Sequence record: LC597490.1
Length of the DNA stretch: 64,000 bases
Direction: 5' to 3' (one strand)
Of the stretch, positions 1 through 64,000 are shown piece after piece (within the stretch, counting starts at the first letter, position 1; every line of letters begins with the position of its first letter). The position numbers and the translations under genes were made by a program. Below the pieces are notes generated by a model. The model did no database searches, was not told the DNA's origin, and saw nothing but the letters and a program-made list of their open reading frames with translations.

Positions 1-666
1 ATTTCTGGTGGTCAAGGTGAATCACAAAACAACCTTTTAGGTCTATTTGATGGTACTTCACAGGTGAAACGCTTATATGCAATTACAGTTAACAACTTAC
101 GTCATGTTAGTGAGTTTATGGTAAGTCGTACAGGTCGTTTCCATTATCATATTCGTTTTGATTATCCAACTGCTTCTGAAATCGAAATCTATTTAAAAGA
201 TAAGATTGAAGAACAGTATTATGGTGAAATCAAGCATGTAGTTGCATTTGCTAATAAAGTGAAACTGAATTACGATTCTCTTCGTGCAATCGCATTTGAA
301 TTAAATGGCGGTATTAGCTTCCGTGCTGCTATTAGTGACTTAAATATCTTAGCTACTGATACACAACGTTATGATATTAAAGTTCTATTTAGTGATGGAA
401 AAACAGCAACAATGACTGGTCAGCATATGAATCTGTTCCAAGAGAAGATTCGTATTGATGGTTATAAAGATGGCGGAGATTACTTCTCTATCACATTTGA
501 AGGAAACAAAATTAAATCTGAAATGAACCGCATGTTTGTTGTTGGTGATGACATCTCTTCAGAATGTATGGATGAAGATGGTGACAAAGTTACACAGTAT
601 GAAGTTCAAGGTGTTGAAATTACTCGTCAACAAGAAAGAGCTGTTAACTATCGTTTAGATTATTAA
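1..666 (+). CDS. AAA+ ATPase, C-terminal part (5' truncated by window edge)
   Basis: Frame is open from base 1. NLLGLFDG, sensor-I-like ITVN and Arg-finger-like RTGRF..HIRFDYP. Confidence 0.75.
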   Translation: MSGGQGESQNNLLGLFDGTSQVKRLYAITVNNLRHVSEFMVSRTGRFHYHIRFDYPTASEIEIYLKDKIEEQYYGEIKHVVAFANKVKLNYDSLRAIAFELNGGISFRAAISDLNILATDTQRYDIKVLFSDGKTATMTGQHMNLFQEKIRIDGYKDGGDYFSITFEGNKIKSEMNRMFVVGDDISSECMDEDGDKVTQYEVQGVEITRQQERAVNYRLDY

Positions 667-677
667 TATGTAAAATT

Positions 678-708
678 GGGAGTAGTCATTGTGGCTATTC
701 CCTTTTTT
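678..708 (+). terminator. Intrinsic terminator
   Basis: gggagtagtca/tggctattccc stem followed by T6. Confidence 0.8.
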
Positions 709-725
709 GGTGTAAAGAAGAAAGG

Positions 726-962
726 ATGATTAAAATGATTGATTGGCCAAGAGTTCTTTTTTATATTGCAGCAACTACTATCATTAGTGTTTCTGTAACA
801 AAAATAATTGTTACTTCTCGTTTTATTCAGTACTACATAACAACTGGTCAGTGGAACACCCCTGATTATAATAAGAAAAAAGTAGTGTTATTCCGTCATG
901 TTATGATAGCAGTATTCTTTATTGCTTGGTTTTTAGGTAATATCATTATGAATTATGCTTAG
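726..962 (+). CDS. Small membrane protein
   Basis: SD upstream; two hydrophobic segments. Confidence 0.65.
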   Translation: MIKMIDWPRVLFYIAATTIISVSVTKIIVTSRFIQYYITTGQWNTPDYNKKKVVLFRHVMIAVFFIAWFLGNIIMNYA

Positions 963-977
963 AAAGGGGAGAGACAT

Positions 978-1592
978 ATGATTGATAAAATTAAATCTTT
1001 ACTAGGTTTAGACAAACCAAAGGGAAGAGTTGTGACTGCAAGCAGTAGGGCTTTTACAGCTGAAGAAGAAGCAAAGTACGCAGAAATGGAAAGAGTACGT
1101 GTTCAAGTTGCTGAGAAAGAAGCAGCTAAGTTGCTTGATGTATTAAAAAGAGATTTGGTTTCAGGTGAAACTTGTTATATATATGGAATGAATAAAGTTG
1201 TTCATTGGGGACAAAGAAGACAAACTCTTGCGAAAGCATGGTTAGAAGATGATGGCATTAAATTTGGTAGGTTTGTACCCAAATTATACACATCTGAAGA
1301 AGAAGATGTTTTATTAAAGAATCTGTATGATATGTTTTATGGTCACTTCATAGAATACCATTTTCAATTTCCAAATGAAGTTGAAGATTCATTAGCTGCA
1401 TTAGAAGCTCCTCGTAATTTACAACTTTCACTAGGTTCTACTTCTTTATGGGTAGAGAATGGTAGGTATTATAATCAGTTAAGTGATGCAGAGCCAGTAG
1501 AAATTCATTTGAAGGATTTCTTAGAGCATTTAAAATTACTTGAGTTAGCTAATCCTAAATGGAGTATAAGAGGTGAAAAACATGACAGCTGA
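978..1592 (+). CDS. Hypothetical protein
   Basis: 204 aa ORF, SD ggggag. Confidence 0.7.
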   Translation: MIDKIKSLLGLDKPKGRVVTASSRAFTAEEEAKYAEMERVRVQVAEKEAAKLLDVLKRDLVSGETCYIYGMNKVVHWGQRRQTLAKAWLEDDGIKFGRFVPKLYTSEEEDVLLKNLYDMFYGHFIEYHFQFPNEVEDSLAALEAPRNLQLSLGSTSLWVENGRYYNQLSDAEPVEIHLKDFLEHLKLLELANPKWSIRGEKHDS

Positions 1593-1767
1593 AGAAAGAG
1601 CTAACCTTAAAGAAGGTGATGTGCTTATTCACAATAAAACAAAAGAAGAATTTACAGTTGTTGATTGGCCTACTGGTCAGTTAATATTTGTTGATGATGA
1701 TGCACATGGCATTTATACTAAAGACTTAAAGTTAGAAAATTATACTGTTAAAAGAAAAGAGGGCTAA
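1573..1767 (+). CDS. Hypothetical small protein
   Basis: SD gaggtg, overlaps upstream gene. Confidence 0.6.
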   Translation: MKNMTAEERANLKEGDVLIHNKTKEEFTVVDWPTGQLIFVDDDAHGIYTKDLKLENYTVKRKEG

Positions 1768-1803
1768 TTGGCTCTCTTTTTTTGCCGCTAGGGAGGGTGT
1801 TCC

Positions 1804-1938
1804 ATGAAAAAGAAGAAGAAAAAGAAACCAGCTATTAAGTTGGGCCGAGCGACTTGGCATATACGTCCTACTACAAAAGTGAAAGAAAGTGGTAAGGTGT
1901 ATAAACGTAAGTCTCAAAACTGGCAAAATGAAGAATAA
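1804..1938 (+). CDS. 44 aa very basic protein (not in ORF track)
   Basis: SD ggaggg, ATG 1804, TAA 1936-38; MKKKKKKKPAIKLGRATWHIRPTTKVKESGKVYKRK. Confidence 0.6.
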   Translation: MKKKKKKKPAIKLGRATWHIRPTTKVKESGKVYKRKSQNWQNEE

Positions 1939-1951
1939 GGGAGGAAATGTT

Positions 1952-2350
1952 ATGACAGTAGAAACTACAGATTACACGTATCAGATTCCAGTAACAACAA
2001 AAATTAATGTATTTAGGGATTATCGTAACAGCCCAGCTATCAGCGTTATCTTTGAATGGATTTCACCGATCTCAGGTAAATCAAATAAAGGTAGTGTATA
2101 TTTAGCTACTGGTGTTAGTTATCAAGATTTAATGGAAAAATCCATTGAATTATTTAAGGACCCCGTTAAGGTTCACGAAACAATTAACACACAGATACAA
2201 AAAGAAATTGCAAGTGCTCTTCGCTGGGAAGTGCCAGTTGATATTTATGAGCAAGCAACTGAAGATGAATTTAAAGCTGCACTTTCAACTTTTGATTTTA
2301 ACTTCACAGCTCCAATTGATTTAAAACAAAGTATTCAACCACAAGCATAA
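1952..2350 (+). CDS. Hypothetical protein
   Basis: SD ggagg before ATG 1952. Confidence 0.7.
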   Translation: MTVETTDYTYQIPVTTKINVFRDYRNSPAISVIFEWISPISGKSNKGSVYLATGVSYQDLMEKSIELFKDPVKVHETINTQIQKEIASALRWEVPVDIYEQATEDEFKAALSTFDFNFTAPIDLKQSIQPQA

Positions 2351-2356
2351 GTAAAA

Positions 2357-2380
2357 GGCGGGCTTCGGTCCGCTTTTTTT
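2357..2380 (+). terminator. Intrinsic terminator
   Basis: gcgggc-ttcg-gtccgc followed by T7. Confidence 0.85.
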
Positions 2381-2402
2381 ATTCCGCTATTGAGGTGATA
2401 AT

Positions 2403-2705
2403 ATGAGTAAAAGAACAACAGATATTAAATTTCCTATTACTCATAAAGAGATAGGAAATGGCACAGTTGTATTTTATGCTTCTACTTATAGGAAAGATTG
2501 GGCAGGAAGCAATGAGCATCATCCAATTCCTAAATATCCAGAAAATGACCACTTATTAGAAGAAGGTATTATGGGCGCAAATAGGCAAAACAATTATCGA
2601 ACAGATAGTTGGAGGTTGAAAAAAATACAATGTAAATTAGTTGATTTAAACAATGAAATGAGTATTATGAAGTTTAAACAAGAAGGTGTTATCTATGAGG
2701 TTTAA
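2403..2705 (+). CDS. Hypothetical protein with C-terminal tag
   Basis: Ends N-EMSIMK-FKQE-GVIYEV. Confidence 0.7.
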   Translation: MSKRTTDIKFPITHKEIGNGTVVFYASTYRKDWAGSNEHHPIPKYPENDHLLEEGIMGANRQNNYRTDSWRLKKIQCKLVDLNNEMSIMKFKQEGVIYEV

Positions 2706-2973
2706 AGTAGGTGATGTCGTTGAAATTGTTGAAGGTAGTTTCTTTTACCAACAACAATTTTCATCTGGCGGTAAAAAGTTGAAAGGTATCATCGTAGATG
2801 TAAGCGGTCAAGGTGATTGGTACAATTCACATTATGATTATAGAGTACAATGGTGGATGGGGAATAGAAATCAAGGTAAATTCTTCTATAATGATATTCA
2901 TCTACAATTGGTTAATCAACATAATGAAAGTACACTTCTTTCTATGAAGAAGGAGGAAACATATGAGTTTTAA
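2695..2973 (+). CDS. Array A paralog 1 (SH3/KOW-like), C-tagged
   Basis: FKVGDVVEIVEGS..YDYRVQW..YNDIHL; ends N-ESTLLS-MKKE. Confidence 0.7.
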   Translation: MRFKVGDVVEIVEGSFFYQQQFSSGGKKLKGIIVDVSGQGDWYNSHYDYRVQWWMGNRNQGKFFYNDIHLQLVNQHNESTLLSMKKEETYEF

Positions 2974-3247
2974 TATAGGTGACAAAGTAGAAATTCGTAA
3001 AGGTAGTCAATATTTTGGTCAACAAATGCGTGGTATGAAGAAAATGGAAGGCATTGTTACAGATGTTTCAGGCCTAAATGAATGGGTAAGTACTAGCTTT
3101 AAATATAAAGTAAGTTGGATGTTAAACAATAAAGAAATGACTGCATATCTTTATAATGATAAAGATTTAAAACCACTCATTATTAGCAATCAAAAAGTAT
3201 TATCTAGTTTAAAACGAGACAATACCGATGATTGGAGTGTTATATGA
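2963..3247 (+). CDS. Array A paralog 2, C-tagged
   Basis: FNIGDKVEIRKGS..FKYKVSW..YNDKDL; ends N-QKVLSS-LKRD. Confidence 0.7.
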   Translation: MSFNIGDKVEIRKGSQYFGQQMRGMKKMEGIVTDVSGLNEWVSTSFKYKVSWMLNNKEMTAYLYNDKDLKPLIISNQKVLSSLKRDNTDDWSVI

Positions 3248-3531
3248 TGTTGCTTCCACTTGGTACAAAAGTAATTATCCGAGAAGGAACTCAGTTTAAA
3301 GGTCAAGATTCTTACTTTAAACATGGTTATAATGGCTCTAAAGAACAAGGTTATGGCATCATAAATCACTATATTAACATTGAAGATTTTTGTTATAGTG
3401 TTCTTTGGTATAAACAAAATGGTGAGAGATATGGCTCCAATAATTATCGTAGAAGAGATTTACAAGCTATCATTGGAAACAATGAAGAAGCGAAACTTCA
3501 ACTTAAAGTAGATGATGATATTCTAATTTAA
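3244..3531 (+). CDS. Array A paralog 3, C-tagged
   Basis: LPLGTKVIIREGT..YSVLW..YRRRDL; ends N-EEAKLQ-LKVD. Confidence 0.7.
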   Translation: MMLLPLGTKVIIREGTQFKGQDSYFKHGYNGSKEQGYGIINHYINIEDFCYSVLWYKQNGERYGSNNYRRRDLQAIIGNNEEAKLQLKVDDDILI

Positions 3532-3548
3532 GTGTAGGAGGAATTGAA

Positions 3549-3836
3549 ATGAGTAATGAATTGCTCCCAGTAGGTGCGAAAGTAACCTTATTACCTACAT
3601 CTGATTTTGCAGGTCAAGATTATTACAGAGAACATGGTGAAAGGGTTAAGGCACCATTCGGTATTATTGTTCAACAAGTTGGTCGTCGTAATGGCTTTGC
3701 TTACCACATTGATTGGTATACAAAAGATGGTAGGAAGTTTTATTCTGATGCTTATACTAGGCATTGTGTAAAAGCAGTTGTTGTTAACAATGATGATACA
3801 CTCTTATTATTTAAAAGTGATGAAATTAATATATAG
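3549..3836 (+). CDS. Array A paralog 4, C-tagged
   Basis: LPVGAKVTLLPTS..YHIDW; ends N-DDTLLL-FKSD. Confidence 0.7.
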   Translation: MSNELLPVGAKVTLLPTSDFAGQDYYREHGERVKAPFGIIVQQVGRRNGFAYHIDWYTKDGRKFYSDAYTRHCVKAVVVNNDDTLLLFKSDEINI

Positions 3837-3853
3837 AAAGGGGAGAAAAGAAG

Positions 3854-3967
3854 ATGTGTCAAAAACATAAATGGATTAAAACGTTTGAAGACAAGGTACG
3901 TGGTATCGTTGTTAAGAAATGTGCTTTCTGTTGTAATACGAGAAAGAAACGAACAAAAGCAAGTTAA
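3854..3967 (+). CDS. 37 aa Cys/His protein, possible zinc binder (not in ORF track)
   Basis: SD gggag; MCQKHKW...KCAFCC. Confidence 0.5.
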   Translation: MCQKHKWIKTFEDKVRGIVVKKCAFCCNTRKKRTKAS

Positions 3968-3982
3968 AGGAGGTTGTCCCTC

Positions 3983-4414
3983 ATGTTGCCAGGATTTACT
4001 GGTGTATTGCATTATGAACAACAAGAAATTCCTTTTTATTTAAATCCGACCTTCAATGAAGATGCTGACGCTATTGAAGCATTAGAGCCAGGTGAATCAC
4101 TACTTCTTTTTTATGATAGTCATGAACAAAAAGACAAGGATTACCTAATTAGAACCATATTGGAGGAATTCAGTTATTCATTAGAAGATAAACTTTGTAA
4201 CTCTGAAATAAAGGAATTGATTGATAGGTTGAAAATAGATGATATAGGACCTACTCAACATTTCATAGATAAAGACTTAGTAGAGGTTCAAGTTCATGAA
4301 GAAGAAATAAAAATGCAAGATTGGGCTACTGGTGGATTCTTTAAAATAACAAATCCTGAGTATAACAATGAAAGTTATATGTACAAAATGAAATCGGAAT
4401 TAGAAACTAGGTGA
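3983..4414 (+). CDS. Hypothetical protein, C-tagged
   Basis: SD aggagg before ATG 3983; ends N-ESYMYK-MKSE-LETR. Confidence 0.7.
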   Translation: MLPGFTGVLHYEQQEIPFYLNPTFNEDADAIEALEPGESLLLFYDSHEQKDKDYLIRTILEEFSYSLEDKLCNSEIKELIDRLKIDDIGPTQHFIDKDLVEVQVHEEEIKMQDWATGGFFKITNPEYNNESYMYKMKSELETR

Positions 4415-4465
4415 TAGTACGAATGAAGATACTTTATTCAAAATGTCACATGAGGAGGATGTATT

Positions 4466-4858
4466 ATGACATGGCAAGATTTAGCTGATAAATATCTTGA
4501 TAAAGCTGGCAAGTACATTGACCAGTTTGCAGCAAAATTAGGTACAACATCTGAATATATTTTTGAGATATTAGTTAAGCAACAAATAGCCGCTGGTATC
4601 AGTGGTATTATCTTTTTTGCTGTATTGTTAATCATATCTCTTGTTTCTATTAAATTAGGTGTGAAATGGTTCAAGATGGATTCCCGACGTGGTGACTGGG
4701 ACTATCAGTATATGGCTATGTGGGCTTCCATCATTGGTTTAGTAGTTCTATTACTCTCTCTAGCAGGGATAGGGTACAATATCAGATTGATTATTAATCC
4801 TGAGTATTATGCAATTCAGGATATCGTTAATTTCATCAAGGAGAAAGTAGGTAACTAA
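4466..4858 (+). CDS. Membrane protein (2 TM)
   Basis: SD gaggagg; two hydrophobic helices. Confidence 0.7.
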   Translation: MTWQDLADKYLDKAGKYIDQFAAKLGTTSEYIFEILVKQQIAAGISGIIFFAVLLIISLVSIKLGVKWFKMDSRRGDWDYQYMAMWASIIGLVVLLLSLAGIGYNIRLIINPEYYAIQDIVNFIKEKVGN

Positions 4859-4859
4859 A

Positions 4860-5003
4860 GTGAAGTTCCTAATGTATTTGATTGTAGGAATTATATTCTT
4901 TATTTTTGTAGCTCCTGTAATCGTAGCGGCAGCGGCTCCAGTACTATGTTTTGTGCTGGCTGCTGCTTTTATTGTCTTTATTGCTAAGATGACGAAAGGA
5001 TGA
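4860..5003 (+). CDS. 47 aa hydrophobic membrane peptide
   Basis: GTG start, continuous hydrophobic sequence; resembles next ORF. Confidence 0.5.
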   Translation: MKFLMYLIVGIIFFIFVAPVIVAAAAPVLCFVLAAAFIVFIAKMTKG

Positions 5004-5008
5004 GGCTT

Positions 5009-5155
5009 ATGCTTAAAGGTATCATCGGCATAATCGTTGGTTTGATATTCTTCTTATTTATCTTACCAGTGATTATGTCCTTTGCCTTTCCTATTATTAT
5101 CATGGCAATCGTTGTTGGTTTTGTGTTATGGGTAGTAGGAATGTCAAAGGAGTGA
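5009..5155 (+). CDS. 48 aa hydrophobic membrane peptide
   Basis: ATG 5009, TGA 5153-55; MLKGIIGIIVGLIFFFIILP. Confidence 0.5.
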   Translation: MLKGIIGIIVGLIFFLFILPVIMSFAFPIIIMAIVVGFVLWVVGMSKE

Positions 5156-5159
5156 TATT

Positions 5160-5615
5160 ATGTCAATGTTAAGACATATAACAACTAGAGTTTGTCCTGA
5201 TTGTAAATGCACAATTATTAATAAAGAAGAGGTTAATGTTAGAAGGTTGGAAGATGGAGTTACTATTCCAACTCATAAGGTTTCTGGCAAAAGAATTGAA
5301 CGTAGATTCTTTGCTTGTGGATATACAGTTGAATTTCATCCTCTTGATGACAAAGAAAAAGTAATTGATATTTGCTTATATCATCCTAGAATTAAAAAGA
5401 TCAATGATGCACGTCAACAAGCTATTACTGATGTCTTTTGGTTTATTCGAAAATTAAAAGTTGATGGCATATTTAAGAAACATCTTGGTAATTGTATTGA
5501 GGGTCAAGATAGGATAGCAAAGTTTCCTAAAGAAGCTATTATTGAAGGTTACTTAGAAAGTTATTTGGAAGGAGATGAGCCAGATGTCGATGTTGAAACA
5601 CGTTCAAACAAATAG
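5160..5615 (+). CDS. Zinc-ribbon-like protein (paralog of next gene)
   Basis: MSMLRHITTRVCPDC...RRFFACG...C. Confidence 0.65.
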   Translation: MSMLRHITTRVCPDCKCTIINKEEVNVRRLEDGVTIPTHKVSGKRIERRFFACGYTVEFHPLDDKEKVIDICLYHPRIKKINDARQQAITDVFWFIRKLKVDGIFKKHLGNCIEGQDRIAKFPKEAIIEGYLESYLEGDEPDVDVETRSNK

Positions 5616-5949
5616 ATGTCCAAAATGTGGTGAATCAACAGTAATTGAAGAGAAAGTCGGTTATAGTTATTTCAATGGTCAGATTCATATTCACGAACAT
5701 GTTAATGGTCATCGTGATGAAACAAGAAGATTTGCTTGTGGGCAAGCAGTAAGTTATAGTAAAAACTTCCGTGAAGAAAAACTAGAAACTGCTGGTTATA
5801 CTTGTTTACGAGACCCTGAGCGTATTGAAAGGGAAAAACAAAAGGTTCAACTCGAAGAAGATGTTCGAGAATTTATTAAAGGCTCTGAGCTTCCTGATGA
5901 TGTAAAACGTTCAGTTGCTGAAAAACTTTATATCAGATTGGAGGATTGA
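5584..5949 (+). CDS. Zinc-ribbon-like protein (paralog of previous gene)
   Basis: MSMLKHVQTNRCPKC...RRFACG...C. Confidence 0.65.
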   Translation: MSMLKHVQTNRCPKCGESTVIEEKVGYSYFNGQIHIHEHVNGHRDETRRFACGQAVSYSKNFREEKLETAGYTCLRDPERIEREKQKVQLEEDVREFIKGSELPDDVKRSVAEKLYIRLED

Positions 5950-6221
5950 TTATGCTACAAGTTAAAGACAATGTTTGTGTTCTTTCTACTTTAGATGATA
6001 GTAATAATGATGCCTGGTTTGTTGCTCCTCGTGGTATCACTGATAGGAATGTTCCTTCTGGGTATAAAGCATGGGGCTGGGGAACAATTACTGCTTTTAA
6101 AAAGCCTGTTATGATGGATAGCCCAGTAACAAATATTAAATGTATTGAAGTTCAACATTGTTTAGAAGTTGGTTATGATAAGGAATTATGGGATGAATGT
6201 TTGTCTATCCTAAACAAATAA
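5946..6221 (+). CDS. Hypothetical protein
   Basis: 91 aa, translationally coupled. Confidence 0.6.
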   Translation: MIMLQVKDNVCVLSTLDDSNNDAWFVAPRGITDRNVPSGYKAWGWGTITAFKKPVMMDSPVTNIKCIEVQHCLEVGYDKELWDECLSILNK

Positions 6222-6246
6222 AGAATGATAGAATAGGAGGTGCTTT

Positions 6247-6894
6247 ATGTACATACATGTTTACAAGGAAGATACATCATCGTTTAATCCTTTTCGAAAA
6301 AAGTTTACAAATTCATTGTTGAATATACCTATCGTATTTAAAGAACCTTCTCGTAATCAAAAAATTATTTATCCTAATCATAAAGACTTTGAAGATTGTG
6401 TTCATAACAATGTCATGCTTGATGCGTTAGGATTTACTGATGATGATTATTATGCGTCAAAAAGTTGGGGTAAGGAAATTAATCATATCCATGAAGATTG
6501 TTTTAGAATCGTTCAGAAGATGGAAATGGTTAAACCTATAATACTCGTTCGAGTGAAACCAAACCGTCATAAGATTTGGCGTAATTTCATTGGTTTTACT
6601 TTACAAGTATTAGTTCCAAGACATGAAATACATTTTGAAAATAATTATGAATTGAATCATTCTTTATTCTTTAGTGAGTTTGTTGAAAATCAATGTCCAC
6701 GTAGGGTAGTTGATACTGGTTTTGGTAGCACTCGTACTTTTATAGACCATGAACCATATAAGAGATTAAGAGCACTTCATAATTACACTGATTATTTGTA
6801 TTATGTTCCAAAGAAAATTGTTGATATCGTCTCACCAGCTGAGATGTTTCAAAATAAATTAATCGAACAAGGAAAAGGAGAGGTTTTAATATGA
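6247..6894 (+). CDS. Hypothetical protein
   Basis: SD ggagg; 215 aa. Confidence 0.7.
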   Translation: MYIHVYKEDTSSFNPFRKKFTNSLLNIPIVFKEPSRNQKIIYPNHKDFEDCVHNNVMLDALGFTDDDYYASKSWGKEINHIHEDCFRIVQKMEMVKPIILVRVKPNRHKIWRNFIGFTLQVLVPRHEIHFENNYELNHSLFFSEFVENQCPRRVVDTGFGSTRTFIDHEPYKRLRALHNYTDYLYYVPKKIVDIVSPAEMFQNKLIEQGKGEVLI

Positions 6895-7589
6895 CAATCA
6901 CAATCAAAATTCAAAAGGTAACAGTTCCAGCTTTAGAAAACTTAACACTTGAGGGCGTTGAGTTACAAATTGAAAATCCATTAGCTGCTTTAACTGATGG
7001 AGGTATTTTCGGCAACATCGAATCTTTAGTGGAAGCAATCATTGAAGATGCAGAAAAAGAAGAGAAAGCTCCTGGTTTTGCAAATGAGCCTGAAATTGAT
7101 GTTGATTTCCCTCATGATATTCCAGAAGGATTTCGTAAGTTTCTTGAATCACAAAAAGCTGCTCAAGAATCAGTAAAGAAAGAATCATCAAAAGCTACAA
7201 TTCCTTTCCCGTTCGCAGGTAATATTCAACATGGTTTTAATGCATTAGATGGTTTAAATGTTCCTACTCCAGAGCAAGTACAAAAAGCTCTAGAAGGAAT
7301 TGGCGGTCTTCCAATTGGCAAGTTAGCATCATTTGGCAATATTGGTAAGCCTGGTAATAAATCATTTGGTGAAATGTTAGCAGAAGCAGTTGAACAATCT
7401 ACAAAAGCAAGTAATGAAGGTGGGGGTATTGGTATCCCAGGTCTTGAAGGACTTCAACGATGTGTTATGGTTGGTCCTAATGGGAAACCTCAAGAAATTA
7501 AGCCTGAAGATGCATTCAAAATGATTTCAGAATTGAAAGCATTGGGTGCAGTTCCTCATATCACAGCTATTAAGAAAGGGAATAAGTAA
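6891..7589 (+). CDS. Hypothetical Gly/Pro-rich protein
   Basis: 232 aa, ATGA overlap, followed by terminator 7588-7613. Confidence 0.7.
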   Translation: MTITIKIQKVTVPALENLTLEGVELQIENPLAALTDGGIFGNIESLVEAIIEDAEKEEKAPGFANEPEIDVDFPHDIPEGFRKFLESQKAAQESVKKESSKATIPFPFAGNIQHGFNALDGLNVPTPEQVQKALEGIGGLPIGKLASFGNIGKPGNKSFGEMLAEAVEQSTKASNEGGGIGIPGLEGLQRCVMVGPNGKPQEIKPEDAFKMISELKALGAVPHITAIKKGNK

Positions 7590-7613
7590 GCGGCTCTTAT
7601 GAGCTGCTTTTTT
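7588..7613 (+). terminator. Intrinsic terminator
   Basis: aagcggctc-ttat-gagctgctt followed by a T run. Confidence 0.75.
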
Positions 7614-7634
7614 CTTATCTAGGGGGATATAACA

Positions 7635-8123
7635 ATGATTAGATTTTATATTTTCAACCATACAACTGTTAGAAGGAAGACAGAAGCGTTCTTTCAGGAA
7701 CATGGATTAAAATATGAGGTAAAATCGACAAGGGAAATATCATTCAACTTGTTTTGTGATATGTTAAGTAAAGCTGTTGATGGAGTAGGAGATATTATTA
7801 ATCTTAAATCTCCAATTTTTCAAAAGCACAATGTTAACCCAGAAGAACTAACGTTAAGTCAGTTATATGCTTTTGGAATGCAACACATTGATATCTTTAA
7901 GAAGCCAATCATCTTTAATGGTGAATTAACTTATGGTGGTATCACTGAGAATTCATTAAACAGTTTTTTACCAAGCAAATCACGTAGACAAACACTCAAT
8001 CGAATCCTGACTCACATTCGCAAGATTGAAGACAAGAGAGAGGAGGAGAGAATAAGAGAAGAGCTGAAACAACTAGAATTGAAACGACAACGAAGAAAGA
8101 AAGCGAGTGTGTCTGCAAAATGA
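7635..8123 (+). CDS. Spx/MgsR (ArsC-like) family regulator lacking CXXC
   Basis: DGVGDIINLKSPIFQKHNVNPEELTLSQLY, KPII and FLP..R align with Bacillus Spx; CTSC is replaced by HTTV. Confidence 0.75.
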   Translation: MIRFYIFNHTTVRRKTEAFFQEHGLKYEVKSTREISFNLFCDMLSKAVDGVGDIINLKSPIFQKHNVNPEELTLSQLYAFGMQHIDIFKKPIIFNGELTYGGITENSLNSFLPSKSRRQTLNRILTHIRKIEDKREEERIREELKQLELKRQRRKKASVSAK

Positions 8124-8222
8124 TGTATTATGGTGTTGTATTATGTTTTACTGGGGCATTTGTTTCCTCAACGATCTTTGGTCTTATCGCAAGTCTATTC
8201 TCAATTTAAAGGAGAGATTTAA

Positions 8223-8495
8223 ATGTTAACAAAAGTAGAAGCTCCAACTCACAAGCTTGAATTAGATTTACCGTTAATTGACAGAACTGTTCAATTAGCG
8301 AAACAAACTTGTCCTCATTGTGACAACGTTATCGGTGAAGGAATCTTCATTGATACAATTGATGAAAAAGATATGGTGGCAAAAGGTGATATTCATCAAT
8401 GTCCAAATTGCATTGAGTTTTATGCAGTCATTGATAAGCCAGTATTCCCACAAGGGATTGATACAGTCTGGACGAAGGTTAAAGTTAAAAAATAA
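8223..8495 (+). CDS. Zinc-ribbon protein
   Basis: CPHC...CPNC. Confidence 0.65.
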   Translation: MLTKVEAPTHKLELDLPLIDRTVQLAKQTCPHCDNVIGEGIFIDTIDEKDMVAKGDIHQCPNCIEFYAVIDKPVFPQGIDTVWTKVKVKK

Positions 8496-8532
8496 AGGGA
8501 GTTAAAGGCTCCCTAAGGAAGGAGGGAGCAGG

Positions 8533-8712
8533 ATGAACTTGTTCGCATATCATTTAGTAGAACAGCTAATATCAGATTATACAGAACAGAACCCAACGGC
8601 ATCATTTGATGATGTAAAAGGGCGAGTTCATCAGCATTTTAATATTCATACGTCTCAAGCAGATGATATGATTAATGTACTGATTCGTCGAGGGATGAAA
8701 AGGGCAGGATAG
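8533..8712 (+). CDS. 59 aa hypothetical protein (not in ORF track)
   Basis: SD ggaggg, ATG 8533, TAG 8710-12. Confidence 0.55.
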   Translation: MNLFAYHLVEQLISDYTEQNPTASFDDVKGRVHQHFNIHTSQADDMINVLIRRGMKRAG

Positions 8713-8807
8713 TTTCCTGTCTAAAGTAGGAAAGAGGGTTGCTTCCCCCGCACCCACACTCCCTTTTTCCTGCTTTAGAGAAGGAATTATTCTTCTAGGA
8801 GGTAATT

Positions 8808-9137
8808 ATGGATACATTATCAGCTAAAAATATTCGTCGTAAGTATTACTTCAAAGGTTTTTGTAGTTATTATAAGTCGTTATTATTACCATTATCTTTA
8901 TTTTGTGTTTTTATTGCTGGTGCTTGTTTTTCATCAGATACAAGTAATTTAGCATTCTATTTTATTGTAACTGGTGTTTTATTACTTGTTGGTAGTATCT
9001 TTGTTGGATTTCATTTTCATATGGAAGTGAAACCGATGATAGAATTCATCTTTCAGGAAGCAATTGAAGAATGGCATCAAGATAATATCAATATGGAATA
9101 TTCATCGTTACAAAGTAAGTTCAATCGTACATTTTAA
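8808..9137 (+). CDS. Membrane protein
   Basis: SD aggagg; two TM segments. Confidence 0.65.
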   Translation: MDTLSAKNIRRKYYFKGFCSYYKSLLLPLSLFCVFIAGACFSSDTSNLAFYFIVTGVLLLVGSIFVGFHFHMEVKPMIEFIFQEAIEEWHQDNINMEYSSLQSKFNRTF

Positions 9138-9238
9138 GGAGGTGATAAGCATGACTCGTGAAGAATGGAATGAATTCGCAGAACATCTTGCTCACAGCTC
9201 TATTCATGAAATTACGGAATTGAAAGGAGATAATTAAT

Positions 9239-10078
9239 ATGTTTACAAAAGGTGCTCAGGTTTATTTCTTAGAACTTGCGGAAGGTGCGAGTTCTTTTAA
9301 TTTTATGATGCCTTATGAAGATGCTCAGGATGTTGTTAACTTTATTCAAGCAACTCCACGTATTTCAATCAAGAATCATGGTGAAGGTATTGCTCAAGAA
9401 AAATTAGAATTACAAAATGTTTCTTTACGTGATATGGAAAATCTTGATTTACCTACAGATGAAGCATGGAAGGTTAATTTCCAAGGTGCTCATCCAATCA
9501 TGGTTGATGGTACTTGTCGTTATTCTTCTAAACTTATTCAATTAGCGAAAGGAGAGATAGAAGAAGAAGTGGTAGTCGCACAATCAGAAGCAATTGTTGA
9601 ACAAGTTGTACAAGCAGACCCGAAACAATCTGCTAAAGATGCATTTAAAGCAAAACTTGCTCAAACGCAAGAAAAACCAATTGTTACACAATCAGTGGTT
9701 CAAGTAGGACCAGGACCAGGACCAGTCGTTGGTCAAGCGCCAATGGTTACAGCAGGGCCAGCTCCTGATCGTGGTAAAAATCCTGGATTAGAATCTATTC
9801 GTCAACAAACGTTACAACAAGCTTCGACTCATGTATCACCACCAGTTGTTGGTAATCCAGTAACAGTTGGTTCAGCTGTTCAAGTTCCAATGACTAGACA
9901 GGTTTCTAGTCAAATTAAGAAAGATGTTTTTAATCCAGTTCCTACTCAACAAAAGAGTAAGATGGAAAGAATTTATGATTTATTATTATCTCAACAACAA
10001 GACAATCAAGAATTGTTAGCTGAAGTTAAGCAATTACGAGCTGAAGTTCAACAATTAACACAAGCTTTATATCAATAG
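9239..10078 (+). CDS. Hypothetical protein with P/Q/V-rich linker and C-terminal coiled coil
   Basis: 279 aa; terminator 10078-10103 follows. Confidence 0.7.
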   Translation: MFTKGAQVYFLELAEGASSFNFMMPYEDAQDVVNFIQATPRISIKNHGEGIAQEKLELQNVSLRDMENLDLPTDEAWKVNFQGAHPIMVDGTCRYSSKLIQLAKGEIEEEVVVAQSEAIVEQVVQADPKQSAKDAFKAKLAQTQEKPIVTQSVVQVGPGPGPVVGQAPMVTAGPAPDRGKNPGLESIRQQTLQQASTHVSPPVVGNPVTVGSAVQVPMTRQVSSQIKKDVFNPVPTQQKSKMERIYDLLLSQQQDNQELLAEVKQLRAEVQQLTQALYQ

Positions 10079-10132
10079 GCGGGAGCAATCCCGTCTTCTT
10101 TTTAAATTTTAGTAAATTTTTCTAAATATTTT

Positions 10133-10161
10133 TTTACTTTCTACAGCTTTTTTCTTATAAT
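10133..10161 (+). promoter_or_regulatory. SigA-type promoter upstream of the repeat-protein/Ubl region
   Basis: TTTACT-17 nt-TATAAT. Confidence 0.65.
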
Positions 10162-10221
10162 AGTAATGGGATATAGGAAAAAGGTTGTTAGAGTAAAAAA
10201 AATTAAACAAACGAAGGAGAG

Positions 10222-11697
10222 ATGGAAGTGGCAAAATTAGTAGGTATCGCTCGTGTTTTAAAAGGTGCTCGTTTTAAATGGTCTGGGGAGGATTTTGAAG
10301 TAGTAGTAGCAGGTTCAAACCCAGTCGTTAAAACAAATCTTCATGGTGAGGATGTAGAAGTTGGCAATCTTTCTACTTTTATTACAGAAGATGTTGCTGA
10401 TGTAAAAGTAATTGTTGGTGACGCATTCGTTAAGCCTGAAGCACCTTCACACGAATCAACTATCAAGGAAAAATTAAAAGCTAAAGCTCGTTCGAAGCAA
10501 TCATCAGTTTCAATTGATGCATCTGGTATTCATATCAATGCTAGTGCAATCTCAACGCCTGTTACTGCTAAACAGCAATTACGTACTGACACCAAAGTAG
10601 GTAAGCTTGCATCAGAAGTTGGCAAGATTAAATTAGGTTCTGGTTTAGTAAAAGGTCGCTTAGATTCAATTGAAAATGCAGCTTATGATGCAAAATCAAT
10701 TGCTGAAGAGTCTCAACGTACAGCTGGCTTCTCAGCTAAAGTATCTAAGGAAGCATCTCGCATCCAAGATGAAAAACTAGCTGAAGTATCTCGTCGTGTT
10801 GGAAAATTAGAAGTTAAAAATGAACTTACAAAAACTAAGGAGGAAAATTCAATGAACTTACAACAAAAATTCGCTCAAAAATCTCAAGAGGTAGCTAACC
10901 GTAATAACTTACAGGAGAAATTCGCTGCAAAATCGGCTTCAAAACAAAAAGGTTTCGGTTCAATCGTTAACAACTTCAAAGGTTTATTCGGTAAAGTGGA
11001 AGGTTTATTTGCATTCTCACCACTTACAGGTGGTTTAGCTGTTAAGAAGAAAGATGGCGGTTTAGTAGCTTATAAAGATGGTGGTTTAACTGATGTTTCT
11101 GGTTTATCTTTAGACTTCAATGTACCAGCATTCAAGTTACCAGTAGCAGCAAAAGATGTAAAAGCTGGAGACGTTGTTCTTCATAACGGTGAAGCAGCTT
11201 ACGTTATCGGAGTTAACGATGACTACTTAGAAACTATCGTACCAGAGAAAGCTTCTAAAGGTTCTGTATTACCTGTTAAGAATATCTTATTCGGTCAATC
11301 ATTCTATGTTGTTGTTAAAACATTAGATTCAGCTGGTAACGGTGGTTTCGACCCAATGTTACTTCTTGCATTAGGTGATGGTAACAAAGACGACTTACTT
11401 CCACTTCTTTTAATGGGTGGAGGTTTAGGCGGTAACGGTCAAGCAGGTGCAATCGACCCAATGACTTTAATGTTACTTCAAGATAAAACTGATGACTTAT
11501 TACCACTTATCTTAATGCAACAAGGTGGTTTAGCAGGTCAAGGTTTTAATCCATTATTCTTCTTACTAGGAGAAGATAAAGGTTCAAAATCTGATTTACT
11601 TCCATTACTTCTTATGCAACAAGGTGGCGGTCTTTTCGGACAAGCAGCACCAGCTCCAGCTGCACCAGCAGTAGAAGTTAAAAAAGATCAAAAGTAA
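10222..11697 (+). CDS. Hypothetical protein with C-terminal (F/I)(D/N)P..LL / DLLPLLLM-QQGG repeats
   Basis: 491 aa (start may be GTG 10228). C-terminal half is paralogous to 11836-12648. In-frame internal ATG 10852 has SD aaggagg. Confidence 0.75.
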   Translation: MEVAKLVGIARVLKGARFKWSGEDFEVVVAGSNPVVKTNLHGEDVEVGNLSTFITEDVADVKVIVGDAFVKPEAPSHESTIKEKLKAKARSKQSSVSIDASGIHINASAISTPVTAKQQLRTDTKVGKLASEVGKIKLGSGLVKGRLDSIENAAYDAKSIAEESQRTAGFSAKVSKEASRIQDEKLAEVSRRVGKLEVKNELTKTKEENSMNLQQKFAQKSQEVANRNNLQEKFAAKSASKQKGFGSIVNNFKGLFGKVEGLFAFSPLTGGLAVKKKDGGLVAYKDGGLTDVSGLSLDFNVPAFKLPVAAKDVKAGDVVLHNGEAAYVIGVNDDYLETIVPEKASKGSVLPVKNILFGQSFYVVVKTLDSAGNGGFDPMLLLALGDGNKDDLLPLLLMGGGLGGNGQAGAIDPMTLMLLQDKTDDLLPLILMQQGGLAGQGFNPLFFLLGEDKGSKSDLLPLLLMQQGGGLFGQAAPAPAAPAVEVKKDQK

Positions 11698-11723
11698 TTA
11701 ACAATAAAAAAATGATGAGATGT

Positions 11724-11754
11724 AAAAGAGGGGTGTAACCCATCCCTCTTTTTT
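11724..11754 (+). terminator. Intrinsic terminator
   Basis: aaaagagggg...atccctctttttt stem. Confidence 0.7.
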
Positions 11755-11835
11755 ATAATTTGTTTCATAAGTTCTTTTATAAAATATAGAAGGACTTACA
11801 AACAAATTATAGGAAAATAGAGGAGGAAGTTTATT

Positions 11836-12648
11836 ATGAAAAACTTATTCGCAGGTGTTAAAGGTCAATTTGGAAAGGTAGAGAACGTATTTGCATTTTC
11901 ACCAGTAACAGGTGGTCTAGCAGTTAAAGTAGGTAACGGTCAGTTTGTTGCATTCCAAGATGGTCAATTAGTAGATGTACAAGGCTTAACTCTTGATTTT
12001 AAAGTTCCAGCGTTCAAATTACCAGTTGTTGCTTCTGAAGTTCAAGCAGGTGATATCGTATTAAATGGCGCTGAATATTTATATGTAACAGGTGTTTCTG
12101 ATAACTACGTAGAAGCTGTATCTCCAGCTCGTCGTGAAAAAGTAAATGTGTTACCAACTACAAATCTATTCTTTGGTAAACCATTCTTCACTGTTGTTCG
12201 TACTATGGACGGAGCAGGTGCTGGTTTTGACCCAACAATGCTTTTATTAATGTCTGATGGTGGAAACAAAGAAGATTTACTTCCATTCTTACTTATGTCA
12301 GGTGGTTTAGGTGGCGCTCAAGCTGCTGGTCAAATCAATCCAATGATGCTTATGGCACTTCAGGATTCAACTGACGACTTATTACCTCTTCTACTTATGC
12401 AACAAGGTGGCGCAATGGGTGAAGGTTTCAATCCATTAATGTTACTTGCAATGGGTGAAGGTAAAGGCGGTAAGTTAAATGATTTACTTCCACTTATGAT
12501 GATGCAAGGTGGAGGCGCTGCTGGTGCAATGAACCCAATGATGATGATGATGCTTATGGGCGACGGTAAAGGTGGCGACATGAAAGACATCATGATGATG
12601 CAAGCATTATCTGGTGGCAATGGCTTCAACTTATTCGGAGCTAAGTAA
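11836..12648 (+). CDS. Paralog of upstream gene, Gly/Met/Leu-rich repeat protein
   Basis: FGKVENVFAFSPVTGGLAVK..FKVPAFKLPV is shared; DLLPLLLMQQGG and NPMMMMM repeats. Confidence 0.75.
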   Translation: MKNLFAGVKGQFGKVENVFAFSPVTGGLAVKVGNGQFVAFQDGQLVDVQGLTLDFKVPAFKLPVVASEVQAGDIVLNGAEYLYVTGVSDNYVEAVSPARREKVNVLPTTNLFFGKPFFTVVRTMDGAGAGFDPTMLLLMSDGGNKEDLLPFLLMSGGLGGAQAAGQINPMMLMALQDSTDDLLPLLLMQQGGAMGEGFNPLMLLAMGEGKGGKLNDLLPLMMMQGGGAAGAMNPMMMMMLMGDGKGGDMKDIMMMQALSGGNGFNLFGAK

Positions 12649-12854
12649 TGAATTTCGGTAATATGAGTCCTAAAGAGTTACGAGCTATGGCGAGACAGTT
12701 GAATGCCATGGCTCAAGCTCTTGAGTTGGCTCAGGACCCAGCGAAGTTCATGCAAAAGAAAGTTCGTTCAAAAGTAAATGGTACAAAGCGTAAAATGAAA
12801 AACCAAGTTATCAACAGTGTTTTGGGTAGTGCTCTTTCCAAGAAGTCTAAGTAG
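12648..12854 (+). CDS. Small basic hypothetical protein
   Basis: TAATG coupling; 68 aa. Confidence 0.6.
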   Translation: MNFGNMSPKELRAMARQLNAMAQALELAQDPAKFMQKKVRSKVNGTKRKMKNQVINSVLGSALSKKSK

Positions 12855-12958
12855 TATTATCATAGATTTTAAGGAAAGCCATGTAATGGATGTAAGTTCA
12901 TAGGAACTTTATCATATAAAAAATAAAAAAATTGACAATTGAAAGGGAGTTATTAATT

Positions 12959-13810
12959 ATGCGTAAAGTAGTATATGGTTCAACAACAGTAGACATCGAG
13001 GACAACAACTTAACAGTGGAGGACATTCGTGAAGTAATGTCTGAAACATACCCTGAGTTAGCAAATGCAACACACACTGAGCGTGATGGTGTTATTGAGT
13101 TTAAGGTACAGGCGGGCACGAAAGGTGCTCTTCGTGTTGTTAAGTATGGTTCAACTACAATCGACATCGAAGATGATGCGTTAACTGTTAATGATATCCG
13201 TGAAGTTATGTCGGAAACTTACCCTGAATTGGCGAATGCATCTCATACACAAGAGGGTAACGTTATCGAGTTCAAGGTGCAAGCTGGTACAAAAGGAGCG
13301 CTCCGTATTGTAAAATACGGTTCGACTTCTATTGATATCGAGGACGATGCTTTAACAGTCAACGATATCCGTGAGGTAATGTCTGAGACTTACCCAGAGC
13401 TTGCTAACGCTTCTCATACGCAAGAAGGGAACGTTATTGAGTTTAAAGTCCAAGCAGGTACGAAAGGTGCTCTCCGTGTTGTAAAATACGGAAGCACTTC
13501 TATCGACATTGAGGATGATGCATTGACTGTAAATGACATCAGAGAGGTTATGTCAGAAACATATCCTGAGTTAGCAAACGCTTCTCATACTCAGGAAGGA
13601 AATGTCATCGAATTTAAAGTACAAGCTGGTACAAAGGGTGCTTTACGAGTAGTAAAATATGGTTCTACTACAATTGATATCGAAGACGACGCACTAACTG
13701 TTAACGATATTCGTGAAGTAATGTCAGAAACGTATCCAGAACTAGCAAATGCATCTCATACTCAAGAGGGCAATGTGATCGAATTTAAAGTGCAAGCAGG
13801 AACTAAAGGT
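12959..13810 (+). repeat. Five 171 nt coding repeats
   Basis: Units start at 12959, 13130, 13301, 13472, 13643. Confidence 0.95.
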
Positions 13811-13858
13811 GGTCTTGAGTTCTTCAAAGCTATTGCACCAAAATTAAGAAAGAAGTAA
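12959..13858 (+). CDS. Polyubiquitin-like precursor: five tandem Prok_Ub (PRTRC protein C-like) units plus 15 aa tail
   Basis: SD aaagggag, ATG 12959. Each 56 aa unit has YPEL and ends KVQAGTKG, as recalled for PRTRC protein C (YPEI...AVGTKG). Confidence 0.85.
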   Translation: MRKVVYGSTTVDIEDNNLTVEDIREVMSETYPELANATHTERDGVIEFKVQAGTKGALRVVKYGSTTIDIEDDALTVNDIREVMSETYPELANASHTQEGNVIEFKVQAGTKGALRIVKYGSTSIDIEDDALTVNDIREVMSETYPELANASHTQEGNVIEFKVQAGTKGALRVVKYGSTSIDIEDDALTVNDIREVMSETYPELANASHTQEGNVIEFKVQAGTKGALRVVKYGSTTIDIEDDALTVNDIREVMSETYPELANASHTQEGNVIEFKVQAGTKGGLEFFKAIAPKLRKK

Positions 13859-13864
13859 TATGAT

Positions 13865-13898
13865 GGGATGGAGGCCTTGGGCTTTCATCCCTTTTTTT
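13865..13898 (+). terminator. Intrinsic terminator after poly-Ubl gene
   Basis: gggatggaggc-cttgg-gctttcatccc followed by T7. Confidence 0.8.
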
Positions 13899-13935
13899 GG
13901 TGTAATTAAGTTGTATTTTTAAAGGAGGAATAGAT

Positions 13936-14319
13936 ATGGCTGAAGACAGAAGTATGCAAGAAGTATTAGATGACATCCTTAGTGTTGCAGAAGGTGAAGA
14001 AACTCCAGTACCAGCTGAAGCAGCTATTGAGCAAAATTCATGGGAAAGAGAAGGTTTTGGTGCATTAGAGGCATTTGTTTGTGAGAGATTAGAAGATTTA
14101 CCTCACCAACCGATTCTTAGTGCAGATATCAAAACAAAGGTTAATAGAATCATGTCTGCTGAAAAGGTATCTGATTTAGATGATTTATCGGTGTCTGCAT
14201 TAGAAGCAACTGTTGAGGAAATGAGACGTCCATTAAACGGTCATTTGAATCGTTTGGATGATTTTGCGCCTCGTGTAGCTCGTGCAATGCCAATTGAAAG
14301 AGAAAGTGACTTTATCTAA
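13936..14319 (+). CDS. Acidic hypothetical protein in Ubl cassette
   Basis: SD aaggagg; 127 aa. Confidence 0.7.
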   Translation: MAEDRSMQEVLDDILSVAEGEETPVPAEAAIEQNSWEREGFGALEAFVCERLEDLPHQPILSADIKTKVNRIMSAEKVSDLDDLSVSALEATVEEMRRPLNGHLNRLDDFAPRVARAMPIERESDFI

Positions 14320-14333
14320 AGGAGGGAATTAAT

Positions 14334-15863
14334 TTGACTAATCTAACAGAATTAAGAAGTCGTGTATCACATGTAGTATCATCTAGAAGATTATTGTCTG
14401 ATGGTTTAATTAAGGACCATATGGCGATTCCAACAAACGTAGCTGAAGAAAAGAAAATTGTTCAAGACACAGTTTTTGAAGCAATTAAAAATACATTTAT
14501 TGGGTGCCGTATTAATCCCAATAAAAATGCATTCTCTGTTAAACTTGATGGTGCGATTAACGTTAAAGCACAAGAGTTATATGATTATATCCAAGAGCAT
14601 CCACATTGGAAATCATTTTTAGAATCTCAACATTCTAGTAAGTTACGTACAATATTAAACTTACAAAATGTGTATCAAGAAAGGAGAGAATTAAAATTTA
14701 AAAGAGAAGATGATGGACGTCGCTTTATTTATGTCCCGTTTGAACCACATGATATTCCGAGTTATCATGACCAAGGTTTATATCATATGCTTCAGTATTT
14801 GAAACAAAGTTTCGACAGAGAGAAAGCAGCATCTGTTATCTTTGATGAAGTAATGCAATTGATTGAAACTGAACGTCAACGTCGTATCGAAGAACGTAAT
14901 CGTTTAATGCAACGTATCGAAGCGAAGTACAAGGAAGATATCAAAGCAAGCTTGTTGAAACCAATTGGTACGATTCGAGGAGATGTTCGTGAGAAACTTA
15001 TCCAAGAACGTATGGTTAAATGGTGTAATGAGCAAGGTTTAGCGCCAGCGATTCCTCAAGAGCTTACATACCAGAACATTATTCCAGTTGGTACGGAAGT
15101 ATCAGTTGTTGTTAAGTCAGGTTCTCAAGAAGAAGGATGGTTTGCAGTTCCACGTTCTGGAGGATTTGAGATTCCTGAAGGCTTTGAACGTTTAATGGTT
15201 TATGATAATGTAACTCGTCACGATGCATTACATCAACGTTCACGTAGTGGTTCAGCTCCAATCGTAATCAATGAAGATACATTCACTGAGTTCGATATCA
15301 ATTACTGGAAGCACTTACTACCTGAAGAACATGCTCAGTATAAAGCAGGTTATGAGGCTGTAGTGGCTTCTGTAACAGCTGCTGAAGTTAAGATAGTACA
15401 AGACTTACTTGATGAGCAAAAACGTGAGGAAGAGGCACGTATTGAGCGTCAAAAGCAAGAGCTTGAACAGAAACGTGAAGAGTTAAGACGTCAACGTGAG
15501 CGTGAAGATGAAGAGTTGCGTCGTCTTGAAGCAACGTATGAAAGAGAAAATGAGCAGAAACGTCAAGAAAGAAAGCGTAGAAGCTTAGACGGTATTACTC
15601 GTCAATTACAAGAACAAGCTGAAACTCATACGGTAGAAGATGATGTATTAGATATCGTTGAATCTGATTACACAATCTTATACAATCCGTTTGGTGTAGA
15701 AAGTAAGTTCACGTTAGTACATGCAAGTGGTGAAGAAGAAAACTTTGCAAGTGAAGATGATTTAAAAGTACGTATCTTTGATGAATTAGATTTAGATGAG
15801 CACGAAGCTGTTGTGTATCATAAAATCAATCAAAGCCGTATCTACAAACAATTAACAAAATAA
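14334..15863 (+). CDS. Hypothetical protein with long charged coiled coil, in Ubl cassette
   Basis: TTG start with SD ggaggg; E/R/Q-rich helix near C-terminus. Confidence 0.75.
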   Translation: MTNLTELRSRVSHVVSSRRLLSDGLIKDHMAIPTNVAEEKKIVQDTVFEAIKNTFIGCRINPNKNAFSVKLDGAINVKAQELYDYIQEHPHWKSFLESQHSSKLRTILNLQNVYQERRELKFKREDDGRRFIYVPFEPHDIPSYHDQGLYHMLQYLKQSFDREKAASVIFDEVMQLIETERQRRIEERNRLMQRIEAKYKEDIKASLLKPIGTIRGDVREKLIQERMVKWCNEQGLAPAIPQELTYQNIIPVGTEVSVVVKSGSQEEGWFAVPRSGGFEIPEGFERLMVYDNVTRHDALHQRSRSGSAPIVINEDTFTEFDINYWKHLLPEEHAQYKAGYEAVVASVTAAEVKIVQDLLDEQKREEEARIERQKQELEQKREELRRQREREDEELRRLEATYERENEQKRQERKRRSLDGITRQLQEQAETHTVEDDVLDIVESDYTILYNPFGVESKFTLVHASGEEENFASEDDLKVRIFDELDLDEHEAVVYHKINQSRIYKQLTK

Positions 15864-15893
15864 ATTGTAATATAACTAAGGAGGAAATTTATT

Positions 15894-16619
15894 ATGGCAA
15901 ACCGTCCAGATTCTATTAACATTGAGATTTTACAAGAGGGAGTTACAATCAAGACAACGAAAAATGGTGTAACAACTTTAAAGGAAACAAATCTTGAGCA
16001 GGTTCAACGTCAATTAACAAGCAATGAGCGTATTGAGACGCCGTTGCTTCCAAGTATTTGGGGTGTACAAAAGTTTGTTAAACGTGGTAATAAAGAGTTA
16101 TACGTTATTACGACTCCTCCAGGAATTCGTAAAGTACAGTACACTGGTGATGACCGTGGTGAGTATGAGATTCCTGTACCAGCTGCGATTTGGTTTGTAA
16201 CAGCACAAGAACGTTCTGGTGGCGGACGTCAATTGATTCATACAACAGTTTATGCAATTAAAAATCCTATTTTAACAGGTATTGAACAATTGTATCGTAT
16301 GCCATTTAGTAACTGTGATAACTCGTACATTTGCTGGGGAGATGAGAGTCCACAAATTTCATCACCAAAAAGTGTTCAATCTATCCCAGACCGTTTCTTC
16401 TCTATGCCATTTAACAGTGACTTAGGAAGCAATGCGTATCAACCAATTAAAGAAGTAGTGGATGGAAGAGAAATTAGTCACTTCCGTATCAATCACTTAT
16501 TCCGTTACTTAGATCGTAAATTGAAAGAGGATAAAGATTTCCGTTTCCCGAACAATCATTTAAATAGTTACGAGTCATTTAAGCGTGTACTTGACCACGA
16601 ACTTCGTCGTTTATCTTAA
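15894..16619 (+). CDS. Prokaryotic E2 family D (PRTRC protein B-like)
   Basis: TPPGIRKV..IPVPAAIW..VYAIK..LYRMPFSN...ICWG..RFFSMPFN; candidate catalytic Cys in ICWG. Confidence 0.75.
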   Translation: MANRPDSINIEILQEGVTIKTTKNGVTTLKETNLEQVQRQLTSNERIETPLLPSIWGVQKFVKRGNKELYVITTPPGIRKVQYTGDDRGEYEIPVPAAIWFVTAQERSGGGRQLIHTTVYAIKNPILTGIEQLYRMPFSNCDNSYICWGDESPQISSPKSVQSIPDRFFSMPFNSDLGSNAYQPIKEVVDGREISHFRINHLFRYLDRKLKEDKDFRFPNNHLNSYESFKRVLDHELRRLS

Positions 16620-16678
16620 TCTGTATTTTGGTAGTTTTAAAATTAAAAAAAACAAACAATTAAAAGGAGAGATTTATT

Positions 16679-18061
16679 ATGACAAAGGCAGCAGCAAAAG
16701 CAAACGGAATGGCAGCGCTAAGAGCGAAAATGGCAGGACAAACTATGGGATTCCACACTGGTCCTCAAACAGCTGAGGTTTATGCACAAAAACCAACAAA
16801 CATCGTTACAGCAGGTAATGGTGTTTTCCGTGTAATCCAAAAGGATATCGGTGCTTTCATTACGAAACTAGCTGATGGTAAGATTCCAGGTTTACCTGAA
16901 ATGCAAGAAGGAGTGGAATTAGCGATTCCAAAGATTCCTTACAAGTATTGGTTACAAGTATTATCATTCTATAAAGATGTAAATGCAAAAGATGGTACAG
17001 AAGCATCTGTTATCTTCTTCTGGAATACGAATAATGTTCAGATTCCAACTCATTATGACCCAACTCCTGCACAAGCAGCGAAGGGTGAGTTAGGGCCAGA
17101 AGTAAAAGGTTTAACGCAAGATGGTCAATTAATCATTTATTGTCCAGTACAAAAGAACTCTGGTAGTTTATCAGACTTTACGAAAGATTCATTTGTAGAT
17201 TGGTTACGTCTTAATACAGCTCAGTTATTAGAAACACATTCTCATAATACAATGGGTGCGTTCTGGTCAGGAACAGATGACAGCAATGAGAACTATCCAC
17301 AGTTCTACGGTGTTATGGGTAAAGTTTCAAGCCCACAACCTGAGTATCGTTTCCGTTATGCTTTAGGTAAAGAAAAGTTCGATTGTGAGTTATGGGAACT
17401 ATTCGAAAAACCTCAAGTAAAAATGACTGAAACAGTTATTGTTAACATCCCAGGTGTAGGTGAGTACAAAGATGAGCAAGAAGTGAAGAACTTAGACTTC
17501 AATGGTCCATGGCCGATGGTTGAATATCCAGATGATTGGATGGGTCAACATAGTAAGAGTGTATACACACCAACTTACACAACTCCGTACCAACGTAAAA
17601 CATATGGTGCAGCAGGAACTCAAGTTCACGGAGGAGCAGGTGGTGGTAACTTTCCCAGTCTCCACGGTTCAGAAGCCTGGGGAGACGGCTGGGGGGATTC
17701 AGGCTACTGGCCTGGCGTTTCTGGTCAATCTGGCCTTGGCATGGGTGCGGAAGTAATCGAAGGTGACTTCGGATACGGAGAAGGTACCAGGCAAGGGCAA
17801 GAATCGTTCGAAGAATCGTACAAAAAACTCTTACAAGAACCAGTCGCAGGGCAGGGGACGTGGACGTTCGCAAAAGCATGGGAAAAGAAAGTAAGTGAAG
17901 GTCAGCTTGAAACAGATGGAACAACTGTTGATTATGTAATCATGGAACCAACTGAAGCTGAAGAACGTGATGAAATTCATGCATTAATTGGTGAATTAAT
18001 TAACTTTGGTACGTATGCGACCATCGTTGATATTGCAAGAGATGAACACCTCGTAGAGTAG
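16679..18061 (+). CDS. JAB/MPN+ isopeptidase (PRTRC protein A-like) with long low-complexity C-terminal extension
   Basis: GNGVF; EASV (catalytic E); ETHSHNTMGAFWSGTDD (HxH...S..D). Confidence 0.85.
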   Translation: MTKAAAKANGMAALRAKMAGQTMGFHTGPQTAEVYAQKPTNIVTAGNGVFRVIQKDIGAFITKLADGKIPGLPEMQEGVELAIPKIPYKYWLQVLSFYKDVNAKDGTEASVIFFWNTNNVQIPTHYDPTPAQAAKGELGPEVKGLTQDGQLIIYCPVQKNSGSLSDFTKDSFVDWLRLNTAQLLETHSHNTMGAFWSGTDDSNENYPQFYGVMGKVSSPQPEYRFRYALGKEKFDCELWELFEKPQVKMTETVIVNIPGVGEYKDEQEVKNLDFNGPWPMVEYPDDWMGQHSKSVYTPTYTTPYQRKTYGAAGTQVHGGAGGGNFPSLHGSEAWGDGWGDSGYWPGVSGQSGLGMGAEVIEGDFGYGEGTRQGQESFEESYKKLLQEPVAGQGTWTFAKAWEKKVSEGQLETDGTTVDYVIMEPTEAEERDEIHALIGELINFGTYATIVDIARDEHLVE

Positions 18062-18130
18062 GCATTAGCCTACTTTACATTTTTTTTATTGCACTACATA
18101 TCTTATTTATATTAAAAGGAGAGATTTATT

Positions 18131-18988
18131 ATGAAACTTGAAAAAACTTATTCTTTAGATACTATGTACAAAATTGCTAAACACTTTATCGTAATTGGTG
18201 CTGGTGGTAATGGTGGTTACTTTATTCCACAATTAGCTCGTATGGTTTCTGTTCAAAACAAAATTCGTGAAGTACAACGTTTACCGTTACATCGTATTAC
18301 AATCATTGAAGCTGATGGCGTAGAAGCAAAGAACTTAACTCGTCAAAACTTTATCTCATCTGATATTGATAAGAATAAAGGTGAAGTAATGGCAGCTCGT
18401 TATGCTCGTGCATTTGGTCTTGAAATTGGATTAGTAGCTCAGTATCTTGATAGTCCAGATATGTTAGCTAAGATTATGCGTGAAAGCAAATCAAAAGAAA
18501 CACCAGTTATTTGCGGAATGGTAGATAACAATAAAACTCGTAAGTTAATGCATGATGCATTTAAATCATATGATGGTGCATTTTATCTTGATGCAGGTAA
18601 TGAAGAGTTTGCAGGACAATGTGTTCTAGGTTATAACCATCGTAAAGATCGTTTTGTTTTACCAAGAGAAGGTGGAGATTCGATTCAAAGCTTTAGCTTA
18701 CCAAGTGTTTGTGAGATGTTCCCAGAGGTAATGGAAGCGAAAGATAAGTTGCCAACTGAAATGTCTTGTGCGGAACGTTCTGAATCAGCTCCTCAGAATA
18801 TTTATACAAACATGACAGCAGCAAATGAAGCATTAGGATTTATTAATCATTTATTAACTAGTAATGCAACTGGTACAACACCAACTGGATTACGTGTTCA
18901 TGCAACAATCTTTGATTCTCGTACAATGAATAAAACAACTCGTTTTAATCGTACAAGTGAACTTGAAAAATATGCAGCGGGGAAATAA
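18131..18988 (+). CDS. E1/ThiF-family Ubl-activating enzyme (PRTRC ThiF-like)
   Basis: IGAGGNGG, DGVEAKNLTRQNF, NKGEV, MVDNNKTR, YLDAGNEEFAGQ, SCAE (catalytic Cys), QNIYTN. Confidence 0.9.
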   Translation: MKLEKTYSLDTMYKIAKHFIVIGAGGNGGYFIPQLARMVSVQNKIREVQRLPLHRITIIEADGVEAKNLTRQNFISSDIDKNKGEVMAARYARAFGLEIGLVAQYLDSPDMLAKIMRESKSKETPVICGMVDNNKTRKLMHDAFKSYDGAFYLDAGNEEFAGQCVLGYNHRKDRFVLPREGGDSIQSFSLPSVCEMFPEVMEAKDKLPTEMSCAERSESAPQNIYTNMTAANEALGFINHLLTSNATGTTPTGLRVHATIFDSRTMNKTTRFNRTSELEKYAAGK

Positions 18989-19016
18989 TCCCTGCTGTTT
19001 TTAGGAGGAAATTATT

Positions 19017-19490
19017 ATGAATTATACATTCTTCTGGGGTGGTATATTCTCTCAATGGCATAAATCTAAATTTGAAGTTGATGGTATTACATTTAATTGT
19101 GCTGAACAATACATGATGTACCAAAAAGCATTATTATTTGGAGATGAAGAAGTTGCTAAGAAAATATTAACGAAGTCTAATCCAAGAGATCAAAAGGATT
19201 TAGGTAGAAAAGTAAAAGGATTTGTAGAAGAAACCTGGAATAAACATGCGAAAGAAATTGTTTATAAAGGTAACTATGCAAAGTTCACTCAAAATCCTGA
19301 ACTATTAAAAGGATTAAAGGCTACAGGTCAAACATTATTAGTAGAAGCAAGTCCTCATGATGACATCTGGGGTATTGGGTTAGATGAAAAAACAGCTCGT
19401 AAAACACCAGAAAAAGATTGGAAAGGAACAAATTGGTTAGGCGAAGTACTAACTAATTTACGATTTAATTTAATCGAGGAAGGCAAATAG
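19017..19490 (+). CDS. NADAR (YbiA-like) family protein
   Basis: FSQW, AEQYMMYQKA, AKFTQN, LVEASPHDDIWGIG, GTNWLG. Confidence 0.9.
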   Translation: MNYTFFWGGIFSQWHKSKFEVDGITFNCAEQYMMYQKALLFGDEEVAKKILTKSNPRDQKDLGRKVKGFVEETWNKHAKEIVYKGNYAKFTQNPELLKGLKATGQTLLVEASPHDDIWGIGLDEKTARKTPEKDWKGTNWLGEVLTNLRFNLIEEGK

Positions 19491-19516
19491 TCTTCCTCTC
19501 CTTTTTGGAGGTAGTT

Positions 19517-19951
19517 ATGTATACAACTTTTAGGCAATTAATTAAAGATATGGGTTTTGATAAGACAGCTTCCGAATTTACCATGATTCTAAGGGATATC
19601 GAAAAACTGTTGGATTTTAAGATACCTATCTATATATTAGGTGAAAATCACAATAAACATTGGTATTATTTAATAGAGCATCCTGATGGATATGAAGGTG
19701 CTAATCATGTTGTTATATGTGCTTTAAGAAACATAAAGGTTTATAGAGAAAAAGAAAAAAGCCCGTATTCAGATTGGGAAGATTTTAAACTTCTCATTGA
19801 TGAAGATGGTGACTTTACTGGTGATTATACTGATTTTGAATTAATGTTTAAAAATTATTGGTGGATTTCATCAGATAAACCATTAACTTTGTTTCATTAT
19901 GAAAATGAAGCACATGTGAAAAAGTTAAATAAAGAAACCCCATTTGATTGA
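19517..19951 (+). CDS. Hypothetical protein, C-tagged
   Basis: ATG 19517; ends N-EAHVKK-LNKE-TPFD. Confidence 0.65.
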   Translation: MYTTFRQLIKDMGFDKTASEFTMILRDIEKLLDFKIPIYILGENHNKHWYYLIEHPDGYEGANHVVICALRNIKVYREKEKSPYSDWEDFKLLIDEDGDFTGDYTDFELMFKNYWWISSDKPLTLFHYENEAHVKKLNKETPFD

Positions 19952-20037
19952 GCAATTTGTAATGGAATGTTGTATTCTAATAATTGGGATACAACCTGCC
20001 ATTATAAATGGCACTAAAATTGGGGAGGGAATTATAA

Positions 20038-21111
20038 ATGCTAGACTTTTTATTAGGTGCGATATCATTAATAGGATTTATCGCATTAGGCGCATTTGCG
20101 TATTCAATTTGGAAAGCTGCTCGAAATCATGAAACAACGGTGTACGACACGAAGGACGAACAATCTTATGGAACCTTTGCGTTCGATAATAAGTTTTGGG
20201 TGTTGCCTGTAGTATTTGTTTTAATGGCAACGATCTTCTTCTTTAACTTATGTACGACTCGTGTTCAACCAGGTTATAACGGTATTACATATTCATTAGT
20301 ATCAGGTTTAAAGAATGACGTTAAAACTCCAGGTTTAAAAGTACACTATCCATGGGAAACAATTTATGATTATCCAACATCAACAGAAACGGTTTACTTA
20401 AAGAAACCAAAGAAAGATGATGAAGAGGATGACAAGAGCTTTTCAGTTAATACAAACGATGGTAAAAGCGTAGACGTAGATGCGGTTTATTCGTATCATA
20501 TGGAATCTGAAAAACTTCCACATATCTTTGCACGTTTCCGTCGCCAGCCTTCTAATAAAATTGAGGAATCTTATATCAAACAAGAGATTTCTAACCATGT
20601 ACAAGCTGCAACAACAAAGTACTCTGTACTAGAAGTTTATTCACACAAACGTTCTGAAATCACAAAAGAGATTAAAGACAATCTATCAAAATCACTTGCA
20701 AAAGATGGTATTGTATTAGAGAAGTTTACAATCGCAGATGTTCGTCCTGATAAAGATACTAGAGGGAAGCTACAGGCTATTGCCGACATGCAAAACGAAC
20801 AAGAACGTTTAGCTCGTGAAGAACAAGTTAAGCGTCAACAAGCAGCAAATGCTAAGATCGAAGCTGAAGGTAAGAAGGTAACAGAACTTATCAATGCTGA
20901 CCGTGATGCAGAAAAGATTCGTATCAACGCTGATGCACAATCAGCAGCCAACGATAAGTTAAAAGCTTCATTAAGTCCAGAAGTTATTCAATCAGAATGG
21001 ATTAAGAAATGGAATGGACAAAAATCTGTTGTTGAGGGTGGCTCTGGTTCTATTATTAATATGCCAGCTGACATCATCAAGCAACAATTGGAACAAGGGG
21101 CTAAGAAGTAA
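20038..21111 (+). CDS. SPFH/prohibitin (band 7) membrane protein
   Basis: Two TM segments; RVQPGYNG, TNDGKSVDVD, SPFH core, coiled coil, EWIKKWNG. Confidence 0.9.
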   Translation: MLDFLLGAISLIGFIALGAFAYSIWKAARNHETTVYDTKDEQSYGTFAFDNKFWVLPVVFVLMATIFFFNLCTTRVQPGYNGITYSLVSGLKNDVKTPGLKVHYPWETIYDYPTSTETVYLKKPKKDDEEDDKSFSVNTNDGKSVDVDAVYSYHMESEKLPHIFARFRRQPSNKIEESYIKQEISNHVQAATTKYSVLEVYSHKRSEITKEIKDNLSKSLAKDGIVLEKFTIADVRPDKDTRGKLQAIADMQNEQERLAREEQVKRQQAANAKIEAEGKKVTELINADRDAEKIRINADAQSAANDKLKASLSPEVIQSEWIKKWNGQKSVVEGGSGSIINMPADIIKQQLEQGAKK

Positions 21112-21226
21112 TTATTAACACTGTCGGAGGTGTTAAATCCGCTTCTTAATAATTATCTGCATTTTTAGTATTAATGGGGTAACACAGGGGTATTAAACAT
21201 AAATCAGTGGGAGCTTAACGGCTCCC

Positions 21227-21342
21227 CTCTTTCAGGGAGGAGTAATCCTCCCCTTTCTGTTTTAGGTAATGATTCTTGAATGAGTCCCAAGAGTCAATTA
21301 GGGTAAGGAAGAGAGTTCCCCTAGATTCTCTTCCCTGAAGGA
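21227..21342 (+). other. Multibranch structured intergenic element
   Basis: Closing stem ctctttcag/ctgaaggag encloses three hairpins; its 3' strand is the next gene's SD. Confidence 0.55.
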
Positions 21343-21351
21343 GATGATAAT

Positions 21352-21693
21352 ATGGAAAGAATAGTAGTTTATGAACCTTATGCTTGGGCAGGTGGATTAA
21401 TTGCAATAGGATTAGTAGCAGGAGTGGGATTTATCGTATCGTATTATGCGACTGATAAGAAAAAACCATGGCTGTTGATACCTGGCTTTCTTGCAATTCC
21501 TGTATTTATATTTGGTATATTATCATGTAATTTAGAATCATTACAAAAACCAGTCAATCAATATCTGGTTGATAAAAAAGTAATTCCACAAATTGATTTT
21601 GGAAGATATCAAGTTATTGGTCAACAAGGTGATACTTTCTTATTAGAAAGAATTGAACACACCCGAACATTTAGAGTAGACAATAGGAGGTAG
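21352..21693 (+). CDS. Membrane protein (paralog of next gene)
   Basis: 2 TM plus IPQIDF..YQVIGQQGDTFLLER. Confidence 0.7.
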   Translation: MERIVVYEPYAWAGGLIAIGLVAGVGFIVSYYATDKKKPWLLIPGFLAIPVFIFGILSCNLESLQKPVNQYLVDKKVIPQIDFGRYQVIGQQGDTFLLERIEHTRTFRVDNRR

Positions 21694-21698
21694 ATACG

Positions 21699-22031
21699 AT
21701 GCAAGAATTAATTAGTTATAGTCCACCATGGTATAGCATATTCATGATTGCATTTGGTATTGGATATGGAGTTGTTTGTGCTTTTATTGCTATAATGCAT
21801 CATAACAAAGGAAGAAGTAATCGCATATCTACCATATTAGCTTGCCTATGTGGAATTATGCTTTGTGCAGGGATAATTTTATTTAACATAACTGATCTTA
21901 AAACAAAGAATGTAAAGTATCAGATTCATAAAAATGACATTCCTTCTATTGATTTCGCTGACTATAAGATAGAAGAACAAACAGGTAATTACTTTATTAT
22001 AGAAAAGCGTGAAAAAGAAATTTTATATTGA
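21699..22031 (+). CDS. Membrane protein (paralog of previous gene)
   Basis: 2 TM plus IPSIDF..YKIEEQTGNYFIIEK. Confidence 0.7.
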   Translation: MQELISYSPPWYSIFMIAFGIGYGVVCAFIAIMHHNKGRSNRISTILACLCGIMLCAGIILFNITDLKTKNVKYQIHKNDIPSIDFADYKIEEQTGNYFIIEKREKEILY

Positions 22032-22229
22032 TATTCATTTTGAACAAGGGAGATAATTCCTGTCTCTCTTTTTGAAAATGAATAAGCCAAACAGTACCCG
22101 TAGAGAAAGGAACCCAAAAGTGTAAGCGTCAGCTCTACATAAGGGGAATCGTGGACTTTTGTTTTCTACCCTCTGGAATAGAGATACCTCAAAACAGAGG
22201 GTATTTTCATTAATAAAGGAGGGTAAGAC

Positions 22230-22658
22230 ATGATTGATAAATTAAAGAACTATGTAACATTTAGTGAACAATTAAAAAAAGAAGTAGAGCATGGCAAGGA
22301 GTTTACTGTTGGTGGTAAAATTACCAGCATTGTAAATACAGCTTTGCTCGTTGAGAAAGTGGAAGAACCTAAAGATCATTTCGTATACCTTATGTTAGAC
22401 GATGCAGTTGGTGAGCAATCCGTAGCCTTACCTTTAGGTGCTTACGAACATGCAGTTGCTCGTTATGGCATTGGTGTAGGTTCAATTGTCTTAGTACAAG
22501 GTATGTTGCAAATTTTAGATTTTTCATTTACGTATAAAGATACACGAGGTATGATTCATGAATCAGATGGGTTAAATCATCCTGAGCAATCAAATCGTAT
22601 TGTTGGATGGAAAGTAACACCATTACCTGAAGAAAAACCTGTATTAACGAAGGATTAA
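22230..22658 (+). CDS. Stand-alone OB-fold protein resembling the DnaE C-terminal OB domain
   Basis: VGGKITSI...FVYLMLDDAVGEQSV..Y...GSIVLVQG. Confidence 0.6.
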   Translation: MIDKLKNYVTFSEQLKKEVEHGKEFTVGGKITSIVNTALLVEKVEEPKDHFVYLMLDDAVGEQSVALPLGAYEHAVARYGIGVGSIVLVQGMLQILDFSFTYKDTRGMIHESDGLNHPEQSNRIVGWKVTPLPEEKPVLTKD

Positions 22659-22672
22659 TTTCCTTCTTTTTT

Positions 22673-23380
22673 CATGTGTGTAACAGGGATTTATGTCCGT
22701 TCGATTCGGACTACACACACCAAATAAGAGTAATGATAAGTATACATAACAGTGGCCCCTTGAAATAGCTGCCAATGGGGAAGGAATGGGTTTCGGCTTA
22801 TTAAAACGTCCAGCTTCGTATAAATCATTACTCTCCCTTATGGGAAAGCTCATACGTATCGTGTGGGTTTCCTCATAGGGGAGAAAGCCATGTTATTGAG
22901 CTTGAGTATGCTGATCGTAGTTTCCTTGAAAATGAGATGCCATATATACGTATGCTACGGTAGGTTAAGAACTTATTCTTATCTATATCATAGGATATGC
23001 ATTGCGGCCTTACAGAGGTGTCTACTCTGACGAGAATGACCGTAGAAACTACTCTTGCTTGATATGAGGTGAATCTCTTATGATTGAAAGTAAATAGAAC
23101 TTGCTAAGAAGGGGTAAACTCTGAACCGTTTGGACAGGTGCATCCTTCAAAGCATTAACTTCCTAAGTTCAAAAGCTTTCAAGTGGATGGTAAGGGGCAT
23201 AGGGAACCGACCTTGCTCCTTATTTTTCTTAGATATACAAGGGGGCTTATAACCCCACGTCTCATAGTATTACTTCCAAAAATACGACAATTTTTCACAC
23301 ATTAGGTAGAAGAGGTGGCACTCTTTTATCGGGCGATGTGCGTCGCCTTGTATATCTAGTTTATTAAAGGGGGAAAAGCA
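22673..23380 (+). ncRNA. Putative large structured ncRNA (strand inferred from context)
   Basis: About 700 nt without a credible ORF; stems agagtaatgat/atcattactct (22727-37/22824-34), aagctca/tgagctt, tagatatacaagg/ccttgtatatcta (23230-42/23346-58). Confidence 0.5.
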
Positions 23381-23968
23381 ATGAATCTTGTAAAGCATTT
23401 CTACAAACGTTGGGTTGAGCGAGTAGTAGGGATTGAGGATGAAGTTGAAGCCAATCGTTACATAACAGAAAACCAAGAAATGATTAAAGAACATGCAGAA
23501 ACAATGTATCTTTATGCTACCTTTATGTACAAAGGACAGATTGGTGACCATGTAACTCGTAACTATTACATAAAAGATAATTACATATTAATTACGAATG
23601 CATCAGATGATGCAATGATTACTGTTTTTGAAGTAGACTATGGATTTACTGGAGATGTAAATGACTTTATCCGCAAACGTACAATGGAAGAAATTCAAGC
23701 TCTTTATGCTGAGTTAGAAGAAGCGGAATTAGAAGTTGCCGTGACTTTAGATGAAGCAAATGCGAAACTACTTGCATTAGATGTTGAGATAGAAGAATTA
23801 AAGAAGCGTTTGGAACAAGCTAAGAGTGAACATAAATTTGTCTTAGAAGGAACAAAACGCTTAAATGAGAAACCTATCTTAATTAATGGTCAGATTAGAG
23901 CATTATCTGCAAAGTTAATTCAATCTAAGTACTATCTAAAAGATATTGCTGAAGATAAGAAAGGGTGA
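23381..23968 (+). CDS. Hypothetical protein with C-terminal coiled coil
   Basis: 195 aa, SD aagggg. Confidence 0.7.
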   Translation: MNLVKHFYKRWVERVVGIEDEVEANRYITENQEMIKEHAETMYLYATFMYKGQIGDHVTRNYYIKDNYILITNASDDAMITVFEVDYGFTGDVNDFIRKRTMEEIQALYAELEEAELEVAVTLDEANAKLLALDVEIEELKKRLEQAKSEHKFVLEGTKRLNEKPILINGQIRALSAKLIQSKYYLKDIAEDKKG

Positions 23969-24378
23969 TGACAATGGATTCCAAGTTAAAAGAATTGGAA
24001 CTCCTTCCTATTTACTATCATGGTGGTACAGTATATTATGTTGCTGATATAAAACTACCTCATACAGTAGGTGTTCCACCAGAACTTGCACAGTTCTTAG
24101 AAGCAGCTGATGTTCCTTTAGTAAAACATCATATTGAAAGAAGTCATGCTATTGGTTGGCGCTGCACACATTATTTAATAACAGTACATATTGGTAGCTT
24201 GAGCGTAATCGAAACACGCCGTATCTTTAATCAAATAGCTAAAGTACTCGGCAAAGACAAGCATGATTATGAAACACCAAGTCCAGAAAGAGAAAGAATA
24301 AATTCTTTTATCATTGAAACAAGTAAGTATATTTCAAGTAATGGCTATAGCTTGAAAGAGGAAGTTAAGTATGACTAA
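23965..24378 (+). CDS. Array B paralog (GxPP...GW), partial C-tag
   Basis: GVPPELAQFLE..HH...GWRC; ends LKEE with Asn off-register. Confidence 0.65.
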   Translation: MMTMDSKLKELELLPIYYHGGTVYYVADIKLPHTVGVPPELAQFLEAADVPLVKHHIERSHAIGWRCTHYLITVHIGSLSVIETRRIFNQIAKVLGKDKHDYETPSPERERINSFIIETSKYISSNGYSLKEEVKYD

Positions 24379-24742
24379 TCTTATAGATAAGTATAAAGAC
24401 ACTCCTATTTATTTCTATGGAACTTACATTATGATTCTTACTCCTAATGATAGAAACATAGATTATGGAATCCCACCTTCTATGTCTAAAATGCTAGAAG
24501 ATGCTGGCATAGATTTGAAACCACATAAGGATAGAAAGAGTGCAGAAAAAGGTTGGAGAATTACAGATCAAGTTACTTATTTAACAAGGAACGAATTCTC
24601 AACCCGTTTTCCTAAAATCATGGAAGAAATTTATCCGTTAATGATTAATAAACAGGAAGGTAAATTAGTTGACCTTAGTGAGTTTACTAACAATAATTAC
24701 GGATTAAAACAATTTAAAAGTGAGAATGACTTACTTTTATAA
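24371..24742 (+). CDS. Array B paralog, C-tagged
   Basis: GIPPSM..PHK...GWRI; ends N-NYGLKQ-FKSE. Confidence 0.7.
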   Translation: MTNLIDKYKDTPIYFYGTYIMILTPNDRNIDYGIPPSMSKMLEDAGIDLKPHKDRKSAEKGWRITDQVTYLTRNEFSTRFPKIMEEIYPLMINKQEGKLVDLSEFTNNNYGLKQFKSENDLLL

Positions 24743-24755
24743 AGGAGAGAAGCAG

Positions 24756-25331
24756 ATGTTCACAAACGTATATATACATGATTTTCAAACAATATCAGAA
24801 GCAGAGTTCCAGGTAATTAAAAGGATGGTTTCTACAGGAAGTCCGACTTTGATCTTAGTAGACTCATCAGATTTATGCTTTAAAGATGAGGCTCCGCTTA
24901 CATTAAAAACTCGTATTGATGCAATACAAACTATAATTACAACACAAGGTTTTACAAATGTTCATATCGGACACATTCAACATTATGAGTTAACATGCCC
25001 AGAAGAGTTCGATGGATATGCTATGTATTATGAGCAAAAGATTAATATGTGGTTAAAGCATTTTGAATTGCCTACAGAAATACTTATGTACCAAGATGTA
25101 ATTGGTGAAGAGTTAGAAATACCGTATGCATTAGCAGAGTATTTAAAGTCTTTCATCTTCTTACTAACAAACACTTCCACTATCAGAAATCTAAAGAAAG
25201 AAAAACAATTAGAGTTCTGGTACGATGCAATGGAAAATAAAGAAGCAATGTGGGAAAAGTTTACGCCAGAATGCTTACACAGTATGAGAGAAACATTCTT
25301 ACATGACAAGGTAATGACACAGAGAGTATAA
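24756..25331 (+). CDS. Possible degenerate cytidylyltransferase-like (NMNAT/NadR-type) fold protein
   Basis: YIHDFQTISEAEFQVIK aligns loosely with GRFQPFHxGH, but HxGH is absent; PLTLKTRIDAI resembles PxTxxER..I. Confidence 0.4.
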   Translation: MFTNVYIHDFQTISEAEFQVIKRMVSTGSPTLILVDSSDLCFKDEAPLTLKTRIDAIQTIITTQGFTNVHIGHIQHYELTCPEEFDGYAMYYEQKINMWLKHFELPTEILMYQDVIGEELEIPYALAEYLKSFIFLLTNTSTIRNLKKEKQLEFWYDAMENKEAMWEKFTPECLHSMRETFLHDKVMTQRV

Positions 25332-25400
25332 TGCTCTCTGTTTTTTATTTGTATGTACATATTATAATGAGGGTAATTGTACCGCTAAAGGAGGATTAAT

Positions 25401-25769
25401 ATGAAAGATAGAATGAGCAGTTCTAATATTACGAAAGAAGCACTTTTTGCAGTTGAAATATCAGAAGGAAAAGAAGTTCCAACTTTGTATTTAGAATTAG
25501 AACATGCTTATTATCCATACATTACATATACACATCGACCTAAATGTACTATAAGTCTTCCACATCCTATTCACCCTAGAGCTGTGAAATGGTGTGATAA
25601 GTATAATATTCCATATGAACCGCATTGGGATAAAGACCTAGCTGCATTAGGTTATGGACAGAGTAATTACTGCACAATAAACATGATTACTAAAGCAATG
25701 TTTGAAAAAGTTGTTCCTCGTAAAAATGAGTATACGTTTCACAAGTTAAGAGAGGAGGAAGGCATTTAA
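25401..25769 (+). CDS. Array B paralog, C-tagged
   Basis: PIHPRAVKWC..PHW; ends N-EYTFHK-LREE. Confidence 0.7.
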   Translation: MKDRMSSSNITKEALFAVEISEGKEVPTLYLELEHAYYPYITYTHRPKCTISLPHPIHPRAVKWCDKYNIPYEPHWDKDLAALGYGQSNYCTINMITKAMFEKVVPRKNEYTFHKLREEEGI

Positions 25770-26083
25770 TGGATAATAAAGATATTCTGTATTATGTTCT
25801 TCCTAATAAAGGACCTTTTTCTTATCGTAAATATGAAGTAAAGTTACAACGACGTAGAGGATTAGAGGATGTAGGCATACCACCAGAAGTTGCTACATGG
25901 GCAGAATCACGAGGCGTAACAGATATACGTCCTCATTGGAATCCAGATAGAAACTTACAAGGTTGGCGTTGTACAACTCAATTAGATATGCATCGAATTG
26001 ATAAGTTTACGTATAACAAGTTTTGCAATAAAACGAATGAACAAGCCTTAGTTTTATTTAAGAAAGAAACCGATATTACGTAA
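25769..26083 (+). CDS. Array B paralog, C-tagged
   Basis: GIPPEVATWAE..PHW..QGWRC; ends N-EQALVL-FKKE. Confidence 0.7.
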   Translation: MDNKDILYYVLPNKGPFSYRKYEVKLQRRRGLEDVGIPPEVATWAESRGVTDIRPHWNPDRNLQGWRCTTQLDMHRIDKFTYNKFCNKTNEQALVLFKKETDIT

Positions 26084-26095
26084 GGAGTTGATAAT

Positions 26096-26401
26096 GTGAA
26101 TGTAGGAGCATCCATATATTCTTATTATGAGAATGCTTGGGGCGTACCAACTTATCGAAAATATACAGTAGTCTACACTGAATTTAAGTATGAACATGGT
26201 ATTCCACCTCACCTTGTTGATTGGCTAGAAGAAAACAAAGTTCCTTATGGTCCTCATTGGTCAATTCGTTCAGATGCTCAAGGGTGGAGAGCCTCTCCCT
26301 TTATTAGAATTGACCAAGTTACAAAAGAAGAATATGAACGGTACAAAAATAACACAAATAAGATATCCGTTTCATTCTTTAAACAAGAAGAATTATATTA
26401 G
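26096..26401 (+). CDS. Array B paralog, C-tagged
   Basis: GIPPHLVDWLE..PHW..QGWRA; ends N-KISVSF-FKQE. Confidence 0.7.
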   Translation: MNVGASIYSYYENAWGVPTYRKYTVVYTEFKYEHGIPPHLVDWLEENKVPYGPHWSIRSDAQGWRASPFIRIDQVTKEEYERYKNNTNKISVSFFKQEELY

Positions 26402-26415
26402 CAAGGAGTGATTGT

Positions 26416-26715
26416 ATGCAATTAGTAACAAAGCTACGTCCAGATGAACCAAATGATAGTGAGTATCGTGTATATACATACACAGCATCGGGTACTCATA
26501 AACTAGGTATTCCTGCTCATGTTGGTGCATGGTGCATATCAAATGGCATACGTATATCAAGTCATTGGCACGCATATGATGAATGGGAAGGTTGGGTGTG
26601 TACGCACAACTTGCTTGTCGATTTCATCACAAAAGAAGAGTATGATGAATTAACACGTAAAGGAAACAACGAAGGTGCAGTAACAGATTTAAAAACAGAA
26701 GTTTTATTTGATTAA
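26416..26715 (+). CDS. Array B paralog, C-tagged
   Basis: GIPAHVGAWC..SHW..EGWVC; ends N-EGAVTD-LKTE. Confidence 0.7.
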   Translation: MQLVTKLRPDEPNDSEYRVYTYTASGTHKLGIPAHVGAWCISNGIRISSHWHAYDEWEGWVCTHNLLVDFITKEEYDELTRKGNNEGAVTDLKTEVLFD

Positions 26716-26727
26716 AGGAGGGTCGTT

Positions 26728-27036
26728 ATGCCAACTCCAGAGTATAAAAGTGTATATGCTGAAATTTCTATTAATGGAACACAACAATACACTGAGTACA
26801 GAATATTTAAGGAGAGAAAAAGTACGGGTGGATTCCCACCTGAAATGGTTCCTATATTTGAAAAGATGGGAGTTGAAATTCTAGATCACTGGGATATAGA
26901 TTGGCATAATAAAGGGTGGCGTTCTAGTGATTACGTAACACCAGGTGAAATTAGTTATTCACATTATTTAAAAAAACGAGAAAAGCAAAACAACCATCAA
27001 GCATCTTTATTTATGAACGAAGAACCTGCTATTTAA
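26728..27036 (+). CDS. Array B paralog, C-tagged
   Basis: GFPPEM..DHW..KGWRS; ends N-HQASLF-MNEE. Confidence 0.7.
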   Translation: MPTPEYKSVYAEISINGTQQYTEYRIFKERKSTGGFPPEMVPIFEKMGVEILDHWDIDWHNKGWRSSDYVTPGEISYSHYLKKREKQNNHQASLFMNEEPAI

Positions 27037-27048
27037 AGGAGGTGTAAT

Positions 27049-27360
27049 ATGAATCACATTGGAGAAACGAATTATGCAAGAATTGTAGGCAAGGGAGGTA
27101 ACGTTCGTTATTGTAAGTATGTTATACTTGCAAAGCCAAGGGAAATTCGAAGTGGGTTTCCGCCAGAGATAGCTAGGTGGGCTGAATCCAAAGGCGTCGA
27201 GCTTACTCCTCACTGGACAGCATCACATAGAGAAGAAGGATGGATGGCTAGTCTCTATATTCATGTTGATCGTATTCGAAAGGATGAATATTTAAAAGCT
27301 GAAAGAATGCAAAATAACGAGGCAGTTTTCAAATTTAAAAGTGAAACTGAAGTATGGTAA
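27049..27360 (+). CDS. Array B paralog, C-tagged
   Basis: GFPPEIARWAE..PHW..EGWMA; ends N-NEAVFK-FKSE. Confidence 0.7.
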   Translation: MNHIGETNYARIVGKGGNVRYCKYVILAKPREIRSGFPPEIARWAESKGVELTPHWTASHREEGWMASLYIHVDRIRKDEYLKAERMQNNEAVFKFKSETEVW

Positions 27361-27371
27361 GGAGAGATTAT

Positions 27372-27809
27372 ATGACAAACGAAAAGAAACAAATCCAATG
27401 GGATAGAAATGAACAAGAAGAAGCTGCTGTAATTGAGCAAACAGGTATTTATAAAGAAAAAGCAAATGGTTTTTTCTATGAAAGAGAATGGTTAAGAATA
27501 AAAAAGAATGTCGATGCTGAAACATTTGCTTTATTAGAAGCATGGTGTGAAGAACACAAAGATTATAAAGGATTACCATTCCCGATTATTACACTTTGCT
27601 CAGTTGGTGGTAATAATACGAAGTTTGTTCGTAAGTACAATAGACACCTTTACAAATCTTATTATGATTGTAAGCAGCGTGCAACTGATAAAGATCGTAT
27701 AGGTTATGCTGAATTGTATCGCATCCTTGCTTTTGCATTCTATGGTTATGGTAACTGGTCTAATAGTGACCGTCGTAGAAAAGGACTTGCCCCGATTCGA
27801 AAAGGATAA
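27372..27809 (+). CDS. Hypothetical protein
   Basis: SD aaggag before ATG 27372. Confidence 0.7.
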   Translation: MTNEKKQIQWDRNEQEEAAVIEQTGIYKEKANGFFYEREWLRIKKNVDAETFALLEAWCEEHKDYKGLPFPIITLCSVGGNNTKFVRKYNRHLYKSYYDCKQRATDKDRIGYAELYRILAFAFYGYGNWSNSDRRRKGLAPIRKG

Positions 27810-27873
27810 TATAATGGTAGAGGAAGGTTCTATTGGAATCTTCTTCTATTTTTCTATTAAAGGGGATGTTGAC

Positions 27874-28257
27874 ATGATTGTTAGTAAAACCGAAAAAGAA
27901 CTTGTTATTTCTGCTACAACAACAGACAACAAATCTGTAACTATTAGCTTCTTAAAGCATTATGATTTGTTGTTTGGTTATATTCAAATTCCACATATGT
28001 TTTTACGAATGAAAGCACATTTTGAAAAAGGATATTTATCCGCATTTGCTGTAGATGAACCTAAGTTTAATGCTCGTGTTATTAATCAAGCACAGACTGC
28101 TGATTTAGGTGAACAAGCCGTTTATCGTTCAAACTTTTATTATGCTGGAAACCAACCTGTTGTTGAATTTATTTCAAGTTATGGAAGAGTAGATATCCCG
28201 ATTACAGATGAGGATGCAAATGCTATTACTGCTTTTCTTCATGAATACGCAAAATAA
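27874..28257 (+). CDS. Hypothetical protein
   Basis: SD aagggg before ATG 27874. Confidence 0.65.
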   Translation: MIVSKTEKELVISATTTDNKSVTISFLKHYDLLFGYIQIPHMFLRMKAHFEKGYLSAFAVDEPKFNARVINQAQTADLGEQAVYRSNFYYAGNQPVVEFISSYGRVDIPITDEDANAITAFLHEYAK

Positions 28258-28266
28258 ATTAATTAC

Positions 28267-28488
28267 CTCGTGCCTTCTGAGGGGTGCTTATTACATCCCA
28301 TAAAAAAATGAAATTCCTACTACCAAAAAGTTGGGGGAGGCATTAGCCTCTCTCAGAGGGCACGAGTACATAACAGTTCTACCTTCTGAGGGGTGTTGCT
28401 CACACCCTTTGTAAGACGTTGATTAGTCAAGCCGTATTTTCCTTCCTGGAAAAGGGGAAGCCTGGGAACTTCCCTTAGAGGGTAGAAC
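28267..28488 (+). repeat. Two tandem multibranch RNA-like elements upstream of dnaE
   Basis: ctcgtgccttctgag...ctcagagggcacgag (28267-28366) and gttctaccttctgag...cttagagggtagaac (28376-28488), both followed internally by a gggtg-7 nt-ca(t/c)cc hairpin. Confidence 0.65.
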
Positions 28489-28523
28489 TACCTTCTGAGT
28501 AATGAGGGAGAGGGAGTGATAGG

Positions 28524-29813
28524 GTGAAGCAGGATTTATCCTTAGCGCTAGAGACGATTAATGTCTTAGCGGAAGACCCTATAACAGCGCAATTAGAATC
28601 ACAATTTTGTCATCTACACTTACACACACCATGGAGTATGCTCGATGGTTTTTGCGTAATTGATGACTTAATTAAGTTAGCGAAAGAAAGAGGTATGACT
28701 CACATTGGTATTAGTGACCACGGTAACTGTCATGGTCACATAGAATTCTATACCAAATGTAAGGCGGCAGGTATTACACCTGTATTAGGTTGTGAATTAT
28801 ATGAAGCTCCTCAAATGAAATGGAAAAAAGAAGAGTTCGATAAGATGTCTCCAAATTGGAACGGATGGCGTCCAACTATCAACCACCTACTTGTTATCGC
28901 TAAAAACAACGAAGGTTATGCGAATCTATTAGAACTATCTAGTAGGGGTTATCTAGAAGGTTTCTATCGTAAGCCTCGTGTTGACTACAATTTATTAAAA
29001 CGTTTAAGCAAAGGTTTGATCGCAACTAGTGCATGTCTTGGTGGTTCGATTCCTCAATGTATTTTACGAGGGAAAGAACGAGTAGGTAGAAACATTGCAA
29101 AATTTTATAAGAAGATTTTCGATGAGTTCTACTTCGAAATACAACCAAGTGAATTGCCAGATCAAAAGATTGTAAATGAAAAACTGATTCAATGGTCAAA
29201 AGAAATGGATATACCCCTTGTCGTTACGTCGGATGCACACATGCTTCGTAAAGAAGATAAGCCAGTCCATGCTAGTTTAACTACAATTGGACGTAATGAA
29301 GATACATCTGATATCAGTGTATATGACCATGCTTATTTCATGAGTGTAAGAGAAATGCAAGACTATGGTATTCCACAAGAAGCAATCGACAATGCACAAA
29401 AGATTGCTGAAAAATGTAATGTTATAATTGAAATGGGTAATTTACAATTCCCTGAATATGAAGTACCTGAAGGATTCGATTTCGATTCATACTTGGTTCA
29501 TTTATGTGAACAAGCATTCTTCAATATGGCATTAGAAAAAGATATTGATGTTGATTTATACTTACAACGTATGAATTATGAATTAGATGTAATCAAACAA
29601 AAGAAACTTTCAGCTTATATGATTATTGTTTGGGACTTTATTGATTACGCAAAGAGAAATAATATATTAGTAGGTCCAGGTCGTGGTTCGGCAGCTGGTT
29701 CATTGGTTGCTTACTTACTACGTATTACCAACTTAGACCCTATTAAATATGATTTACTGTTTGAACGATTCTTAAATCCTGAACGTAATGCAATGCCTGA
29801 CGTAGATACTGAT
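28524..29813 (+). CDS. dnaE: DNA polymerase III alpha, exon 1 (PHP domain to PDVDTD)
   Basis: HLHLHTPWSMLDG, SDHG, VGPGRGSAAGSLVAY, FERFLNPER.MPDVDTD. Confidence 0.95.
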
Positions 29814-30501
29814 ATGGAAATGTCCCGCCTACTAGTAATAGTAGTGTCGGAACTCTGTGGATTGCTGGAAGCAGCGTAAGCTATTATAACTAAAACGTGA
29901 CTTGAATAAGGTGAGCGTGAATGTTTAAAAATATAATAGTAGTGTTGTAATCAGCAGCCTAGCTTCGTCCGTTATGATAAGGAAGCGCTCTAAGTAGACA
30001 ATATCATACGTTGTATCCCGTGCGATATGTAATCCCGTAATTCTACATTATGTAGTTGGTCTTCCCTCCACTGCGAGCCGTCCCTGTGCGTGAACAGACC
30101 CAGTACTTTGATTAATAGAAGAAGGTTCAACGACTATCGAAAGCGTAGCTTCTATGTGAATAGGAGTGAGTAAGCGAGTAGAGTAGGGTATGTCAGAATA
30201 AAGTAGAATGGAGTCGGTCCCTATCAAGCAATTTATTGTTTCGGGAGGACGAAAAATAGCGCCCGTAAAAGCTATTTGGTCTCTTGGTCTTAAATGATAT
30301 ATTCGAAGTGCAGAGCGCCCGAATGATCTCTTTTATGCAGAATAAAGCTTGTTGAGGCTCAAATGTGTAAGAAAGAAGCAAGGGTAATGATATAGTCTAG
30401 TCCCGATTGTCTGAGTCAAACTACAAATTGATGAATAGCAGTAAGAGTGAGACCTAACAGCTACAGACATGAGAAATTTGGTGAAAGCCAGGGTGTAAAC
30501 G
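29814..30501 (+). mobile_element. Group I intron 1 in dnaE (688 nt, no ORF)
   Basis: Exon ends in U, intron ends in G. IGS gtcgg 29846-50 pairs with ctgat. P attgctggaa, Q aatcagcagc, R gttcaacgacta, S aatgatatagtc. Splicing restores PDVDTD-FDYERR. Confidence 0.9.
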
Positions 30502-31513
30502 TTTGACTACGAAAGAAGGCATGAAGTAATTGATTATGTAACACGTAAATATGGAGCAGATAAAGTATCTCAGATTGGTACATTCGGTACGTTATCAACT
30601 CGTATGGCGTTAAAAGATATTGGTCGTGGATTAGGTATTGACCATAACATCATCAATGAAATGAATAAAATGATTCCTGTACATCAAGGTAAAGTTGCTT
30701 CTATTAAAGATGCATTAGAGCAAGTACCTGAATTACAAGAATATCAAACTATGTATCCTGAGCTATTTGAATTAGCTATGAAGGTAGAAAGCTTACCTCG
30801 TACTAACTCAATTCATGCTTGTGGAATGGTTATTGCGCCGAAGTCATTATATGGTTCCATCCCATTAATTAAAGGAAAAAATGATGAAGTCGTAACGCAA
30901 TATGAAGGCCCGACATTAGAAAAACTAGGTATTATCAAGTTTGACTTCCTTGGCTTAAAGAACTTATCTGTAATTGATATTGCACGTAGGTTAGCAAAGG
31001 AACGTCATGGCGTTGATATTGACCCAGATAAATTAGAACCAGAAGACCCAAAAGTATTTAATACAATCCAGCAAGGATTCACTGACGGATTATTCCAGAT
31101 TGAGTCTGAAGGTATGAAGAAGTTGTTCCGTGGTATTAACAAGGTAGACTTCGAGACATTAATAGCTGGTGTAGCTTTATACCGTCCAGGTCCGATGGAA
31201 CATATTCCTGATTATCAGGCCAAATCAAATGGATTAAAAGAAGTGTCTTATCCTCACGCAGACCTAGAACGTATCACAAAGAACACGTTCGGTATTGCCA
31301 TCTACCAAGAACAAATCATGCAGATTACAGGACAGTTCGGTGGATATTCTCCAGGTCAACAAGATGGATTTAGAAAGGCTATTGGTAAAAAGAGCCAGGA
31401 GGTTATGGATAAGGTATTACCTGAATTACATTCAGACATTCTTGACCACAACTACTCACAAGAGATTGCAGAATACATTATCAACATCATTAAACCATTC
31501 GTTGGTTATGGGT
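30502..31513 (+). CDS. dnaE: DNA polymerase III alpha, exon 2
   Basis: FDYERRHEVIDYV..QIGTFGT, HACG, KFDFLGLKNL, LFQIES, LYRPGP, YQEQIM, FVGYG. Confidence 0.95.
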
Positions 31514-31847
31514 TAACATGTTAGGCCCCTCTAGTGAGTGATTACTAGAGCAAACTCCGAATATGCTGGGACGAACCTTAGAGCCTTTAGTACGAGCATA
31601 CGCCGTAACAATCTAAAGGATTGGTCAATCAGCAGGGATAGCCGAAAGGAAGCCCCCAGAGACTACCAAGGAGCATCTTTATCTTTCTATAATGGAGAGT
31701 TTGATCCTACTGGCTTAGGTGTTTTCACACCTCCTTGTCAATTGGTCAGATTAGCGGTTAGCTTTCGAGCTTTCCGTTATGGAAAGATGGAGATGATGGT
31801 ATAGTCCACTCCCCTAATAAATATCGGGAAATCCGAGGGTATAAAGG
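31514..31847 (+). mobile_element. Group I intron 2 in dnaE (334 nt, no ORF)
   Basis: gggU/ pairs with gccc in P1. P aatatgctggga, Q aatcagcagg, R cagagacta, S atggtatagtcc; terminal G. Splicing restores GYG-F-NRSH. Confidence 0.9.
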
Positions 31848-32722
31848 TCAACCGTTCACATGCTGCTTGCTATGCATATATTTGTTATCAAACTGCATAT
31901 TTTAAGACACACTACCCAATTGAATTTATGTGTGGATTATTAACTATTTTTGGTGAACAACAAGAGAAATGTGTTCAGTACATTGAAGAGTCTAAGCGTA
32001 TGGGCATTAACGTTCTACCTCCTGACATTAACTTCAGTGAGCGTGGATTCTCTATTGATGGCAAAGCTCTACGTTATGGTTTAGCAAGCATAAAAGGAAT
32101 GGGAGAGGCTGTAGTAGATGCAATTCTAGCGGCACGACCATTTGCTTCATTAGAAGATATGATTCAGAAAGTACCAAAACGTATCATGAACAAACGTGTT
32201 ATTAATGTTCTATGTCGTTCTGGAGCTTTAGATGGATTAGGAAATGAACATAAGAACCGATTGGCTATTCTTCAATATCTATACATGCTTCGTGGAGATA
32301 AGGATGATATTTCATATGAAGTATCTAAGTATGATAAGCAAGCTATGCTACAAGATGAAAAGCAATTGATTGGTGTATATGTAAGTTCACATCCATTAGA
32401 AGGTATATGTGAGAAATTAAACTGGGATTACATTGCCGATGGTGATGTTTTTGAAAGCGCTGGTATTATCAGAAGCTTTAAAGAAGTTCGAACGAAACGT
32501 GGTCAGTTAATGGCAATGGTTAATCTCGAAACATTAGATGGTGAGAAGAAGATAGTTGTCTTCCCAGATGTATATGAGAAACTTGATGTTCCATTGCAAG
32601 AAGGACTTATTGTTAAGTTTGCTGCTTACTTCAAGTTTAACTTCCAATACAATGAACGTTCTTGTTTAGCCAAGAAGTTTACGATTCCGAAACGGATTAA
32701 TTCACAGATACTCAAGAAATAA
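31848..32722 (+). CDS. dnaE: DNA polymerase III alpha, exon 3 (spliced product 1058 aa)
   Basis: NRSHAACY, YFKTHYPIEF, LPPDINFS, YGLASIKGMG, C-terminal OB fold; exon lengths 1290+1012+875 = 3177 nt, in frame. Confidence 0.95.
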
Positions 32723-32725
32723 ATC

Positions 32726-32750
32726 GGGGCGGGAAACCGCCCTATTTCTT
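32726..32750 (+). terminator. Intrinsic terminator
   Basis: gggcgg-gaaa-ccgccc followed by T-rich tail. Confidence 0.7.
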
Positions 32751-32766
32751 ATGAAGGAGGAGTACT

Positions 32767-33009
32767 ATGTATTTAGCTGGTCTAATTATATTTGCTGTAG
32801 TTTTAACTGCTTTTCTTATTTATCCATTGTACTTACGTGATACAATAAAGAATTTAAAAAGCAATATCGAATTTTATAAAGAAGAAAATGATATGTTAAG
32901 AACTTACATTAGTAAGCGTAACTGGACTGAAAACATTCAAAGTCAGGTTCGCAAAGGTGGAGGATTAGAAGTTATTAATGGAGGTCGATCAAGTGGAAGA
33001 TTTAAATGA
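32767..33009 (+). CDS. Small membrane-anchored coiled-coil protein
   Basis: N-terminal TM; SD aaggagg. Confidence 0.65.
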   Translation: MYLAGLIIFAVVLTAFLIYPLYLRDTIKNLKSNIEFYKEENDMLRTYISKRNWTENIQSQVRKGGGLEVINGGRSSGRFK

Positions 33010-33184
33010 ATTAGCACTTATAGGTTTTTTCATCATTATGATAATAGGAATAGCAGTTGCAGTTGTACTTAACATCATTTCTGTTTTAAAAATTTTAGCA
33101 TGTATACTTGCTGTTGTATTATTTGTACTTGTTTGTTATTGGATATGCGTAGCTGTCGCTTGGTTATTCTTAAAATTATTTTAG
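32978..33184 (+). CDS. Small membrane protein
   Basis: Hydrophobic 68 aa. Confidence 0.55.
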   Translation: MEVDQVEDLNELALIGFFIIMIIGIAVAVVLNIISVLKILACILAVVLFVLVCYWICVAVAWLFLKLF

Positions 33185-33201
33185 AAGGGAGAGAGAAGAG
33201 A

Positions 33202-33513
33202 ATGCAAGTTAGAACATTTGGTGGTATTTTGCCAGGAGATGTAATACCAGACTTGGAAGAAGGAAATGCGGTTCAATTTCAATGTGCTTACCATCATACA
33301 AACTTCAGAAATGATAGAAAAAAGTATGAAGAATATGTTAAGAGTTGGATTCGTAGAATTAATCATCAATTCAATAGTAATAAATGTACAAGCTACGAAT
33401 TAGAATATGATATATATTCACCTAATGATACTGAATTAGTAATCATATATCCGCCTGGTCATTTAAAACCAAACAACACTAGAGGAATGAAATCAGAAGA
33501 AGTATTATATTAG
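33202..33513 (+). CDS. Hypothetical protein, partial C-tag
   Basis: ATG 33202; ends PNNTRG-MKSE-EVLY (Asn off-register). Confidence 0.6.
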   Translation: MQVRTFGGILPGDVIPDLEEGNAVQFQCAYHHTNFRNDRKKYEEYVKSWIRRINHQFNSNKCTSYELEYDIYSPNDTELVIIYPPGHLKPNNTRGMKSEEVLY

Positions 33514-33530
33514 AAAGAAGTTGAGACACC

Positions 33531-33701
33531 TTGGTTATTATCGCATGTATTCTTTTCGTAGCAACTATTGTATTAATAGACTATGTTTTGAATTTAAGAA
33601 ACAAAATTAAAATGCTAGAACATGACAATTTTTATTTACGAACGAAAGTCGAAAGGCTTACGATAAAGTTAAAAGATGAAGCTTTATCAAAGGAGAGATA
33701 G
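33531..33701 (+). CDS. 56 aa TM plus coiled-coil protein (not in ORF track)
   Basis: TTG 33531, TAG 33699-701; MVIIACILFVATIVLIDYV... Confidence 0.5.
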   Translation: MVIIACILFVATIVLIDYVLNLRNKIKMLEHDNFYLRTKVERLTIKLKDEALSKER

Positions 33702-33702
33702 T

Positions 33703-33873
33703 ATGAAACTTTTAAAATGTATGGAAGTTGAAGTATTACAATTTGAATATACATCTTATGATGAATACACAGAACATCATGAACAAATGATGAAACGAGG
33801 ATTCACATATCAAGATGACCGAAAAGGTTTAGATGCTGATTCAATTACTGCAACGTACATTAAAAAGCTTTGA
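33703..33873 (+). CDS. Small hypothetical protein
   Basis: SD aaggag before ATG 33703. Confidence 0.6.
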   Translation: MKLLKCMEVEVLQFEYTSYDEYTEHHEQMMKRGFTYQDDRKGLDADSITATYIKKL

Positions 33874-33898
33874 CAATTATTTAATTGGTTAGTAGAAT
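33870..33898 (+). promoter_or_regulatory. Near-consensus SigA promoter
   Basis: TTGACA-17 nt-TAGAAT. Confidence 0.8.
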
Positions 33899-33901
33899 AA
33901 T

Positions 33902-34428
33902 AGTACTACATTACATACTAACTCAACCTTCATGTTTTCAATAATGTAGTACTTGTGGATTGAGTTGAAATCGACTGGAACAACTCTGCTTACGGCTATA
34001 TACAGGGCTATTACGATAAAGGTAATTTTCCTGTCATGCTGGTAAGTATGATTATGATTGGGTGGATGTCATAATCAAAGCAATTGCGATGTGTTGGTTA
34101 CTCAGGCGCCGAGTACCAATAATATTCAATTGGACATTTCCAAACGGAAATATTGTTATTCTTCACGTAAGACGGTTTAGGCGCTGTCTTACAAAAATAT
34201 GTTGAAATCAGCATATGTTTCTATCGTTTATACCATTTTTCTAGTGCATAATATATAAGCCTACTCAACTTATATGTTGTGTACGAAGTGTTCATTGTGA
34301 GTCCTTAGTTCTTGTCCGTTCTCAGGACTCACACAACTATTTGGGTGACTGAAAGCACTTGAATAGAATTACTTACACTATTATCTTTATGTTTGCCTTG
34401 GAGCTTCCCGTGCTTCAAGGCTTTTTTT
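33902..34428 (+). ncRNA. Putative ~520 nt multi-hairpin ncRNA with own promoter and terminator
   Basis: No ORF; about ten stems, e.g. agtactacatta/taatgtagtact, tgattatga/tcataatca, gtaagac/gtcttac, tgtgagtcct/aggactcaca. Confidence 0.65.
34395..34428 (+). terminator. Intrinsic terminator closing the putative ncRNA
   Basis: gccttggagc/gcttcaaggc followed by T7. Confidence 0.8.
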
Positions 34429-34485
34429 GTGCAGTTATTTCATATAGATAGCGGGGCAAGTGAACCGCTACAAGGAGGAGATTCT

Positions 34486-35265
34486 ATGGCAGAATTCGAA
34501 TTATTTAATTACAATGATAGTGAAGTAAGAACATGTGTGAAAGACACACAAATTTGGTTTGTTGCAAACGATGTATGCAAAGTGCTTGAAATTGTGAATC
34601 CACGTACTTCTATTCAACGTTTAGATGAAGATGAAAAGGATGTACACAGTGTGGACACCCATGGCGGAGCACAAAACATGGCTGTTATTAATGAGTCTGG
34701 ATTATATTCACTCGTATTAACATCACGTAAACCACAGGCAAAAGCATTTAAGAAATGGATTACATCCGAAGTCATTCCCGCACTACGTAAGGATGGTTCT
34801 TATTCATTAAAACAAAAGACTCCAGCCGAAATGATGTTAATGTATGCAGAACAAATGGTGAAGCAAGAGAAAGAATTAGCGGCACTGAAAGAAGCACAAC
34901 AGGTTCAACAGGCTCGTATTGAAGGCACAGAGCAACGAGTGGAAACATTAATCCATCATATGAGTGATGTACCTGACCGTGCGAAACTAACACGTAAAAT
35001 TAATGAATTGTCTCGTACAAGAGGATGGTCACAACAAATCTCTTGGCATGAAGTATATTATATTATAAATTCTAAGTATGGTATTGATGTACGACGCCGT
35101 GTACAGAATCGACGCCAACGTATTCAACAGGCTCGTCAACAAGAAGGTAAGCCTTTATACCATGAGAAAACAATCTCTAAGAAGGTTAATGGCTTAGACA
35201 TCCTAGAAGAACAAGGTTTATTAAGTGAAGCATATGAGGCAATTGTGGGGCTTATTACGGCGTAA
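34486..35265 (+). CDS. BRO-N domain antirepressor-like protein
   Basis: FNYNDSEVR, WFVANDVCKVL, INESGLYSLVLTSRKPQAKAFKKWITSEVIPALRK; SD aggagg before ATG 34486. Confidence 0.9.
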   Translation: MAEFELFNYNDSEVRTCVKDTQIWFVANDVCKVLEIVNPRTSIQRLDEDEKDVHSVDTHGGAQNMAVINESGLYSLVLTSRKPQAKAFKKWITSEVIPALRKDGSYSLKQKTPAEMMLMYAEQMVKQEKELAALKEAQQVQQARIEGTEQRVETLIHHMSDVPDRAKLTRKINELSRTRGWSQQISWHEVYYIINSKYGIDVRRRVQNRRQRIQQARQQEGKPLYHEKTISKKVNGLDILEEQGLLSEAYEAIVGLITA

Positions 35266-35296
35266 GCCCCCTTGCTTTTCCTAAGGAGGTAACAGA

Positions 35297-35710
35297 ATGG
35301 GTGGTTTATTATATCCGTATTTATTACTCACACTAATTGTGATTGTTGTTATCTATTTGGTGTGTGGTATTCGTGGCAAGGATTGGTTGTTTAAGGCAAG
35401 TTTGTCAGGACTTATTACATCTACATTATTTTATTTGCCTATCTTTACTATCATTACTTCTCAAGCAGAGACAACATGGACTGTAGTAGAAGAAAAACCA
35501 ATCAAAATTACAAAGAAACATGAAAACGGTATTACTTATGAATTAGATGATGAAGCAAAAGAAAAGAAGAACTTCGTTTATTATCATACGACTGATAGTA
35601 AAGAAGGTAAGGTTATTATATCTCGAAAAATATTCGTAGATGATTTTATTAACAAATGGTTCGACGCACCAAGCAATAAAAAATATGATGTCTACTTACC
35701 AAAGGAGTGA
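35297..35710 (+). CDS. Membrane protein
   Basis: Two N-terminal TM segments. Confidence 0.65.
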   Translation: MGGLLYPYLLLTLIVIVVIYLVCGIRGKDWLFKASLSGLITSTLFYLPIFTIITSQAETTWTVVEEKPIKITKKHENGITYELDDEAKEKKNFVYYHTTDSKEGKVIISRKIFVDDFINKWFDAPSNKKYDVYLPKE

Positions 35711-35714
35711 GGAG

Positions 35715-35972
35715 ATGAAAACCATTGAACCAGGTTCAAGAGTTATCATAGGAAGTAAGAAAGCAAAAAAACATTATTATGATACGATTCAAGGTATGAC
35801 AGCCACAGTAGTTGGGCCAGGAATGGCAGAAGATAGATGGATTGTTAATGTGGATAGAGGTCCAAAAGCAATGACGTACAATGGATGGTCTATACATGTA
35901 GTAGATTTAATTCCCTATATAAGTAACAATGAGGAATCTATTTCTCATATGAAAGAGGAGTTAGGAATATGA
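35715..35972 (+). CDS. Array C paralog 1 (SH3/KOW-like), C-tagged
   Basis: GSRVIIGSKKA..W.V..WSIHVVDL; ends N-EESISH-MKEE. Confidence 0.7.
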   Translation: MKTIEPGSRVIIGSKKAKKHYYDTIQGMTATVVGPGMAEDRWIVNVDRGPKAMTYNGWSIHVVDLIPYISNNEESISHMKEELGI

Positions 35973-36226
35973 GAGACTACAAAGGTAAAGAAGTTATTAT
36001 TGGAGATAAACGAGCCAGCTTAAATTTCTATAAAAGTATTATTGGGAAAAAAGGTACAGTTACTGACCGTGCCACTCTAACAGGTTGGTTCGTGAATATT
36101 TCTCGTAGTGAAACTGTAGCTGTTTATGATGAATGGATTGTGCATGAAGATGACTTACTTGTTATTCCTAAAGAAAATGAAGAAACAATTTCTTCTATGA
36201 AACAAGAGGAAAATCCTTATGAGTAA
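35969..36226 (+). CDS. Array C paralog 2, C-tagged
   Basis: GKEVIIGDKRA..WIVHEDDL; ends N-EETISS-MKQE. Confidence 0.7.
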   Translation: MRDYKGKEVIIGDKRASLNFYKSIIGKKGTVTDRATLTGWFVNISRSETVAVYDEWIVHEDDLLVIPKENEETISSMKQEENPYE

Positions 36227-36449
36227 AAAACAAAAACCTAAATACTGTATTATTGGCGGAGCGAAAGCAGAGACTTATGGATACGAATATGTTGTAGGCA
36301 AGAAAGCTAGAATGTATTCAGTAGGGGATGAACATGTGCATGTGAAAGTTGAGAACCTTGGTTTCTGGTATATAGCAACAGAAGATGCTCTTTTTAATTT
36401 TAACAATAAAGAGTCTATCATTAATATGAAAAGAGAGGATGCATTGTGA
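36219..36449 (+). CDS. Array C paralog 3, C-tagged
   Basis: IIGGAKA..WYIATED; ends N-KESIIN-MKRE. Confidence 0.7.
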   Translation: MSKKQKPKYCIIGGAKAETYGYEYVVGKKARMYSVGDEHVHVKVENLGFWYIATEDALFNFNNKESIINMKREDAL

Positions 36450-36688
36450 AAAAAGGTGATATATTGGTTGTTGGTGATAAACGTGCAGCTAAATATGGAT
36501 ACTACAAAGCAGTGGGGTGTAGGGTTGTACTACACAAACGTCATACTGTATTCCATGAATTATGGGGTGTGAAATTAGAAAACAGTCGAGCACATATGTT
36601 TCCTAGTTATTTCATACATGAAGAGGACCTTCTTCCTATTCAAAATACAAGTTCTCTTATACGTTTAAAAGAGGAGGAAAATATATGA
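36446..36688 (+). CDS. Array C paralog 4, C-tagged
   Basis: GDILVVGDKRA..YFIHEEDL; ends N-TSSLIR-LKEE. Confidence 0.7.
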   Translation: MKKGDILVVGDKRAAKYGYYKAVGCRVVLHKRHTVFHELWGVKLENSRAHMFPSYFIHEEDLLPIQNTSSLIRLKEEENI

Positions 36689-36930
36689 AACGAGGAGATA
36701 GGAAGGTTGTTGGAAAGATATTCTCTAGAGATTTCAATTACACACCTTTAGAGGGTAAGGTTGTTCAAGTTTATAAACGTAATGAAACTGTTAGAGATAC
36801 TTGGTATGTACATCCAATTATGAAAAATGGATTGGTTTCTAAAAATGCATGGTATGTCCACATTAAAGACTTAATGGATATCACGAATGAAGGTACCATA
36901 AAAGTATTGAAAGGGGAGATAATGATATGA
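36685..36930 (+). CDS. Array C paralog 5, C-tagged
   Basis: GDRKVVG..WYVHIKDL; ends N-EGTIKV-LKGE. Confidence 0.7.
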   Translation: MKRGDRKVVGKIFSRDFNYTPLEGKVVQVYKRNETVRDTWYVHPIMKNGLVSKNAWYVHIKDLMDITNEGTIKVLKGEIMI

Positions 36931-36931
36931 A

Positions 36932-37306
36932 ATGGCACGAAGCTATCCATGAAATGATATTGATGGTAGTAGCTTCCAACCAGCGATTCGTGCGCTTGCA
37001 AAGTTAGGAGTATTTACTCCTGATGAAAACGGACGATTCAATCCAACACGTATTGCAACTCGTGCAGAGGTAGCAACAGTTATTGCAAAAGCATTTGGCT
37101 TCCGAGTAAAAGCAAATTATGAGTTTATTGATATGGCTGGGCATTGGGCAAATGAACACGTTAAAGCATTATATAGTAACGGTATCGTTAGTGGTGCTGG
37201 TGACCGCATGTTCCATCCTTATGATGTGGCAGGGCGTGAGCAAGTTGCTGTAATGGTTTACAAAGCGATTCACGTTGACCCGAATTTTTATCCGCAACCG
37301 ATTTAA
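36932..37306 (+). pseudogene. Interrupted S-layer homology (SLH) domain gene
   Basis: Two SLH-like units (AIRALAKLGVF..FNP..TRAEVA; HWANEHVKALYSNGIVSG..FHP..REQVA) in a frame closed by TGA at 36950-52. Confidence 0.65.
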
Positions 37307-37413
37307 TTAAAAACTTGTCCTGAGCATGACGCTATAAACTGCTCGTTTGGCATCCCAGAATATACATTAATGGACTTATAACATTGATATTTATAAAGGG
37401 AGGAAGAAAGTTT

Positions 37414-37887
37414 ATGAAAAAATTAACGACAGTAGCATTAGCAGGTGCATTAGCTTTAGGTGGTTTAGCAGGAGTTGCAGCATTCGATGCAAAGCCAGCG
37501 GCAGCGGCTGAGACCGTACAGAAAGCAGCAGTATATGATAATTGGGGTATTAACGATACAACAATCTTATACGAGCACATCAAACCAATGCCTTCTGACT
37601 ACAAAGCACTTATTCTACCTTCTTACAAAACAGGTGATGTTTTCACAGTCGTAACACCTGACTCAAATCTTGTTGAAGGTAAAGATCAAGTGAAAATCTT
37701 CCGTGTAGAAGACAATGGCGATTTAAACCGTTACAAAACGATTGATTTCCGTCGCATCTGGGTTCTTCCAGGAGAAGTAGTATTTGATACTACAATCACT
37801 GACAATTACCTACCAGGTACTTATGTTGCTGTATCTTACGTGAACGGCAAACACTTAAAATCTGATTTCTTTACTATCAACAAATAA
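37414..37887 (+). CDS. Secreted protein, recalled as resembling Bacillus DUF5065 family
   Basis: Signal peptide MKKLTTVALAGALALGG..AAA; ends KSDFFTINK; terminator 37894-37927. Confidence 0.55.
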   Translation: MKKLTTVALAGALALGGLAGVAAFDAKPAAAAETVQKAAVYDNWGINDTTILYEHIKPMPSDYKALILPSYKTGDVFTVVTPDSNLVEGKDQVKIFRVEDNGDLNRYKTIDFRRIWVLPGEVVFDTTITDNYLPGTYVAVSYVNGKHLKSDFFTINK

Positions 37888-37959
37888 AGAATCAAAAAAG
37901 GACAGGAGCTTCGGTTCCTGTTTTTTATTTGGATTTTTATTATAGAAAGGAGTGATACA

Positions 37960-38286
37960 ATGAGAAGAGCAATGATTGAATACAAAGGGGAAATAATAGA
38001 ACCCATTGCAATTGTATTTAGAAGAGGCATTACAAGAGAAGATAGGCATATCGCATTGGTTCATACACCAGGAGAATACTTTTGTCCTGTTACAATAGAA
38101 GCTATGTTTAGGTATGATAAAAAACAACCACATGTTTTATATGAATCTCCAAGATATATGAAAATATTATCACAGGATTTAGATGAAAATTATAGTTGGG
38201 TTCGTATCAACAAAGAAGATATCATAACAAGTAATGAATCTAATCAGAATGCTTCTTTATACATGAGAAAAGAGGAGGCACTATAA
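37960..38286 (+). CDS. Array D paralog 1, C-tagged
   Basis: EPIAIVFRR..IALVH; ends N-QNASLY-MRKE. Confidence 0.7.
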   Translation: MRRAMIEYKGEIIEPIAIVFRRGITREDRHIALVHTPGEYFCPVTIEAMFRYDKKQPHVLYESPRYMKILSQDLDENYSWVRINKEDIITSNESNQNASLYMRKEEAL

Positions 38287-38663
38287 TGAAGAAAGCATTT
38301 GCTCTAATTCCAGGTTTACTTCCAGAAGAAGAATTATTTGACGATGTAAATTGTGCATATGAAGACTACAACAATCCAATCACTGTAGAAGTATTTGCTA
38401 TTGTCTCTCGTGATGATGAAAGATTGATTGCATTACATAGACATGAAGAAGCAGATTACTGGCCCATGAGCCTTGAACAACTTGCAGCCACAGATAGTGA
38501 AGGTATGGTTGAAATCTTTATATCTAGTCATTTTCATCAAATTAGTGAACCAGACTTTAAAGAAAACTATGTATGGTCTACGATTGTACATGATAATTAC
38601 AAAATAAGAGATGCATCGAATCAAGACAATTTAGCTAGTATGAAAGGGGAGATTATGATATGA
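38286..38663 (+). CDS. Array D paralog 2, C-tagged
   Basis: VEVFAIVSR..IALH; ends N-QDNLAS-MKGE. Confidence 0.7.
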   Translation: MKKAFALIPGLLPEEELFDDVNCAYEDYNNPITVEVFAIVSRDDERLIALHRHEEADYWPMSLEQLAATDSEGMVEIFISSHFHQISEPDFKENYVWSTIVHDNYKIRDASNQDNLASMKGEIMI

Positions 38664-38989
38664 GAAAAGCCTATGCAACAATAGAAAAACGGGGAAGAGA
38701 CCCTAAGGAAGTGGAAATAGTTGCGCTTATGATACGTAGAGATGGAAGAACAATCGCATTGTATCATGAAGCAAACACAGCTTTTCATCCCAAAAGCGTA
38801 GAAGCTATACAAGAAAAGGATACGCCTAACTATAAAATGCTTTTTCTTTCAGAAAAGTATTACCAAATTACTAAAGAGGATTTACGTGTTCATTATAGGT
38901 GGGATGATGTCTTGAATGAGAATTATAGAATTGAAGCGAACACGAATCGGGATGCTTCTAAGTCACTGAAAGGAGAAGAAGTCATATGA
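38660..38989 (+). CDS. Array D paralog 3, C-tagged
   Basis: VEIVALMIR..IALYH; ends N-RDASKS-LKGE. Confidence 0.7.
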   Translation: MRKAYATIEKRGRDPKEVEIVALMIRRDGRTIALYHEANTAFHPKSVEAIQEKDTPNYKMLFLSEKYYQITKEDLRVHYRWDDVLNENYRIEANTNRDASKSLKGEEVI

Positions 38990-39312
38990 GAAAGGCATTT
39001 GCAAAAGTAAAACTTAACGGTAAAGTTGTACATTCAGAAGCAATTGTTATTCTTACCCGTAAAAGTGGTAGAGTCATTGCATTATGTTATGATAAAGGCT
39101 CTGAATTCTATCCACTTTCTGTTCAAGGTATGTTGGCTGATGACAATGGAGAAGTAAAAATCCATTTTAAATCTCCAAAGTATGATAAGTTAGACCACAA
39201 TAGTTTTCGAAGAGACTATATATGGCGTGAAATTATTGATTGCGAATATGCAATCGAAGAAGAGAACAATGGTTTAGCTGTTCGTGCAATGAAAGGTGAA
39301 GAAGTAATATGA
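38986..39312 (+). CDS. Array D paralog 4, C-tagged
   Basis: SEAIVILTR..IALCY; ends N-GLAVRA-MKGE. Confidence 0.7.
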   Translation: MRKAFAKVKLNGKVVHSEAIVILTRKSGRVIALCYDKGSEFYPLSVQGMLADDNGEVKIHFKSPKYDKLDHNSFRRDYIWREIIDCEYAIEEENNGLAVRAMKGEEVI

Positions 39313-39632
39313 AAGCATTTGCCCAACCATTAACACGTAACTCTGAAGTAGAAGTTCTAGCTGTTATAAAAAGAAAAGAGGATGATATAGAGTATGTGTT
39401 ACATAGACATAATAGCTTTCATCCTCATCACCCAAGAAGTGTAGAAGAAATAGCAGACAACAAAAGAAATACCGTAGAAGTCGTATTCGTATCAGAAGAA
39501 TACAAAAAGATTTCTCGTGATGAAATTAGAAGGAAATATACATGGACTCAAATACAACCAGGTTCATGTCGTTATGTTCAGCAAACGAATGCCTGGTCTG
39601 TTTTGGACATGAAACCAGAGGTGACAATATGA
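39309..39632 (+). CDS. Array D paralog 5, C-tagged
   Basis: VEVLAVIKR; ends N-AWSVLD-MKPE. Confidence 0.7.
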   Translation: MKAFAQPLTRNSEVEVLAVIKRKEDDIEYVLHRHNSFHPHHPRSVEEIADNKRNTVEVVFVSEEYKKISRDEIRRKYTWTQIQPGSCRYVQQTNAWSVLDMKPEVTI

Positions 39633-39961
39633 AACAAATACGTATTAATAATCATAAATATGATGTATATGCTATTGTGTCACAAGGGAAAAAGATGATT
39701 GAAGAAAATATGATGATGGCTATTTTAATACACAAAGATGGCGCAGACCTTTCTCCTATGACACCATTTGAAATAGCTGCTTATTACAAAGGAGAAATAC
39801 TTTATATTGACTCTGAACTAAAGAGAAGAAGATTGGATAAGCACGGCACTCGATTTAACCGTGAAGACTTCATGTGGATTACTCGCACATTGAAACTATC
39901 TGATATCGAACCAACTAACAACAACTTTATGTCTTCTTTAAAGAGTGAACCTGTATTATGA
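39629..39961 (+). CDS. Array D paralog 6, C-tagged
   Basis: ATG 39629; YDVYAIV; ends N-NNFMSS-LKSE. Confidence 0.7.
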   Translation: MKQIRINNHKYDVYAIVSQGKKMIEENMMMAILIHKDGADLSPMTPFEIAAYYKGEILYIDSELKRRRLDKHGTRFNREDFMWITRTLKLSDIEPTNNNFMSSLKSEPVL

Positions 39962-40254
39962 GAACAGTTTATCTCTCATCACATCGTAAAGAGTTTAAAG
40001 TATATGCGATTATAGAAGAAGAACACACTACAGATTTCTTAATTAAAGAAGAGTATCAAAGCGACAACAATCCATATCATCTAGCAGAATTTTTTGATGC
40101 GGAAGTCACTTATGTAGATAAGGAATTTCATAAATATGAAGGAACAAAAGACGCATGTTATGGTTTCGTATGGATAGAAGAAGACCACCATTGGCATTAC
40201 ACAGGTAGAAATTCCGATACAGTATATGCTTTTAAAAAGGAGGATGTAATATGA
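39958..40254 (+). CDS. Array D paralog 7, C-tagged
   Basis: FKVYAIIEE..NPYH..F..YVDK; ends N-SDTVYA-FKKE. Confidence 0.7.
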   Translation: MRTVYLSSHRKEFKVYAIIEEEHTTDFLIKEEYQSDNNPYHLAEFFDAEVTYVDKEFHKYEGTKDACYGFVWIEEDHHWHYTGRNSDTVYAFKKEDVI

Positions 40255-40556
40255 GGAAGGTACGTATTCACTATACAAATGAAGTAATTGAGGCTTATGC
40301 CATCGTAGAAGAATCCAATCAGTTGAACTTTCTTATTCGAGCATTCCCATCAGAATATAGTACACCTATGAATCCTTATCATATGGAACAGTTCTTTGGT
40401 GGACATATTCATTATGTAGATAAATCACTTGAAAAATATAAAGATACTGAACATGCTTGTGATGGTTATAAATGGATAATCATGGAGACGGAATGGGATT
40501 ACTTCGATAATAATGAAAATACAGTAGCAACATTAAAAGAAGAAATAGCATATTAA
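40251..40556 (+). CDS. Array D paralog 8, C-tagged
   Basis: IEAYAIVEE..NPYH..FF..YVDK; ends N-ENTVAT-LKEE. Confidence 0.7.
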   Translation: MRKVRIHYTNEVIEAYAIVEESNQLNFLIRAFPSEYSTPMNPYHMEQFFGGHIHYVDKSLEKYKDTEHACDGYKWIIMETEWDYFDNNENTVATLKEEIAY

Positions 40557-40559
40557 AAA

Positions 40560-40577
40560 GGGAGGTATACGCCTCCC
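40560..40577. terminator. Hairpin between convergent genes (probably bidirectional terminator)
   Basis: gggagg-tatacg-cctccc. Confidence 0.6.
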
Positions 40578-40910
40578 CTATTGTTCTAATCTATATGTTA
40601 TTATTTCGCCAGGAGCTTCTTCACGATTCCAACCTTGCCAACGTTTACTACTTCTTGATTTACGACCATTCATCTTAGGTCTTGCTCCTGTTATATTACC
40701 AGATAATACTTCTTTAAATACTGGAGTTGATAAGTTCTTCTCAGCTTCTTCTTTTACTTTACGTTCTGCTCTTAGTTTAGCTAACTTTTCCTGCTTATAC
40801 ATCTTCTTAATTTCTTTCTTTGTTTTACCATGTTCTTTACGGTTCTTTTCTTTCCTTCTTTTCCTTTCTTCTTCTTCCATCTTCTTGATTAATAGTCCTC
40901 TGTTATTCAT
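40578..40910 (-). CDS. Highly basic K/E/R-rich protein (only credible minus-strand gene)
   Basis: SD aaggggg upstream on minus strand; 110 aa. Confidence 0.7.
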   Translation of the reverse strand: MNNRGLLIKKMEEEERKRRKEKNRKEHGKTKKEIKKMYKQEKLAKLRAERKVKEEAEKNLSTPVFKEVLSGNITGARPKMNGRKSRSSKRWQGWNREEAPGEIITYRLEQ

Positions 40911-40924
40911 CTCATTAACCCCCT

Positions 40925-41515
40925 TATTGCTATTAGCTATTGTATCCTAAAGACATACCCGATGGGTAGAGAATGTTACTATAAGTAAGCAGACGTATCC
41001 CATCGAGTAAGTCTACTTTTAGCAATATATTCAGTGATGTTTACATGTAGGGACATATGAATATACCACACCGTTCATAACCATACCTCTATATCCACCA
41101 CAAATATACAGATACAAATACGAACGCACAAAGCACCTTCATTATGACACCGATAAATCGGAACAATCTTTCTACAAGCATATCGCTAGTCTACCACGCT
41201 TGCGTAATCTGATTGTCTACCCTGAGCAAACGTTACTAAGCTCATAGCGACCCACCCCCTGATACGTCTTTTATTGGTTAATTCCAAAAGGCATTGCAAC
41301 AGGATTGCTTCCTTTATAGGCACATACACATATGAAGGTAAAGTGTTTATTATGCACCTGCCAGAATTGTCTCGTAGAGTTACTCTACCGCAGCGGCTCT
41401 GGGGGACCTTTCAAGTTTAACGTGTTAGTTGGCAATTCCACGCCAGTACAGTGGCATTTATCGTACTGGATTGTATTCAGTTGTTATATGTAAAAACAAA
41501 GTTGTTTGTTTAGCA
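40925..41515 (-). ncRNA. Putative ~590 nt structured RNA/leader on minus strand
   Basis: No ORF between promoter and basic-protein SD; stems ccagtac/gtactgg, gtagag/ctctac, acccgatggg/cccatcgagt. Confidence 0.55.
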
Positions 41516-41521
41516 CTACTT

Positions 41522-41550
41522 ATTGTATATCGTTTTTTCTTGTATTACAA
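41522..41550 (-). promoter_or_regulatory. SigA-type promoter on minus strand
   Basis: TTGTAA-17 nt-TACAAT read on reverse complement. Confidence 0.6.
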
Positions 41551-41579
41551 TACCTTTTGAGAAGGGAGTGAAAATAAAT

Positions 41580-41966
41580 ATGGTAAAACTTTTATCACCT
41601 GTAGGTACAGAAGTTGAAGTAGTATGTGTCATATCAGAAGTACATAAGGTACGAGAAAATGTACCTATACGGGACAGAGGAGTGATGGTACGAAGAGAAA
41701 TAGAAAGGGAGTATAAGATATTTAAAGCTCTTGTAAAAGGGTATGGAGGCGGTTGTCACCCAGCTCTATTGAAAGGTGATTTTAAAATCGAATACACATC
41801 CGATAATTTTGATTCACTATCCTTAATACACATCAAGAATAACTATGAGTGGATGAATTTTCGTACAACAAATCCATTAAAGTTTATAAGAAAGAATAAT
41901 AATAGCATTAAGGATTGGAAGCAAGAAGACGAAAGAATGTGGAAGGAGGACTGGATGTATGATTAA
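41580..41966 (+). CDS. Array E (D-like) paralog, C-tagged
   Basis: ATG 41580; VEVVCVI; N-NNSIKD-WKQE. Confidence 0.65.
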   Translation: MVKLLSPVGTEVEVVCVISEVHKVRENVPIRDRGVMVRREIEREYKIFKALVKGYGGGCHPALLKGDFKIEYTSDNFDSLSLIHIKNNYEWMNFRTTNPLKFIRKNNNSIKDWKQEDERMWKEDWMYD

Positions 41967-42288
41967 AGTACGAGACAGGGATAGACATGGTAGACCAATT
42001 ACCAGAGAGGTGTATGGCGTTGCTCGTATAAAAGGATGGGATACCCAAGGATGGGTGTATCATATTCTAATGCCATACGATAAAGATTATTTAACAGGTG
42101 GTGTTCCTGTAGTTAAATCACTTGGTTTTGAACTTATTTATTTAGATGACAGTATCTCAAGAACATCCAAAGAATTGGAAGGTCTTATTTGGAATCACTA
42201 TGGATCGGATAATCCAATTGATAAACAAATTATAATAACAAATAAATCATCTTTAATGAAGTTTAAATCAGAGGATAATTTAGAATGA
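41959..42288 (+). CDS. Array E paralog, C-tagged
   Basis: REVYGVA..NPID; ends N-KSSLMK-FKSE. Confidence 0.7.
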   Translation: MIKVRDRDRHGRPITREVYGVARIKGWDTQGWVYHILMPYDKDYLTGGVPVVKSLGFELIYLDDSISRTSKELEGLIWNHYGSDNPIDKQIIITNKSSLMKFKSEDNLE

Positions 42289-42301
42289 AAGGAGAGATGA
42301 A

Positions 42302-42625
42302 ATGATAAGAATTGAAAATTCAAAAGGTAGTGTATTCGAAGTGTATGGTGTAATAAAAACAAATGGTGTCGTGCCAGCTTATGCAACTTTACAAAAGAAA
42401 CGAACCAAGAAAAACGTTGGAGCAGCTTCTTCTTTTGAAAGAGTATTAGGATTAGGTGATACGATTCTATATAAGGATGAATCTATGGTTCCAAATGAAG
42501 AAGGTTATTATGATGGCTTCATGTGGACTTATTTTTCTGCAACACATAATCCAATGGATAGGGTTGTACTAGATACTAATATTGCAACGACACGCTTTAT
42601 GAAACAAGACATAGCTTGCGATTAG
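42302..42625 (+). CDS. Array E paralog, C-tagged
   Basis: FEVYGVI..LYKD..NPMD; ends N-IATTRF-MKQD. Confidence 0.7.
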   Translation: MIRIENSKGSVFEVYGVIKTNGVVPAYATLQKKRTKKNVGAASSFERVLGLGDTILYKDESMVPNEEGYYDGFMWTYFSATHNPMDRVVLDTNIATTRFMKQDIACD

Positions 42626-42635
42626 AGGTGAGAAT

Positions 42636-42935
42636 ATGAAAAGAATAAGAAGCCCTAAAAACAAATTAGTATATGATACTTACGGCGTCATATTAACTCC
42701 ACACGATATCTATATGATTTTAATAGAAGATGATGATGGCGGCGCAGTTTCATTTCAAGAAGCAGAAAGATTAAATGCAACCGTTCTTTATAAAGATGAC
42801 TTCTTGGAGTCACGTCCAGACCATATAGAAAGAAACTATAGATGGAAAGGATTTGGCGAAAAGAACCCACTTGATTATGTAATTGAAAACAATGGATTAG
42901 GTGTTTCTTCTATGAAAAAAGAGTCTCCTTTGTAG
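42636..42935 (+). CDS. Array E paralog, C-tagged
   Basis: YDTYGVI..LYKD..NPLD; ends N-GLGVSS-MKKE. Confidence 0.7.
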   Translation: MKRIRSPKNKLVYDTYGVILTPHDIYMILIEDDDGGAVSFQEAERLNATVLYKDDFLESRPDHIERNYRWKGFGEKNPLDYVIENNGLGVSSMKKESPL

Positions 42936-43088
42936 GAGTACCACTTAAAAGAAGAAAGTTTTCATATGTACTTAGGCAAAACAAATTGACAAAAAAGTTG
43001 TCTTCTACATTCTTGACTGAAAAAAATTAATAGGTTGTGCTAGATGGTAGCCCCCGTATTTGGTATGCTTATGAAAGGGGGTGAGAAC

Positions 43089-43472
43089 ATGGAAATCCTG
43101 TACTATTCACAGACAGGTAATGTTCGCCGTTTTATCGACAAACTCCAAACAGAGATTGAGATGGATTGTACATCCATTTTAGATAAGTCTACAACAAAGG
43201 AAGAATACATATTGATAACACCAACTACAGGATTTGGACAAGTTCCAGACCCTGTTGCTGTATTTCTACAAGAAAATCATATGTATCTAAAGGGAGTTAT
43301 AGGTAGCGGTAATATGAACTGGGGCGAGAACTATTGCGGCGCAGCTCGAACGATCAGTACAACCTATGGTGTGCCGTTAATTCATACATTTGAGTTACAT
43401 GGTACTCCTAACGATTTAAAATTAGTCAAGGGAAGGGTGGAAGAAATTGAATCATCTAGAATTAAACAATGA
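43089..43472 (+). CDS. nrdI: Flavodoxin-like RNR class Ib stimulatory protein
   Basis: YYSQTGNVRRF, TPTTGFG, GVIGSGNMNWGENY. Confidence 0.95.
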   Translation: MEILYYSQTGNVRRFIDKLQTEIEMDCTSILDKSTTKEEYILITPTTGFGQVPDPVAVFLQENHMYLKGVIGSGNMNWGENYCGAARTISTTYGVPLIHTFELHGTPNDLKLVKGRVEEIESSRIKQ

Positions 43473-45543
43473 AGTAGTTACTACAGAAAAAGAAGGCTTC
43501 TACAACCTGGAAAAGGATATAGAAGCACGAGATGAGTTATTAAAAGAGATTGAACAGAAAACAAAAAAGTTTTCATCTGAGCAGAAGCGATACGAATATT
43601 TAATCCGTCACCGCTACTATAAGGATATACGAGATTTGTACACTTGGCAACAAATCGAAGACATCCACCAGTATTTGTATTCTTTTGGTTTTGAATTCCA
43701 GTCTTACATGGCAACTTCAAAATTCTTCAAGGATTATGTACTACGCACAAATGATAAGAAGCAATACCTTGAGAACTATGAACAACACGTAGCAATTGTA
43801 GCTCTTACATTAGCAAAAGGTAACTTTATTAAAGCTTTATCTTATGCAAAAGTAATGGTACAACAAGACTATCAGCCAGCTACTCCAACTTTCCTTAATA
43901 CAGGAAGAGAACGTGGCGGCGAACAAATCTCATGTTTCTTATTATCATGTGGCGATAGCTTAAATGATATCAATCATATGTTATCAACAGCATTCCAATT
44001 ATCTAAGATTGGTGGCGGTGTTGCCATCGACTTAACAAACCTTCGTGCAAGGGGAGAAGTTATTAAAGAAATCGAGAACGCAGCAAGTGGCGTTGTTCCT
44101 GTTATGAAACTATTAGAAGATGGTTTTGCTTATGTAAACCAATTAGGACAGCGTGCTGGTGCTTGTGCAGTTTACTTGAATATCTTCCATTGGGATGTAG
44201 AAGAATTCTTAGCAACAAAACGTATTGCTGGTGATGAAAAGTCTCGTCTACAAACTCTTTCTATTGGTTTAATTGCAGATGATATCTTCTTCAAATTAGC
44301 AAAAGAAGATAAAGACATGTATGTATTTGCTCCTTATACTGTAGAAAAAGAATATGGTGTTCCATTCTCAAGTATCAACATGGATGAAATGTATGATGAA
44401 TTAGTAGCGAATCCAAACATCAAGAAACGTAAGCTTGAATTATCAGCTCGTGATATGCTTGTTAAGATTGCAACAGTTCAATTAGAATCAGGTTACCCAT
44501 ACTTCATGTATAAAACGAATGCAAATGAAGGACATGCTTTAAAACATATTGGCCCAGTAAAAATGAGTAACTTATGTACAGAAATCTTCCAAGCTCAAAC
44601 TGAATCTAGTATCGGCAACTACGGTAAAAAAGATGATATTGGTTATGATGTTAACTGTACGTTAGGTTCTTTAAATATTGTTAACGTAATGGAAAATAAA
44701 TCTTTCCAGAATGCAGTACACAATGCAATTGAAATGCTTTCAACTATCTCAGAAGATGCGGACATCTCGAACGCACCATCAGTTCAAAAAGCAAAAGATG
44801 ACCTACATGCAGTTGGTCTAGGTGCAATGAACTTACATGGATTCTTAGCTAAGAATAAAATTCATTATGAATCAGAAGAAGCAATTGATTTTGTATCTAC
44901 ATTCTTTATGATGCTAAACTACTATTCTCTTGAAAAGAGCATGGAGTTAGCGAAAGAGAAAGGGGCTTTCCATGGCTTTGGTGGAAGCGATTATGGAACT
45001 GGTGTTTATTTCGATAGATATCTTTCTAAGTCTTACGAACCGAAAACAGAAAAAGTAAAAGCATTATTTGATGGTATTGAAGTACCTGGTATTGATGAGT
45101 GGATTCAATTAAAAGCTCAGGTAATGGAACATGGATTATACAATGCTTATCGTTTAGCCGTGGCTCCAACGCAAAGTATCTCATATGTACAGAATGCTAC
45201 ATCAAGTATCATGCCTGTAGTAAGTCAAATTGAACAACGTACGTATGCAAATGCAACAACAGTATATCCAATGCCATTCCTAAGCAAAGAGACTTATTGG
45301 TATTATAAGTCGGCTTACGACATGGATATGATGAAATTGATTGACTTGGTTGCGGCAGCACAAGAACACGTTGACCAAGGCATTAGTTGTACTTTATATG
45401 TAAACTCTGATATTCCAACAAATACACTTGGTCGTTATTATGCATATGCAAATAAGAAAGGCCTGAAGTCCCTCTATTACACTCGTATTAAGAAACAAAG
45501 TGTAGAAGATGGTTCACTAGAATGTATTTCTTGTAGCGTATGA
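43447..45543 (+). CDS. nrdE: Ribonucleotide reductase class Ib alpha subunit
   Basis: QPATPTFLN, SCF, KIGGGV, SNLCTE, CTLGS, VAPTQSISY, KSLYY. Confidence 0.95.
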   Translation: MNHLELNNEVVTTEKEGFYNLEKDIEARDELLKEIEQKTKKFSSEQKRYEYLIRHRYYKDIRDLYTWQQIEDIHQYLYSFGFEFQSYMATSKFFKDYVLRTNDKKQYLENYEQHVAIVALTLAKGNFIKALSYAKVMVQQDYQPATPTFLNTGRERGGEQISCFLLSCGDSLNDINHMLSTAFQLSKIGGGVAIDLTNLRARGEVIKEIENAASGVVPVMKLLEDGFAYVNQLGQRAGACAVYLNIFHWDVEEFLATKRIAGDEKSRLQTLSIGLIADDIFFKLAKEDKDMYVFAPYTVEKEYGVPFSSINMDEMYDELVANPNIKKRKLELSARDMLVKIATVQLESGYPYFMYKTNANEGHALKHIGPVKMSNLCTEIFQAQTESSIGNYGKKDDIGYDVNCTLGSLNIVNVMENKSFQNAVHNAIEMLSTISEDADISNAPSVQKAKDDLHAVGLGAMNLHGFLAKNKIHYESEEAIDFVSTFFMMLNYYSLEKSMELAKEKGAFHGFGGSDYGTGVYFDRYLSKSYEPKTEKVKALFDGIEVPGIDEWIQLKAQVMEHGLYNAYRLAVAPTQSISYVQNATSSIMPVVSQIEQRTYANATTVYPMPFLSKETYWYYKSAYDMDMMKLIDLVAAAQEHVDQGISCTLYVNSDIPTNTLGRYYAYANKKGLKSLYYTRIKKQSVEDGSLECISCSV

Positions 45544-45560
45544 TGAAGGGTGTCCATACT

Positions 45561-46568
45561 ATGGACGCCCCACAATATAATAACGATGAGGTGGAAACAA
45601 TGACAATCAAAGCAGTTAACTGGTTAAAGCAAGAGGATGGCTATTCAGCTACTTTCTATAAACAACAAAAAGAACAAATGTGGTTCGAGGATGAAATCCC
45701 TGTATCAGAAGATAAGAACAGATGGTTTGATATGACAGAAGATGAAAAACGTGCATTCAAGTTAGCTCTTGGCGGGCTTACACTTCTTGATACACAACAA
45801 GGTGAAATGGGTATGCCTTTAATTGCACTTCATACAAATGGTATGCAAAAGAAAAAGGTTATGAACTTATTCGCTATGATGGAAGATGTTCATAGTAAAT
45901 CTTATTCTCATATCTTCCAAACGCTTTGTAAGGAACAAGAGATCGAAGACATTTTTGATTGGGTTGAAACAAATCCAAACTTACAATATAAAGCTCGTCG
46001 TATTACAGATTACTACCGTGCATTATTAAAACCAGAAGTAACAAAGCAAGAATTATACATGGCTATGGTAGCAAGTGTATGTCTTGAAACTTACTTATTC
46101 TACAGCGGATTCTTCTTCCCGTTATATTTAAAGGGACAAGGACGCATGACTCGTTCTGGAGAAATCATTAAGTTGATTTGTAGGGACGAAGCAATCCATG
46201 GACTATTTGTTGGAACTGTAGCTCAAGAAGTATACAAAGAGTTAACAGCAGAAGAACAAGAAGCTTGTGATAAAGAAATGATGGAATTGATTCTTGACCT
46301 ATACAGCAACGAAGTTGAATACACAGGTTTAGTTTATGACCCAATCGGGCTAACTGAAGATGTATTAAAGTATGTTCGTTACAATGCAAACCGTGCTTTA
46401 CTTGTATTAGGAAAAGAAGCTTGGTTCCCTGAAGAAGATGTAAATCCAATTGTCTTAAATGGTATGAAAAATACAACTGACAACTATGATTTCTTCTCAC
46501 AAAAAGGTAATGGTTATGTAAAACCAACTAACATCGTGAGAATGACTGACGAAGATTTTGTATTTTAA
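45561..46568 (+). CDS. nrdF: Ribonucleotide reductase class Ib beta subunit
   Basis: LTLLDT, MEDVHSKSY, LFYSGF, RDEAIHG, YDFFS.KGNGY. Confidence 0.95.
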   Translation: MDAPQYNNDEVETMTIKAVNWLKQEDGYSATFYKQQKEQMWFEDEIPVSEDKNRWFDMTEDEKRAFKLALGGLTLLDTQQGEMGMPLIALHTNGMQKKKVMNLFAMMEDVHSKSYSHIFQTLCKEQEIEDIFDWVETNPNLQYKARRITDYYRALLKPEVTKQELYMAMVASVCLETYLFYSGFFFPLYLKGQGRMTRSGEIIKLICRDEAIHGLFVGTVAQEVYKELTAEEQEACDKEMMELILDLYSNEVEYTGLVYDPIGLTEDVLKYVRYNANRALLVLGKEAWFPEEDVNPIVLNGMKNTTDNYDFFSQKGNGYVKPTNIVRMTDEDFVF

Positions 46569-46622
46569 TAAGTAAAGTGAGGTGCTACTTCGGTGGCATC
46601 TCTTATTTTTGGGGAGAATATT

Positions 46623-46859
46623 ATGACTGCATTTAAGACGATTTTAAGGGGAAACAATTTACTGGTTCTATTGAAAAGAGTCCAGGAGTTAGAAGCAAAG
46701 GGATATGAATGTGCTCATCCAATCCAGAGGCAAGAGCGTCACAAAGTTTATGCTGATGGATACGAACAATCAAAGAAGGCTTATACAAAGCATGAGGATG
46801 TTTATTTCACTCGATACTTTGTACAAATGATTAAAAAGGAAAAGGAAGGTGTATCCTAA
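46623..46859 (+). CDS. Hypothetical protein
   Basis: SD ggggag before ATG 46623. Confidence 0.6.
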   Translation: MTAFKTILRGNNLLVLLKRVQELEAKGYECAHPIQRQERHKVYADGYEQSKKAYTKHEDVYFTRYFVQMIKKEKEGVS

Positions 46860-47200
46860 TGTATAACAAAGATGTTAAACCATTTCATCACATTTCAGCT
46901 TACCATGTCGTATATACATTCATGGAATTAGCATATGATGAAGCAGAGCCAAATGGTTATTTACGAGATATGTATCAAACTACTTTATTGGACTGGTATC
47001 ATGATTTAAAAGATGAAGTAGCTATGTCCTCAGCTCATTCTGCTTTTGAAGATTTCTATAACAACACTGAAATGGCAAGAGAAGACTTAGGAGAATTCGA
47101 ATCACAGTTACGAATCCTATGTGATAAAATTATGAAAAATTGGAAGCAACGAGATGAAGTCATTAAGTTTATTATTGATGGATATAAGGAGGAATATTGA
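46859..47200 (+). CDS. Hypothetical protein
   Basis: TAATG coupling. Confidence 0.65.
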   Translation: MYNKDVKPFHHISAYHVVYTFMELAYDEAEPNGYLRDMYQTTLLDWYHDLKDEVAMSSAHSAFEDFYNNTEMAREDLGEFESQLRILCDKIMKNWKQRDEVIKFIIDGYKEEY

Positions 47201-47479
47201 TTGGTTAAATTTTCTTTAGGTCAAACAGTTGTTACGCAAGGTGTTAACATTCTTATGGAAGAAGGTAGTCTTTCAAAAACAGATGTTAACAAAATGTTTT
47301 TAGATCATGCGACAGGTGAATGGGGAGAACTTACTAAAACAGACCAGAAGATGAATGAAAAAGCTATTGAAGATGGTGACCGCATTCTATCTAAGTATAC
47401 AAAGAATGGTTATGAGTTCTATGTAATTACAGAAGCAGACCGTTCCGCAACAACAGTATTACTTACAGATGAATATTAA
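47201..47479 (+). CDS. Conserved plasmid/phage hypothetical protein
   Basis: FSLGQTVVTQGV..H..GEWG..N..GDRILS.Y..YVITEADRSATTVLL..EY. Confidence 0.7.
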   Translation: MVKFSLGQTVVTQGVNILMEEGSLSKTDVNKMFLDHATGEWGELTKTDQKMNEKAIEDGDRILSKYTKNGYEFYVITEADRSATTVLLTDEY

Positions 47480-47536
47480 TTGTTGAGTTTTACTTTCATC
47501 TAAAGTAACATATGGATAAGAAAGGGAGAGGTAAAT

Positions 47537-47845
47537 ATGAACAAACGTATTATGAAAAAAACAAATAAATGGAAAGAACCATTTTGTCCAATCTGTCATG
47601 GTGAGATTGAGTACAAAGAAGGAAATCCTGAAGTAACATCTGCATGTGTAAAATGTGAACAGGTTACATATGGTCATAGAGAAGAAGACGTACTTGTCAT
47701 TACAGTCAATGGCAAACCATTTATTATCGACGATAACTTATCAGAGAAAGAATGGAGAGTACAAGTTAGTATTTACGAAAAAGTATTACGTCAATTACGT
47801 AAATTCTATCAACGTAGTGGAGGGATTCGTCGTGTACGTTCCTGA
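47537..47845 (+). CDS. Zinc-ribbon protein
   Basis: CPIC...CVKC. Confidence 0.6.
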   Translation: MNKRIMKKTNKWKEPFCPICHGEIEYKEGNPEVTSACVKCEQVTYGHREEDVLVITVNGKPFIIDDNLSEKEWRVQVSIYEKVLRQLRKFYQRSGGIRRVRS

Positions 47846-48353
47846 TGTTTGGTTTACTAGTGATACTCACCATGGACATAAAAACATTATAAAGTTTGAA
47901 CCAATCCGTAAGTGGGATAACACAGACGATATGGATGAAGCTTTAATTCAACGCTGGAACTCCAAGGTTAAACCGCATGACATCATCTTTCATATAGGTG
48001 ATGTCTTCTTATGTGGAGCAAAGCGTGCTGAATATATTGCAAGTCGCTTGAATGGTCGTAAGATATTAATCTTAGGTAACCATGATAGCTTTAGTAAGAA
48101 GAAGTATCGAGATATGGGCTTTGATGTTCATAACTATTATTTCTACGAAGACTTTCTATTAAGCCATTATCCACAGGATGGTAGATTACTATTACAAGCA
48201 CAGCAACATGGATTACGTGGCAACATTTGCGGCCATGTACATTCCAACATCGAAGGATTAAATCCTGATGTTCATTTTTGTGCTTGTGTAGAGAATCATG
48301 ACTTCTATCCTGTTCATATAGATACAATCAAACAAAGTTTTAAGGGGGAGTAA
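47832..48353 (+). CDS. Calcineurin-like metallophosphoesterase
   Basis: SDTHHGH, HIGDV, GNHD, SHYP, CGHVH; GTG 47832. Confidence 0.9.
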   Translation: MYVPDVWFTSDTHHGHKNIIKFEPIRKWDNTDDMDEALIQRWNSKVKPHDIIFHIGDVFLCGAKRAEYIASRLNGRKILILGNHDSFSKKKYRDMGFDVHNYYFYEDFLLSHYPQDGRLLLQAQQHGLRGNICGHVHSNIEGLNPDVHFCACVENHDFYPVHIDTIKQSFKGE

Positions 48354-48356
48354 GTT

Positions 48357-48689
48357 ATGTCTAAAGAGAAACTAGATTCCAACTTAGGCTGTATGTACAC
48401 TGTAATAGGAACTCTTTTGATTCCTGTTGCAATGATGACAAACGGTTTAGCTCTTATGTGGGCATGGAATTGGTTGGCTGTTCCAACTTTCGATATGCCA
48501 GCACTTACTTATTTACAAGCAGTTATTATTAACTTCTTATTATTGTTTGTTCGAAAAGGAACATCGTCGAACAACAAAATGGAAACGGATGACGATTTAA
48601 TGCGTTCATTCAAACAGATATTAGCGAAGGTATTCTTAGCACCAATCGTTAATATTGTTATTGCACTTGTTTTAAAATTATTTATTTAA
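48357..48689 (+). CDS. Membrane protein
   Basis: Three hydrophobic segments. Confidence 0.65.
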   Translation: MSKEKLDSNLGCMYTVIGTLLIPVAMMTNGLALMWAWNWLAVPTFDMPALTYLQAVIINFLLLFVRKGTSSNNKMETDDDLMRSFKQILAKVFLAPIVNIVIALVLKLFI

Positions 48690-48708
48690 TCAAAAGGGGA
48701 TATGTAAA

Positions 48709-48957
48709 ATGGCAATCGAAGTATTCAAGTATACAAAACCAAATTGTGGACCATGTGTATTAGTAGGTAACTACTTAAATGAACATGATGTAAAAAACAT
48801 CGAACGTGATGTATATGAGTTCACTGAAGAGTATCAGAAACTAGGTGTATTTGGTACACCAGTAGTAGCTGCATTTAAAGATGGAGAACAAGTATTTCTA
48901 TCTGTTGGATTTAAAGAAGCTGAATTAGAAAAGCTTGTAGAATTAGTAAACGAATAG
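48709..48957 (+). CDS. NrdH/thioredoxin-like redoxin
   Basis: CGPC, GTPVV. Confidence 0.85.
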   Translation: MAIEVFKYTKPNCGPCVLVGNYLNEHDVKNIERDVYEFTEEYQKLGVFGTPVVAAFKDGEQVFLSVGFKEAELEKLVELVNE

Positions 48958-48970
48958 GGGGTCATGTGAC

Positions 48971-49660
48971 ATGACAGTATGGGCGATACTATTTATTCTA
49001 TCATTCTTCCTTTCTATGTATTTAATGATTGGCGGTTTATCCAAAGATCAAAAAGTAGCTGATGCAAAGAAGAAACTTCGTCGAGCTGAAGAAGCTCATA
49101 AGAAAGAAATTGAAGAATTAAAAGCACAACATGCAAAACAAATCAAAGACCGTGATGACATTACTATTGAAGTAGTGGACAAAGCTGCTGATAAAATCCG
49201 TAGTTTGGGAGCTATTATCGACAAGCGAGATGGAAAAGGAACTGCTCGTGAAATTGTAACAGAACGTACTCATTACAATGAACAACGTACAGACATTTCA
49301 TATAGAGTATTGTATGACCATCTTGCAAAGCAATTAGATAAGAAGCCAGAACAACCAAAGCCAGTTCAAATGAAGAAACACGTAACACCATTTGGTGGTT
49401 GGAGTGGAGGAAGCGGTGGTTCTTCATCGTCTTCGTCATCATCAAGTTCTAGCCCTAGACGTTCTGGAAGTAGTTCATCTTCTCGTTCTTCTAGCTCAAG
49501 CGATTACTCAAGTAGTTATGATTATGGTTCTTCATATAGTTCGTATGATAGCGGTAGTAGCTCTTCTTATAGCTCAGGTGGTAGCTGTGGTTCTAGCTCA
49601 AGCTCTTATTCAGATTCAAGTTCTAGCTCAGATTCAGGTGGTTACGGTGGCTGTGATTGA
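48971..49660 (+). CDS. Membrane-anchored coiled-coil protein with Ser/Gly/Tyr-rich tail
   Basis: N-terminal TM; about 85 aa poly-Ser tail. Confidence 0.75.
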   Translation: MTVWAILFILSFFLSMYLMIGGLSKDQKVADAKKKLRRAEEAHKKEIEELKAQHAKQIKDRDDITIEVVDKAADKIRSLGAIIDKRDGKGTAREIVTERTHYNEQRTDISYRVLYDHLAKQLDKKPEQPKPVQMKKHVTPFGGWSGGSGGSSSSSSSSSSSPRRSGSSSSSRSSSSSDYSSSYDYGSSYSSYDSGSSSSYSSGGSCGSSSSSYSDSSSSSDSGGYGGCD

Positions 49661-49937
49661 TAGGGGGTATCTTACCCCCTCCCAGCTTTACGGGCATCCA
49701 AGAGACACTATCACAATGCGTGAATATGCAGATAACATCCAACCTGTAATAGTGGATTATCAATACGAACCATATGATAGGATTCTAACTGAAGAGATGA
49801 AAAAATATATGGAGCAACTTGAAAAACAACTGTATAAGAGTATTATGGATAGTTATGATGATTCTTTGAAGAACATCATTAAACCTTCTAACGAGAAGAC
49901 AGTTAAACGTATGAAACAGGAGGATGAGGTTTCATGA
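49653..49937 (+). CDS. Array F ORF 1, C-tagged (start uncertain: GTG 49653 or ATG 49716)
   Basis: Ends N-EKTVKR-MKQE. Confidence 0.5.
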   Translation: MIDRGYLTPSQLYGHPRDTITMREYADNIQPVIVDYQYEPYDRILTEEMKKYMEQLEKQLYKSIMDSYDDSLKNIIKPSNEKTVKRMKQEDEVS

Positions 49938-50455
49938 CGACATTTAGAGGTGCCGATGTAATTGCTACATTTAATGACCAAGTTATTGGAAGATTAAATC
50001 CTATTAGCTATTCCGTTAGTAGAGAAAGTGCTCCTAGATATTACATGGGAACTCCAGGACACAATAGTTTCTCTAGAGGATTTACTTCAGAAGTTACATT
50101 ATCAAATGTAATAGCTGATGAGTCACAAGAGCAAACTAGAAGAAACTTAATCGAACATTTAGATTTAAGTGATGATTTTACATTTTCTCAATTATCTAAT
50201 GCAGTACGTTTGTCATATGGTTATGCTAGAGGAATGGGTAGAGGATTTCCTGGGAACTTTAGACTTCAGGTAGATGAAGTTGATTACTCTATGTTGTATC
50301 CTGCTACTTTCAGTGTGATTAAGGTTAGAGCATTGGATTTTAAGAAGTTTATTCGTCCGATTGAAATGGATGAAAGTAAGTTTACCTATGTGAATCCAAA
50401 TAACTCTTTTAGAAGTTGGAAACTGAATCGAGAGGAGGAAGTTTACTATGACTAA
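49934..50455 (+). CDS. Array F ORF 2: tail-tube-like N-terminus, C-tagged
   Basis: TFRGADVIATFNDQVIGRLNPISYSVSRESAPRYYMG..SFSRG matches recalled FSGADIVATF..VIGEL..ITYSV.REKAP.Y.MG..SFSRG; ends N-SFRSWK-LNRE. Confidence 0.6.
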   Translation: MTTFRGADVIATFNDQVIGRLNPISYSVSRESAPRYYMGTPGHNSFSRGFTSEVTLSNVIADESQEQTRRNLIEHLDLSDDFTFSQLSNAVRLSYGYARGMGRGFPGNFRLQVDEVDYSMLYPATFSVIKVRALDFKKFIRPIEMDESKFTYVNPNNSFRSWKLNREEEVYYD

Positions 50456-50759
50456 TGAGTATGCGAAACTATCCGCCCAGAGAATTACTGAAGAAGCAGT
50501 TCGATTAATGAAAGAAGCTTGTTCTCCATACGTTGGGCAGCCAGTTAATCAAACTAAACAAAGTGTAGCAGATGCTATGGCTCGTCATTTGCAAAAGTTC
50601 TTTTCAGATGATTGGAAAATAGAAGTTGCTGAAGATGGTATGGGTACATTTACATACTTAAAACCAGTAACAGTAACAACAGCAACACTTGATATGCGTC
50701 ATGTTTTAAACAACAATTTCTTTCTAGATAAAATGAAAGAAGAAACTGCATATGATTAA
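50448..50759 (+). CDS. Array F ORF 3: tail-sheath C-terminal-like fragment, C-tagged
   Basis: LSAQRITEEAVRLMKEACSPYVGQPVN resembles recalled sheath LS..RI..EAV......PFIGEPN; ends N-NFFLDK-MKEE. Confidence 0.5.
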   Translation: MTNEYAKLSAQRITEEAVRLMKEACSPYVGQPVNQTKQSVADAMARHLQKFFSDDWKIEVAEDGMGTFTYLKPVTVTTATLDMRHVLNNNFFLDKMKEETAYD

Positions 50760-51057
50760 TTACTCAAATACAATTAAACAAGAGCTACAAACGATATCTG
50801 CTACATTTGAAAGTGAAGGAGATAGAGAATCAACTGTTCAAGAAATGAATGGGATTATTCAAAATAGATTATCTATGATGACATTGGGTACCACTATACA
50901 TGAAATAAAATGTGAACAAGGTAATGATGGCAAGTTTCATCTCAAGATAAAATTTGCACCTCCCCCTTTAGACAAAATTTATGTAAACATGAATCTAACA
51001 CCCAATAGGAATCAATTTAATATCCATTCGTGGAACAAAGAAGCCTCTTACGATTAA
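50752..51057 (+). CDS. Array F ORF 4: possible sheath extreme C-terminal fragment, C-tagged
   Basis: L.MM..G..I...HLKIKFAP..LDKIYVNMNL; ends N-QFNIHS-WNKE. Confidence 0.45.
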   Translation: MINYSNTIKQELQTISATFESEGDRESTVQEMNGIIQNRLSMMTLGTTIHEIKCEQGNDGKFHLKIKFAPPPLDKIYVNMNLTPNRNQFNIHSWNKEASYD

Positions 51058-51091
51058 GTAAGGGGCTTTTTTTATGAAAGGAGGTGAGTCA

Positions 51092-51217
51092 ATGACGTGC
51101 TCTCAATGTGATGGTAAAGGTGCAGTTCCTATAGACATGACTATACATACTAGTGTATATAAAGTATGTGGGAAATGTGATGGTACTGGAAAGGAGGAGA
51201 GGGATGGCAATTGCTAA
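51092..51217 (+). CDS. 41 aa DnaJ-type zinc finger (not in ORF track)
   Basis: CSQCDGKG...CGKCDGTG; SD aggaggtg. Confidence 0.7.
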   Translation: MTCSQCDGKGAVPIDMTIHTSVYKVCGKCDGTGKEERDGNC

Positions 51218-51710
51218 AGAGATAGAAACTGGAATGGTTTTGGGGAAATTTATCGACGAAAGAGGTTTGGTCTATTACAAGCGTGATCCAAAAACAAGGA
51301 AACTTGTAACAGATGAGAATGGTGAATATATACAAATTACAGAGTCGCATTACTATCTAGTGTATTTACATTCACGTCGTGAACGAACAACAGGTATTTA
51401 TATACCAGCAAAGCTTTCGCCATATTTGCGTAAGTTAAACATCAAGTTTACTAGTAAGTCGAATCATCATACGTATGGTCCTGTTGATTATGCGGTTGGC
51501 TGTAGGTTAAGAAGAGTTACAAAAGATGAGTATGACAGAACAAGTATTCATCGTTCTGCTAAAGCTTATTATGACAAAGTAAAAAATGGTGAGGTTCAAA
51601 TCAAGCTGACAACAGAAGAACAAAGTCCTTACTTTGAGCCTATCAGAAGTAAAACATTGGCGTTGTGCGGAGTAAAAGAAGATGAAAATTTATCCTCTTA
51701 TTACTCTTAA
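51204..51710 (+). CDS. Hypothetical protein
   Basis: SD aggagg before ATG 51204. Confidence 0.65.
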   Translation: MAIAKEIETGMVLGKFIDERGLVYYKRDPKTRKLVTDENGEYIQITESHYYLVYLHSRRERTTGIYIPAKLSPYLRKLNIKFTSKSNHHTYGPVDYAVGCRLRRVTKDEYDRTSIHRSAKAYYDKVKNGEVQIKLTTEEQSPYFEPIRSKTLALCGVKEDENLSSYYS

Positions 51711-51818
51711 ACGCCTAGTGTTTTCAATTGAGTTTTCTATTAAACTATGAGAAAATGGAAATACAAGATTGTTTTTCCATCTCAGATAAATCACACAGAT
51801 GAAAGGAAGTTTTATATT

Positions 51819-52355
51819 ATGGCAATTTCAACAACAACAATTGTGGGTCGTTTAACAAAGGACCCAGTAGTGGAGTACAAACAAATTAATGGAGACCAAG
51901 TTGCATTTGCAAAGTTTACTGTAGCAGTAGATGAGTACAATAACGATCCTGATTTTTACAATGTAGTTGCATGGAGAAAGTTAGCAGAGAATGCAGGTAA
52001 GTTCCTTGAGAAAGGTCGAGAAGTAGCTGTAACTGGTCGTATGAAAATGAAGAGCTATACGAAGAACGTAAAAGGAGAAGAGGTATTTATCCCAGCTCCA
52101 GAATTACGTGCAGCAGAAATCCAGTTTATTGGTGGACGTGGCGATAACTCTCAAGGTGGAAATGGTGGCGGACAACAACGTCAACAACGACCAGCTAATC
52201 AAGGCAACCGTGGTGGTCAACAAAACAATTATCGTGGAAACCAAGGACAAAACTCTGGTTATAGCAACCAAAATCAAACAGGGCCAGTACCAGGTCAAAA
52301 CAATACTGGTGGAGGAAGCCCTTGGGGTATGAGTGACGACGACCTACCATTCTAA
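51819..52355 (+). CDS. ssb: Single-stranded DNA-binding protein
   Basis: IVGRLTKDP, FTVAV, VVAWRKLAEN, G/Q/N linker, DDDLPF tail. Confidence 0.95.
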   Translation: MAISTTTIVGRLTKDPVVEYKQINGDQVAFAKFTVAVDEYNNDPDFYNVVAWRKLAENAGKFLEKGREVAVTGRMKMKSYTKNVKGEEVFIPAPELRAAEIQFIGGRGDNSQGGNGGGQQRQQRPANQGNRGGQQNNYRGNQGQNSGYSNQNQTGPVPGQNNTGGGSPWGMSDDDLPF

Positions 52356-52392
52356 GGTGGGTTGTCTCCCCTAAGGGGGAAGGGAGAATAGA

Positions 52393-52719
52393 ATGAGTGA
52401 CCAACGTAAAAACAGAAAAGAACTACGCACAGGTTTGTATCAGTTCTTGATGATGATGTATTCATCTTATTTAGAATCACAATCACAAGAAGATGCGAAA
52501 TCATTTGTACAACAGGAATTGCAGCATCAATATCGCTTATTCTTTAGTGAAGACATTGATGATGAAATTCTTTTTCTTTTGCTTGAAGAAAGAATTGCGG
52601 CTTTCAAAGATAAATTGATAGAGGCAAAACAAGCAAAGGAAGGGGATTTAGTCCTTCATTACACAGAACAAATAGAAGATATGAAGAAAGTAATGTCATC
52701 AATTAAAAAGGGGAAATGA
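52393..52719 (+). CDS. Hypothetical protein
   Basis: 108 aa, SD gggag. Confidence 0.65.
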   Translation: MSDQRKNRKELRTGLYQFLMMMYSSYLESQSQEDAKSFVQQELQHQYRLFFSEDIDDEILFLLLEERIAAFKDKLIEAKQAKEGDLVLHYTEQIEDMKKVMSSIKKGK

Positions 52720-53798
52720 GAATGTCAGAATTAGATAAAGCCATGGCAGCCATTAACAAAAAATTAGGTAGAACAGTAGTAACACGTTTAACAGAGGACT
52801 TTGTACCTCATGTGAATGTATTTAATACTGGTTCACTTACACTGGATTTAGCAATAGGTCGTGGAGGATATCCTCGTGGTCGTATTGTTGAAATCTTTGG
52901 TGAAGAGTCATCAGGAAAAACGACTCTTTGTTTATTGGCGATTGCTGAAATGCAAAAGTTAAATGAGGGTGCTTGTGTATTCGTAGATTATGAGCACACA
53001 TTCGACGCTCAATTAGCAGCTGCATATGGTGTTGATGTAGAAAAGTTAATCTATATTGACCCTAAAACAGCAGAAGAAGGTATTGACGTTACTGAAGCGT
53101 TAGTACGTACTGGTGAAGTACGATTAGTTGTTAAGGATAGTGTATCTGCAATGGTACCAGCTAAGATTGCTGACTCATCTATTGAACAGCAAACAATGGG
53201 CTTGCTTGCTAGATTCATGAGTACAGTATGTCAGAAGTTAACTGGCCCAGCTTATGCAAATGATTGTACAATTGTCTTCATCAACCAAGTACGTGAAAAG
53301 ATTGGTGCTTATTCTCCAGTTCCTGGTCAAGCAGCAATCACTACTTCAGGTGGACGAGCATTACCATTCTATTCTACAATTCGTCTTCACATCAAACGTA
53401 AGGACCGTTTAAAAGCTCCAGATGGAACTCCAATTGGTCAAAAGATTCTTGCTCGTGTTATTAAAAATAAGATTGGCGTTCCAAATAAAGAGGCATTATT
53501 TGATTTATATTACAATGTAGGTGTTGATAAGGTAGATGAGATTGCTCAGATTGCAGTCTTAGCTGGTATTATCAAGAAAGGTGGAGCATGGCTTCGCTTT
53601 GAAGAACCAAATGGAGAAGTACGAGTTGTTGGTGATGTTGAATATAAATGGCAAGGGAATGCAAAATACCTTGAGTTCTTACAAAACAATCCAATGTTTG
53701 TAATGGAACTTGAAGATCGTATTCGTGGTCGTGAAGTAGAAGCTCCTGAAGCTCGTATCGAAGAGGGCGAAGGTGCAGTAGACGAAAATGCATATTAA
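52716..53798 (+). CDS. recA: Recombinase A
   Basis: TGSLTLDLAIG.GGYPRGRIVEIFGEESSGKTT, DSVSA, FINQVREKIG, GGRALPFY, KNKI. Confidence 0.95.
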   Translation: MRMSELDKAMAAINKKLGRTVVTRLTEDFVPHVNVFNTGSLTLDLAIGRGGYPRGRIVEIFGEESSGKTTLCLLAIAEMQKLNEGACVFVDYEHTFDAQLAAAYGVDVEKLIYIDPKTAEEGIDVTEALVRTGEVRLVVKDSVSAMVPAKIADSSIEQQTMGLLARFMSTVCQKLTGPAYANDCTIVFINQVREKIGAYSPVPGQAAITTSGGRALPFYSTIRLHIKRKDRLKAPDGTPIGQKILARVIKNKIGVPNKEALFDLYYNVGVDKVDEIAQIAVLAGIIKKGGAWLRFEEPNGEVRVVGDVEYKWQGNAKYLEFLQNNPMFVMELEDRIRGREVEAPEARIEEGEGAVDENAY

Positions 53799-53803
53799 GA
53801 GAT

Positions 53804-53829
53804 AGGCGGGAAACCGCCTTTTCTTTTTA
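53804..53829 (+). terminator. Intrinsic terminator
   Basis: aggcgg-gaaa-ccgcct followed by T tract. Confidence 0.75.
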
Positions 53830-53845
53830 TTAAAGGAGAGATATC

Positions 53846-54556
53846 ATGGAAGAAGTTAAGAAACTTATTCAAGATGCAAAAAAGATCACATTCTTAACTG
53901 GTGCTGGTATGAGTACAGCAAGTGGTATTCCAGACTTTCGTTCCAGTAAAGGATTAAAAGGAAAGCATATTCCATTTGAAAAACTATTAAGCTTACCTTA
54001 CTTTAAAAGTAACAGAGCAGAATTTTGGGATAACCTATATGAAATCCTACACCTAGATACATTACATATGAAAGAACCAAACATAGGTCATAAATGGATT
54101 GCTGACTTACAAAAAGATAAAAAGATTTGGGTTGTCACTCAGAACATTGATGCGCTTCATCAAAAAGCTGGAAGCGAAAATGTAATTGAGGTACATGGTA
54201 ACCTAGTAGGTGGTCATTGTACAAAGTGTAAAGAAATTCATTCAATTGATTATTCATTAGGAGCACTACCAAATTGTCCGAAAGATGATTTACTATTAAA
54301 ACCAAACATTGTTCTCTATGGTGAAGACGTATATGGTATGCATGATGGTATTACTCATGCTGTAACATCAGATGTTGTGATTGTTATGGGAACAAGCCTT
54401 CAAGTATTTCCGTTTAACTCCTTAGTAGATAATGCAGCAATGAGTCCGACAACAAAAACTATCTTAGTTAATGAATCAGAAACTGAGAAAGATAGACTAT
54501 TTGACTATAAGTTAAATATGAATATCGTTGACTTTGTAAAGGAAGTGACAAGGTAA
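53846..54556 (+). CDS. Sir2-family NAD-dependent deacylase
   Basis: TGAGMSTASGIPDFRS, TQNIDALH, EVHG, CxxC, KPNIVLYGE, GTSLQV. Confidence 0.9.
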   Translation: MEEVKKLIQDAKKITFLTGAGMSTASGIPDFRSSKGLKGKHIPFEKLLSLPYFKSNRAEFWDNLYEILHLDTLHMKEPNIGHKWIADLQKDKKIWVVTQNIDALHQKAGSENVIEVHGNLVGGHCTKCKEIHSIDYSLGALPNCPKDDLLLKPNIVLYGEDVYGMHDGITHAVTSDVVIVMGTSLQVFPFNSLVDNAAMSPTTKTILVNESETEKDRLFDYKLNMNIVDFVKEVTR

Positions 54557-54780
54557 TGGTTCGTGAATACAAAAGGCTTTCACAAAATGGTTGGGAAGAC
54601 GTACACATCTCAGCATTAGAACCAGGAGATGTTATTTGCATTTATGATAACCATGAACGTCATGTGGATTTTAAAGGCAATAATGTTTGGACTGTTCAAC
54701 AAAAACCATATCAAGACAAAGACACTAACTTGTACTATGTGGAGGTCTTAGAAGACTATGGAGATTCTGTACTCGTATAA
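54556..54780 (+). CDS. Hypothetical protein
   Basis: TAATG coupling. Confidence 0.6.
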   Translation: MVREYKRLSQNGWEDVHISALEPGDVICIYDNHERHVDFKGNNVWTVQQKPYQDKDTNLYYVEVLEDYGDSVLV

Positions 54781-55060
54781 CTCAGGTGATAAATGGGGTG
54801 CGTTTGCTGTAGCTGTCTTTATTGCCTTTCTCATGTTATTACTTGCTTATGTAAAATTAACAGAAGAAGAAAAGTATAAAGCGGCGATTGCATTTACTCT
54901 AGTAGGCATATTAGCTATGAGCGCAGCAGTTTACTTTGCAATGGATAAACCTCAAAAGATACTTAAAGTAACAATTAAAGAAGGTCAAACTTTAGATTTA
55001 TTAAAGTATGAATTGATTGATGAAGAAGGAAAAATCTATACCATTAAAGAAAGGAAGTAA
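54758..55060 (+). CDS. Membrane protein
   Basis: 2 TM; same architecture as the 21352/21699 pair. Confidence 0.6.
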   Translation: MEILYSYNSGDKWGAFAVAVFIAFLMLLLAYVKLTEEEKYKAAIAFTLVGILAMSAAVYFAMDKPQKILKVTIKEGQTLDLLKYELIDEEGKIYTIKERK

Positions 55061-55064
55061 TCCT

Positions 55065-55433
55065 ATGGCACAGATTGTTCTTGTAGATTCAGAAGGTCAT
55101 GATAGGTTTGTAGTTGAAGTTAAACCAGGTAAAGCTTATGTAGATTTCGATGTAGAAGAAGTAGTTGCATGGGGCGGTAACGACGATTATTATACCTATT
55201 CTCAAACAGAACACTATTTAGAATGTACAATTAAATGGGATAGCTGTTGTCATTATCATTTCGGTAACGAAGGATATATTCATATGTGTGGTGCAGAAGC
55301 ATACTATATGCATTTTGCATTATTAACTGCACTGTATGATATCGCTCCGAATTATATGGAAATGGTAGATGAGCTTGATGAAGAATGGGAATTTGATTTT
55401 CCTAAGAAGTATCTGTTAACAGTCAAACAATAA
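55065..55433 (+). CDS. Hypothetical protein
   Basis: SD aaggaag before ATG 55065. Confidence 0.6.
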   Translation: MAQIVLVDSEGHDRFVVEVKPGKAYVDFDVEEVVAWGGNDDYYTYSQTEHYLECTIKWDSCCHYHFGNEGYIHMCGAEAYYMHFALLTALYDIAPNYMEMVDELDEEWEFDFPKKYLLTVKQ

Positions 55434-55445
55434 AAGTAAAAGAGG

Positions 55446-56282
55446 ATGTCTATGATATACGCTAAGGATTTTCATGGAGCAACAGATAGCGAAAGAATTC
55501 AATCAGCGATTCTTGCAGCTAACAACAGCAAAACCTCTAAGACTGTACAACTAGAAGAAAAAGATTATTACATTGAATCTAAAATTCATGTAATGGAAGA
55601 TGTAGAATTATTATTTGGATACGGTTCAAGATTCGTCGCTGTAAATGATACTCCTCTTTTGGAAGTACAAAAGAACGCATCTGTTACCAGTCCATACATT
55701 GCCATTGATACAGAAGCATTTGATTCACCTGTCTTCTTATTAGATGGTAAACACAAGTATTATAACAGTTGGAATAGAACAGCCATTAAAGATGGTGTCA
55801 TCGTTAACTGGTCTGGCTCTAATAAAGGAACAGGATTTAAGTTTTATGCTGGCGGCAAAGGTCATGAGATTTCATTTGTAAATGTATCAAACATAAAGAT
55901 TGCTGGTTTAAGACGAGGCATTGATTTAGAAGTTGAGAAACCAGAAGAAGGTATGGCATGGGTAAATGCGAATCGTTTTAGCGGAGTCACAATTGAAGAT
56001 TGCGTTGAAATGATTATCATGAATGGAACTGAAACTATTCCAGCTGAATGTAGTGGTAATATCTTTACTGGTTTACAACTTCAACCTTCTGGTATGACAG
56101 AAAAAGTTTTAAAAGTATGTGGGCAACACAATCGTTTTGATGGTATGATTTGGGATGTACATATGATTCCTACAGATAATTATGTAGATGTAACAGAACA
56201 AAGCGCACATACCAAAATAGATATTAGTGCTTTGCCAGAACGTGCTGTAAGAGATTTAGGTAAGTATACTGCCATGGTATAG
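55446..56282 (+). CDS. Pectin-lyase-like beta-helix protein
   Basis: YAKDF.G.TDSERIQSAI..A N-terminus; repeated beta-strand/Asn pattern. Confidence 0.55.
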   Translation: MSMIYAKDFHGATDSERIQSAILAANNSKTSKTVQLEEKDYYIESKIHVMEDVELLFGYGSRFVAVNDTPLLEVQKNASVTSPYIAIDTEAFDSPVFLLDGKHKYYNSWNRTAIKDGVIVNWSGSNKGTGFKFYAGGKGHEISFVNVSNIKIAGLRRGIDLEVEKPEEGMAWVNANRFSGVTIEDCVEMIIMNGTETIPAECSGNIFTGLQLQPSGMTEKVLKVCGQHNRFDGMIWDVHMIPTDNYVDVTEQSAHTKIDISALPERAVRDLGKYTAMV

Positions 56283-56292
56283 GAGGCTTCAT

Positions 56293-56490
56293 ATGGACGT
56301 TGTTGTACATTTGCAAACAGATGAAAATACAATTCGTATTTTTAATGCAAAAAAGTTAAAAGCTTATGTTACATTAGAATTAGGATATAAAAGTATCGAA
56401 GATTTTTTAAGTGATTATGTTTGGTGGCAAGCGAAGCTATTAACCAATAATCCAGAATTACTTCATTATGAACAAGAAGAAGGAAAGTAA
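56293..56490 (+). CDS. Hypothetical protein
   Basis: SD ggagg. Confidence 0.6.
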   Translation: MDVVVHLQTDENTIRIFNAKKLKAYVTLELGYKSIEDFLSDYVWWQAKLLTNNPELLHYEQEEGK

Positions 56491-56531
56491 TCCTTCTTCT
56501 TTCTACTATTAATCAAAGGGAGAGAATTAAC

Positions 56532-56828
56532 ATGAAATACTTCGTATTAACTTGTAAAAGAAATGTATGGTTATCAAATGGTTTATGTTTTATCAAAGAT
56601 AAGTCTTATGATGCAGTAGCAACTAAAAATACAATTGTTACCTTAAATGAATTAAAGCGTCCTCATGTGATTGCTACATTAGATATCTATGATGATTTCA
56701 AAGAGCATTTCGATATTGATATCGTTACAACATGGGATGAACTTTGTCATAATCCAATGCGACAAAAACGTGTTGAACAAGCAAGGCGCTACCTGAATAA
56801 AGTAGAAACGCCACTTGCCACACACTAA
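56532..56828 (+). CDS. Hypothetical protein
   Basis: SD gggag. Confidence 0.6.
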   Translation: MKYFVLTCKRNVWLSNGLCFIKDKSYDAVATKNTIVTLNELKRPHVIATLDIYDDFKEHFDIDIVTTWDELCHNPMRQKRVEQARRYLNKVETPLATH

Positions 56829-56846
56829 TTTTTAGGGGGAAATAGG

Positions 56847-57800
56847 ATGCATCCAGAATATGAATACTTGAATTTATGTAAGGACGTAATGACAAACGGA
56901 ACAAAGAAGGAAGATCGAACAGGTACAGGAACTGTTTCTGTATTTGGTCGTCAAATGCGTTTTGATTTACAAAAGGGATTCCCACTTTTAACAACTAAGC
57001 GAGTCCCATTCCGATTGATTGCAAGTGAGTTGCTATGGTTTATGAAAGGTGACACAAACATTCGTTACCTTTTAAAGTATAACAATAACATTTGGAATGA
57101 ATGGGCATTTAAACGTTGGGTTGAAAGTGATGAATATACAGGCCCAGACATGACAAACTTCGGTATTCGTTCTCAACAAGATGAAGAATTCAACAAGTTA
57201 TATCAAGAACAAATGGAACTCTTCAAGACAGCTATCCTTGAAAATGAAGAGTTTGCTGAACGTTATGGTGACTTAGGAGATGTATACGGAAAGCAATGGC
57301 GCAATTGGGAAACACGAGATGGAGGATTCATTGACCAATTAAAAGATTTAATTGAGACAGTCAAAAAGAATCCAGATTCTCGTCGTATGATTGTGTCAGC
57401 TTGGAATCCAGAAGATGTTCCTTACATGGCGTTACCGCCTTGTCATTCTTTATTCCAGTTTTATGTAGCTGATGGTAAGTTATCATGTCAGTTATATCAA
57501 CGTAGCGGAGATATCTTCTTAGGTATTCCATTTAACATTGCAAGCTACGCATTACTAACACACTTAATCGCACATGAATGTGGGCTTGAGGTAGGAGAGT
57601 TTGTTCATACGATTGGTGATGCTCACATCTATACGAATCATTTCGACCAAATTGAAGAGCAATTATCTCGTGAGCCAAAAGAATTTCCGAAGCTTGTATT
57701 AAATCCAAATGTAAAGAATGCATTAGACTTTAACATGGAAGATTTAGCAATCGAAGGATATCTTCCACATCCAGCAATCAAAGCACCAGTTGCAGTATAA
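56847..57800 (+). CDS. thyA: Thymidylate synthase
   Basis: DRTGTGT, FPLLTTK, ELLWF, YGKQWR, SRR, LPPCH, YQRSGD..LG.PFN. Confidence 0.97.
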
Positions 57801-57818
57801 GAAAGGGAGTAGAGGGGA

Positions 57819-58319
57819 ATGCCACTTTCATTAATTGTAGCGATGGACGAATGTGATGGTATCGGGAAAGACAACAAACTTCCTTGGTATCTTCCGAATG
57901 ACCTAAACTACTTTAAAGAAAAAACAGAATTTAAAGCCATGATTATGGGTCGTAAAACTTTTGAATCTTTACCAAAGGTTCTGGAGAATCGAATCCATTA
58001 TGTTCTTTCTTCTAAAGAACTACAAACAGATAATCCATTAGTATTTCGTGGAGCATCTATGTCCGAAGTATTACATTACCGTCATTCATTAGAAGAGGTA
58101 TTTGTCATCGGAGGAGCAAACATCTATAAGCAGTTCCTACCTTTTGTAGATAGATTGTATATTACTCGTGTACATGATATCTTTGAGGTAGATACAGTCT
58201 TCCCAAAGATTGATATGTCTGAATGGGTACAGGTAGATGAACGAGCTGGTATTGTAGATGAAAAGAATAAACACGAGCATACATTTTATGTGTATCATCG
58301 TAAGAGTCCGTCCCAATAA
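57819..58319 (+). CDS. dfrA: Dihydrofolate reductase
   Basis: IGKDNKLPWYLPNDL..F, IMGRKTFESL, VIGGANIY. Confidence 0.95.
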   Translation: MPLSLIVAMDECDGIGKDNKLPWYLPNDLNYFKEKTEFKAMIMGRKTFESLPKVLENRIHYVLSSKELQTDNPLVFRGASMSEVLHYRHSLEEVFVIGGANIYKQFLPFVDRLYITRVHDIFEVDTVFPKIDMSEWVQVDERAGIVDEKNKHEHTFYVYHRKSPSQ

Positions 58320-58323
58320 TCGC

Positions 58324-58352
58324 TTGACAGCAGAGAGGAAAAAGATTACAAT
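58324..58352 (+). promoter_or_regulatory. Near-consensus SigA promoter
   Basis: TTGACA-17 nt-TACAAT. Confidence 0.8.
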
Positions 58353-58391
58353 GTAGGAAACTTCCTTTCTTTGTTTGTTGCGAATATATTG

Positions 58392-58429
58392 AAAAAGGGG
58401 CGAGGGCTAAAAACCTTCGTCCTTTTTTT
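58392..58429 (+). terminator. Terminator-like hairpin in pcrA leader
   Basis: aaaggggcgaggg/ccttcgtcctttt followed by T run. Confidence 0.6.
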
Positions 58430-58456
58430 GTGCATAAAAATTAAAGGGGAGATAAC

Positions 58457-60376
58457 ATGGTAGATTTATTAGAACAACTTAACCCACAGCAACAAGATAT
58501 TGTAAAAGATACGAGAGGACCATTATTAGTTTTAGCAGGAGCAGGTTCTGGTAAGACTCGTGTTCTTACATATCGTATTGCATACTTGTTAAGTCAAGGT
58601 GTAAAGCCATGGAACATCCTAGCCATTACATTTACGAATAAGGCAGCTAGAGAAATGCGTGAGCGTTTAGAACAGTTATCTGGTAAGCAAGCTTTAGATG
58701 TATGGATGGGAACATTCCATGGTATTTGTTTACGAATTTTGTTCCGATTTGGGAAAGAGATTGGATTAGAAAATATCACAATCATTGATGAAAAGGAACA
58801 GAAGAAGTTAATGAAAGAAACATTAGAGCTTTGTAGTTCAAGTATTGAAATTGAACAAGCTTTAAGTATCATTAGTACATTCAAGAATAAATTAGTTACA
58901 CCAACGATGGCATTAGAAGATGCGCCGAACAATCCATACGGAGAAGAAATTGCTCATGTATATATGGCGTATGAAGAAAAAAAAGAAGAGCAAGATTACT
59001 TAGACTTCGATGATATTATCATGAAAGCCATTCATTTATTAGAAGTGAATGAAGTAGCTCGTGATACGTATCAACAACAGTTCCACTTTGTATCATGCGA
59101 TGAATCTCAAGATACGAATGATGCTCAGTATAAGTTGATTAAATTGTTATCAGCTCAACATGGTAATGTAATGTATGTTGGTGATACTGACCAAGGTATT
59201 TATTCATGGCGTGGAGCAGAGATCAAGAATATCTTGAATTTGAAAAGTTATTACCCAGATTTAAAAGAGTATCAACTAGGTCAAAATTATCGTTCAACTC
59301 AAACGATTGTAGATGCTTCAAATGCATTAGTGAAACGTAACAAACAACGTTTAGAAAAAGAAGCATTCTCACAAAATGAGTATGGAGATAAGATTACGGT
59401 GTATCAAGCAGATGATGATTCACGAGAAGCGGATTATGTTGCAAATATTATTCGTCGTGGTCATAATGTTCGTGGTATTCCATATAAAGACTTTGCAGTT
59501 CTTTATCGTATGAATAGACAATCACGAGCAATTGAATCAGCTTTAACTCATGCTGGTATTCCGTATCAAATTATTAACGGAACAAACTTCGCAGACCGTA
59601 AAGAAGTCAAAGATTTAATTGGTTATTTACGTGTTATTAATAATCCGAATGATACATTAGCTTTAGAACGTATTATCAACACACCGAAACGTGGTATTGG
59701 TGATACAACATTAAAGCGTGTGAAGGATTATGGTGATGAATGTGCAATTACATTTGCAAAAGCATTAGAAGTTGTAGAAGATGTTCCGAAAGTAAATGCG
59801 AAAACAGCGATTAAAATCAAAGACTTCTTAACGTTAATGGATAACATGAGAGAAGCTTCAAAGGAAATGCCGATTGCAGAAGTCATCAAGGAGATTATTG
59901 TAAAGACAGAGTACTTGAAGCAGTTTGATATTGCGAAAGAAGAAGACTTAAACCGTGTTGGAAACATCAAAGAATTAATTAACTTAGCTGGTAAATGGGA
60001 TGAAGATGATGACAACGAAGGAAAAGGATTAATGGACTTCTTAGCTGAATCTTCATTGGCAAGTGATGTTGATTCTTTAGATGGTGAAGAAGATGCAGTT
60101 GTTCTTCAAAGTGTTCATAGTTCAAAAGGATTAGAATATGAGAATGTATTCTTAGTAGGTTTAGAGGAGAATATGTTCCCGATGGGTCGGGCCGCTTCTG
60201 GTGATGACTTAGAGGAAGAAAGAAGACTCATGTATGTAGCCATGACTCGTGCAAAGAAACGATTGTTTATTTCAAATTGTCGTCAAAGATATGAGTATGG
60301 TAATCCACGTCCAGTGTTTAACAAACCATCTCGATTCTTACGGGAGATACCAGAAGTATTTGTGAAGCGAATCTAG
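58457..60376 (+). CDS. pcrA: UvrD/PcrA superfamily 1 helicase
   Basis: LAGAGSGKT, ITFTNKAA, DESQD, VGDTDQ.IYSWRG, NYRST, VHSSKGLE, YVAMTRA. Confidence 0.95.
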   Translation: MVDLLEQLNPQQQDIVKDTRGPLLVLAGAGSGKTRVLTYRIAYLLSQGVKPWNILAITFTNKAAREMRERLEQLSGKQALDVWMGTFHGICLRILFRFGKEIGLENITIIDEKEQKKLMKETLELCSSSIEIEQALSIISTFKNKLVTPTMALEDAPNNPYGEEIAHVYMAYEEKKEEQDYLDFDDIIMKAIHLLEVNEVARDTYQQQFHFVSCDESQDTNDAQYKLIKLLSAQHGNVMYVGDTDQGIYSWRGAEIKNILNLKSYYPDLKEYQLGQNYRSTQTIVDASNALVKRNKQRLEKEAFSQNEYGDKITVYQADDDSREADYVANIIRRGHNVRGIPYKDFAVLYRMNRQSRAIESALTHAGIPYQIINGTNFADRKEVKDLIGYLRVINNPNDTLALERIINTPKRGIGDTTLKRVKDYGDECAITFAKALEVVEDVPKVNAKTAIKIKDFLTLMDNMREASKEMPIAEVIKEIIVKTEYLKQFDIAKEEDLNRVGNIKELINLAGKWDEDDDNEGKGLMDFLAESSLASDVDSLDGEEDAVVLQSVHSSKGLEYENVFLVGLEENMFPMGRAASGDDLEEERRLMYVAMTRAKKRLFISNCRQRYEYGNPRPVFNKPSRFLREIPEVFVKRI

Positions 60377-60469
60377 CAATAGGTTCGCTTTTCCATTATT
60401 TCCATTAGTAAGAGTCAACAAAGGTATGTTAATATAAATTCAAGCTCAAACAAAAAGGAGAGGTTTAAA

Positions 60470-61588
60470 ATGTCAGCAACAAAAACAAAAGGATATGCAC
60501 CAAGCATGAAACGAATTTATCAACTACACAAGGCTTTCACAAAGATTTCTAACACACAAGGTACAAAGTATGGGGAATATGGAATCATTGTTGTGCCACG
60601 CAATGAACTTTCAAAATATGAACCATCTTTAAACATCACAAAAACATATGTAAGTACAATTATTAGTTTCCTAGAAGAAAATGATTTAGTTCTTCGTGTT
60701 CCAGAAGATGACAAAGGTCCAGCTCGTTTAGATGTTCGTCAATTCTTAAAACTGGAAAGCTTAACAAAAATCGTTGATGTTGTAGCAGAGAAAAATGAAG
60801 TAGCTCGTCAAGAATACCATAACAAAAAGGAAGCAGGTCGATCTCATATGAAGAAAGCAGTAGTTGTAAATCAAGAAGCAAAAGCAGTAGAAGCACCAAA
60901 AGAAGAAGCAGTTACACAACAAACAGAATTAGTTGTTGCAGAAGTTAAGCCTGATGCAATTCAAGTTTCACAAGAGGGACCAACGTTCTCAGACGTACAA
61001 GAAACAATTCAAGATGGCGTAGGTCACTTAACAGAAACAACAAAAGAATTGGTTTCATATTTAACATCTTTATCTACACAACTTCCATATGCTGACCCAG
61101 GTTTAGTTGCTGGATTACGTCAGGATAAAGAGGTTGCAGAAAACAAAGCTCGTCGTTTAGAATTAGATAATAAAGAAACAAATGAATTGAACGAGAAGTT
61201 AACTGAAAAAGTACGTCAAAATGATAAAGTAATCACGGAGTTAAACAAACGTGTTACTGAACTTGAAGATAAAGATAAGAAACATATCGCCGCCGAGCGA
61301 GCGCAAGCGAGCAACCTTGAGAAAGCAACATCTGATTTGAAAGAGGCTCAAGGTGTTATCACAAAACTTCAAGCAGAACTGAAAGCAGCTGAAGAGAAAG
61401 CTGGAGCTTCAGTGAATGAAGAGCTTCTTGAAGAAATCCAAATGAATGCTGATGGCTTACGTCAAGACGTAAACAACTTATGCCAATTAGCTCCATGGCA
61501 GTTTAGTAAGAGCCGTCATCAATATCAAAATAGCATGAAGCGTCAATTAGACTCTATCTGCCGTACACTTGGAATTGATGTTAAGTAA
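60470..61588 (+). CDS. Hypothetical protein, N-terminal domain plus long coiled coil
   Basis: 372 aa, SD aggagagg. Confidence 0.7.
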   Translation: MSATKTKGYAPSMKRIYQLHKAFTKISNTQGTKYGEYGIIVVPRNELSKYEPSLNITKTYVSTIISFLEENDLVLRVPEDDKGPARLDVRQFLKLESLTKIVDVVAEKNEVARQEYHNKKEAGRSHMKKAVVVNQEAKAVEAPKEEAVTQQTELVVAEVKPDAIQVSQEGPTFSDVQETIQDGVGHLTETTKELVSYLTSLSTQLPYADPGLVAGLRQDKEVAENKARRLELDNKETNELNEKLTEKVRQNDKVITELNKRVTELEDKDKKHIAAERAQASNLEKATSDLKEAQGVITKLQAELKAAEEKAGASVNEELLEEIQMNADGLRQDVNNLCQLAPWQFSKSRHQYQNSMKRQLDSICRTLGIDVK

Positions 61589-61652
61589 TTAAGTAATGGG
61601 GATTCTTCGGAGTCCCTATTTACATATATTGTGTTTTATTAGGAGGAATATT

Positions 61653-62084
61653 ATGCGTAGATTTGAAATTGCAGATGGATTTAAAAATGAAGAAGTTGTC
61701 TTACCACAACGTGGAACAAAGAAAGCAGCTGGTTATGACTTCCGTTCTTTAGAAGGAGGCGTTGTACAACCTGGACAAACAGTAATGTTTAAAACAGGTG
61801 TGACAGTTCTTATGGAAGATGATGAAGTATTATACTTAGTACCACGTAGTGGATTGGCTAAGGATTACAACATCACATTAATGAACACACCAGGTATCAT
61901 TGATGCAGATTATTATCCAAACGCAATCAGCGCTTTAGTTCATAACGCTGGTGCATTACCATTCGTTGTGAATCCTGGAGATCGTATTTGCCAAGGTGTA
62001 TTCGGTAAATTCTTAATCACAGATGATGATATGCCAAAAGATGTAGAACGTGAATCTGGTTGGGGTCATACAGGTACAAAATAA
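61653..62084 (+). CDS. dut: Trimeric dUTPase
   Basis: AAGYD, PRSG, GIIDADY, GDRICQG, RESGWGHTG. Confidence 0.93.
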   Translation: MRRFEIADGFKNEEVVLPQRGTKKAAGYDFRSLEGGVVQPGQTVMFKTGVTVLMEDDEVLYLVPRSGLAKDYNITLMNTPGIIDADYYPNAISALVHNAGALPFVVNPGDRICQGVFGKFLITDDDMPKDVERESGWGHTGTK

Positions 62085-62087
62085 ATC

Positions 62088-62113
62088 GGCGGGGGCAACC
62101 CCGTCTTTTCTTT
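62088..62113 (+). terminator. Intrinsic terminator
   Basis: ggcgggg-gcaa-ccccgtc followed by T tract. Confidence 0.7.
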
Positions 62114-62130
62114 ATGAAAGGAGAGATACA

Positions 62131-62475
62131 ATGATAGATACAGAAGGATATGGCGTAAAACGAATGTTTCAAAAGAGATTCTTAGTTCATTCTTTTTTAT
62201 ATTACAAACTAGATGATTCCATAATATCTGATTCAGATTATGATATCTTATGTAAAAAAATGATTGATGCAATGAATCGAGTAGAAAAACCTACACCATA
62301 TGATGATTTATGTAGACCATGTGGAGATACAGGAAGTGGATTCTATATCAAAGAATATCCACCAGAGATTGTAACATCTGCATTGCGTGTTCTATATAAG
62401 CACAAACAACAAGACCCACATTTCACACAATCGTTTTCAGCATTCATTTCTAAGTGGGGATATGAAATTAAGTAA
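62131..62475 (+). CDS. Stand-alone NAD-dependent DNA ligase domain Ia-like protein
   Basis: HSFLYYKLDDSIISDSDYDIL resembles LigA H..LY......I.D.EYD.L. Confidence 0.6.
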   Translation: MIDTEGYGVKRMFQKRFLVHSFLYYKLDDSIISDSDYDILCKKMIDAMNRVEKPTPYDDLCRPCGDTGSGFYIKEYPPEIVTSALRVLYKHKQQDPHFTQSFSAFISKWGYEIK

Positions 62476-62488
62476 GGAGTAGATAGCA

Positions 62489-62749
62489 ATGAAAGAAGTA
62501 TGGGTATTTTCATACAATGCAATTTATGATTGCCATGGAACAAGTAGTTATACAAGTGTATTTGAAGATGAAAAGGATGGTATTGCGTATCTAAAGGAAG
62601 AAGTAGGTATCATTAAGGCTGACCACAGAATAGATAGGGATGGATTATTTATTGATACCGACCATGAGTTTCGTGCTTTATCTAGAAATACTGATGTCTT
62701 CGAATTATCTCTTAAAAAGAGAGAAGTTAAAAAGAAGGTGACAGTATGA
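62489..62749 (+). CDS. Hypothetical protein
   Basis: SD aaggag. Confidence 0.6.
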   Translation: MKEVWVFSYNAIYDCHGTSSYTSVFEDEKDGIAYLKEEVGIIKADHRIDRDGLFIDTDHEFRALSRNTDVFELSLKKREVKKKVTV

Positions 62750-63072
62750 AAGTAATTAAAACAATTTGTAGAATGATGCGTACAGCTAAGAATAGATACG
62801 AAGCAAATCCAACAAAACCAGGATATGCTTACATGAGGCGATTTGGTAATGATGTATATAGTTTGCATTATGATAAATCATATGTACACCTCTATCATTA
62901 TGGAACACTGACATTAAAATTTTCTTTAATGGAGAATCGCATTGCTTATTATTATGGTGAAAGTATCAGTGATAGAGATAGTATGAACACAGCTCTTTAT
63001 GCATTAGATTATGATGCAGAGTTCTTCCGTTATTCGAAGTATAAAGATGGTGTTTATTTAACAACAGAATAG
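62746..63072 (+). CDS. Hypothetical protein
   Basis: ATGA overlap. Confidence 0.6.
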   Translation: MKVIKTICRMMRTAKNRYEANPTKPGYAYMRRFGNDVYSLHYDKSYVHLYHYGTLTLKFSLMENRIAYYYGESISDRDSMNTALYALDYDAEFFRYSKYKDGVYLTTE

Positions 63073-63196
63073 TGTTACATATCTTTATCAAATGTAACAG
63101 AGCATTAACAGGTGGGTTAATCCTTGATGGATTTCCACCTTTTTCTTTTTCAACAGCTTACATTATAAAAATATTAAATGAGAGGGGAATACACAC

Positions 63197-63967
63197 ATGA
63201 AACACAAAGCATTGTTGGCTTCGATTGGCGTTAGTATCGCCCTAATCGGGACTGGTAGTTATTATGGTTATGGGGAATATCAAAAACTGGAGGACAAGAA
63301 TAAAGAACTCCAACAACATATTATTAAAAAAGATAAGACGATTAAAGAAAAGAATAGCTCTATCCAAGAGAAGGATAAGACTATCGAAGAAAAGGACAAT
63401 AACATCCAAACTCTTCATAGTGAAAAAGGTGTTCTTGAAAATGAAGTAAATGAAAAGAATGGCACAATCGAGGACCTTAAAAAAAAACTAGCTGAACAAG
63501 AGCGCCAGAGGCAGGAAGCTCAACAGTTAGCAGCTAAGAAACAAGAAGAACTAAAGAACTTAGCAAATCAAAAAGCTACTCAAAAACAACAGGCTCCTGC
63601 TCCAAAGCAAATGGCAGCTCCAGCACCTTCAGCAGAGAAGAAAGAATCTCCATCAGGTAAAAGTGTTACAGTTCAAGCTACAGCTTACACAGCTGATCCT
63701 AGTGAAAATGGTGGCACATATGGAGGTCGAGTCCTTACTAAAATGGGACATGATTTAACAGCTAATCCAAACATGAAAATGATTGCCGTTGACCCGAATG
63801 TAATTCCACTTGGTTCAAAGGTATACGTTGAAGGTTATGGAGAAGCAATTGCTGGTGATACTGGCGGTGCTATTAAAGGGAACCGCATTGATGTTCTAGT
63901 TGGCTCTGATTCAGAAGCAAACAACTGGGGACGTAAAAACAATGTGGAAGTTAAAATTTTAGATTAG
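63197..63967 (+). CDS. Secreted coiled-coil plus 3D-domain (YocH-like) cell-wall protein
   Basis: Signal anchor; ATAYTA, IAVDPNVIPLGSKVYVEGYG.AIAGDTGGAIKGNRIDV. Confidence 0.9.
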   Translation: MKHKALLASIGVSIALIGTGSYYGYGEYQKLEDKNKELQQHIIKKDKTIKEKNSSIQEKDKTIEEKDNNIQTLHSEKGVLENEVNEKNGTIEDLKKKLAEQERQRQEAQQLAAKKQEELKNLANQKATQKQQAPAPKQMAAPAPSAEKKESPSGKSVTVQATAYTADPSENGGTYGGRVLTKMGHDLTANPNMKMIAVDPNVIPLGSKVYVEGYGEAIAGDTGGAIKGNRIDVLVGSDSEANNWGRKNNVEVKILD

Positions 63968-63976
63968 TATTAACAG

Positions 63977-64000
63977 AAGAGACAGTTACTGTCTCTTTTT
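63977..64000 (+). terminator. Intrinsic terminator
   Basis: aagagacag-tta-ctgtctctt followed by T. Confidence 0.75.

Follow-up and report, generated by a model that had tools for sequence, protein, structure and literature searches.

Six genes of Bacillus phage vB_BceM_WH1 (WH1) form a ubiquitin-like gene cassette of the PRTRC type, and three of their products match ubiquitin-like, JAB and ThiF-type E1 families (Table 1). The 509-aa product of the third gene ("big protein") had no match in Pfam, PDB or PADLOC. The giant phage that carries this cassette also encodes some fifty small proteins that evolve quickly, are for the most part unrelated and share a 15-residue peptide at their C-terminal ends. 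We found no prior description of this peptide, which looks like a new docking tag.

A shared C-terminal motif on small phage proteins

We searched the window (the 64,000 nucleotides of record LC597490.1 that were analysed) with the regular expression N.{6}[FLMW][KRN].[ED], requiring the match to lie at most 12 residues from the stop. N-x6-[FLMW]-[KRN]-x-[ED] was found at the ends of 35 + strand ORFs, exactly those listed in a preliminary description, with the same stops. The residue after [FLMW] is K in 29, N in four and R in two, and 3-12 residues separate motif and stop. The observation made there is exact, and the motif extends beyond the part proposed: [NST]-N-[ENKQ]-x-[TAS]-[VLI]-x-x-[LMF]-K-x-E-[ED]-x-[ILYV]-0..3 aa-stop. 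Position N+4, described as usually hydrophobic, is V, L or I in 70 of 98 tags, and, as had been noticed, no enzyme carries the tag. The whole WH1 genome encodes about 48 tagged proteins and that of its sister phage Edson 51.

The motif is strongly enriched over control ORFs. Chance predicts about 0.15 C-terminal matches (from a genome-wide internal rate of ~8e-5 per position) versus the 35 observed; none of 154 - strand ORFs ends in the motif, and + strand ORFs hold three internal matches in 22,195 aa. At a threshold of >=10 bits, a PSSM trained on Edson tags only recovered 31 of the 35 tags in the window, and at >=6 bits it recovered all 35. It matched nothing in the relative KLEB27-3, on the control strands or in most of the structural regions. 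Its single additional match elsewhere in the genome was gp028, itself tagged.

Table 1. Tagged ORFs and cassette genes in the window.
Coordinates	Strand	Length (aa)	Body or product	Tail	Remarks
2403..2705	+	100	singleton, small ORF	NNEMSIMKFKQEGVIYEV	
2695..2973	+	92	SH3-like (Mind-bomb/UBE2O-SH3-type)	HNESTLLSMKKEETYEF	phrog_11307; homologs with and without tag
2963..3247	+	94	SH3-like	SNQKVLSSLKRDNTDDWSVI	SD of next gene beyond motif
3244..3531	+	95	SH3-like	NNEEAKLQLKVDDDILI	separate SD for next gene
3549..3836	+	95	SH3-like	NNDDTLLLFKSDEINI	
3983..4414	+	143	singleton	NNESYMYKMKSELETR	no coupled downstream gene
12932..13858	+	308	cassette gene 1, tandem ubiquitin-like repeats		Pfam Prok_Ub 1.9e-27, 5 stretches; NCBIfam PRTRC_C
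13936..14319	+	127	cassette gene 2		ends ...ESDFI
14334..15863	+	509	cassette gene 3, big protein		candidate tag receptor
15894..16619	+	241	cassette gene 4		
16679..18061	+	460	cassette gene 5, JAB/PRTRC_A-like		Prok-JAB 0.0029; PRTRC_A 3.3e-8
18131..18988	+	285	cassette gene 6, ThiF-type E1		ThiF 1.5e-11; PRTRC_ThiF 2e-29
19517..19951	+	144		ENEAHVKKLNKETPFD	first tagged gene 3' of E1 (after NADAR)
24371..24742	+	123	family A	NNNYGLKQFKSENDLLL	separate SD downstream
25401..25769	+	122	family A	KNEYTFHKLREEEGI	first in operon; terminator 25319-25341 upstream
25769..26083	+	104	family A		AF2 target
26096..26401	+	101	family A	TNKISVSFFKQEELY	AAA CAA GAA; next gene has own SD
26416..26715	+	99	family A	NNEGAVTDLKTEVLFD	separate SD
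26728..27036	+	102	family A	NNHQASLFMNEEPAI	separate SD
27049..27360	+	103	family A	QNNEAVFKFKSETEVW	
35715..35972	+	85	family D	NNEESISHMKEELGI	
35969..36226	+	85	family D	ENEETISSMKQEENPYE	
36219..36449	+	76	family D-like	NNKESIINMKREDAL	
36446..36688	+	80	family D	QNTSSLIRLKEEENI	
36685..36930	+	81	family D	TNEGTIKVLKGEIMI	
37960..38286	+	108	family B	SNQNASLYMRKEEAL	operon start; terminator 37897-37926 upstream
38286..38663	+	125	family B	SNQDNLASMKGEIMI	AAA GGG GAG is also next gene's SD
38660..38989	+	109	family B	TNRDASKSLKGEEVI	
38986..39312	+	108	family B		AF2 target
39309..39632	+	107	family B	TNAWSVLDMKPEVTI	
39629..39961	+	110	family E	TNNNFMSSLKSEPVL	external homolog P0006 also tagged
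39958..40254	+	98	family E	RNSDTVYAFKKEDVI	
40251..40556	+	101	family E	NNENTVATLKEEIAY	last in operon; bidirectional terminator 40558-40579 3'; no downstream gene
41580..41966	+	128	family F	KNNNSIKDWKQEDERMWKEDWMYD	long 12-aa tail
41959..42288	+	109	family F-like	TNKSSLMKFKSEDNLE	separate SD
42302..42625	+	107	family F	TNIATTRFMKQDIACD	
42636..42935	+	99	family F	NNGLGVSSMKKESPL	array end; no adjacent downstream gene
49653..49937	+	94	singleton	SNEKTVKRMKQEDEVS	
49934..50455	+	173	singleton	NNSFRSWKLNREEEVYYD	N-terminal 49 aa match phrog_9206
50448..50759	+	103	singleton	NNNFFLDKMKEETAYD	
50752..51057	+	101	singleton	RNQFNIHSWNKEASYD	

Protein-level selection and separability of the tag

The tag motif is selected at the protein level and is not an artefact of the Shine-Dalgarno (SD) sequence. 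The tag persists without SD overlap, as proposed in the preliminary description, and is just as common there: 48 tagged ends are coupled to a downstream start and 47 are uncoupled. Among untagged coupled ends, only 3 of 60 have Phi-K-x-E at the tag distance. The Phi position is encoded by ten different codons, and N, K and E are each encoded by synonymous codons as well. For Glu, uncoupled tagged ends use GAA in 29 cases and GAG in 8, which is background-like, and coupled ones use GAG in 32 and GAA in 17. The SD influences which codons the tag uses and not its amino acids. The tag is conserved in orthologs: in all 139 WH1-Edson pairs tag status agrees (34 tagged in both, 105 untagged in both, none discordant). 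The tagged bodies are ~55% identical between these phages, versus 98% for the terminase.

The idea that a constant module is joined to variable bodies is supported by both comparison and modelling. The bodies, earlier counted as at least five dissimilar families, comprise at least six superfamilies and about 12 singletons even when families linked at the profile or fold level (B/E/F, C/G and I/J) are merged. Among the remote homologs of the SH3-like family in other phages, some lack a tag altogether and others end in variants of it. In AF2 models of two unrelated, confident bodies, from shallow alignments of 7-8 sequences, the tag is predicted to be a detached tail with pLDDT below 50. For 25769..26083 the mean pLDDT was 73, with values below 50 at residues 92-94, 96-98 and 100-104 and a short helix at residues 92-98. 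For 38986..39312 it was 84 (body ~90, residues 97-108 below 50, helix 97-102), and this model had no fold match in the PDB. The proposed Asn-capped amphipathic helix fared less well. The short, low-confidence helices speak weakly for it, but the helical hydrophobic moment, which for the tag (0.244) is not above that of shuffled controls (0.259), gives no support for an amphipathic character.

Lineage flavours and the candidate receptor

Each tag-bearing lineage has its own version of the tag. Three further metagenomic jumbo-phage lineages each have a uniform flavour, always beside the same six-gene cassette: N-x-[ED]-A-x-x-L-L-x-K-E-[WFY]-COOH in lineage 2, N-N-[ESD]-x-Phi-x-x-Phi-L-x-[DE] in lineage 3, and N-K-x-A-x-x-x-L-L-[ED], on eight consecutive genes, in lineage 4. 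The lineage-agnostic detector was designed after these variants had been seen and has a measured background of 0-5%. In Edson, L029 and lineage 2 the gene immediately 3' of E1 is tagged; in WH1 and lineages 3 and 4 the tagged gene comes one to three genes later. The metagenomic loci are for the most part incomplete contigs. Because there is one flavour per genome and each lineage has its own, we infer that a single receptor, co-evolving with the tag, would read it.

Of the cassette components, the big protein, already listed among candidate hubs, is the only one that is conserved in step with the presence of the tag across lineages. Its scores are 190-214 bits among tag-bearing lineages and 32-57 bits in comparisons with tag-less lineages. 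With an HMM based on three lineages, the independent lineage 4 scored 456 bits, L032 113, KLEB27-3 50 and L027 47, and there was no match at about 15 further cassette loci that lack tags. For E1, JAB and the 241-aa protein, tag-less KLEB27-3 is no more distant from the tag-bearing lineages than these are from one another; its branch is 2-2.6x longer for the big protein and ordinary for the other three. The 241-aa protein is 37-43% identical among crown-clade lineages (WH1, lineages 2 and 3, KLEB27-3) irrespective of the tag, and 24-27% identical to that of outgroup L027. In the E1 tree, KLEB27-3 and L032 are nested inside the tag-bearing crown clade, L032 as sister of the WH1 group with 100% support, and in these two nested lineages both tag and big protein are degenerate or absent. 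This correlation covers about six crown-clade lineages and 2-3 evolutionary events, with several nodes weakly supported (25-75%).

A host protein or a different phage protein is an equally possible receptor. Examples from the phage are the AAA ATPase gp183, ClpP gp034 and the 127-aa cassette protein, which keeps a C-terminal D-F-I in all lineages and has detectable sequence similarity mainly among tag-bearing ones. Two observations count against a link to the cassette: most tagged operons of WH1 lie 5-35 kb away from it, and KLEB27-3 keeps the whole cassette and has no tag, so that tagged clients are dispensable for the cassette. The earlier suggestion of capsid or compartment targeting found no support.

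Based on these comparisons, we give slightly less than even odds (about 0.45) to a docking peptide that is read by one co-evolving receptor, with the big protein as best candidate and the tagged proteins as cassette clients. The tag would be a short linear recognition motif of ~15 residues, acting at the protein level on a flexible C-terminal tail. Its bearers form a large set of small proteins, with rapid turnover of its members and several unrelated folds, encoded in terminator-bounded operons in the non-structural region of the phage. The receptor would probably be the big protein, and its putative binding of the tag may lead to conjugation, recruitment or turnover. The tagged proteins would then most likely serve the cassette as interchangeable specificity modules, or as substrates brought to the Ubl machinery.

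A shared C-terminal tag in WH1 and Edson

The window covers positions 165830-229829 of LC597490.1, the last 64 kb of the 229.8-kb genome of Bacillus phage vB_BceM_WH1 (WH1), a myovirus of Bacillus cereus. We scanned it for ORFs that match N.{6}[FLMW][KRN].[ED] with the match ending no more than 12 residues from the stop codon. The mechanical scan returned 35 plus-strand ORFs with exact matches, whose stops were identical to those of the 35 ORFs aligned by hand in the preliminary description; the count of K, N, and R after the hydrophobic residue (29, 4, and 2) and the tails of 3-12 residues were also as described. No ORF on the minus strand of the window had a C-terminal match, and the plus-strand ORFs had three internal matches in 22,195 residues. 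Genome-wide, the internal pattern occurred at ~8e-5 per position, at which rate ~0.15 C-terminal matches are expected.

The tag is found well beyond the window. In the remainder of the WH1 genome (sequences L001-L004), there were 11 further tagged genes just upstream of the window (gp141-gp180), plus gp014 and gp028, for a total of ~48 of 300 WH1 genes. Bacillus phage Edson, the sole close sequenced relative of WH1 among 50,697 phage records, has 51 tagged ORFs (its accessory region is L005-L006). Alignment of 98 WH1 and Edson tags on the Asn gave the consensus [NST]-N-[ENKQ]-x-[TAS]-[VLI]-x-x-[LMF]-K-x-E-[ED]-x-[ILYV], with 0-3 residues after it. A position-specific scoring matrix trained only on Edson set the WH1 tags apart from all other sequence. 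The 3-5 residues after the motif are variable, with D, E, S, or R frequent as the last residue. The models in Pfam, PHROG, NCBIfam, and PADLOC do not include the tag, and the literature searched describes neither the tag nor WH1, consistent with the earlier impression that the tag had no known description.

Two 137-aa ORFs in the window end ...NGYSLKEEVKYD and ...NNTRGMKSEEVLY, respectively, and resemble tags lacking three residues between the Asn and Phi-K-x-E (Phi is the hydrophobic residue at +7). The rate of this short-form pattern was not above that of controls.

The tag was conserved in orthologs. Reciprocal best matches between all ORFs of WH1 and Edson comprised 34 pairs in which both members were tagged, 105 in which both were untagged, and no discordant pair, in line with the proposed conservation at the protein level. 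Tagged genes confined to one phage numbered seven in Edson and two in WH1. Mean identity of the tagged bodies was 55% (27-90%), compared to 98% for the terminase. Judging from these alignments, we view the tagged genes as fast-evolving bodies with a frozen tail.

The bodies belong to many families. They formed 23 BLAST clusters; profile comparison joined family C to G, I to J, and, weakly, B to E and F. Foldseek searches against BFVD supported a single fold for families B and E, and probably for F, with matches only to WH1's own paralogs. Merging left six or more superfamilies plus some 12 singletons, so the preliminary estimate of at least five dissimilar families holds. In the known-family search, PHROG matches of tagged proteins were to families of unknown function only. 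Models of families A and B had no fold match in the PDB. Searches for homologs of families A, B, and C among the 50,697 phage records gave nothing useful beyond Edson, nor did a search of IMG/VR with one family-B member, and the family A profile was too divergent for a pattern search. Weak similarity at the N-terminus links two tagged proteins to PHROGs of structural proteins, one to "major head protein" (4.6e-8, 49 aa) and one to tail sheath (0.002).

The tagged arrays are discrete operons with terminators at three positions in the window (see table), and sigma-70 promoter scans gave no enrichment. A gene for a DUF5065 protein (1.9e-51) adjoins a tagged WH1 operon. Two proteins within the cassette of locus L032 have a near-identical C-terminal end, ...HLKSDFFTINK.

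Two other genes had unusual structures. The WH1 gene for DNA polymerase III alpha is split into three ORFs, and each gap has a full-length, sub-threshold match to a group I intron. Residues 44-466 of the 974-aa large subunit of the WH1 terminase match helicase and RecA genes that contain inteins in other phages, and residues 458-905 are the sole part that matches the terminase of 0305phi8-36; this split similarity suggests an intein or homing-endonuclease insert.

Coordinates of features discussed in the text
Feature	Sequence	Coordinates	Remark
SH3-like body	window	2695-3836	
Six-gene Ubl cassette	window	12932-18988 (+)	
Ubl gene	window	12932-13858	about five tandem Prok_Ub/PRTRC_C repeats
127-aa (small) cassette protein	window	13936-14319	
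509-aa protein	window	14334-15863 (+)	candidate tag receptor
NADAR gene	window	19017-19490	1e-52; PADLOC PDC-M42C, 3.8e-46
First tagged gene behind E1	window	19517 (start)	
SPFH protein	window	20038-21111	
137-aa ORF, short-form end	window	23965-24378	
137-aa ORF, short-form end	window	33100-33513	
Terminator	window	25319-25341	
Terminator	window	37897-37926	
Terminator	window	40558-40579	
Pol III alpha ORF	window	28524-29879	
Pol III alpha ORF	window	30604-31524	
Pol III alpha ORF	window	31928-32722	
Group I intron match	window	29806-30419	28.7 bits, E 9e-5, sub-threshold
Group I intron match	window	31504-31828	32.2 bits, E 8e-6, sub-threshold
DUF5065 gene	window	37384-37887	
Tagged gene, weak similarity to "major head protein"	window	49934-50455	
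Tagged gene, weak similarity to tail sheath	window	50448-50759	
WH1 SSB	window	51747-52355	ends ...DDDLPF
Terminase large subunit	L003 (WH1)	29312-32236 (-)	
Lineage-2 big protein	L016	1695-3398	
Lineage-2 big protein	L014	1908-3683	
Paired proteins with a common ending	L008 (KLEB27-3)	~23632-23940; 30954-31283	
Paired proteins with a common ending	L032	4630-5671	

Selection on the peptide rather than the nucleic acid

The tag overlaps a translation signal at many gene junctions. K-x-E is encoded as AAA GGN GAG at many overlapping junctions, where it doubles as the Shine-Dalgarno (SD) sequence of the next gene, raising the question of whether the motif is a by-product of translational coupling, a DNA repeat, or an RNA element. 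Several properties would fit such an origin. Coupled ends, those with an SD-overlapping downstream start, are enriched in GAG and G-rich codons (G fraction at the K-x-E codons of 0.45, compared to 0.28 at uncoupled ends). In a second phage lineage (described below), the terminal K-E-W is nearly always AAG GAG TGG followed by the stop codon, 1 nt, and ATG, and one uncoupled gene lacks K-E-W but retains N-N-M-E-A-K-H-L-L.

The control that the preliminary description had proposed, a comparison matched for SD overlap, argues strongly against this origin. The motif was not more common at coupled ends: 48 tagged ends were coupled and 47 were uncoupled (58 and 48 with L010, a further WH1-like phage, added), indicating that tagged ends do not depend on a downstream start 5-13 nt after the motif. 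Uncoupled ends nonetheless keep K-x-E, with A-rich codons; the tag Glu was GAG in 32 and GAA in 17 coupled ends, and GAA in 29 and GAG in 8 uncoupled ends, the latter resembling background. Conversely, Phi-K-x-E occurred at the tag distance in just 3 of 60 untagged coupled ends. Any SD begins 10-30 nt downstream of the Asn and the hydrophobic positions, and ten different codons were used at Phi. There was no Rfam match and no DNA repeat family beneath the tags, only short junction similarities between close paralogs.

Since uncoupled ends keep the motif with background-like codons, Phi is specified by ten codons, and neither a repeat nor an Rfam family underlies the tags, we conclude that selection acts on the tag as a peptide, with dual coding alongside the SD at overlaps. 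The SD accounts for codon choice at K-x-E, and the terminal K-E-W of the second lineage is probably SD-derived. An origin of the motif itself in nucleic acid is largely refuted by the coupled-uncoupled comparison and the codon statistics, and we give it almost no weight.

The tags also have a codon-pair bias. In WH1 and Edson (window and L004-L006), an Asn preceding the invariant Asn was AAC in 25 cases and AAT in 6. The invariant Asn itself was AAT in 74 and AAC in 23, with a background of 60% AAT.

Tag flavors, the Ubl cassette, and the 509-aa protein

Variants of the tag are present in other phage lineages. We found variant-tag proteins on metagenomic contigs of up to 264 kb, some of them from jumbo phages, and a search of IMG/VR and metagenomes with an E1 profile returned 50 cassette loci. 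WH1 and Edson represent lineage 1, to which two further WH1-like phages with standard tags (L029 and L010) can be added. In lineage 2, the products of seven to nine small genes terminate exactly with [SN]-N-x-[EDG]-A-x-x-L-L-x-K-E-[WFY]. In lineage 3 (L025, a 251-kb contig), 8 of 25 small ORFs have tags of the type NNEESLVFLQDLELEV. In lineage 4 (L030 and L031, which overlap at 99.7% identity), eight consecutive genes have N-K-x-A-x-x-x-L-L-[ED]. Another, diverged flavor, N-x6-L-x-R-W-x-D, may be present in two genes of L032. A lineage-agnostic detector with a background of 0-5% flagged 20-75% of small ORFs in most tag-bearing loci, and fewer in short loci at array edges. Across lineages, the conserved positions were the Asn, +3 (small), +7 (hydrophobic), and about +10 (acidic).

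The tagged genes are next to a cassette for a ubiquitin-like protein (Ubl). The lineage-2 locus has, in order, genes for a tandem Ubl, a small protein, a 567-591-aa protein, a 252-aa protein, JAB, and ThiF-type E1, then a tagged gene, NT5C, and a tagged array; the WH1 window has the same six genes, there too followed by a tagged gene. The WH1 cassette matches PRTRC_C (5.1e-21) and Prok_Ub (1.9e-27), and also PRTRC_ThiF (2e-29) and PRTRC_A (3.3e-8), both below the curated cut-off. Ubl, ThiF-type E1, and JAB-like PRTRC_A thus occur together in one operon, as in PRTRC-type systems. There was no NCBIfam match for the 127-, 509-, or 241-aa proteins, and PRTRC components B, D, E, F, and ParB were not detected in the cassette. 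PADLOC gave no match for the small, 509-aa, 241-aa, or JAB proteins, weak or non-specific matches for Ubl and E1, and a strong match for the neighboring NADAR gene. Neither a search of the PDB by sequence with the 509- and 127-aa proteins nor a profile search of metagenome contigs with the 509-aa protein gave anything useful.

Other features of the cassette varied among lineages. The WH1 Ubl is polyubiquitin-like; the number of repeats differs, from a 126-aa protein in L027 (perhaps two repeats) to 417 aa, and L036 and L038 have single Ubls of 62-104 aa. The C-terminal ends of the single Ubls, ...ATKGL or ...GEKGLN, are suggestive of processing after Gly, and cassette Ubl repeats end ...AGTKG(G). 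Every lineage, tagged or untagged, has the ending [DS]-[ID]-D-[FY]-I-COOH on the small cassette protein, which is otherwise barely alignable. The lineage-2 counterpart of the 509-aa protein ends ...EEDLPF or ...DDDDDNSDLPF, resembling the C-terminal tip of bacterial SSB; the end of the WH1 SSB is ...DDDLPF. In WH1, the NADAR gene separates E1 from the first tagged gene; Edson and L029 have a tagged 147-aa gene at this position.

Presence of the cassette did not predict presence of the tag. KLEB27-3, the nearest cultured relative (terminase 58% and E1 46% identical), has the cassette and no tag of any flavor. L027, L033-L038, and more distant cassettes also had no tags. We therefore rejected a simple rule in which the tag accompanies the Ubl cassette. 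Two KLEB27-3 proteins share the ending ...PIEAF[IM]LEDIVID; they are probably simple paralogs unrelated to the tag.

The presence of the tag corresponded to one cassette protein. For E1, JAB, and the 241-aa protein, KLEB27-3 is as near to the tag-bearing lineages as these are to one another. In contrast, the 509-aa protein scored 190-214 bits among tag-bearing lineages and 32-57 bits against KLEB27-3 or L027. We built an HMM of this protein from lineages 1-3, leaving lineage 4 as an independent case. Lineage 4 scored 456 bits, L032 113, KLEB27-3 50, and L027 47, with nothing elsewhere; that is, all four tag-bearing lineages scored at least 456 bits and tag-less or degenerate ones scored no more than 113 bits or had no match. 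Specificity for tag-bearing lineages was highest in a block near WH1 residues 290-345, and the block RSRxGxAPIV...F[DN]xx[YF]WxHxLPE falls within residues 1-345. The 127-aa protein had a weaker trend in the same direction.

The losses were nested within the tag-bearing group. In single-gene and concatenated trees, KLEB27-3 nests among tag-bearing lineages, with ordinary branch lengths except for the 509-aa protein, whose branch is 2-2.6 times longer. An E1 tree of 21 taxa places the tag-bearing lineages together with KLEB27-3 and L032 in a single crown clade (74% support), with L032 sister to the WH1 group (100% support). The nested positions of KLEB27-3 and L032, both with a diverged 509-aa protein, indicate that the tag and the tag-type protein degenerated together at least twice. 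The tag thus both co-occurs with the 509-aa protein and was lost in correlation with it.

A proposed docking motif and its possible reader

The tag is predicted to be flexible and is separable from the bodies. AlphaFold2 models were confident for the bodies of families B (pLDDT 84) and A (pLDDT 73), which have different topologies. From the Asn onward, the tag was mostly below pLDDT 50 with only a short helix, and was not packed against the body in either family. The hydrophobic moment of the tag was not above that of shuffled tags, and the Asn-capped amphipathic helix of the preliminary description was not borne out by this measure. The SH3-like body is related, via multi-repeat homologs, to the SH3 domains of Mind-bomb and UBE2O, and had 41 relatives among 1.84 billion representative proteins. 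Many single-domain relatives end directly after the last strand (...DLEL...) and are untagged; others carry the WH1-type tag or the variant N-x-E-A-x-x-L-L-x-[KR]-E-[WF]-COOH. Because the relatives include untagged, WH1-tagged, and variant-tagged members, the same body occurs with and without a tag.

These results bear on whether the tagged proteins have a common partner at all. The tag could be the last remnant of an ancient small-protein family, or a self-association or folding element, with the link to the cassette due only to shared ancestry and gene linkage. The tandem paralog arrays, the merging of B/E/F, C/G, and I/J by profile and fold searches, and the fact that the tag Asn and Glu are among the only invariant columns within families are consistent with this. 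However, the differing topologies, the unpacked tag, and the tagless SH3-like homologs are not, and a functionless remnant would neither stay invariant while bodies drop to 27-55% identity nor move jointly to one flavor per lineage. We think these explanations without a common partner improbable.

The Lys of the tag is not a conserved acceptor. In lineage 1, the tag contains a SUMO-like consensus, psi-K-x-[DE], as Phi-K-x-[ED] (79 of 98 tags), and it is next to a Ubl/E1/JAB cassette whose 509-aa protein co-varies with the tag; the phage Ubl might be conjugated onto the tag Lys. However, the Lys is replaced by N in 10 and R in 9 of the 98 tags, is rare in lineage 3, and does not belong to the conserved positions named above; the basic residue of lineages 2 and 4 has moved to +9 or is absent (LLEQEW, LLEEEW, LLEGNQ). 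In addition, unlike the SUMO consensus, the motif reaches eight residues upstream to the invariant Asn. We had entertained an acceptor lysine, and the idea fails because the Lys is not conserved; we now hold it to be improbable as well.

The tag might instead mark early proteins for timed destruction by a AAA+ protease. It is strictly C-terminal and disordered, and tagged genes are within non-structural operons. WH1 encodes a ClpP homolog (gp034; CLP_protease, 4.7e-23), which could act with a host unfoldase, and an SPFH/Band 7 protein, encoded directly after the first tagged gene behind E1, could modulate FtsH. Known terminal degrons of ClpXP and FtsH are non-polar, whereas the extreme C-termini here are heterogeneous and often charged (...TAYD, ...EVS, ...LETR), with no conserved non-polar end of the ssrA type. 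The phage ClpP fits models of head-maturation ClpP relatives about as well as those of housekeeping ClpP, and the association with the 509-aa protein would be left without an account. Overall, we consider a degron unlikely.

The preliminary description had also raised capsid or compartment targeting, and the results run against it. A virion-targeting or ejection signal, or a prohead-protease site that loads small proteins into the capsid, would fit the logic of a short disordered terminal peptide common to unrelated cargo-like proteins. Glu-containing motifs are typical of prohead-protease sites, and one tagged protein has the N-terminal match to "major head protein". Like the tag, encapsulin cargo-loading peptides and T4 capsid-targeting sequences are short flexible terminal peptides on unrelated proteins that engage one receptor surface, and encapsulin peptides are likewise C-terminal. 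However, their consensus is different and their receptor is an HK97-fold shell or scaffold; T4-type signals are N-terminal peptides of head-packaged proteins. The tags flank the Ubl cassette, in non-structural plus-strand operons away from the minus-strand morphogenesis module, and track a cassette protein rather than a structural gene. KLEB27-3 has a related virion module and no tags. Packaging is therefore very improbable.

The tag is best explained as a docking motif, because it is a genome-uniform, lineage-variable, flexible tail on unrelated folds that was lost with one protein. It would be read by a single protein in lineage-specific pairing, and the best candidate for the reader is the 509-aa protein or something tightly linked to it. 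As clients of the cassette, the tagged proteins would dock via the 509-aa protein and act as adaptors or substrates. We favor this client model on the basis of correlation over a few lineages; binding and its outcome are inferred. In its fullest form, the phage would run its own Ubl conjugation machine, aimed by ~50 small, fast-evolving adaptors that dock by a C-terminal peptide to the 509-aa protein, and would modify or neutralize host factors such as defense proteins, as a bacterial-virus counterpart of F-box or PRANC proteins. We put the probability of this at roughly one in four.

The proposed arrangement resembles eukaryotic adaptor families. F-box and SOCS-box adaptors and poxvirus ankyrin-PRANC proteins also combine variable bodies with a constant C-terminal docking element, are large, fast-evolving, and lineage-expanded families found also in viruses, and dock to a ubiquitin-type machine, for which the PRTRC-type cassette is the presumed equivalent in WH1. 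However, F-box and SOCS-box elements are folded helical domains of 40-50 residues that bind Skp1 or Elongin BC. The tag is a disordered peptide of ~15 residues (pLDDT <50) without sequence similarity to them, none of the 47 tagged proteins searched had a Pfam match, the host is a bacterium, and docking is a prediction. Placing a constant tag on variable bodies has precedents in F-box, SOCS-box, and PRANC proteins, cargo-loading peptides, and degrons; a form of it in a phage, possibly coupled to a Ubl system, would be new.

There are also bacterial parallels. One is type II CBASS (PMC10097602), where the Cap2 E1-E2 makes use of the CD-NTase tail and Cap3, a JAB, trims it. As in the client model, a disordered C-terminal tail of a non-Ubl protein is recognized by an E1/JAB-type system encoded by adjacent genes. 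CBASS, however, has one client whose terminal residue is activated, whereas WH1 would have ~50 clients with an internal motif 3-5 residues from variable ends that lack a terminal Gly or Ala, and a cassette with its own Ubl. Iyer et al. (2006; PMC1779556) described prokaryotic Ub-like operons that combine tandem Ubl repeats with E1 and JAB, and speculated that uncharacterized operon-specific proteins recognize targets. The WH1 cassette is like these and PRTRC operons in its matches to PRTRC_C, PRTRC_A, and PRTRC ThiF, and differs in having tagged putative clients and 127-, 509-, and 241-aa proteins without a family. We know of no set of tagged clients described for prokaryotic Ub-like operons.

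About one-sixth of WH1 genes are ORFans with one common address label, and identifying its reader would place ~50 proteins in a common pathway at once. It would also give a first handle on the function of phage-borne and, by extension, plasmid- and ICE-borne PRTRC-type cassettes, which were predicted in 2006. If the tagged proteins are adaptors, they would constitute a virus-encoded substrate-targeting library in bacteria, and the tag could be reused as a portable recruitment peptide. Even with another receptor, the tag would illustrate cleanly how, in nature, a short linear motif co-evolves with its reader across phage lineages.

What the first reader, a model, noticed from the sequence alone, without database searches (positions are those of the whole stretch)
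12959..13858. Phage-encoded polyubiquitin-like gene: five head-to-tail Ubl units plus a capping tail
Seen: five 56 aa units ending ...FKVQAGTKG joined by a single Ala. Units 2 and 5 are identical, unit 4 differs by 1 aa, unit 3 by 2 aa and unit 1 by 12 aa. A 15 aa tail (GLEFFKAIAPKLRKK) blocks the last C-terminus, and a terminator follows. Established: PRTRC protein C / Prok_Ub as I recall it is a single unit ending in TKG, whereas eukaryotic polyubiquitin genes are tandem identical units with a capping extension released by isopeptidases. Inference: convergent polyubiquitin-style dosage amplification, matured by the linked JAB to five conjugatable monomers per translation event.
Basis: partly seen in the sequence, partly recalled or inferred. 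Interest (0 to 1): 0.9.

Follow-up and report, generated by a model that had tools for sequence, protein, structure and literature searches.

The report
Phage polyubiquitin-like precursor gene
A giant Bacillus phage encodes five near-identical ubiquitin-like units in one capped protein, next to its own E1, E2 and JAB protease genes; this mirrors eukaryotic polyubiquitin genes, and I found no paper describing it for this family.

Summary
ORF 12959-13858 (+) encodes five 56/57-aa units that each end in AGTKG, then a 15-aa tail, then a hairpin terminator.

The units belong to the Prok_Ub / PRTRC_C family. The gene heads a six-gene cassette: polyUbl, a small acidic protein, a fast-evolving ~500-aa protein, a Prok-E2_D-type E2, a JAB protease with an intact JAMM motif, and a ThiF-type E1. 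The window is the last 64 kb of Bacillus cereus jumbo phage vB_BceM_WH1.

The same cassette occurs in other jumbo phages and in the B. thuringiensis israelensis plasmid-prophage pBtic235, with 1 to 7 units.

Three results favour release of equivalent monomers:
- In all 61 multi-unit relatives, every unit of a protein keeps the same four-residue end, although 12 different ends exist across proteins.
- Units 2-5 are 95-100% identical in protein, yet their synonymous sites are scrambled.
- Caps vary from none to 21 residues.

Cleavage by the JAB and the conjugation targets are inferred, not shown. I found no paper describing this. I rate it a new variant of a known kind (the Iyer/Aravind type 6d, PRTRC-like Ubl cassette).

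The parts
12959..13858 (+). polyUbl ORF (299 aa; WH1 gp211): five Prok_Ub-like units plus tail
12959..13126 (+). unit 1 (56 aa, ends AGTKG), 12 differences from unit 2
   Evidence: Pfam Prok_Ub 21.3 bits alone
13127..13297 (+). Ala linker + unit 2
   Evidence: Pfam Prok_Ub 24.1 bits alone; AF2 model pLDDT 85
13298..13468 (+). Ala linker + unit 3
13469..13639 (+). Ala linker + unit 4
13640..13810 (+). Ala linker + unit 5 (identical in protein to unit 2)
13811..13855 (+). 15-aa C-terminal tail (cap); amphipathic motif shared with some relatives; low model confidence
13865..13898 (+). intrinsic-terminator-like hairpin and T-run; a hairpin with T-run sits at the same position in L002, L003, L004, L008
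13936..14319 (+). small acidic protein (127 aa), conserved in position (88-163 aa in relatives), no family
14334..15863 (+). fast-evolving 509-aa protein, conserved in position (394-610 aa in relatives), no family or solved relative
15894..16619 (+). E2-like protein (241 aa); invariant Cys147 and upstream PFxN
   Evidence: alignment A2; BLASTP E 2e-24 to the L018 orthologue, which scores 55 bits on Prok-E2_D
16679..18061 (+). JAB/JAMM protease (460 aa) with N-terminal domain and Gly-rich C-terminal extension; E108, H187xH189, S197xxD200 invariant
18131..18988 (+). ThiF-type E1 (285 aa); Gly-rich ATP loop, RQ, DNN and Cys213 invariant

Best explanation
The gene encodes a polyprotein precursor of a small ubiquitin-like modifier. 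It is transcribed at a higher level than the downstream enzyme genes because a terminator follows it. The linked JAB metalloprotease is proposed to cut after the Gly of each xTKG end, removing the tail and separating the units, which gives five near-identical ~6 kDa monomers with a free C-terminal Gly. The ThiF-type E1 would adenylate that Gly, pass it to its conserved Cys and then to the Cys of the E2, which would attach it to Lys residues of phage or host proteins during lytic growth. Shown: the repeat anatomy, the family assignments, intact catalytic motifs, conservation of the cassette, and lytic-cycle induction of the pBtic235 orthologue. Inferred: cleavage at internal junctions, conjugation, and the targets.
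For: Family and fold:
- Pfam Prok_Ub scores 94.5 bits and NCBIfam PRTRC_C 73.6 bits, above its 45.95 cut-off.
- The AF2 models give beta-beta-alpha-alpha-beta-beta units joined by low-confidence linkers, with pTM 0.27, meaning no packing between units.

Enzymes:
- The JAMM motif, the E2 Cys, and the E1 ATP loop and Cys are invariant across orthologues.

Cassette in relatives:
- The same six-gene order occurs in nine further loci, with 1, 2, 3, 4, 5, 6 or 7 units.

Evidence that every unit is used:
- In 61 of 61 multi-unit relatives every unit of a protein has the same four-residue end, while 12 different ends exist across proteins.
- The residue after an internal end is small or variable (A, S, M, L, N, T). 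After the last end there is nothing (10 cases), one residue, or up to 21 residues.
- Units 2-5 are 95-100% identical in protein but share only 40% of codons at identical residues, against 50% +/- 3% expected for random synonymous choice.

Expression:
- A hairpin with T-run follows the gene in five lineages.
- In published RNA-seq of pBtic235 the polyUbl rises by log2 5.3 on induction and the rest of the cassette by 4.0-4.9 (PMC9700832 supplement).

Precedent:
- The bacterial JAB peptidase BilC cuts a linear Ubl-GFP fusion exactly after the conserved Gly (bioRxiv 10.1101/2023.09.26.559546).
Against: - There is no biochemical evidence for this family.
- One unit alone scores 24.1 bits on Prok_Ub, just under the 25-bit cut-off.
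- Foldseek matches of one unit to ubiquitin, SUMO and BilA have TM 0.55-0.66 but E-values above 0.1.
- E1, E2 and JAB all score below the curated PRTRC cut-offs.
- Known multi-domain bacterial Ubls (BubA, BilA) are not cut into domains (PMC11601596).
- A subclade ends its units in QNKS, without a C-terminal Gly.
- The tail shows a recurring amphipathic motif, so it may do more than cap the protein.
Confidence: 0.6

Rival explanations
1. The array is one multi-domain modifier. Only the tail is removed, and the whole five-domain chain is attached through the last Gly. That would amount to a genetically pre-assembled linear chain, comparable to ISG15, BilA or BubA with their 2-3 beta-grasp domains.
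For: BubA has up to three beta-grasp domains, and only the last is used for conjugation (PMC11601596). The most common layout among relatives is two units (31 of 69), as in ISG15-like proteins. Foldseek on the five-unit model lists tandem di-ubiquitin-like domains and a Bub multi-ubiquitin-domain protein, though weakly.
Against: Internal units keep exactly the same end motif as the last unit in 61 of 61 proteins, and that motif co-varies across proteins. Units are near-identical rather than specialised. Unit number ranges from 1 to 7 within an otherwise constant cassette. The model shows no contacts between units.
Confidence: 0.22
2. The protein is an unprocessed virion component, a string of small domains used as a structural or decoration protein, and the neighbouring E1/E2/JAB genes act on something else.
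For: The GenBank record of WH1 names it 'virion structural protein', along with gp208 three genes upstream, in an otherwise non-structural region. The beads-on-a-string model resembles POTRA-like arrays in Foldseek.
Against: I could not find the basis for that annotation. The gene is always the first gene of the E1/E2/JAB cassette. The units are Prok_Ub homologues with conserved C-terminal Gly ends. Presence in virions is equally expected if the Ubl is conjugated to virion proteins.
Confidence: 0.08
3. The units are sulfur carriers of the ThiS/MoaD type, or a multi-core precursor of a ribosomal peptide product processed by a ThiF-like adenylyltransferase, and are not protein modifiers.
For: The E1 is ThiF-like. 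There are weak MoaD and SAMP1 hits on the units. ThiF-like enzymes also act in peptide natural-product pathways (PMC12250964, listed).
Against: An E2 with a conserved Cys and a JAB protease are always present, and neither has a role in sulfur transfer. No sulfurtransferase or cofactor genes lie nearby. Each unit is a folded 56-aa domain, not a short core peptide.
Confidence: 0.04

Closest known systems
Operon type 6d of Iyer, Burroughs and Aravind 2006 (PMC1779556), largely the TIGRFAM 'PRTRC' cassette
   Same: It has a small Ubl ending in Gly (Prok_Ub / PRTRC_C), a JAB with an extra N-terminal domain, a ThiF-like E1, an E2 of the Prok-E2_D type and a fast-evolving extra protein. The 2006 paper already lists B. 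cereus and B. thuringiensis among carriers.
   Different: Here the Ubl is a capped array of five units rather than a single unit. The enzymes fall below the curated PRTRC cut-offs. No ParB-like partner or PRTRC D/E/F proteins were found. The carrier is a lytic jumbo phage, or a jumbo plasmid-prophage in relatives.
Eukaryotic polyubiquitin genes (such as yeast UBI4 and human UBB/UBC; from my own knowledge)
   Same: Both have head-to-tail units that are identical or nearly identical in protein, synonymous differences between units, one or a few capping residues after the last Gly (often Asn, as in 13 relatives here), and variable unit number.
   Different: They share only the beta-grasp fold, not close homology. 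The units here are 56 aa and end in TKG rather than RGG. A one-residue spacer lies between units. The predicted processing enzyme is a JAMM metalloprotease encoded in the same cassette. Processing is not demonstrated.
Bil (BilABCD) antiphage ubiquitination-like systems
   Same: Both have Ubl, E2, JAB and E1 in one operon. The JAB peptidase BilC trims residues after the conserved Gly and cuts linear fusions.
   Different: Bil is a host defence system that tags a phage tail protein, whereas this cassette is phage-encoded. BilA is a single modifier with one or two different domains. The E1 and E2 belong to different families.
Bub (type 6e) operons with 'polyUbl' BubA
   Same: Both have several beta-grasp domains in one polypeptide, which the 2006 paper noted as reminiscent of poly-ubiquitin.
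   Different: BubA domains differ from one another, the N-terminal ones form filaments, and only the last carries the reactive Gly. Here all units are equivalent and all keep the reactive end.

Membership tests
Pfam Prok_Ub (PF14454) | HMM score above the gathering threshold of 25 bits | tested here: met
   The whole protein scores 94.5 bits over 4 stretches. Single units score 24.1 and 21.3 bits, just under the threshold. The single-unit relative in L019 scores 49.7 bits over the full profile and matches the window protein by tblastn.
Pfam Prok_Ub (PF14454) | beta-grasp fold | tested here: inconclusive
   The single-unit AF2 model has pLDDT 85 and topology b-b-a-a-b-b. The best PDB matches include ubiquitin, SUMO, UBL domains, BilA and protein G B1, with TM 0.5-0.66 but E above 0.1.
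Pfam Prok_Ub (PF14454) | C-terminal Gly available for adenylation | tested here: met
   Every unit ends in TKG. The Gly would be exposed only after cleavage, which is not shown.
PRTRC system (TIGR03734-03742) | PRTRC_C above the curated cut-off | tested here: met
   73.6 bits against a cut-off of 45.95, summed over the repeated units.
PRTRC system (TIGR03734-03742) | PRTRC ThiF, protein A (JAB) and protein B (E2) above the curated cut-offs | tested here: not met
   ThiF scores 102.7 against 144.75. Protein A scores 33.3 against 101.8. The window E2 gives no hit, and the L004 orthologue scores 37.1 against 131.45.
PRTRC system (TIGR03734-03742) | ParB-related partner and proteins D, E and F | tested here: not met
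   The neighbouring proteins give no such hits, and none is annotated in 64 kb of WH1.
Iyer 2006 operon type 6d | Ubl + JAB with N-terminal domain + E1 + E2 + further fast-evolving protein in one gene neighbourhood | tested here: met
Polyubiquitin-type precursor (architecture, not homology) | head-to-tail near-identical units plus a C-terminal cap | tested here: met
Polyubiquitin-type precursor (architecture, not homology) | cleavage into monomers by a dedicated peptidase | not testable with these tools
   There is only indirect support: the end motif is identical in all units of each protein, and BilC provides a precedent.
Multi-domain single modifier (ISG15 / BilA / BubA type) | domains differ and only the last carries the reactive end | tested here: not met
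   Units are 95-100% identical, and all units keep the same end in 61 of 61 relatives.

The most novel reading that the evidence does not exclude
Jumbo phages of Bacillus run their own complete ubiquitination-like pathway. Its tag is mass-produced from a polyubiquitin-style precursor, and the tag ends up covalently attached to the phage's own virion proteins. This would make it a viral self-tagging system that converged on the eukaryotic polyubiquitin gene design.
Probability: 0.25. Interest if true: 0.9.

Novelty: new variant of a known kind. Interest (0 to 1): 0.72.

Why it matters
Polyubiquitin genes are regarded as a eukaryotic way to make large amounts of a modifier from one message. Finding the same design in phages would show that it evolved more than once: identical units, a cap, and a linked processing protease, together with a private E1 and E2.

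It would also add a virus-encoded arm to prokaryotic ubiquitin-like conjugation, which so far is known from host defence systems (CBASS, Bil, Bub).

The codon pattern is a clear natural case of a repeat held constant in protein while its DNA is kept dissimilar. One carrier, pBtic235, lives in a widely used biopesticide strain and already has public transcriptomes, so descriptive follow-up is easy.

Tried and rejected
- Literature searches for the phage name, PRTRC, Prok_Ub, phage polyubiquitin and jumbo-phage Ubl found nothing on this gene. Two papers were not held.
- A word-based search with one unit found nothing. Sequence search against solved structures was empty for the polyUbl, the 509-aa protein and gp208.
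- Foldseek with the five-unit model mainly returned POTRA arrays with rmsd above 20 A and was uninformative.
- The search for related loci with broad alignments failed or found nothing. A narrower alignment worked.
- Di-unit and single-unit relatives looked up directly lay on contigs of about 1 kb with no context.
- I asked whether the 'virion structural protein' label was copied from an annotated homologue. gp208 has no such homologue in the phage collection, and the BpSp virion proteome paper does not mention a related protein.
- The sigma-70-like match at 12932-12960 overlaps the start codon, so I rejected it as this gene's promoter.
- The sulfur-carrier and peptide-product readings were rejected because an E2 and a JAB are always present.

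Full report
**What is there**

The window matches the last 64 kb of Bacillus cereus jumbo phage vB_BceM_WH1 (229.8 kb). Gene coordinates coincide with that record after an offset of 165,829. Phage Edson is an 85% relative.

ORF 12959-13858 on the + strand is WH1 gp211. It translates to 299 aa: a 56-aa unit, four more units each preceded by one Ala, and a 15-aa tail. Tandem Repeats Finder sees period 171 with 76% nucleotide matches. A strong hairpin with a T-run follows at 13865-13891.

**What the units are**

- The whole protein scores 94.5 bits on Pfam Prok_Ub and 73.6 bits on NCBIfam PRTRC_C, whose cut-off is 45.95.
- One unit alone scores 24.1 bits, just below the Pfam threshold.
- A single-unit relative in a viral contig (L019) scores 49.7 bits over the full profile, which links the clade to the family.
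- AlphaFold2 gives each unit a beta-beta-alpha-alpha-beta-beta topology with pLDDT around 85. The last six or seven residues and the linkers are flexible, and there is no packing between units.
- Foldseek places one unit among ubiquitin, SUMO, UBL domains, the bacterial Ubl BilA and protein G B1, with TM 0.5-0.66 but non-significant E-values. The fold is therefore compatible with beta-grasp but not independently proven.

**The neighbourhood**

Five genes follow on the same strand:
- a 127-aa acidic protein;
- a 509-aa protein with no detectable family;
- a 241-aa E2-like protein;
- a 460-aa JAB protein;
- a 285-aa ThiF-type E1.

Alignments with orthologues show the catalytic residues are invariant. 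The JAB has the full JAMM signature: Glu108, His187-x-His189, Ser197-x-x-Asp200. The E2 has Cys147 with an upstream PFxN. The E1 has the Gly-rich ATP loop, RQ, DNN and Cys213.

The window E2 has no direct Pfam hit. It aligns at E 2e-24 with an orthologue that scores 55 bits on Prok-E2_D.

All three enzymes hit the PRTRC models only below their curated cut-offs, and no ParB-like or PRTRC D/E/F proteins are present. This is a diverged relative of the type 6d / PRTRC cassette, not a member by the curated criteria.

**Relatives**

A full-length search found 15 clusters, all multi-unit. A phmmer search with one unit against 1.84 billion representatives found 62. Counting units with an HMM over 69 usable proteins gave the following:

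| Units per protein | Proteins |
|---|---|
| 1 | 8 |
| 2 | 31 |
| 3 | 13 |
| 4 | 7 |
| 5 | 8 |
| 6 | 1 |
| 7 | 1 |

Single units are under-counted, because one unit alone barely reaches the E-value limit.

Wherever enough flanking DNA exists, the gene order is the same: Ubl array, small protein, mid-size fast-evolving protein, E2, JAB, E1.
- Contigs of 180-264 kb carry 3, 5, 6 or 7 units.
- A 244-kb IMG/VR contig carries 2 units, and its JAB scores above the Pfam cut-off.
- An 86-kb viral contig carries one unit with a 60-aa C-terminal extension.
- The 235-kb plasmid-prophage pBtic235 of B. thuringiensis israelensis carries 4 units.

**Evidence on processing**

1. In all 61 multi-unit proteins, every unit of a protein carries the same four-residue end, while 12 different ends occur across proteins. 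Internal ends therefore evolve under the same constraint as the last one. This is expected if each is read by the same protease and E1, and it is unlike ISG15- or BubA-type multi-domain modifiers.
2. The residue after an internal end is A, S, M, L, N or T. After the last end there is nothing in 10 proteins, a single residue (Asn in 13), or a tail of up to 21 residues.
3. Units 2-5 are 95-100% identical in protein, yet only 40% of codons at identical residues agree. Random synonymous choice with this phage's codon usage predicts 50% +/- 3% (1 of 1000 simulations as low). With the gene's own usage the expectation is 47.5%. The longest in-register exact nucleotide run between two units is 17. Every relative examined shows the same pattern.
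4. Window and Edson units are one-to-one orthologues: nucleotide identity is 0.85-0.92 on the diagonal against 0.75-0.82 off it. Against the more distant L003, all unit pairs among units 2-5 are 75-78% identical in protein, so units evolve in concert at the protein level over longer times.
5. By contrast, tandem paralogue arrays elsewhere in the window have drifted to 24-39% identity.
6. A hairpin with T-run follows the gene in five lineages despite sequence divergence. This fits higher expression of the tag than of the enzymes.
7. Published RNA-seq shows the pBtic235 cassette is switched on with the lytic cycle. The polyUbl gene has the largest change, log2 5.3.
8. A bacterial JAB peptidase, BilC, cuts a linear Ubl fusion exactly after the conserved Gly, so the proposed chemistry has a precedent.

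**Most likely mechanism**

One translation event yields five modifier units. The JAB removes the tail and separates the units after each Gly. The E1 adenylates the Gly and passes it through its own Cys to the E2 Cys, and the E2 transfers it to target lysines.

I put this at 0.6. The main rival, at 0.22, is attachment of the whole array through the last Gly after removal of the tail only.

The targets are unknown. The WH1 record labels this protein and gp208 as virion structural proteins, in a region otherwise full of replication and nucleotide-metabolism genes. It gives the same label to some but not all genes of the structural module. That pattern suggests virion proteomics, but I could not find the source. 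If the label is real, the tag or the array travels with the virion.

**Comparison and novelty**

The cassette type was predicted in 2006 (type 6d, listed for B. cereus and B. thuringiensis). Tandem Ubl domains were noted then for type 6e. Type 6e is now known as Bub, whose domains are not separated.

I found no description of Prok_Ub arrays, of their caps, or of a phage-encoded pathway of this kind. I therefore rate it a new variant of a known kind.

**Unexplained points**

- Protein-level concerted evolution occurs together with DNA-level scrambling.
- A subclade has units that end in QNKS rather than Gly.
- An amphipathic motif recurs in the tails of several relatives.
- The roles of the small acidic protein and the ~500-aa protein are unknown.

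Noticed in passing
window 28524-32722: DNA polymerase III alpha is annotated as three separate ORFs with gaps of 0.4-0.7 kb. In relative L006 the same gene carries Hint/intein and LAGLIDADG signatures. It is probably an interrupted gene.
   Followed up: no
L003 13818-16803; L004 13696-15387: The JAB gene of the cassette is interrupted in relatives. In L003, HNH and LAGLIDADG endonuclease ORFs lie between its two halves. In L004/L005 a 300-nt gap splits the JAB domain itself.
   Followed up: partly
window 25401-27360, 37960-40556, 2695-3836: There are three arrays of consecutive ~100-aa paralogous ORFs (6, 8 and 4 genes) at 24-39% protein identity and of unknown function.
   Followed up: partly
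window 19017-19490: A NADAR-family gene lies directly after the E1 (TIGR02464, 165 bits; weak hit to an anti-phage NADAR model).
   Followed up: no
window 7635-8123: An ArsC/Spx-like gene lies a few kb upstream of the cassette here and also in L003, L006, L008, L011 and pBtic235. This may be a conserved linkage.
   Followed up: no
window 10222-11697: The 491-aa gp208 is also labelled 'virion structural protein' in WH1. It has no family, and its only homologues are in Edson and, weakly, phage G. It is conserved upstream of the cassette only in close relatives.
   Followed up: partly
window 13127-13810: Codon identity between units is lower than random synonymous choice predicts (0.40 against 0.50). 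This hints at selection against DNA-level repeats.
   Followed up: yes
P0053, P0057: In a subclade of arrays every unit ends in QNKS instead of a Gly.
   Followed up: no
P0032: A 472-aa database protein that matched in 8 stretches is an out-of-frame translation of a related repeat array, not a real 8-unit protein.
   Followed up: yes
L008 15715-16407; L011 16392-17129; L022 12871-13557: An RVT_3 (RNase H-like) gene follows the E1 in several relatives but not in the window.
   Followed up: no

Follow-up and report, generated by a model that had tools for sequence, protein, structure and literature searches.

How do the repeats of a single gene remain nearly identical in protein when their silent sites have diverged to saturation? 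The question is raised by a ubiquitin-like repeat gene (poly-Ubl) in the DNA analysed here, a stretch of 64,000 nucleotides (the window) that is part of the genome of Bacillus phage vB_BceM_WH1 (WH1; LC597490.1, 229.8 kb), a 12.9-kb stretch of the record being identical to the window. The gene and its parts, with unit coordinates in the register AL...TKG, are:

12959 to 13858, plus strand: poly-Ubl gene gp211, 299 aa, five Ubl units and a cap tail, recognised by Pfam, NCBIfam and the tandem period
12959 to 13126, plus strand: unit 1, 56 aa, starting at the start Met; divergent, 12-13 aa off units 2-5
13127 to 13297, plus strand: unit 2, 57 aa, AL...AGTKG; same protein as unit 5, with 32 codons different
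13298 to 13468, plus strand: unit 3; dS to its orthologue in phage Edson 1.11, above units 1, 2 and 5
13469 to 13639, plus strand: unit 4; over 29 nt (codons 23-29, counted from the Arg after the Ala-Leu linker) its Edson orthologue matches unit 3 fully
13640 to 13810, plus strand: unit 5, closing with the last AGTKG
13811 to 13858, plus strand: cap tail GLEFFKAIAPKLRKK, 15 aa, and stop codon
13865 to 13898, plus strand: terminator-like hairpin of 12 pairs followed by a T run, directly 3' of the poly-Ubl gene

The units follow each other head to tail with no spacer (tandem period 171 nt, 76% matches), and a Shine-Dalgarno-like AAGGGAG lies 8 nt 5' of the ATG. Unit 1 has its orthologue in the first unit of Edson (dS 0.37) and in that of a second relative, P0002 (38% of same-amino-acid codons differ). 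In GenBank gp211 is labelled a virion structural protein; a literature search covering the phage names and PRTRC in phages found no papers and no basis for this label. The cap tail was also considered as a C-terminal tag common to other small proteins of the window, and the pattern matched no other open reading frame.

Contigs from two oligo-dT RNA libraries (tick metagenomes) end at 13892 and 13771, with summed depth dropping about 20-fold and about 6-fold downstream; for the contig ending at 13892, depth past the end is 3, down from 61. As contigs cannot prove transcription, this is at most a hint of a highly expressed transcript that stops at the hairpin.

A reading made earlier from the letters of this DNA (the sequence-only reading) took the silent differences between the units as an argument against an assembly artefact, and this is borne out. 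The GenBank record is identical, Edson has kept the five units, and three isolate genomes as well as independent public runs contain the same five-unit array. In Logan contigs from two independent studies every unit is retained; these contigs depart from the window at 1 to 13 bases, of which 1 and 11 fall within the gene. With an open reading frame and strong family matches in addition, an assembly or annotation artefact has practically no probability left.

Run X3 represents a close strain in which the same silent change occurs in two units each, with columns numbered from the Arg after the Ala-Leu linker: in column 45 of units 1 and 3 (13096/13438) and in column 43 of units 2 and 3 (13261/13432), with a change at 13273 adding to the cluster. 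The changes render units 2 and 3 identical over 17 nt and may be a recent micro-conversion.

The gp211 protein matches Pfam Prok_Ub (PF14454) in five stretches (E 3.4e-27, 94.5 bits, cut-off 25) and the PRTRC_C model TIGR03738 (73.6 bits, cut-off 45.95), both above the curated cut-offs. For unit 2, AlphaFold2 with 36 aligned units as input gave a model of pLDDT 90.2 whose elements run E E H H E E, i.e., beta-beta-alpha-beta-beta, with a loose AGTKG tail. Its top Foldseek matches are nearly all ubiquitin, SUMO and Ubl proteins (TM 0.55-0.66, probability at most 0.95), at E-values that are weak for a 57-residue unit model (0.1-0.6), and searching solved structures with a profile of the aligned units gave chance-level matches only. 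Judged from the model, the unit is a beta-grasp fold. Across the 36 units, from 10 arrays, T55, K56 and G57 never vary, and conservation of A53 and G54 is 90% or more. The C-terminal glycine is conserved and predicted to be available for adenylation.

A word search found 14 further poly-Ubl proteins of 3-6 units each, and DNA was taken for most of them. The contigs of the relatives reach 229 kb and have a common gene order: poly-Ubl, a small protein, a protein of about 500 aa, E2, JAB-like and E1. Every array consists of units of 54-70 aa ending in [AG][TV]KG, followed by a cap 1-21 residues long that is often just one N, E, M or V. As far as can be read from the sequences, head-to-tail units with a conjugatable motif on each and a C-terminal cap are the layout of a polyubiquitin-type precursor. 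A scan of IMG/VR with the poly-Ubl protein gave no confirmed match.

Several of these arrays have features of their own. In P0006, P0007, P0013, P0014 and P0015 a lone extra Asn follows the last TKG; yeast UBI4 carries Asn as its cap residue too. Two phages, here called 8 and 9, have two adjacent poly-Ubl genes of 4+3 units whose cap tails differ (L016:152-1527 and L017:3240-4613), and one or two DUF5065 genes lie between them and the remaining operon. The P0010 array (L012:2475-3203) holds two Ubl types, 2+2; the types are about 41% identical, and each pair is near-identical.

Downstream of the array, the window contains the following genes:

13936 to 14319, plus strand: gp212, small protein with no family match, at the same position in contigs L004-L012, L016 and L017
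14334 to 15863, plus strand: gp213, about 500 aa, with a coiled-coil region; position conserved, no significant family
15894 to 16619, plus strand: gp214, E2-like protein of Prok-E2_D type (BLASTP E 7e-34 to a protein of L006; common ICWG cysteine motif)
16679 to 18061, plus strand: gp215, JAB/JAMM peptidase, candidate processing enzyme (H-x-H-x7-S-x2-D motif in the alignment)
18131 to 18988, plus strand: gp216, ThiF-type E1 adenylyltransferase (PF00899, E 1.5e-11)
52716 to 53798, plus strand: phage RecA homologue (PF00154, E 1.9e-79, 263 bits)

The L006 protein matched by gp214 carries PF14460, Prok-E2_D. For gp215 there is a weak Prok-JAB match (E 0.003) and a PRTRC_A match (3e-8) with 33.3 bits against a cut-off of 101.8, while gp216 matches TIGR03736, PRTRC_ThiF, with E 2e-29 and 102.7 bits, under the curated cut-off of 144.75. 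No ParB-like gene was found among the scanned gp207-gp209 and gp211-gp219, and the WH1 locus does not hold a canonical PRTRC cassette of a ParB-like gene and PRTRC A-F above cut-off. The presence of RecA in this genome, already claimed from the sequence, is confirmed; the PF00154 match at 218557-219354 of the record corresponds to 52728-53525 of the window.

The operon varies between relatives. Beside the E1 gene WH1 has a NADAR-family gene (window 19017-19490), and Edson has an unrelated gene (L002:12051-12482; a forced alignment gives 16% identity). At the position of the JAB-like gene the P0002 phage has homing-endonuclease genes of the HNH and LAGLIDADG types, flanked by ORFs of 193 and 275 aa (L004:10818-13803), which suggests an intron, intein or insertion there.

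The silent differences within the WH1 array had been counted by hand. On recount, units 2 and 5 do encode the same protein with 32 differing codons, although this protein has 57 residues and not 56; units 2 and 3 differ at exactly 34 synonymous and 2 non-synonymous of 57 codons. Long runs of identical nucleotides are indeed absent, the longest in-register run being 11-14 nt among units 2-5 and 17 nt once unit 1 is counted in. Whichever two of units 2-5 are compared, they differ at 32-35 synonymous and 0-2 non-synonymous codons and have 75-79.5% nucleotide identity. For every WH1 paralogous pair the NG86 dS is incomputable, as the synonymous differences are beyond the range of the method, i.e., saturated.

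Could the array still be homogenised as DNA, by unequal crossing-over and long-tract gene conversion acting on whole repeats? Silent sites should then be more alike within genomes than between them, and this is not what is seen: paralogues within an array differ at 0.50-0.64 of the same-amino-acid codons, non-orthologous units from other genomes of the same clade at 0.43-0.73, and fixed synonymous differences between arrays are 0 against 31-51 polymorphic ones. Nor is any array much more alike silently than expected, as the same-amino-acid codons differ within arrays by a mean of 0.44-0.63 (16 arrays) with a lowest pairwise fraction of 0.29-0.58. Positional orthology between phages, described below, is also kept. 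Short conversion patches do exist, and in the arrays KLEB27-3 (KLEB), P0011 and P0007 the units differ slightly less than expected at random; all the same, ordinary concerted evolution at the DNA level is a very improbable account of these genes.

The opposite possibility is that the silent sites are more different than drift would make them. Two nulls were used (1000 synonymous shuffles), one based on the codon usage of the phage genome and the other on permutation of the array's own codons within the same amino acid. With only about 50 comparable codons per pair in a single array, units 2-5 of WH1 differ at 199 of 326 codon pairs, against 171 +/- 11 under genome usage (P=0.007) and 183 +/- 7 under own-codon permutation (P=0.006). 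Their longest identical run is 14 nt where 21-23 are expected (P 0.017-0.034), and for all five units the excess is weaker (z=+1.7, P=0.04). These values hint that the WH1 array is slightly more scrambled than chance. Its codon evenness is about 1 sd above other genes, with 6 of 40 genes equal or higher, and is thus no outlier.

In units 2-5 (window 13133-13816), 12 of the 22 two-fold columns are split 2:2. Six of these 12 columns pair unit 2 with unit 5 and unit 3 with unit 4, as does a Thr/Ser site at codon 9; the pairing is absent from the overall distances between WH1 units.

The sequence-only reading had offered selection for recoding as an explanation. In a fuller form, variants that break up identical runs would be favoured after every duplication or homogenisation, as they lower RecA- or annealing-mediated deletion, and silent sites would be pushed apart faster and further than by drift. 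The WH1 excess, its short longest run and the 2:2 columns agree with this, as do the permutation z values of P0005 and P0012 (+1.8 and +1.9), the longest runs of 15-16 nt in phages 8 and 9, where 22 are expected (P=0.013 each), and the presence of a phage RecA. A strain-level comparison counts 11 silent changes within the gene's 900 nt and 7 within 1100 nt of flank, and the internal WH1/P0002 orthologues have diverged beyond the flanking genes.

As a general rule, however, recoding is not supported, also by the sequence part of the test that the sequence-only reading itself had proposed: the family as a whole matches neutral saturation. Over 12 independent arrays the permutation z ranges from -2.4 to +1.9 with a mean of -0.41 (Stouffer -1.41), and three arrays are clearly under-dispersed; same-amino-acid codons differ on average by 0.545 within these 12 arrays and by 0.61 between unrelated ones. 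The P values of the longest identical runs look uniform overall, and the 12 arrays combined show no significant shortage of long runs (Fisher's combined P about 0.24, worked by hand). Further, the dS of the WH1-Edson array equals that of its flanks, and the codon evenness of WH1 is ordinary. The hints are limited to WH1, P0005 and P0012 (synonymous excess) and to phages 8 and 9 (short longest runs), and we regard active selection for recoding as unlikely.

The spread of z among arrays does exceed a single null (sum of z squared 27.6, 12 df, P=0.006). There may be residual conversion in KLEB, P0011 and P0007, and extra dispersion in WH1, P0005 and P0012. Metagenome assemblies are biased against DNA-identical units, so that the lack of young, identical units is weak evidence.

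At the protein level, the comparison of phages gives a different picture. Between WH1 and Edson the gene has an omega of 0.045, the strongest purifying selection in its neighbourhood, with an array dS of 0.57 where the flanking genes have 0.25-0.72 and a median near 0.58. WH1 and P0002 are 72% identical in the poly-Ubl protein (dN 0.174, compared with 0.174 for E1 and 0.237 for E2), and the other arrays are 32-54% identical to the WH1 protein. The protein has thus diverged by 28-65% between phages, yet internal units within each array are 96-100% alike. In a tree of units, these group by array (21 label changes versus 51.9 with shuffled labels); eight arrays form single clades, six of them strongly supported.

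A McDonald-Kreitman-style comparison of internal units expresses the same in numbers. Between WH1 and P0002, 10 non-synonymous differences are fixed and 7 polymorphic, against 0 and 39 synonymous ones (P=5.5e-7); for KLEB and P0012 the counts are 22 and 3 against 0 and 31 (P=1e-12).

The arrays are nevertheless not young. WH1, Edson and P0002 all have five units and an orthologous, distinctive first unit. Positional orthologues of WH1 and Edson have a dS of 0.37-1.1 where paralogues are saturated, and in phages 8 and 9 they differ at 0.17-0.43 of codons compared with 0.46-0.69 for paralogues. As positional orthologues are still recognisable, the arrays must be older than these two splits. Re-amplification after the split of WH1 and P0002 was considered and rejected: paralogues differ at 61% of same-amino-acid codons, unit-1 orthologues at 38% and flanks at 24-46% (P=0.007 and 2e-12). 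Since the paralogues are silently more diverged than both orthologues and flanks, the internal units of WH1 predate that split. Internal positional orthologues of WH1 and P0002 show a silent difference of 0.51-0.60, above the flanking genes, and this could reflect a faster silent turnover inside the array.

With these dates, the sequence-only account of old repeats under strong purifying selection without homogenisation can be taken apart. Old age is upheld by the positional orthology and strong purifying selection by the omega of 0.045, while the absence of homogenisation holds at large scale only, as short patches exist. As a full account it falls short, because the units are uniform within a phage despite the 28-65% divergence between phages. 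Purifying selection alone cannot, on these comparisons, explain the pattern, and amino-acid replacements have spread across units, in part by way of short conversion patches.

A related proposal is birth-and-death only, i.e., each lineage amplified one unit independently and long ago, and the silent sites then drifted under purifying selection with nothing synchronising the units. It would account for unit numbers from 3 to 7 among relatives, for units clustering by array and for silent sites saturated everywhere. It does not sit well with the five units and orthologous first unit common to WH1, Edson and P0002, nor with internal units that predate the WH1/P0002 split (61% versus 24-46%) and yet share 10 lineage-specific fixed amino-acid differences. 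Parallel changes, seen directly in two close phage pairs, speak against it as well. We consider it improbable, and for the WH1 clade it is already contradicted.

The spread of REPLACEMENTS is directly visible in these two pairs, WH1/Edson (13 amino-acid differences) and phages 8/9 (L016/L017). Codon numbers here start at the Arg after the Ala-Leu linker (unit 2 from 13133), the AL...TKG register being +2, and the direction of parallel changes is polarised by distant outgroups only. At codon 27, all four internal units of WH1 have Ser and all four of Edson have Ala; in units 2 and 3 the unit-specific third base was kept during the change from Ser to Ala (TCG/GCG and TCT/GCT). In the linker, Leu became Val in three Edson units with three different codons, GTT, GTA and GTC.

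Other changes came as patches. In unit 4 of Edson, a 29-nt stretch that includes the Ala codon (codons 23-29) became identical to unit 3 via 7 base changes, and codons 2-4 of Edson unit 3 are identical to unit 2. Accordingly, the orthologous WH1-Edson dS is raised in units 3 and 4 (1.1 versus 0.4).

In the other pair, one column has Glu in 7 of 7 units of phage 8 and Ser in 6 of 7 units of phage 9, spelled TCT four times, TCA once and AGC once. Four of the six Ser units (A u3 and B u1-u3) retain their unit-specific spelling in both neighbouring codons. The codon before the Ser went from AAT to AAC in A u1 and A u4, and A u4 also has a change in the codon after it; all five TCN units are preceded by AAC and the two other units by AAT. 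This pattern fits patches a few bases long, and the AGC codon, from its spelling, cannot be a copy of TCT. For single-base changes, micro-conversion and independent mutation look alike. As each parallel event was fixed separately, selection on the protein must drive the spread.

We suggest that the gene is an old polyubiquitin-style precursor in which silent saturation arose by drift, while purifying selection together with the spread of single codons or short patches keeps the copies alike; this we hold to be the probable explanation. Translation would yield one chain with the 57-residue beta-grasp tag in five copies. This chain is predicted to be cleaved behind every AGTKG by the JAMM peptidase encoded nearby, and the released monomers would be activated by the phage E1 and passed to E2.

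The silent sites would have drifted to full saturation because the units have long been un-homogenised over long DNA tracts. Two forces would then keep the proteins alike. The first is strong purifying selection, with omega at about 0.05. The second would be selection that brings each accepted replacement into all units, one codon or patch of at most 30 nt at a time, through micro-conversion between units and in some cases through independent mutation. A plausible reason for uniformity is that all monomers mix in a common pool, where each has to work with the same E1, E2 and peptidase.

The minimal homology for recombination in E. coli is roughly 20-30 bp. No two units share more than 17 identical bases, and the array should therefore be a poor substrate for RecA-type deletion. 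Such protection would be a by-product of saturation and not a demonstrably selected trait.

A variant of this explanation has selection act on each unit separately to keep the copies identical. Here the proteins would evolve in concert without homogenisation of the DNA, since a replacement that improves the monomer would be favoured anew in each unit, via codon-sized templated patches or fresh mutation, even across the serine codon families, and the DNA would stay recombinationally inert. In some of the phages (WH1, P0005, 8 and 9) a second, weaker selection would also shorten long stretches of identity. We regard this variant as possible, if on balance doubtful.

Among known systems, eukaryotic polyubiquitin (UBI4, UBB and UBC type) is similar in its spacerless head-to-tail Ubl units, in a conjugatable C-terminal glycine at each junction and in a short cap, often of one residue. 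It also shares identical proteins despite many synonymous differences, and a first repeat that is less uniform. The phage unit differs in its 57 aa, its Prok_Ub family, the single G after TK and the phage host. Ubiquitin is nearly invariant across eukaryotes, while the phage protein diverges by 28-65% and is still uniform within an array. Because of this near-invariance, purifying selection alone can explain the uniformity of ubiquitin. As a passage of PMC10457151 recounts, concerted evolution (Sharp and Li 1987) has been set against purifying selection with birth-and-death (Nei et al. 2000, PMC27115) in the dispute over polyubiquitin.

PRTRC protein C, of the Prok_Ub family, is similar through the family match above cut-offs and the nearby ThiF-type E1, E2-like and JAB-like genes. 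It is a single domain, whereas the phage gene is repeated 3-7 times and lies in a jumbo phage operon. The locus also differs from the PRTRC system in that no ParB-like gene is present among the scanned neighbours and the E1 and PRTRC_A matches are under the NCBIfam cut-offs.

Ubl domains of the Bil/Bub type differ among themselves and work together as one multidomain Ubl, which has only one conjugatable end, while the phage units are near-identical, each with its own AGTKG end. Bacterial polyUbl proteins (operon class 6e) have been described as reminiscent of poly-ubiquitin (Iyer et al. 2006, PMC1779556), and Ubl2 and Ubl3 proteins are found in Bil and Bub operons (bioRxiv 10.1101/2024.11.21.623966). 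Both resemble the phage gene in having two to three beta-grasp domains per chain beside E1, E2 and JAB genes; they are non-phage proteins of few domains, and not arrays of near-identical, putatively cleavable units. Finally, it is engineering practice to scramble the codons of synthetic repeat genes for DNA stability and assembly. These have identical protein repeats in different codons as well; the phage arrays look like drift to saturation and not like a design with over-dispersion.

No description of phage poly-Ubl arrays was found in the literature searched. A polyubiquitin-style precursor, together with the phages' own E1, E2 and JAMM, is present in at least a dozen lineages of large Bacillus-type phages. 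The argument about what keeps such repeats uniform has been running since 1987, and in eukaryotes, where ubiquitin barely changes, it is difficult to resolve for that reason. The phage arrays provide the missing contrast, a polyubiquitin-like gene whose protein changes between lineages, and they indicate that copy uniformity can be maintained at single-codon resolution without homogenisation of the DNA. They also offer a natural case of a repeat gene with diversified codons that is stable in a RecA-encoding genome.

Follow-up and report, generated by a model that had tools for sequence, protein, structure and literature searches.

What occupies the only unannotated stretch between gp242 (33703–33873) and gp243 (34486–35265) of Bacillus phage vB_BceM_WH1, a phage of B. 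cereus with a genome of 229,829 bp? The window analysed here is the last 64 kb of that genome (LC597490.1), and positions are given in window numbering, that is, the record position minus 165,829. The locus is set in a replication gene region, with the DNA polymerase genes just before it and those for ribonucleotide reductase and helicase after it, and is adjoined upstream by a gene for DNA polymerase III alpha, which insertions have split into three ORFs; in relatives these insertions carry HNH endonuclease genes. The original prediction, made from the letters of the DNA, was that of a self-contained non-coding phage RNA gene that is highly expressed and belongs to an unrecognised class. The evidence assembled below makes it almost certain that 33905–34428 on the plus strand is a real structured RNA gene of about 520 nt that is separately transcribed.

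The boundaries of the unit are well defined. A sigma-A-type promoter (TTGACA-17-TAGAAT; 33870–33898, plus strand) matches the consensus at 11 of 12 positions and is the best site in the region, with a predicted transcription start at about 33905. Sites matching the sigma-A consensus at 11 or more of 12 positions number five in the entire 229,829-bp genome, and just two of the five combine a perfect -35 hexamer with a 17-nt spacer: the site at 33870 and another at window position 58324. In a four-way alignment of the phages that carry the element, the hexamers and the 17-nt spacing are invariant whereas the spacer letters differ in each, as is typical of a functional promoter. At the other end lies an intrinsic terminator (34395–34428, plus strand) with a 10-bp stem at 34395–34421, six of whose pairs are G-C, followed by T7 (U7 in the RNA), and this is kept in all four sequences. 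Between promoter and terminator there is no ORF longer than 47 aa, and the small ORFs of the interval are disrupted in relatives by indels of 1 nt and 3 nt. No direct-repeat family was found in the interval apart from one 9-mer present in two copies. The promoter, the strong terminator, the lack of an ORF and the lack of direct repeats (and hence of a CRISPR- or ToxI-like array) had all been claimed at the outset, and all four hold.

The interval is also strongly structured. The plus strand folds with a minimum free energy of -161.4 kcal/mol, compared with -117.7 ± 5.3 kcal/mol for shuffled sequences (z = -8.24), while the reverse strand gives z = -3.68 and a coding control, a 528-nt stretch of gp243, gives z = +0.49. 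Together with the promoter, the terminator and the absence of an ORF, these values show that the observation is real and far beyond chance. When the four homologues were folded separately, about 11 hairpins and the terminator were predicted in each, in agreement with the roughly ten consecutive stems of unrelated sequence that had been described from WH1.

Three relatives of the RNA were found: phage Edson (PV796108.1; copy at L002:4036–4567), the metagenome contig MTEW01000832.1, which was reached by a search with gp243 (L013:2418–2947), and a 229-kb Logan contig from ERR14864770, which was reached by a protein search followed by contig look-up (L025:5438–5950). Gene order is common to all four genomes, running from the polymerase pieces through four to five small ORFs and a gap of about 600 nt to an antirepressor-like gene and a 137-aa ORF. 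The element is single-copy, with no paralogue in WH1 or Edson. A blastn search of phage records recovered it in WH1 and Edson only, and a plasmid search returned nothing beyond chance matches. No further relative was found among viral contigs queried by a 19-mer and a two-loop motif or reached through the polymerase fragment, nor among genome contigs (species genomes) queried by the two-loop motif, and a protein search with gp242 matched only gp242 itself. The RNA occurs in a few closely allied jumbo myoviruses of the Bacillus cereus group, namely WH1, Edson and the two metagenomic relatives.

Covariation could be assessed across these four homologous sequences, which form a single narrow clade of mosaic ancestry, so that the counts that follow rest on few independent events. 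In the region of H9 and H10, 98.2% of the cells of 28 pairs are paired and 12 of the 28 pairs are compensatory, a result equalled by none of 500 shuffles; when the structure was slid by 1–3 columns as a control, pairing dropped to 25–54% with 0–2 compensatory pairs. In the 5' domain, 99.5% of the cells of 53 pairs are paired and seven pairs are compensatory, compared with 32–53% and 0–1 in the slid controls. Over the full-length RNA, 20 of 150 predicted pairs are compensatory. The homologue covariation that the original prediction proposed as a check is therefore present in the stems (12/28 in H9-H10 and 7/53 in the 5' domain). A second source of variation points the same way: nine variant letters within the RNA, taken from sequencing runs, all fall in bulges or keep a pair through G-U wobble (G-U to A-U, A-U to G-U, U-A to U-G and G-U to G-C), and the pairing is kept by these letters for RNA of the plus strand only.

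All of the hairpins lie on the plus strand. The first, H1 (33903–33952), has a stem of 11–12 bp and a conserved 28-nt loop, as expected from the 12-bp stem with a large loop that had been predicted, and a U-A pair is replaced by C-G in two of the four sequences. The prediction had gone further in proposing a pseudoknot between AACUCAA in this loop and UUGAGUU just downstream, and this part did not survive comparison: two of the four sequences have AACUAAA in the loop instead, the only variation breaks pairs (3 of 28 cells), and none of it is compensated. Four of the 3' bases of the proposed pseudoknot instead sit in the local helix of H2 (33962–33986), a short GAGUUG/CAACUC hairpin which does covary, with two compensatory pairs in Edson (GAGUCA/UGACUC). 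H3 (33987–34048) is a three-tier hairpin with outer, middle and inner stems and a 7-nt loop that reads GAUAAAG or GAUAACG; its 21 pairs are 100% paired, with one compensatory and four one-sided changes. H4 (34049–34077) is a 10-bp hairpin with three compensatory pairs and a purine-rich, Shine-Dalgarno-like loop, found as GGGUGGA, AGGUGGA or AGGAGGG.

The 3' part of the RNA begins with H5 (34081–34132), a long hairpin of 52 nt whose 7-nt loop AGGCGCC (34104–34110), containing the palindrome GGCGCC, is identical in all four sequences. In ERR14864770 the letters of the H5 stem are largely replaced and it still folds as a 53-nt hairpin. The small hairpin H6 (34133–34157) is shared by WH1, Edson and MTEW but has been lost by deletion from ERR14864770, H7 (34167–34192) shows one compensatory and four one-sided changes, and H8 (34197–34216) is re-formed by a different stem in ERR14864770. 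By alignment and predicted fold, a partly conserved, U-rich single-stranded linker follows (34217–34243). H9 (34244–34284) has a 16-bp stem and an invariant 9-nt loop, CCUACUCAA, at 34260–34268; its 16 pairs are 100% paired with six compensatory and four one-sided changes, and between WH1 and ERR14864770 the hairpin is 41 nt long in both, with an identical 9-nt loop, 10 of the 16 pairs changed and none broken. H10 (34296–34333) has a 10-bp stem and a conserved pyrimidine-rich loop, GUUCUUGUCCGUUCU, and six of its 12 tested pairs are compensatory. The last hairpin before the terminator, H11 (34337–34366), is variable in sequence and is represented by another hairpin at the equivalent place in ERR14864770, and the single-stranded 3' tract that follows it (34367–34394; UUACUUAC.CUAUUAUCUUUAUG) hardly varies among the four sequences, even in the one whose 3' domain has diverged.

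Conservation of the RNA as a whole exceeds that of its surroundings. Relative to WH1, the 3' half of the RNA is 96.5% identical in Edson, where the flanking genes are 60–93% identical, and both halves are about 97% identical in MTEW (3' half, 97.4%), where the flanking genes are 64–96% identical. In ERR14864770 the 5' half is 97.3% and the 3' half 64.5% identical, with flanking genes at 62–77%. The RNA is therefore conserved above the surrounding protein genes, the 3' half in ERR14864770 aside, with the single exception of gp241 in the MTEW comparison, which comes within about one percentage point. In two independent comparisons the level of divergence switches at about the H4/H5 boundary, so that the RNA behaves as two exchangeable domains, one comprising H1–H4 and the other running from H5 to the terminator. 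In ERR14864770 the diverged block continues into gp243, which has a P22_AR_N domain in place of the Bro-N domain. Within that block the stems are replaced, yet H5, H9 and H10 keep their loops, and part of H8 and the 3' tract also stay as they are; loops that remain fixed where stems are replaced indicate that selection acts both on pairing and on the letters of the loops.

Is the unit expressed? Parts of the stretch are contained in 15 public runs, three of which are on record as RNA, and four runs were compared. Expression was read from the position and depth of assembled contigs, which says nothing of ends, strand or timing. Two of the RNA runs are tick metatranscriptomes from one study and contain a phage relative that is 95–99% identical. 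Their contigs within the unit span 33952–34393 (depth 67.7) and 34018–34374 (depth 27.6), compared with depths of 2.4–9.1 for contigs of neighbouring genes in the same two runs, a 3–28-fold excess that is mostly about 6–11-fold. Across the terminator the depth falls from 28–68 to about 4–9; no contig bridges the terminator, and the contigs of the RNA runs stop at 34374 and 34393. Run X1, for which no library type is recorded, shows an even depth of about 44 along most of the stretch, so that the excess seen in the RNA runs is attributable to RNA. The excess is confined to the interval between promoter and terminator, with losses at the ends as expected of assembly. In terms of contig depth, then, the predicted high expression is seen as a greater abundance of the interval than of its neighbours in RNA libraries.

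These results bear directly on the possibility that there is no functional RNA here, and that the inverted repeats are a DNA-level cluster of protein-binding sites or a decayed remnant of an intron or gene. The splitting of the upstream polymerase gene by insertions would fit a remnant. Against either version stand the strand asymmetry of the fold, the variant letters that preserve pairs by G-U wobble on the plus strand alone, the excess depth in the RNA runs and conservation above that of the coding neighbours. Nor does the element resemble a group I or group II intron, as no intron model matches and it is not flanked by exons of one gene: gp242 is closed by a stop codon of its own, and gp243 likewise has a separate start codon and ribosome-binding site, the latter located with a small conserved hairpin in the spacer at 34429–34485 (plus strand; sequence and alignment). 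We regard this as the least probable of the explanations considered, and a very remote one. With its own promoter and terminator, no ORF and a conserved fold, the locus is a self-contained non-coding phage RNA gene, as predicted, and shows the generic features of an independent sRNA gene, the transcript itself being observed by contig position and depth only.

The class to which the RNA belongs is harder to place. A search with Rfam 15 (4227 models) of the whole window and a further 140 kb of the genome gave no match at the gathering threshold. Permissive searches (E up to 10) of the region returned only noise, at 12–21 bits against thresholds of 36–200, as did a permissive search of the diverged homologue. 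With zero Rfam families at threshold, the claim that the class is an unrecognised one is upheld. Riboswitches, T-boxes and ribosomal-protein leaders gave no model match, and no conserved alternative to the terminator helix was found. An RNA built as a repeat array (CRISPR, ToxI-like or a sponge of the CsrB/RsmZ type) was considered and rejected, as each conserved loop differs and the sole repeat is the 9-nt match in two copies; a CsrA-type sponge was likewise rejected, as the GGA motif recurs in the H4 loop only. Among the publications listed by a literature search, none described this RNA or the RNAs of these phages, and none mentioned WH1 or KLEB27-3, the distant relative discussed below. 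The RNA is a new family within a known broad kind, that of phage-encoded structured RNAs of unknown function. To our knowledge large structured phage RNAs are few (ROOL and GOLLD), and none has a known function.

What might the RNA do? One answer lies in cis. No sigma-A-type promoter was found between the RNA terminator and gp243, a Bro-N 'antirepressor'-like gene on the plus strand that has a terminator of its own behind it (35247–35270), so the RNA terminator probably gates gp243, which would be reached only by read-through. The RNA might accordingly be mainly a leader or attenuator of gp243, working by factor binding or signal sensing, with the 520-nt transcript as a terminated by-product, and the drop in depth of the RNA contigs at the terminator is as this would require. 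The same layout is found before a UvrD-like helicase gene at about 58324–58457, where a unit at 58324–58430 has a perfect -35 hexamer and 17-nt spacer, followed by a 63-nt leader and a terminator ending in T7-GTGCA. It is found again in KLEB27-3, which is 68.7% identical over the aligning part of the polymerase fragment; there, a pair of promoter/terminator units occupies the syntenic gap upstream of the Bro-N gene. This gap is 488 nt long and structured (z = -4.2), and one of its promoters matches the consensus at 12 of 12 positions; it has no detectable homology to the RNA, is not matched by the covariance model R1 (H9-H10), and in phage records matches only itself. A third promoter-terminator candidate in WH1 (record 52540–52881, minus strand) proved to be a small protein gene, gp074. 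A strong host-type promoter followed by a terminated RNA and a gene is therefore a recurring layout in WH1 and its distant relative, and, taken with the promoter gap before gp243, it means that the cis role may be the main one.

Several observations make this unlikely overall. A length of 520 nt with 11 conserved hairpins exceeds the need of any known attenuator, and the helicase leader manages with 63 nt. No conserved alternative pairing with the terminator was found, and a search for antiterminator or long-range pairings yielded nothing but invariant 6–7-mers; the riboswitch, T-box and leader families are all without a match; and the 5' domain has been kept at 97% even where a swap has replaced both the 3' domain and the gp243 N-terminal domain. 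The comparison with the lambda pR'-tR' 6S unit, in which a strong promoter yields an abundant short terminated transcript and the downstream genes need read-through, illustrates both sides. The WH1 element likewise joins a strong promoter to an abundant terminated transcript, with read-through needed for the gene behind, but it is eight times longer than the 63-nt unit of the phage itself and, unlike a 6S-type leader, covaries extensively and has conserved loops. Neither a Q- or N-type antiterminator nor a put/EAR-like element was recognised (Rfam, whole window).

A second answer is architectural. Large phage RNAs of unknown function form homo-oligomers via kissing loops (PMC12286853), and copies of the WH1 RNA might similarly be joined through the GGCGCC of H5, and perhaps through other loops, in a self-assembling RNA like ROOL, GOLLD or OLE, whose dimers or higher-order assemblies would retain or sequester some partner. 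In common with ROOL (RF03087) and GOLLD (RF01998) the RNA is longer than 500 nt, phage-encoded, abundant and conserved in structure, and GOLLD also combines a conserved 3' region with a more variable 5' region (PMC12286853). The palindromic H5 loop of the WH1 RNA could mediate self-association. A palindrome of six G or C letters within an invariant 7-nt loop stands out in a genome of about 36% G+C, the more so where the stem around it has been replaced. On the other hand, one palindromic loop among about 12 is statistically weak (rough p of about 0.02), and the covariance models of ROOL, GOLLD and OLE match neither the region, nor the whole window, nor the diverged homologue. The predicted fold, moreover, is a string of hairpins that lacks a multi-junction core and motifs of the GNRA/receptor type, and no pseudoknot in it is supported. 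The tRNA neighbourhood of ROOL and GOLLD is missing too, as phage WH1 has no tRNA genes. We consider self-assembly as the main role to be quite improbable, below the cis role.

Loop-loop contacts between copies are also known from the pRNA of phi29, which is made from a strong early promoter. That RNA (RF00044) resembles the present one in coming from a Bacillus phage and having a strong promoter; it differs in that its model gives no match, in that the WH1 RNA is three times longer, and in that WH1 is a jumbo myovirus and not a phi29-like podovirus.

The position of the locus within the replication gene region suggests a further possibility, namely a primer or origin-activating transcript of the kind represented by ColE1 RNA II or the T4 origin transcripts. 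A strong promoter followed by a structured RNA of about 520 nt would suit such a function, and ColE1 RNA II is of similar size. The strong, conserved terminator would release the RNA, however, and the cumulative GC skew has no inflection at the locus; its minimum, at about 134 kb, coincides with a reversal of gene orientation. Neither an AT-rich unwinding region nor iterons were seen at the RNA locus, and an origin function appears highly unlikely.

The reading that we prefer, by a modest degree of confidence, is that the main role of the RNA is played in trans through its loops, with RNAs or proteins as partners. The known RNA that comes closest is RNAIII of S. aureus, whose hallmarks include the hld peptide ORF carried within it and loops with UCCC in H7, H13 and H14. 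The WH1 RNA is not a member of that family, with no match to the RNAIII model (RF00503) and no conserved ORF, and its UCCC motif is found only in the terminator loop, in three of the four sequences. RNAIII is 514 nt long and forms 14 stem-loops whose loops act on several targets (PMC3861533), and it works through conserved, pyrimidine-rich hairpin loops (PMC3861533; PMC2837412). The likeness is one of size and of a hairpin chain with a strong promoter in front and a terminator hairpin behind, and it is architectural only, since the present RNA is phage-borne, comes from a Bacillus system, lacks an embedded peptide gene and shares no similarity of sequence or model.

On the trans-acting reading, host sigma-A RNA polymerase would make the RNA early in infection. 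WH1 encodes a gene of the sigma-70 family and no RNA polymerase beta subunit was detected, which, with the near-consensus sigma-A promoter, suggests early transcription by the unmodified host enzyme; the early timing is itself deduced from the closeness of that promoter to the host consensus. The RNA would then act in trans as a multivalent platform that binds further RNAs or proteins, in the manner of S. aureus RNAIII, with the conserved and mostly pyrimidine-rich loops of H1, H5, H9 and H10 and the single-stranded 3' tract as putative docking sites. The efficient terminator would additionally limit transcription into the Bro-N gene gp243. Separate hairpins with distinct conserved loops, few classic tertiary motifs and no motif repeated along the chain are more in keeping with a docking platform than with a compact globular RNA. 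Sites complementary to the RNA elsewhere in the phage genome occur at chance level only. Two matches to the H1 loop, at record positions 164749 and 164844, were rejected as they fall inside a 690-aa gene and show no covariation in Edson.

More speculatively, the RNA may be the first of a new class of large phage RNAs, regulatory or architectural in role, that the host polymerase would make at the outset of infection by a jumbo Bacillus phage; its distinct loops, the GGCGCC kissing loop among them, would assemble copies and capture several host RNAs or proteins simultaneously. We put this proposal forward tentatively. If true, it would describe a hub for host takeover or anti-defence that is made of RNA and not of the usual small early proteins. 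The RNA itself suggests that early takeover by jumbo phages of Gram-positive bacteria may employ RNA besides such proteins. The system is tractable: the lytic phages WH1 and Edson have been isolated and are growable on B. cereus, and the RNA has a modular fold, conserved loops that can be mutated and a clean promoter and terminator.

Two other stretches of the window were noted in passing, both unrelated to the 520-nt RNA. The segment at 40578–41550 on the minus strand is only moderately structured (z = -3.2). At 22659–23380 the same phage has a second structured RNA, of about 720 nt, a hint that phages of this group make regular use of such RNAs.

Between gp222 and gp223, on the plus strand, lies another long stretch of structured non-coding sequence (window 22659-23380; 722 nt). 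Its fold energy is well below that of shuffled sequences (z = -7.5, minimum free energy -226 kcal/mol), and the stretch is 85% conserved between WH1 and the related phage Edson; this comparison shows compensatory changes at 12 of the 204 predicted pairs, with none broken. The stretch begins immediately 3' of a terminator-like hairpin and has no sigma-A promoter, and the gp223 ribosome-binding site is paired to its 5' end. The stretch matches no Rfam family and is unrelated to the ~520-nt RNA upstream of the Bro-N gene gp243. A further untranslated stretch of 669 nt, upstream of the minus-strand gene gp260 (window 40911-41579, minus strand), is moderately structured (z = -3.2).

The layout of the ~520-nt RNA gene recurs on the plus strand directly 5' of a UvrD-like helicase gene encoding 639 aa (window 58324-58457). 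Here a perfect promoter, TTGACA-17-TACAAT, is followed by a 63-nt leader and a terminator with a T7-GTGCA end; the layout of the two units is identical, as is the sequence following the terminator, and the helicase gene has no promoter of its own. In the distant relative Bacillus phage KLEB27-3 (OM634661.1), the syntenic position before the Bro-N gene is a 488-nt gap (L011:16190-16677, where L011 denotes the KLEB27-3 locus) holding two promoter/terminator units of ~230 and ~140 nt, one of which has a 12/12 promoter match. This gap is also structured (z = -4.2), but no similarity to the WH1 RNA was found and no relatives were found among phage records. The Logan contig of ERR14864770 carries a diverged variant of the RNA; within L025:5438-6837, L025 being the locus from this contig, a single mosaic block covers the 3' domain of the RNA, from H5 to the terminator, together with the 5' half of the antirepressor-like gene. 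The encoded protein has P22_AR_N in place of the Bro-N domain, while its C-terminal half is still 76% identical.

Three plus-strand ORFs, gp235, gp236 and gp237, make up a split DNA polymerase III alpha (window 28524-32722); the gaps between them are at 29880-30603 and 31525-31927. The KLEB27-3 and ERR14864770 counterparts of these gaps carry HNH endonuclease genes. Intron models gave no match, and the WH1 insertions may be either introns or free-standing insertions. Across the whole LC597490.1 record there are no tRNA genes, Rfam gave no match over 204 of the 230 kb, and an RNA polymerase beta subunit was not detected. The phage does code for a sigma-70-family protein (a 222-aa ORF), with the sigma gene at record positions 9424-9573.
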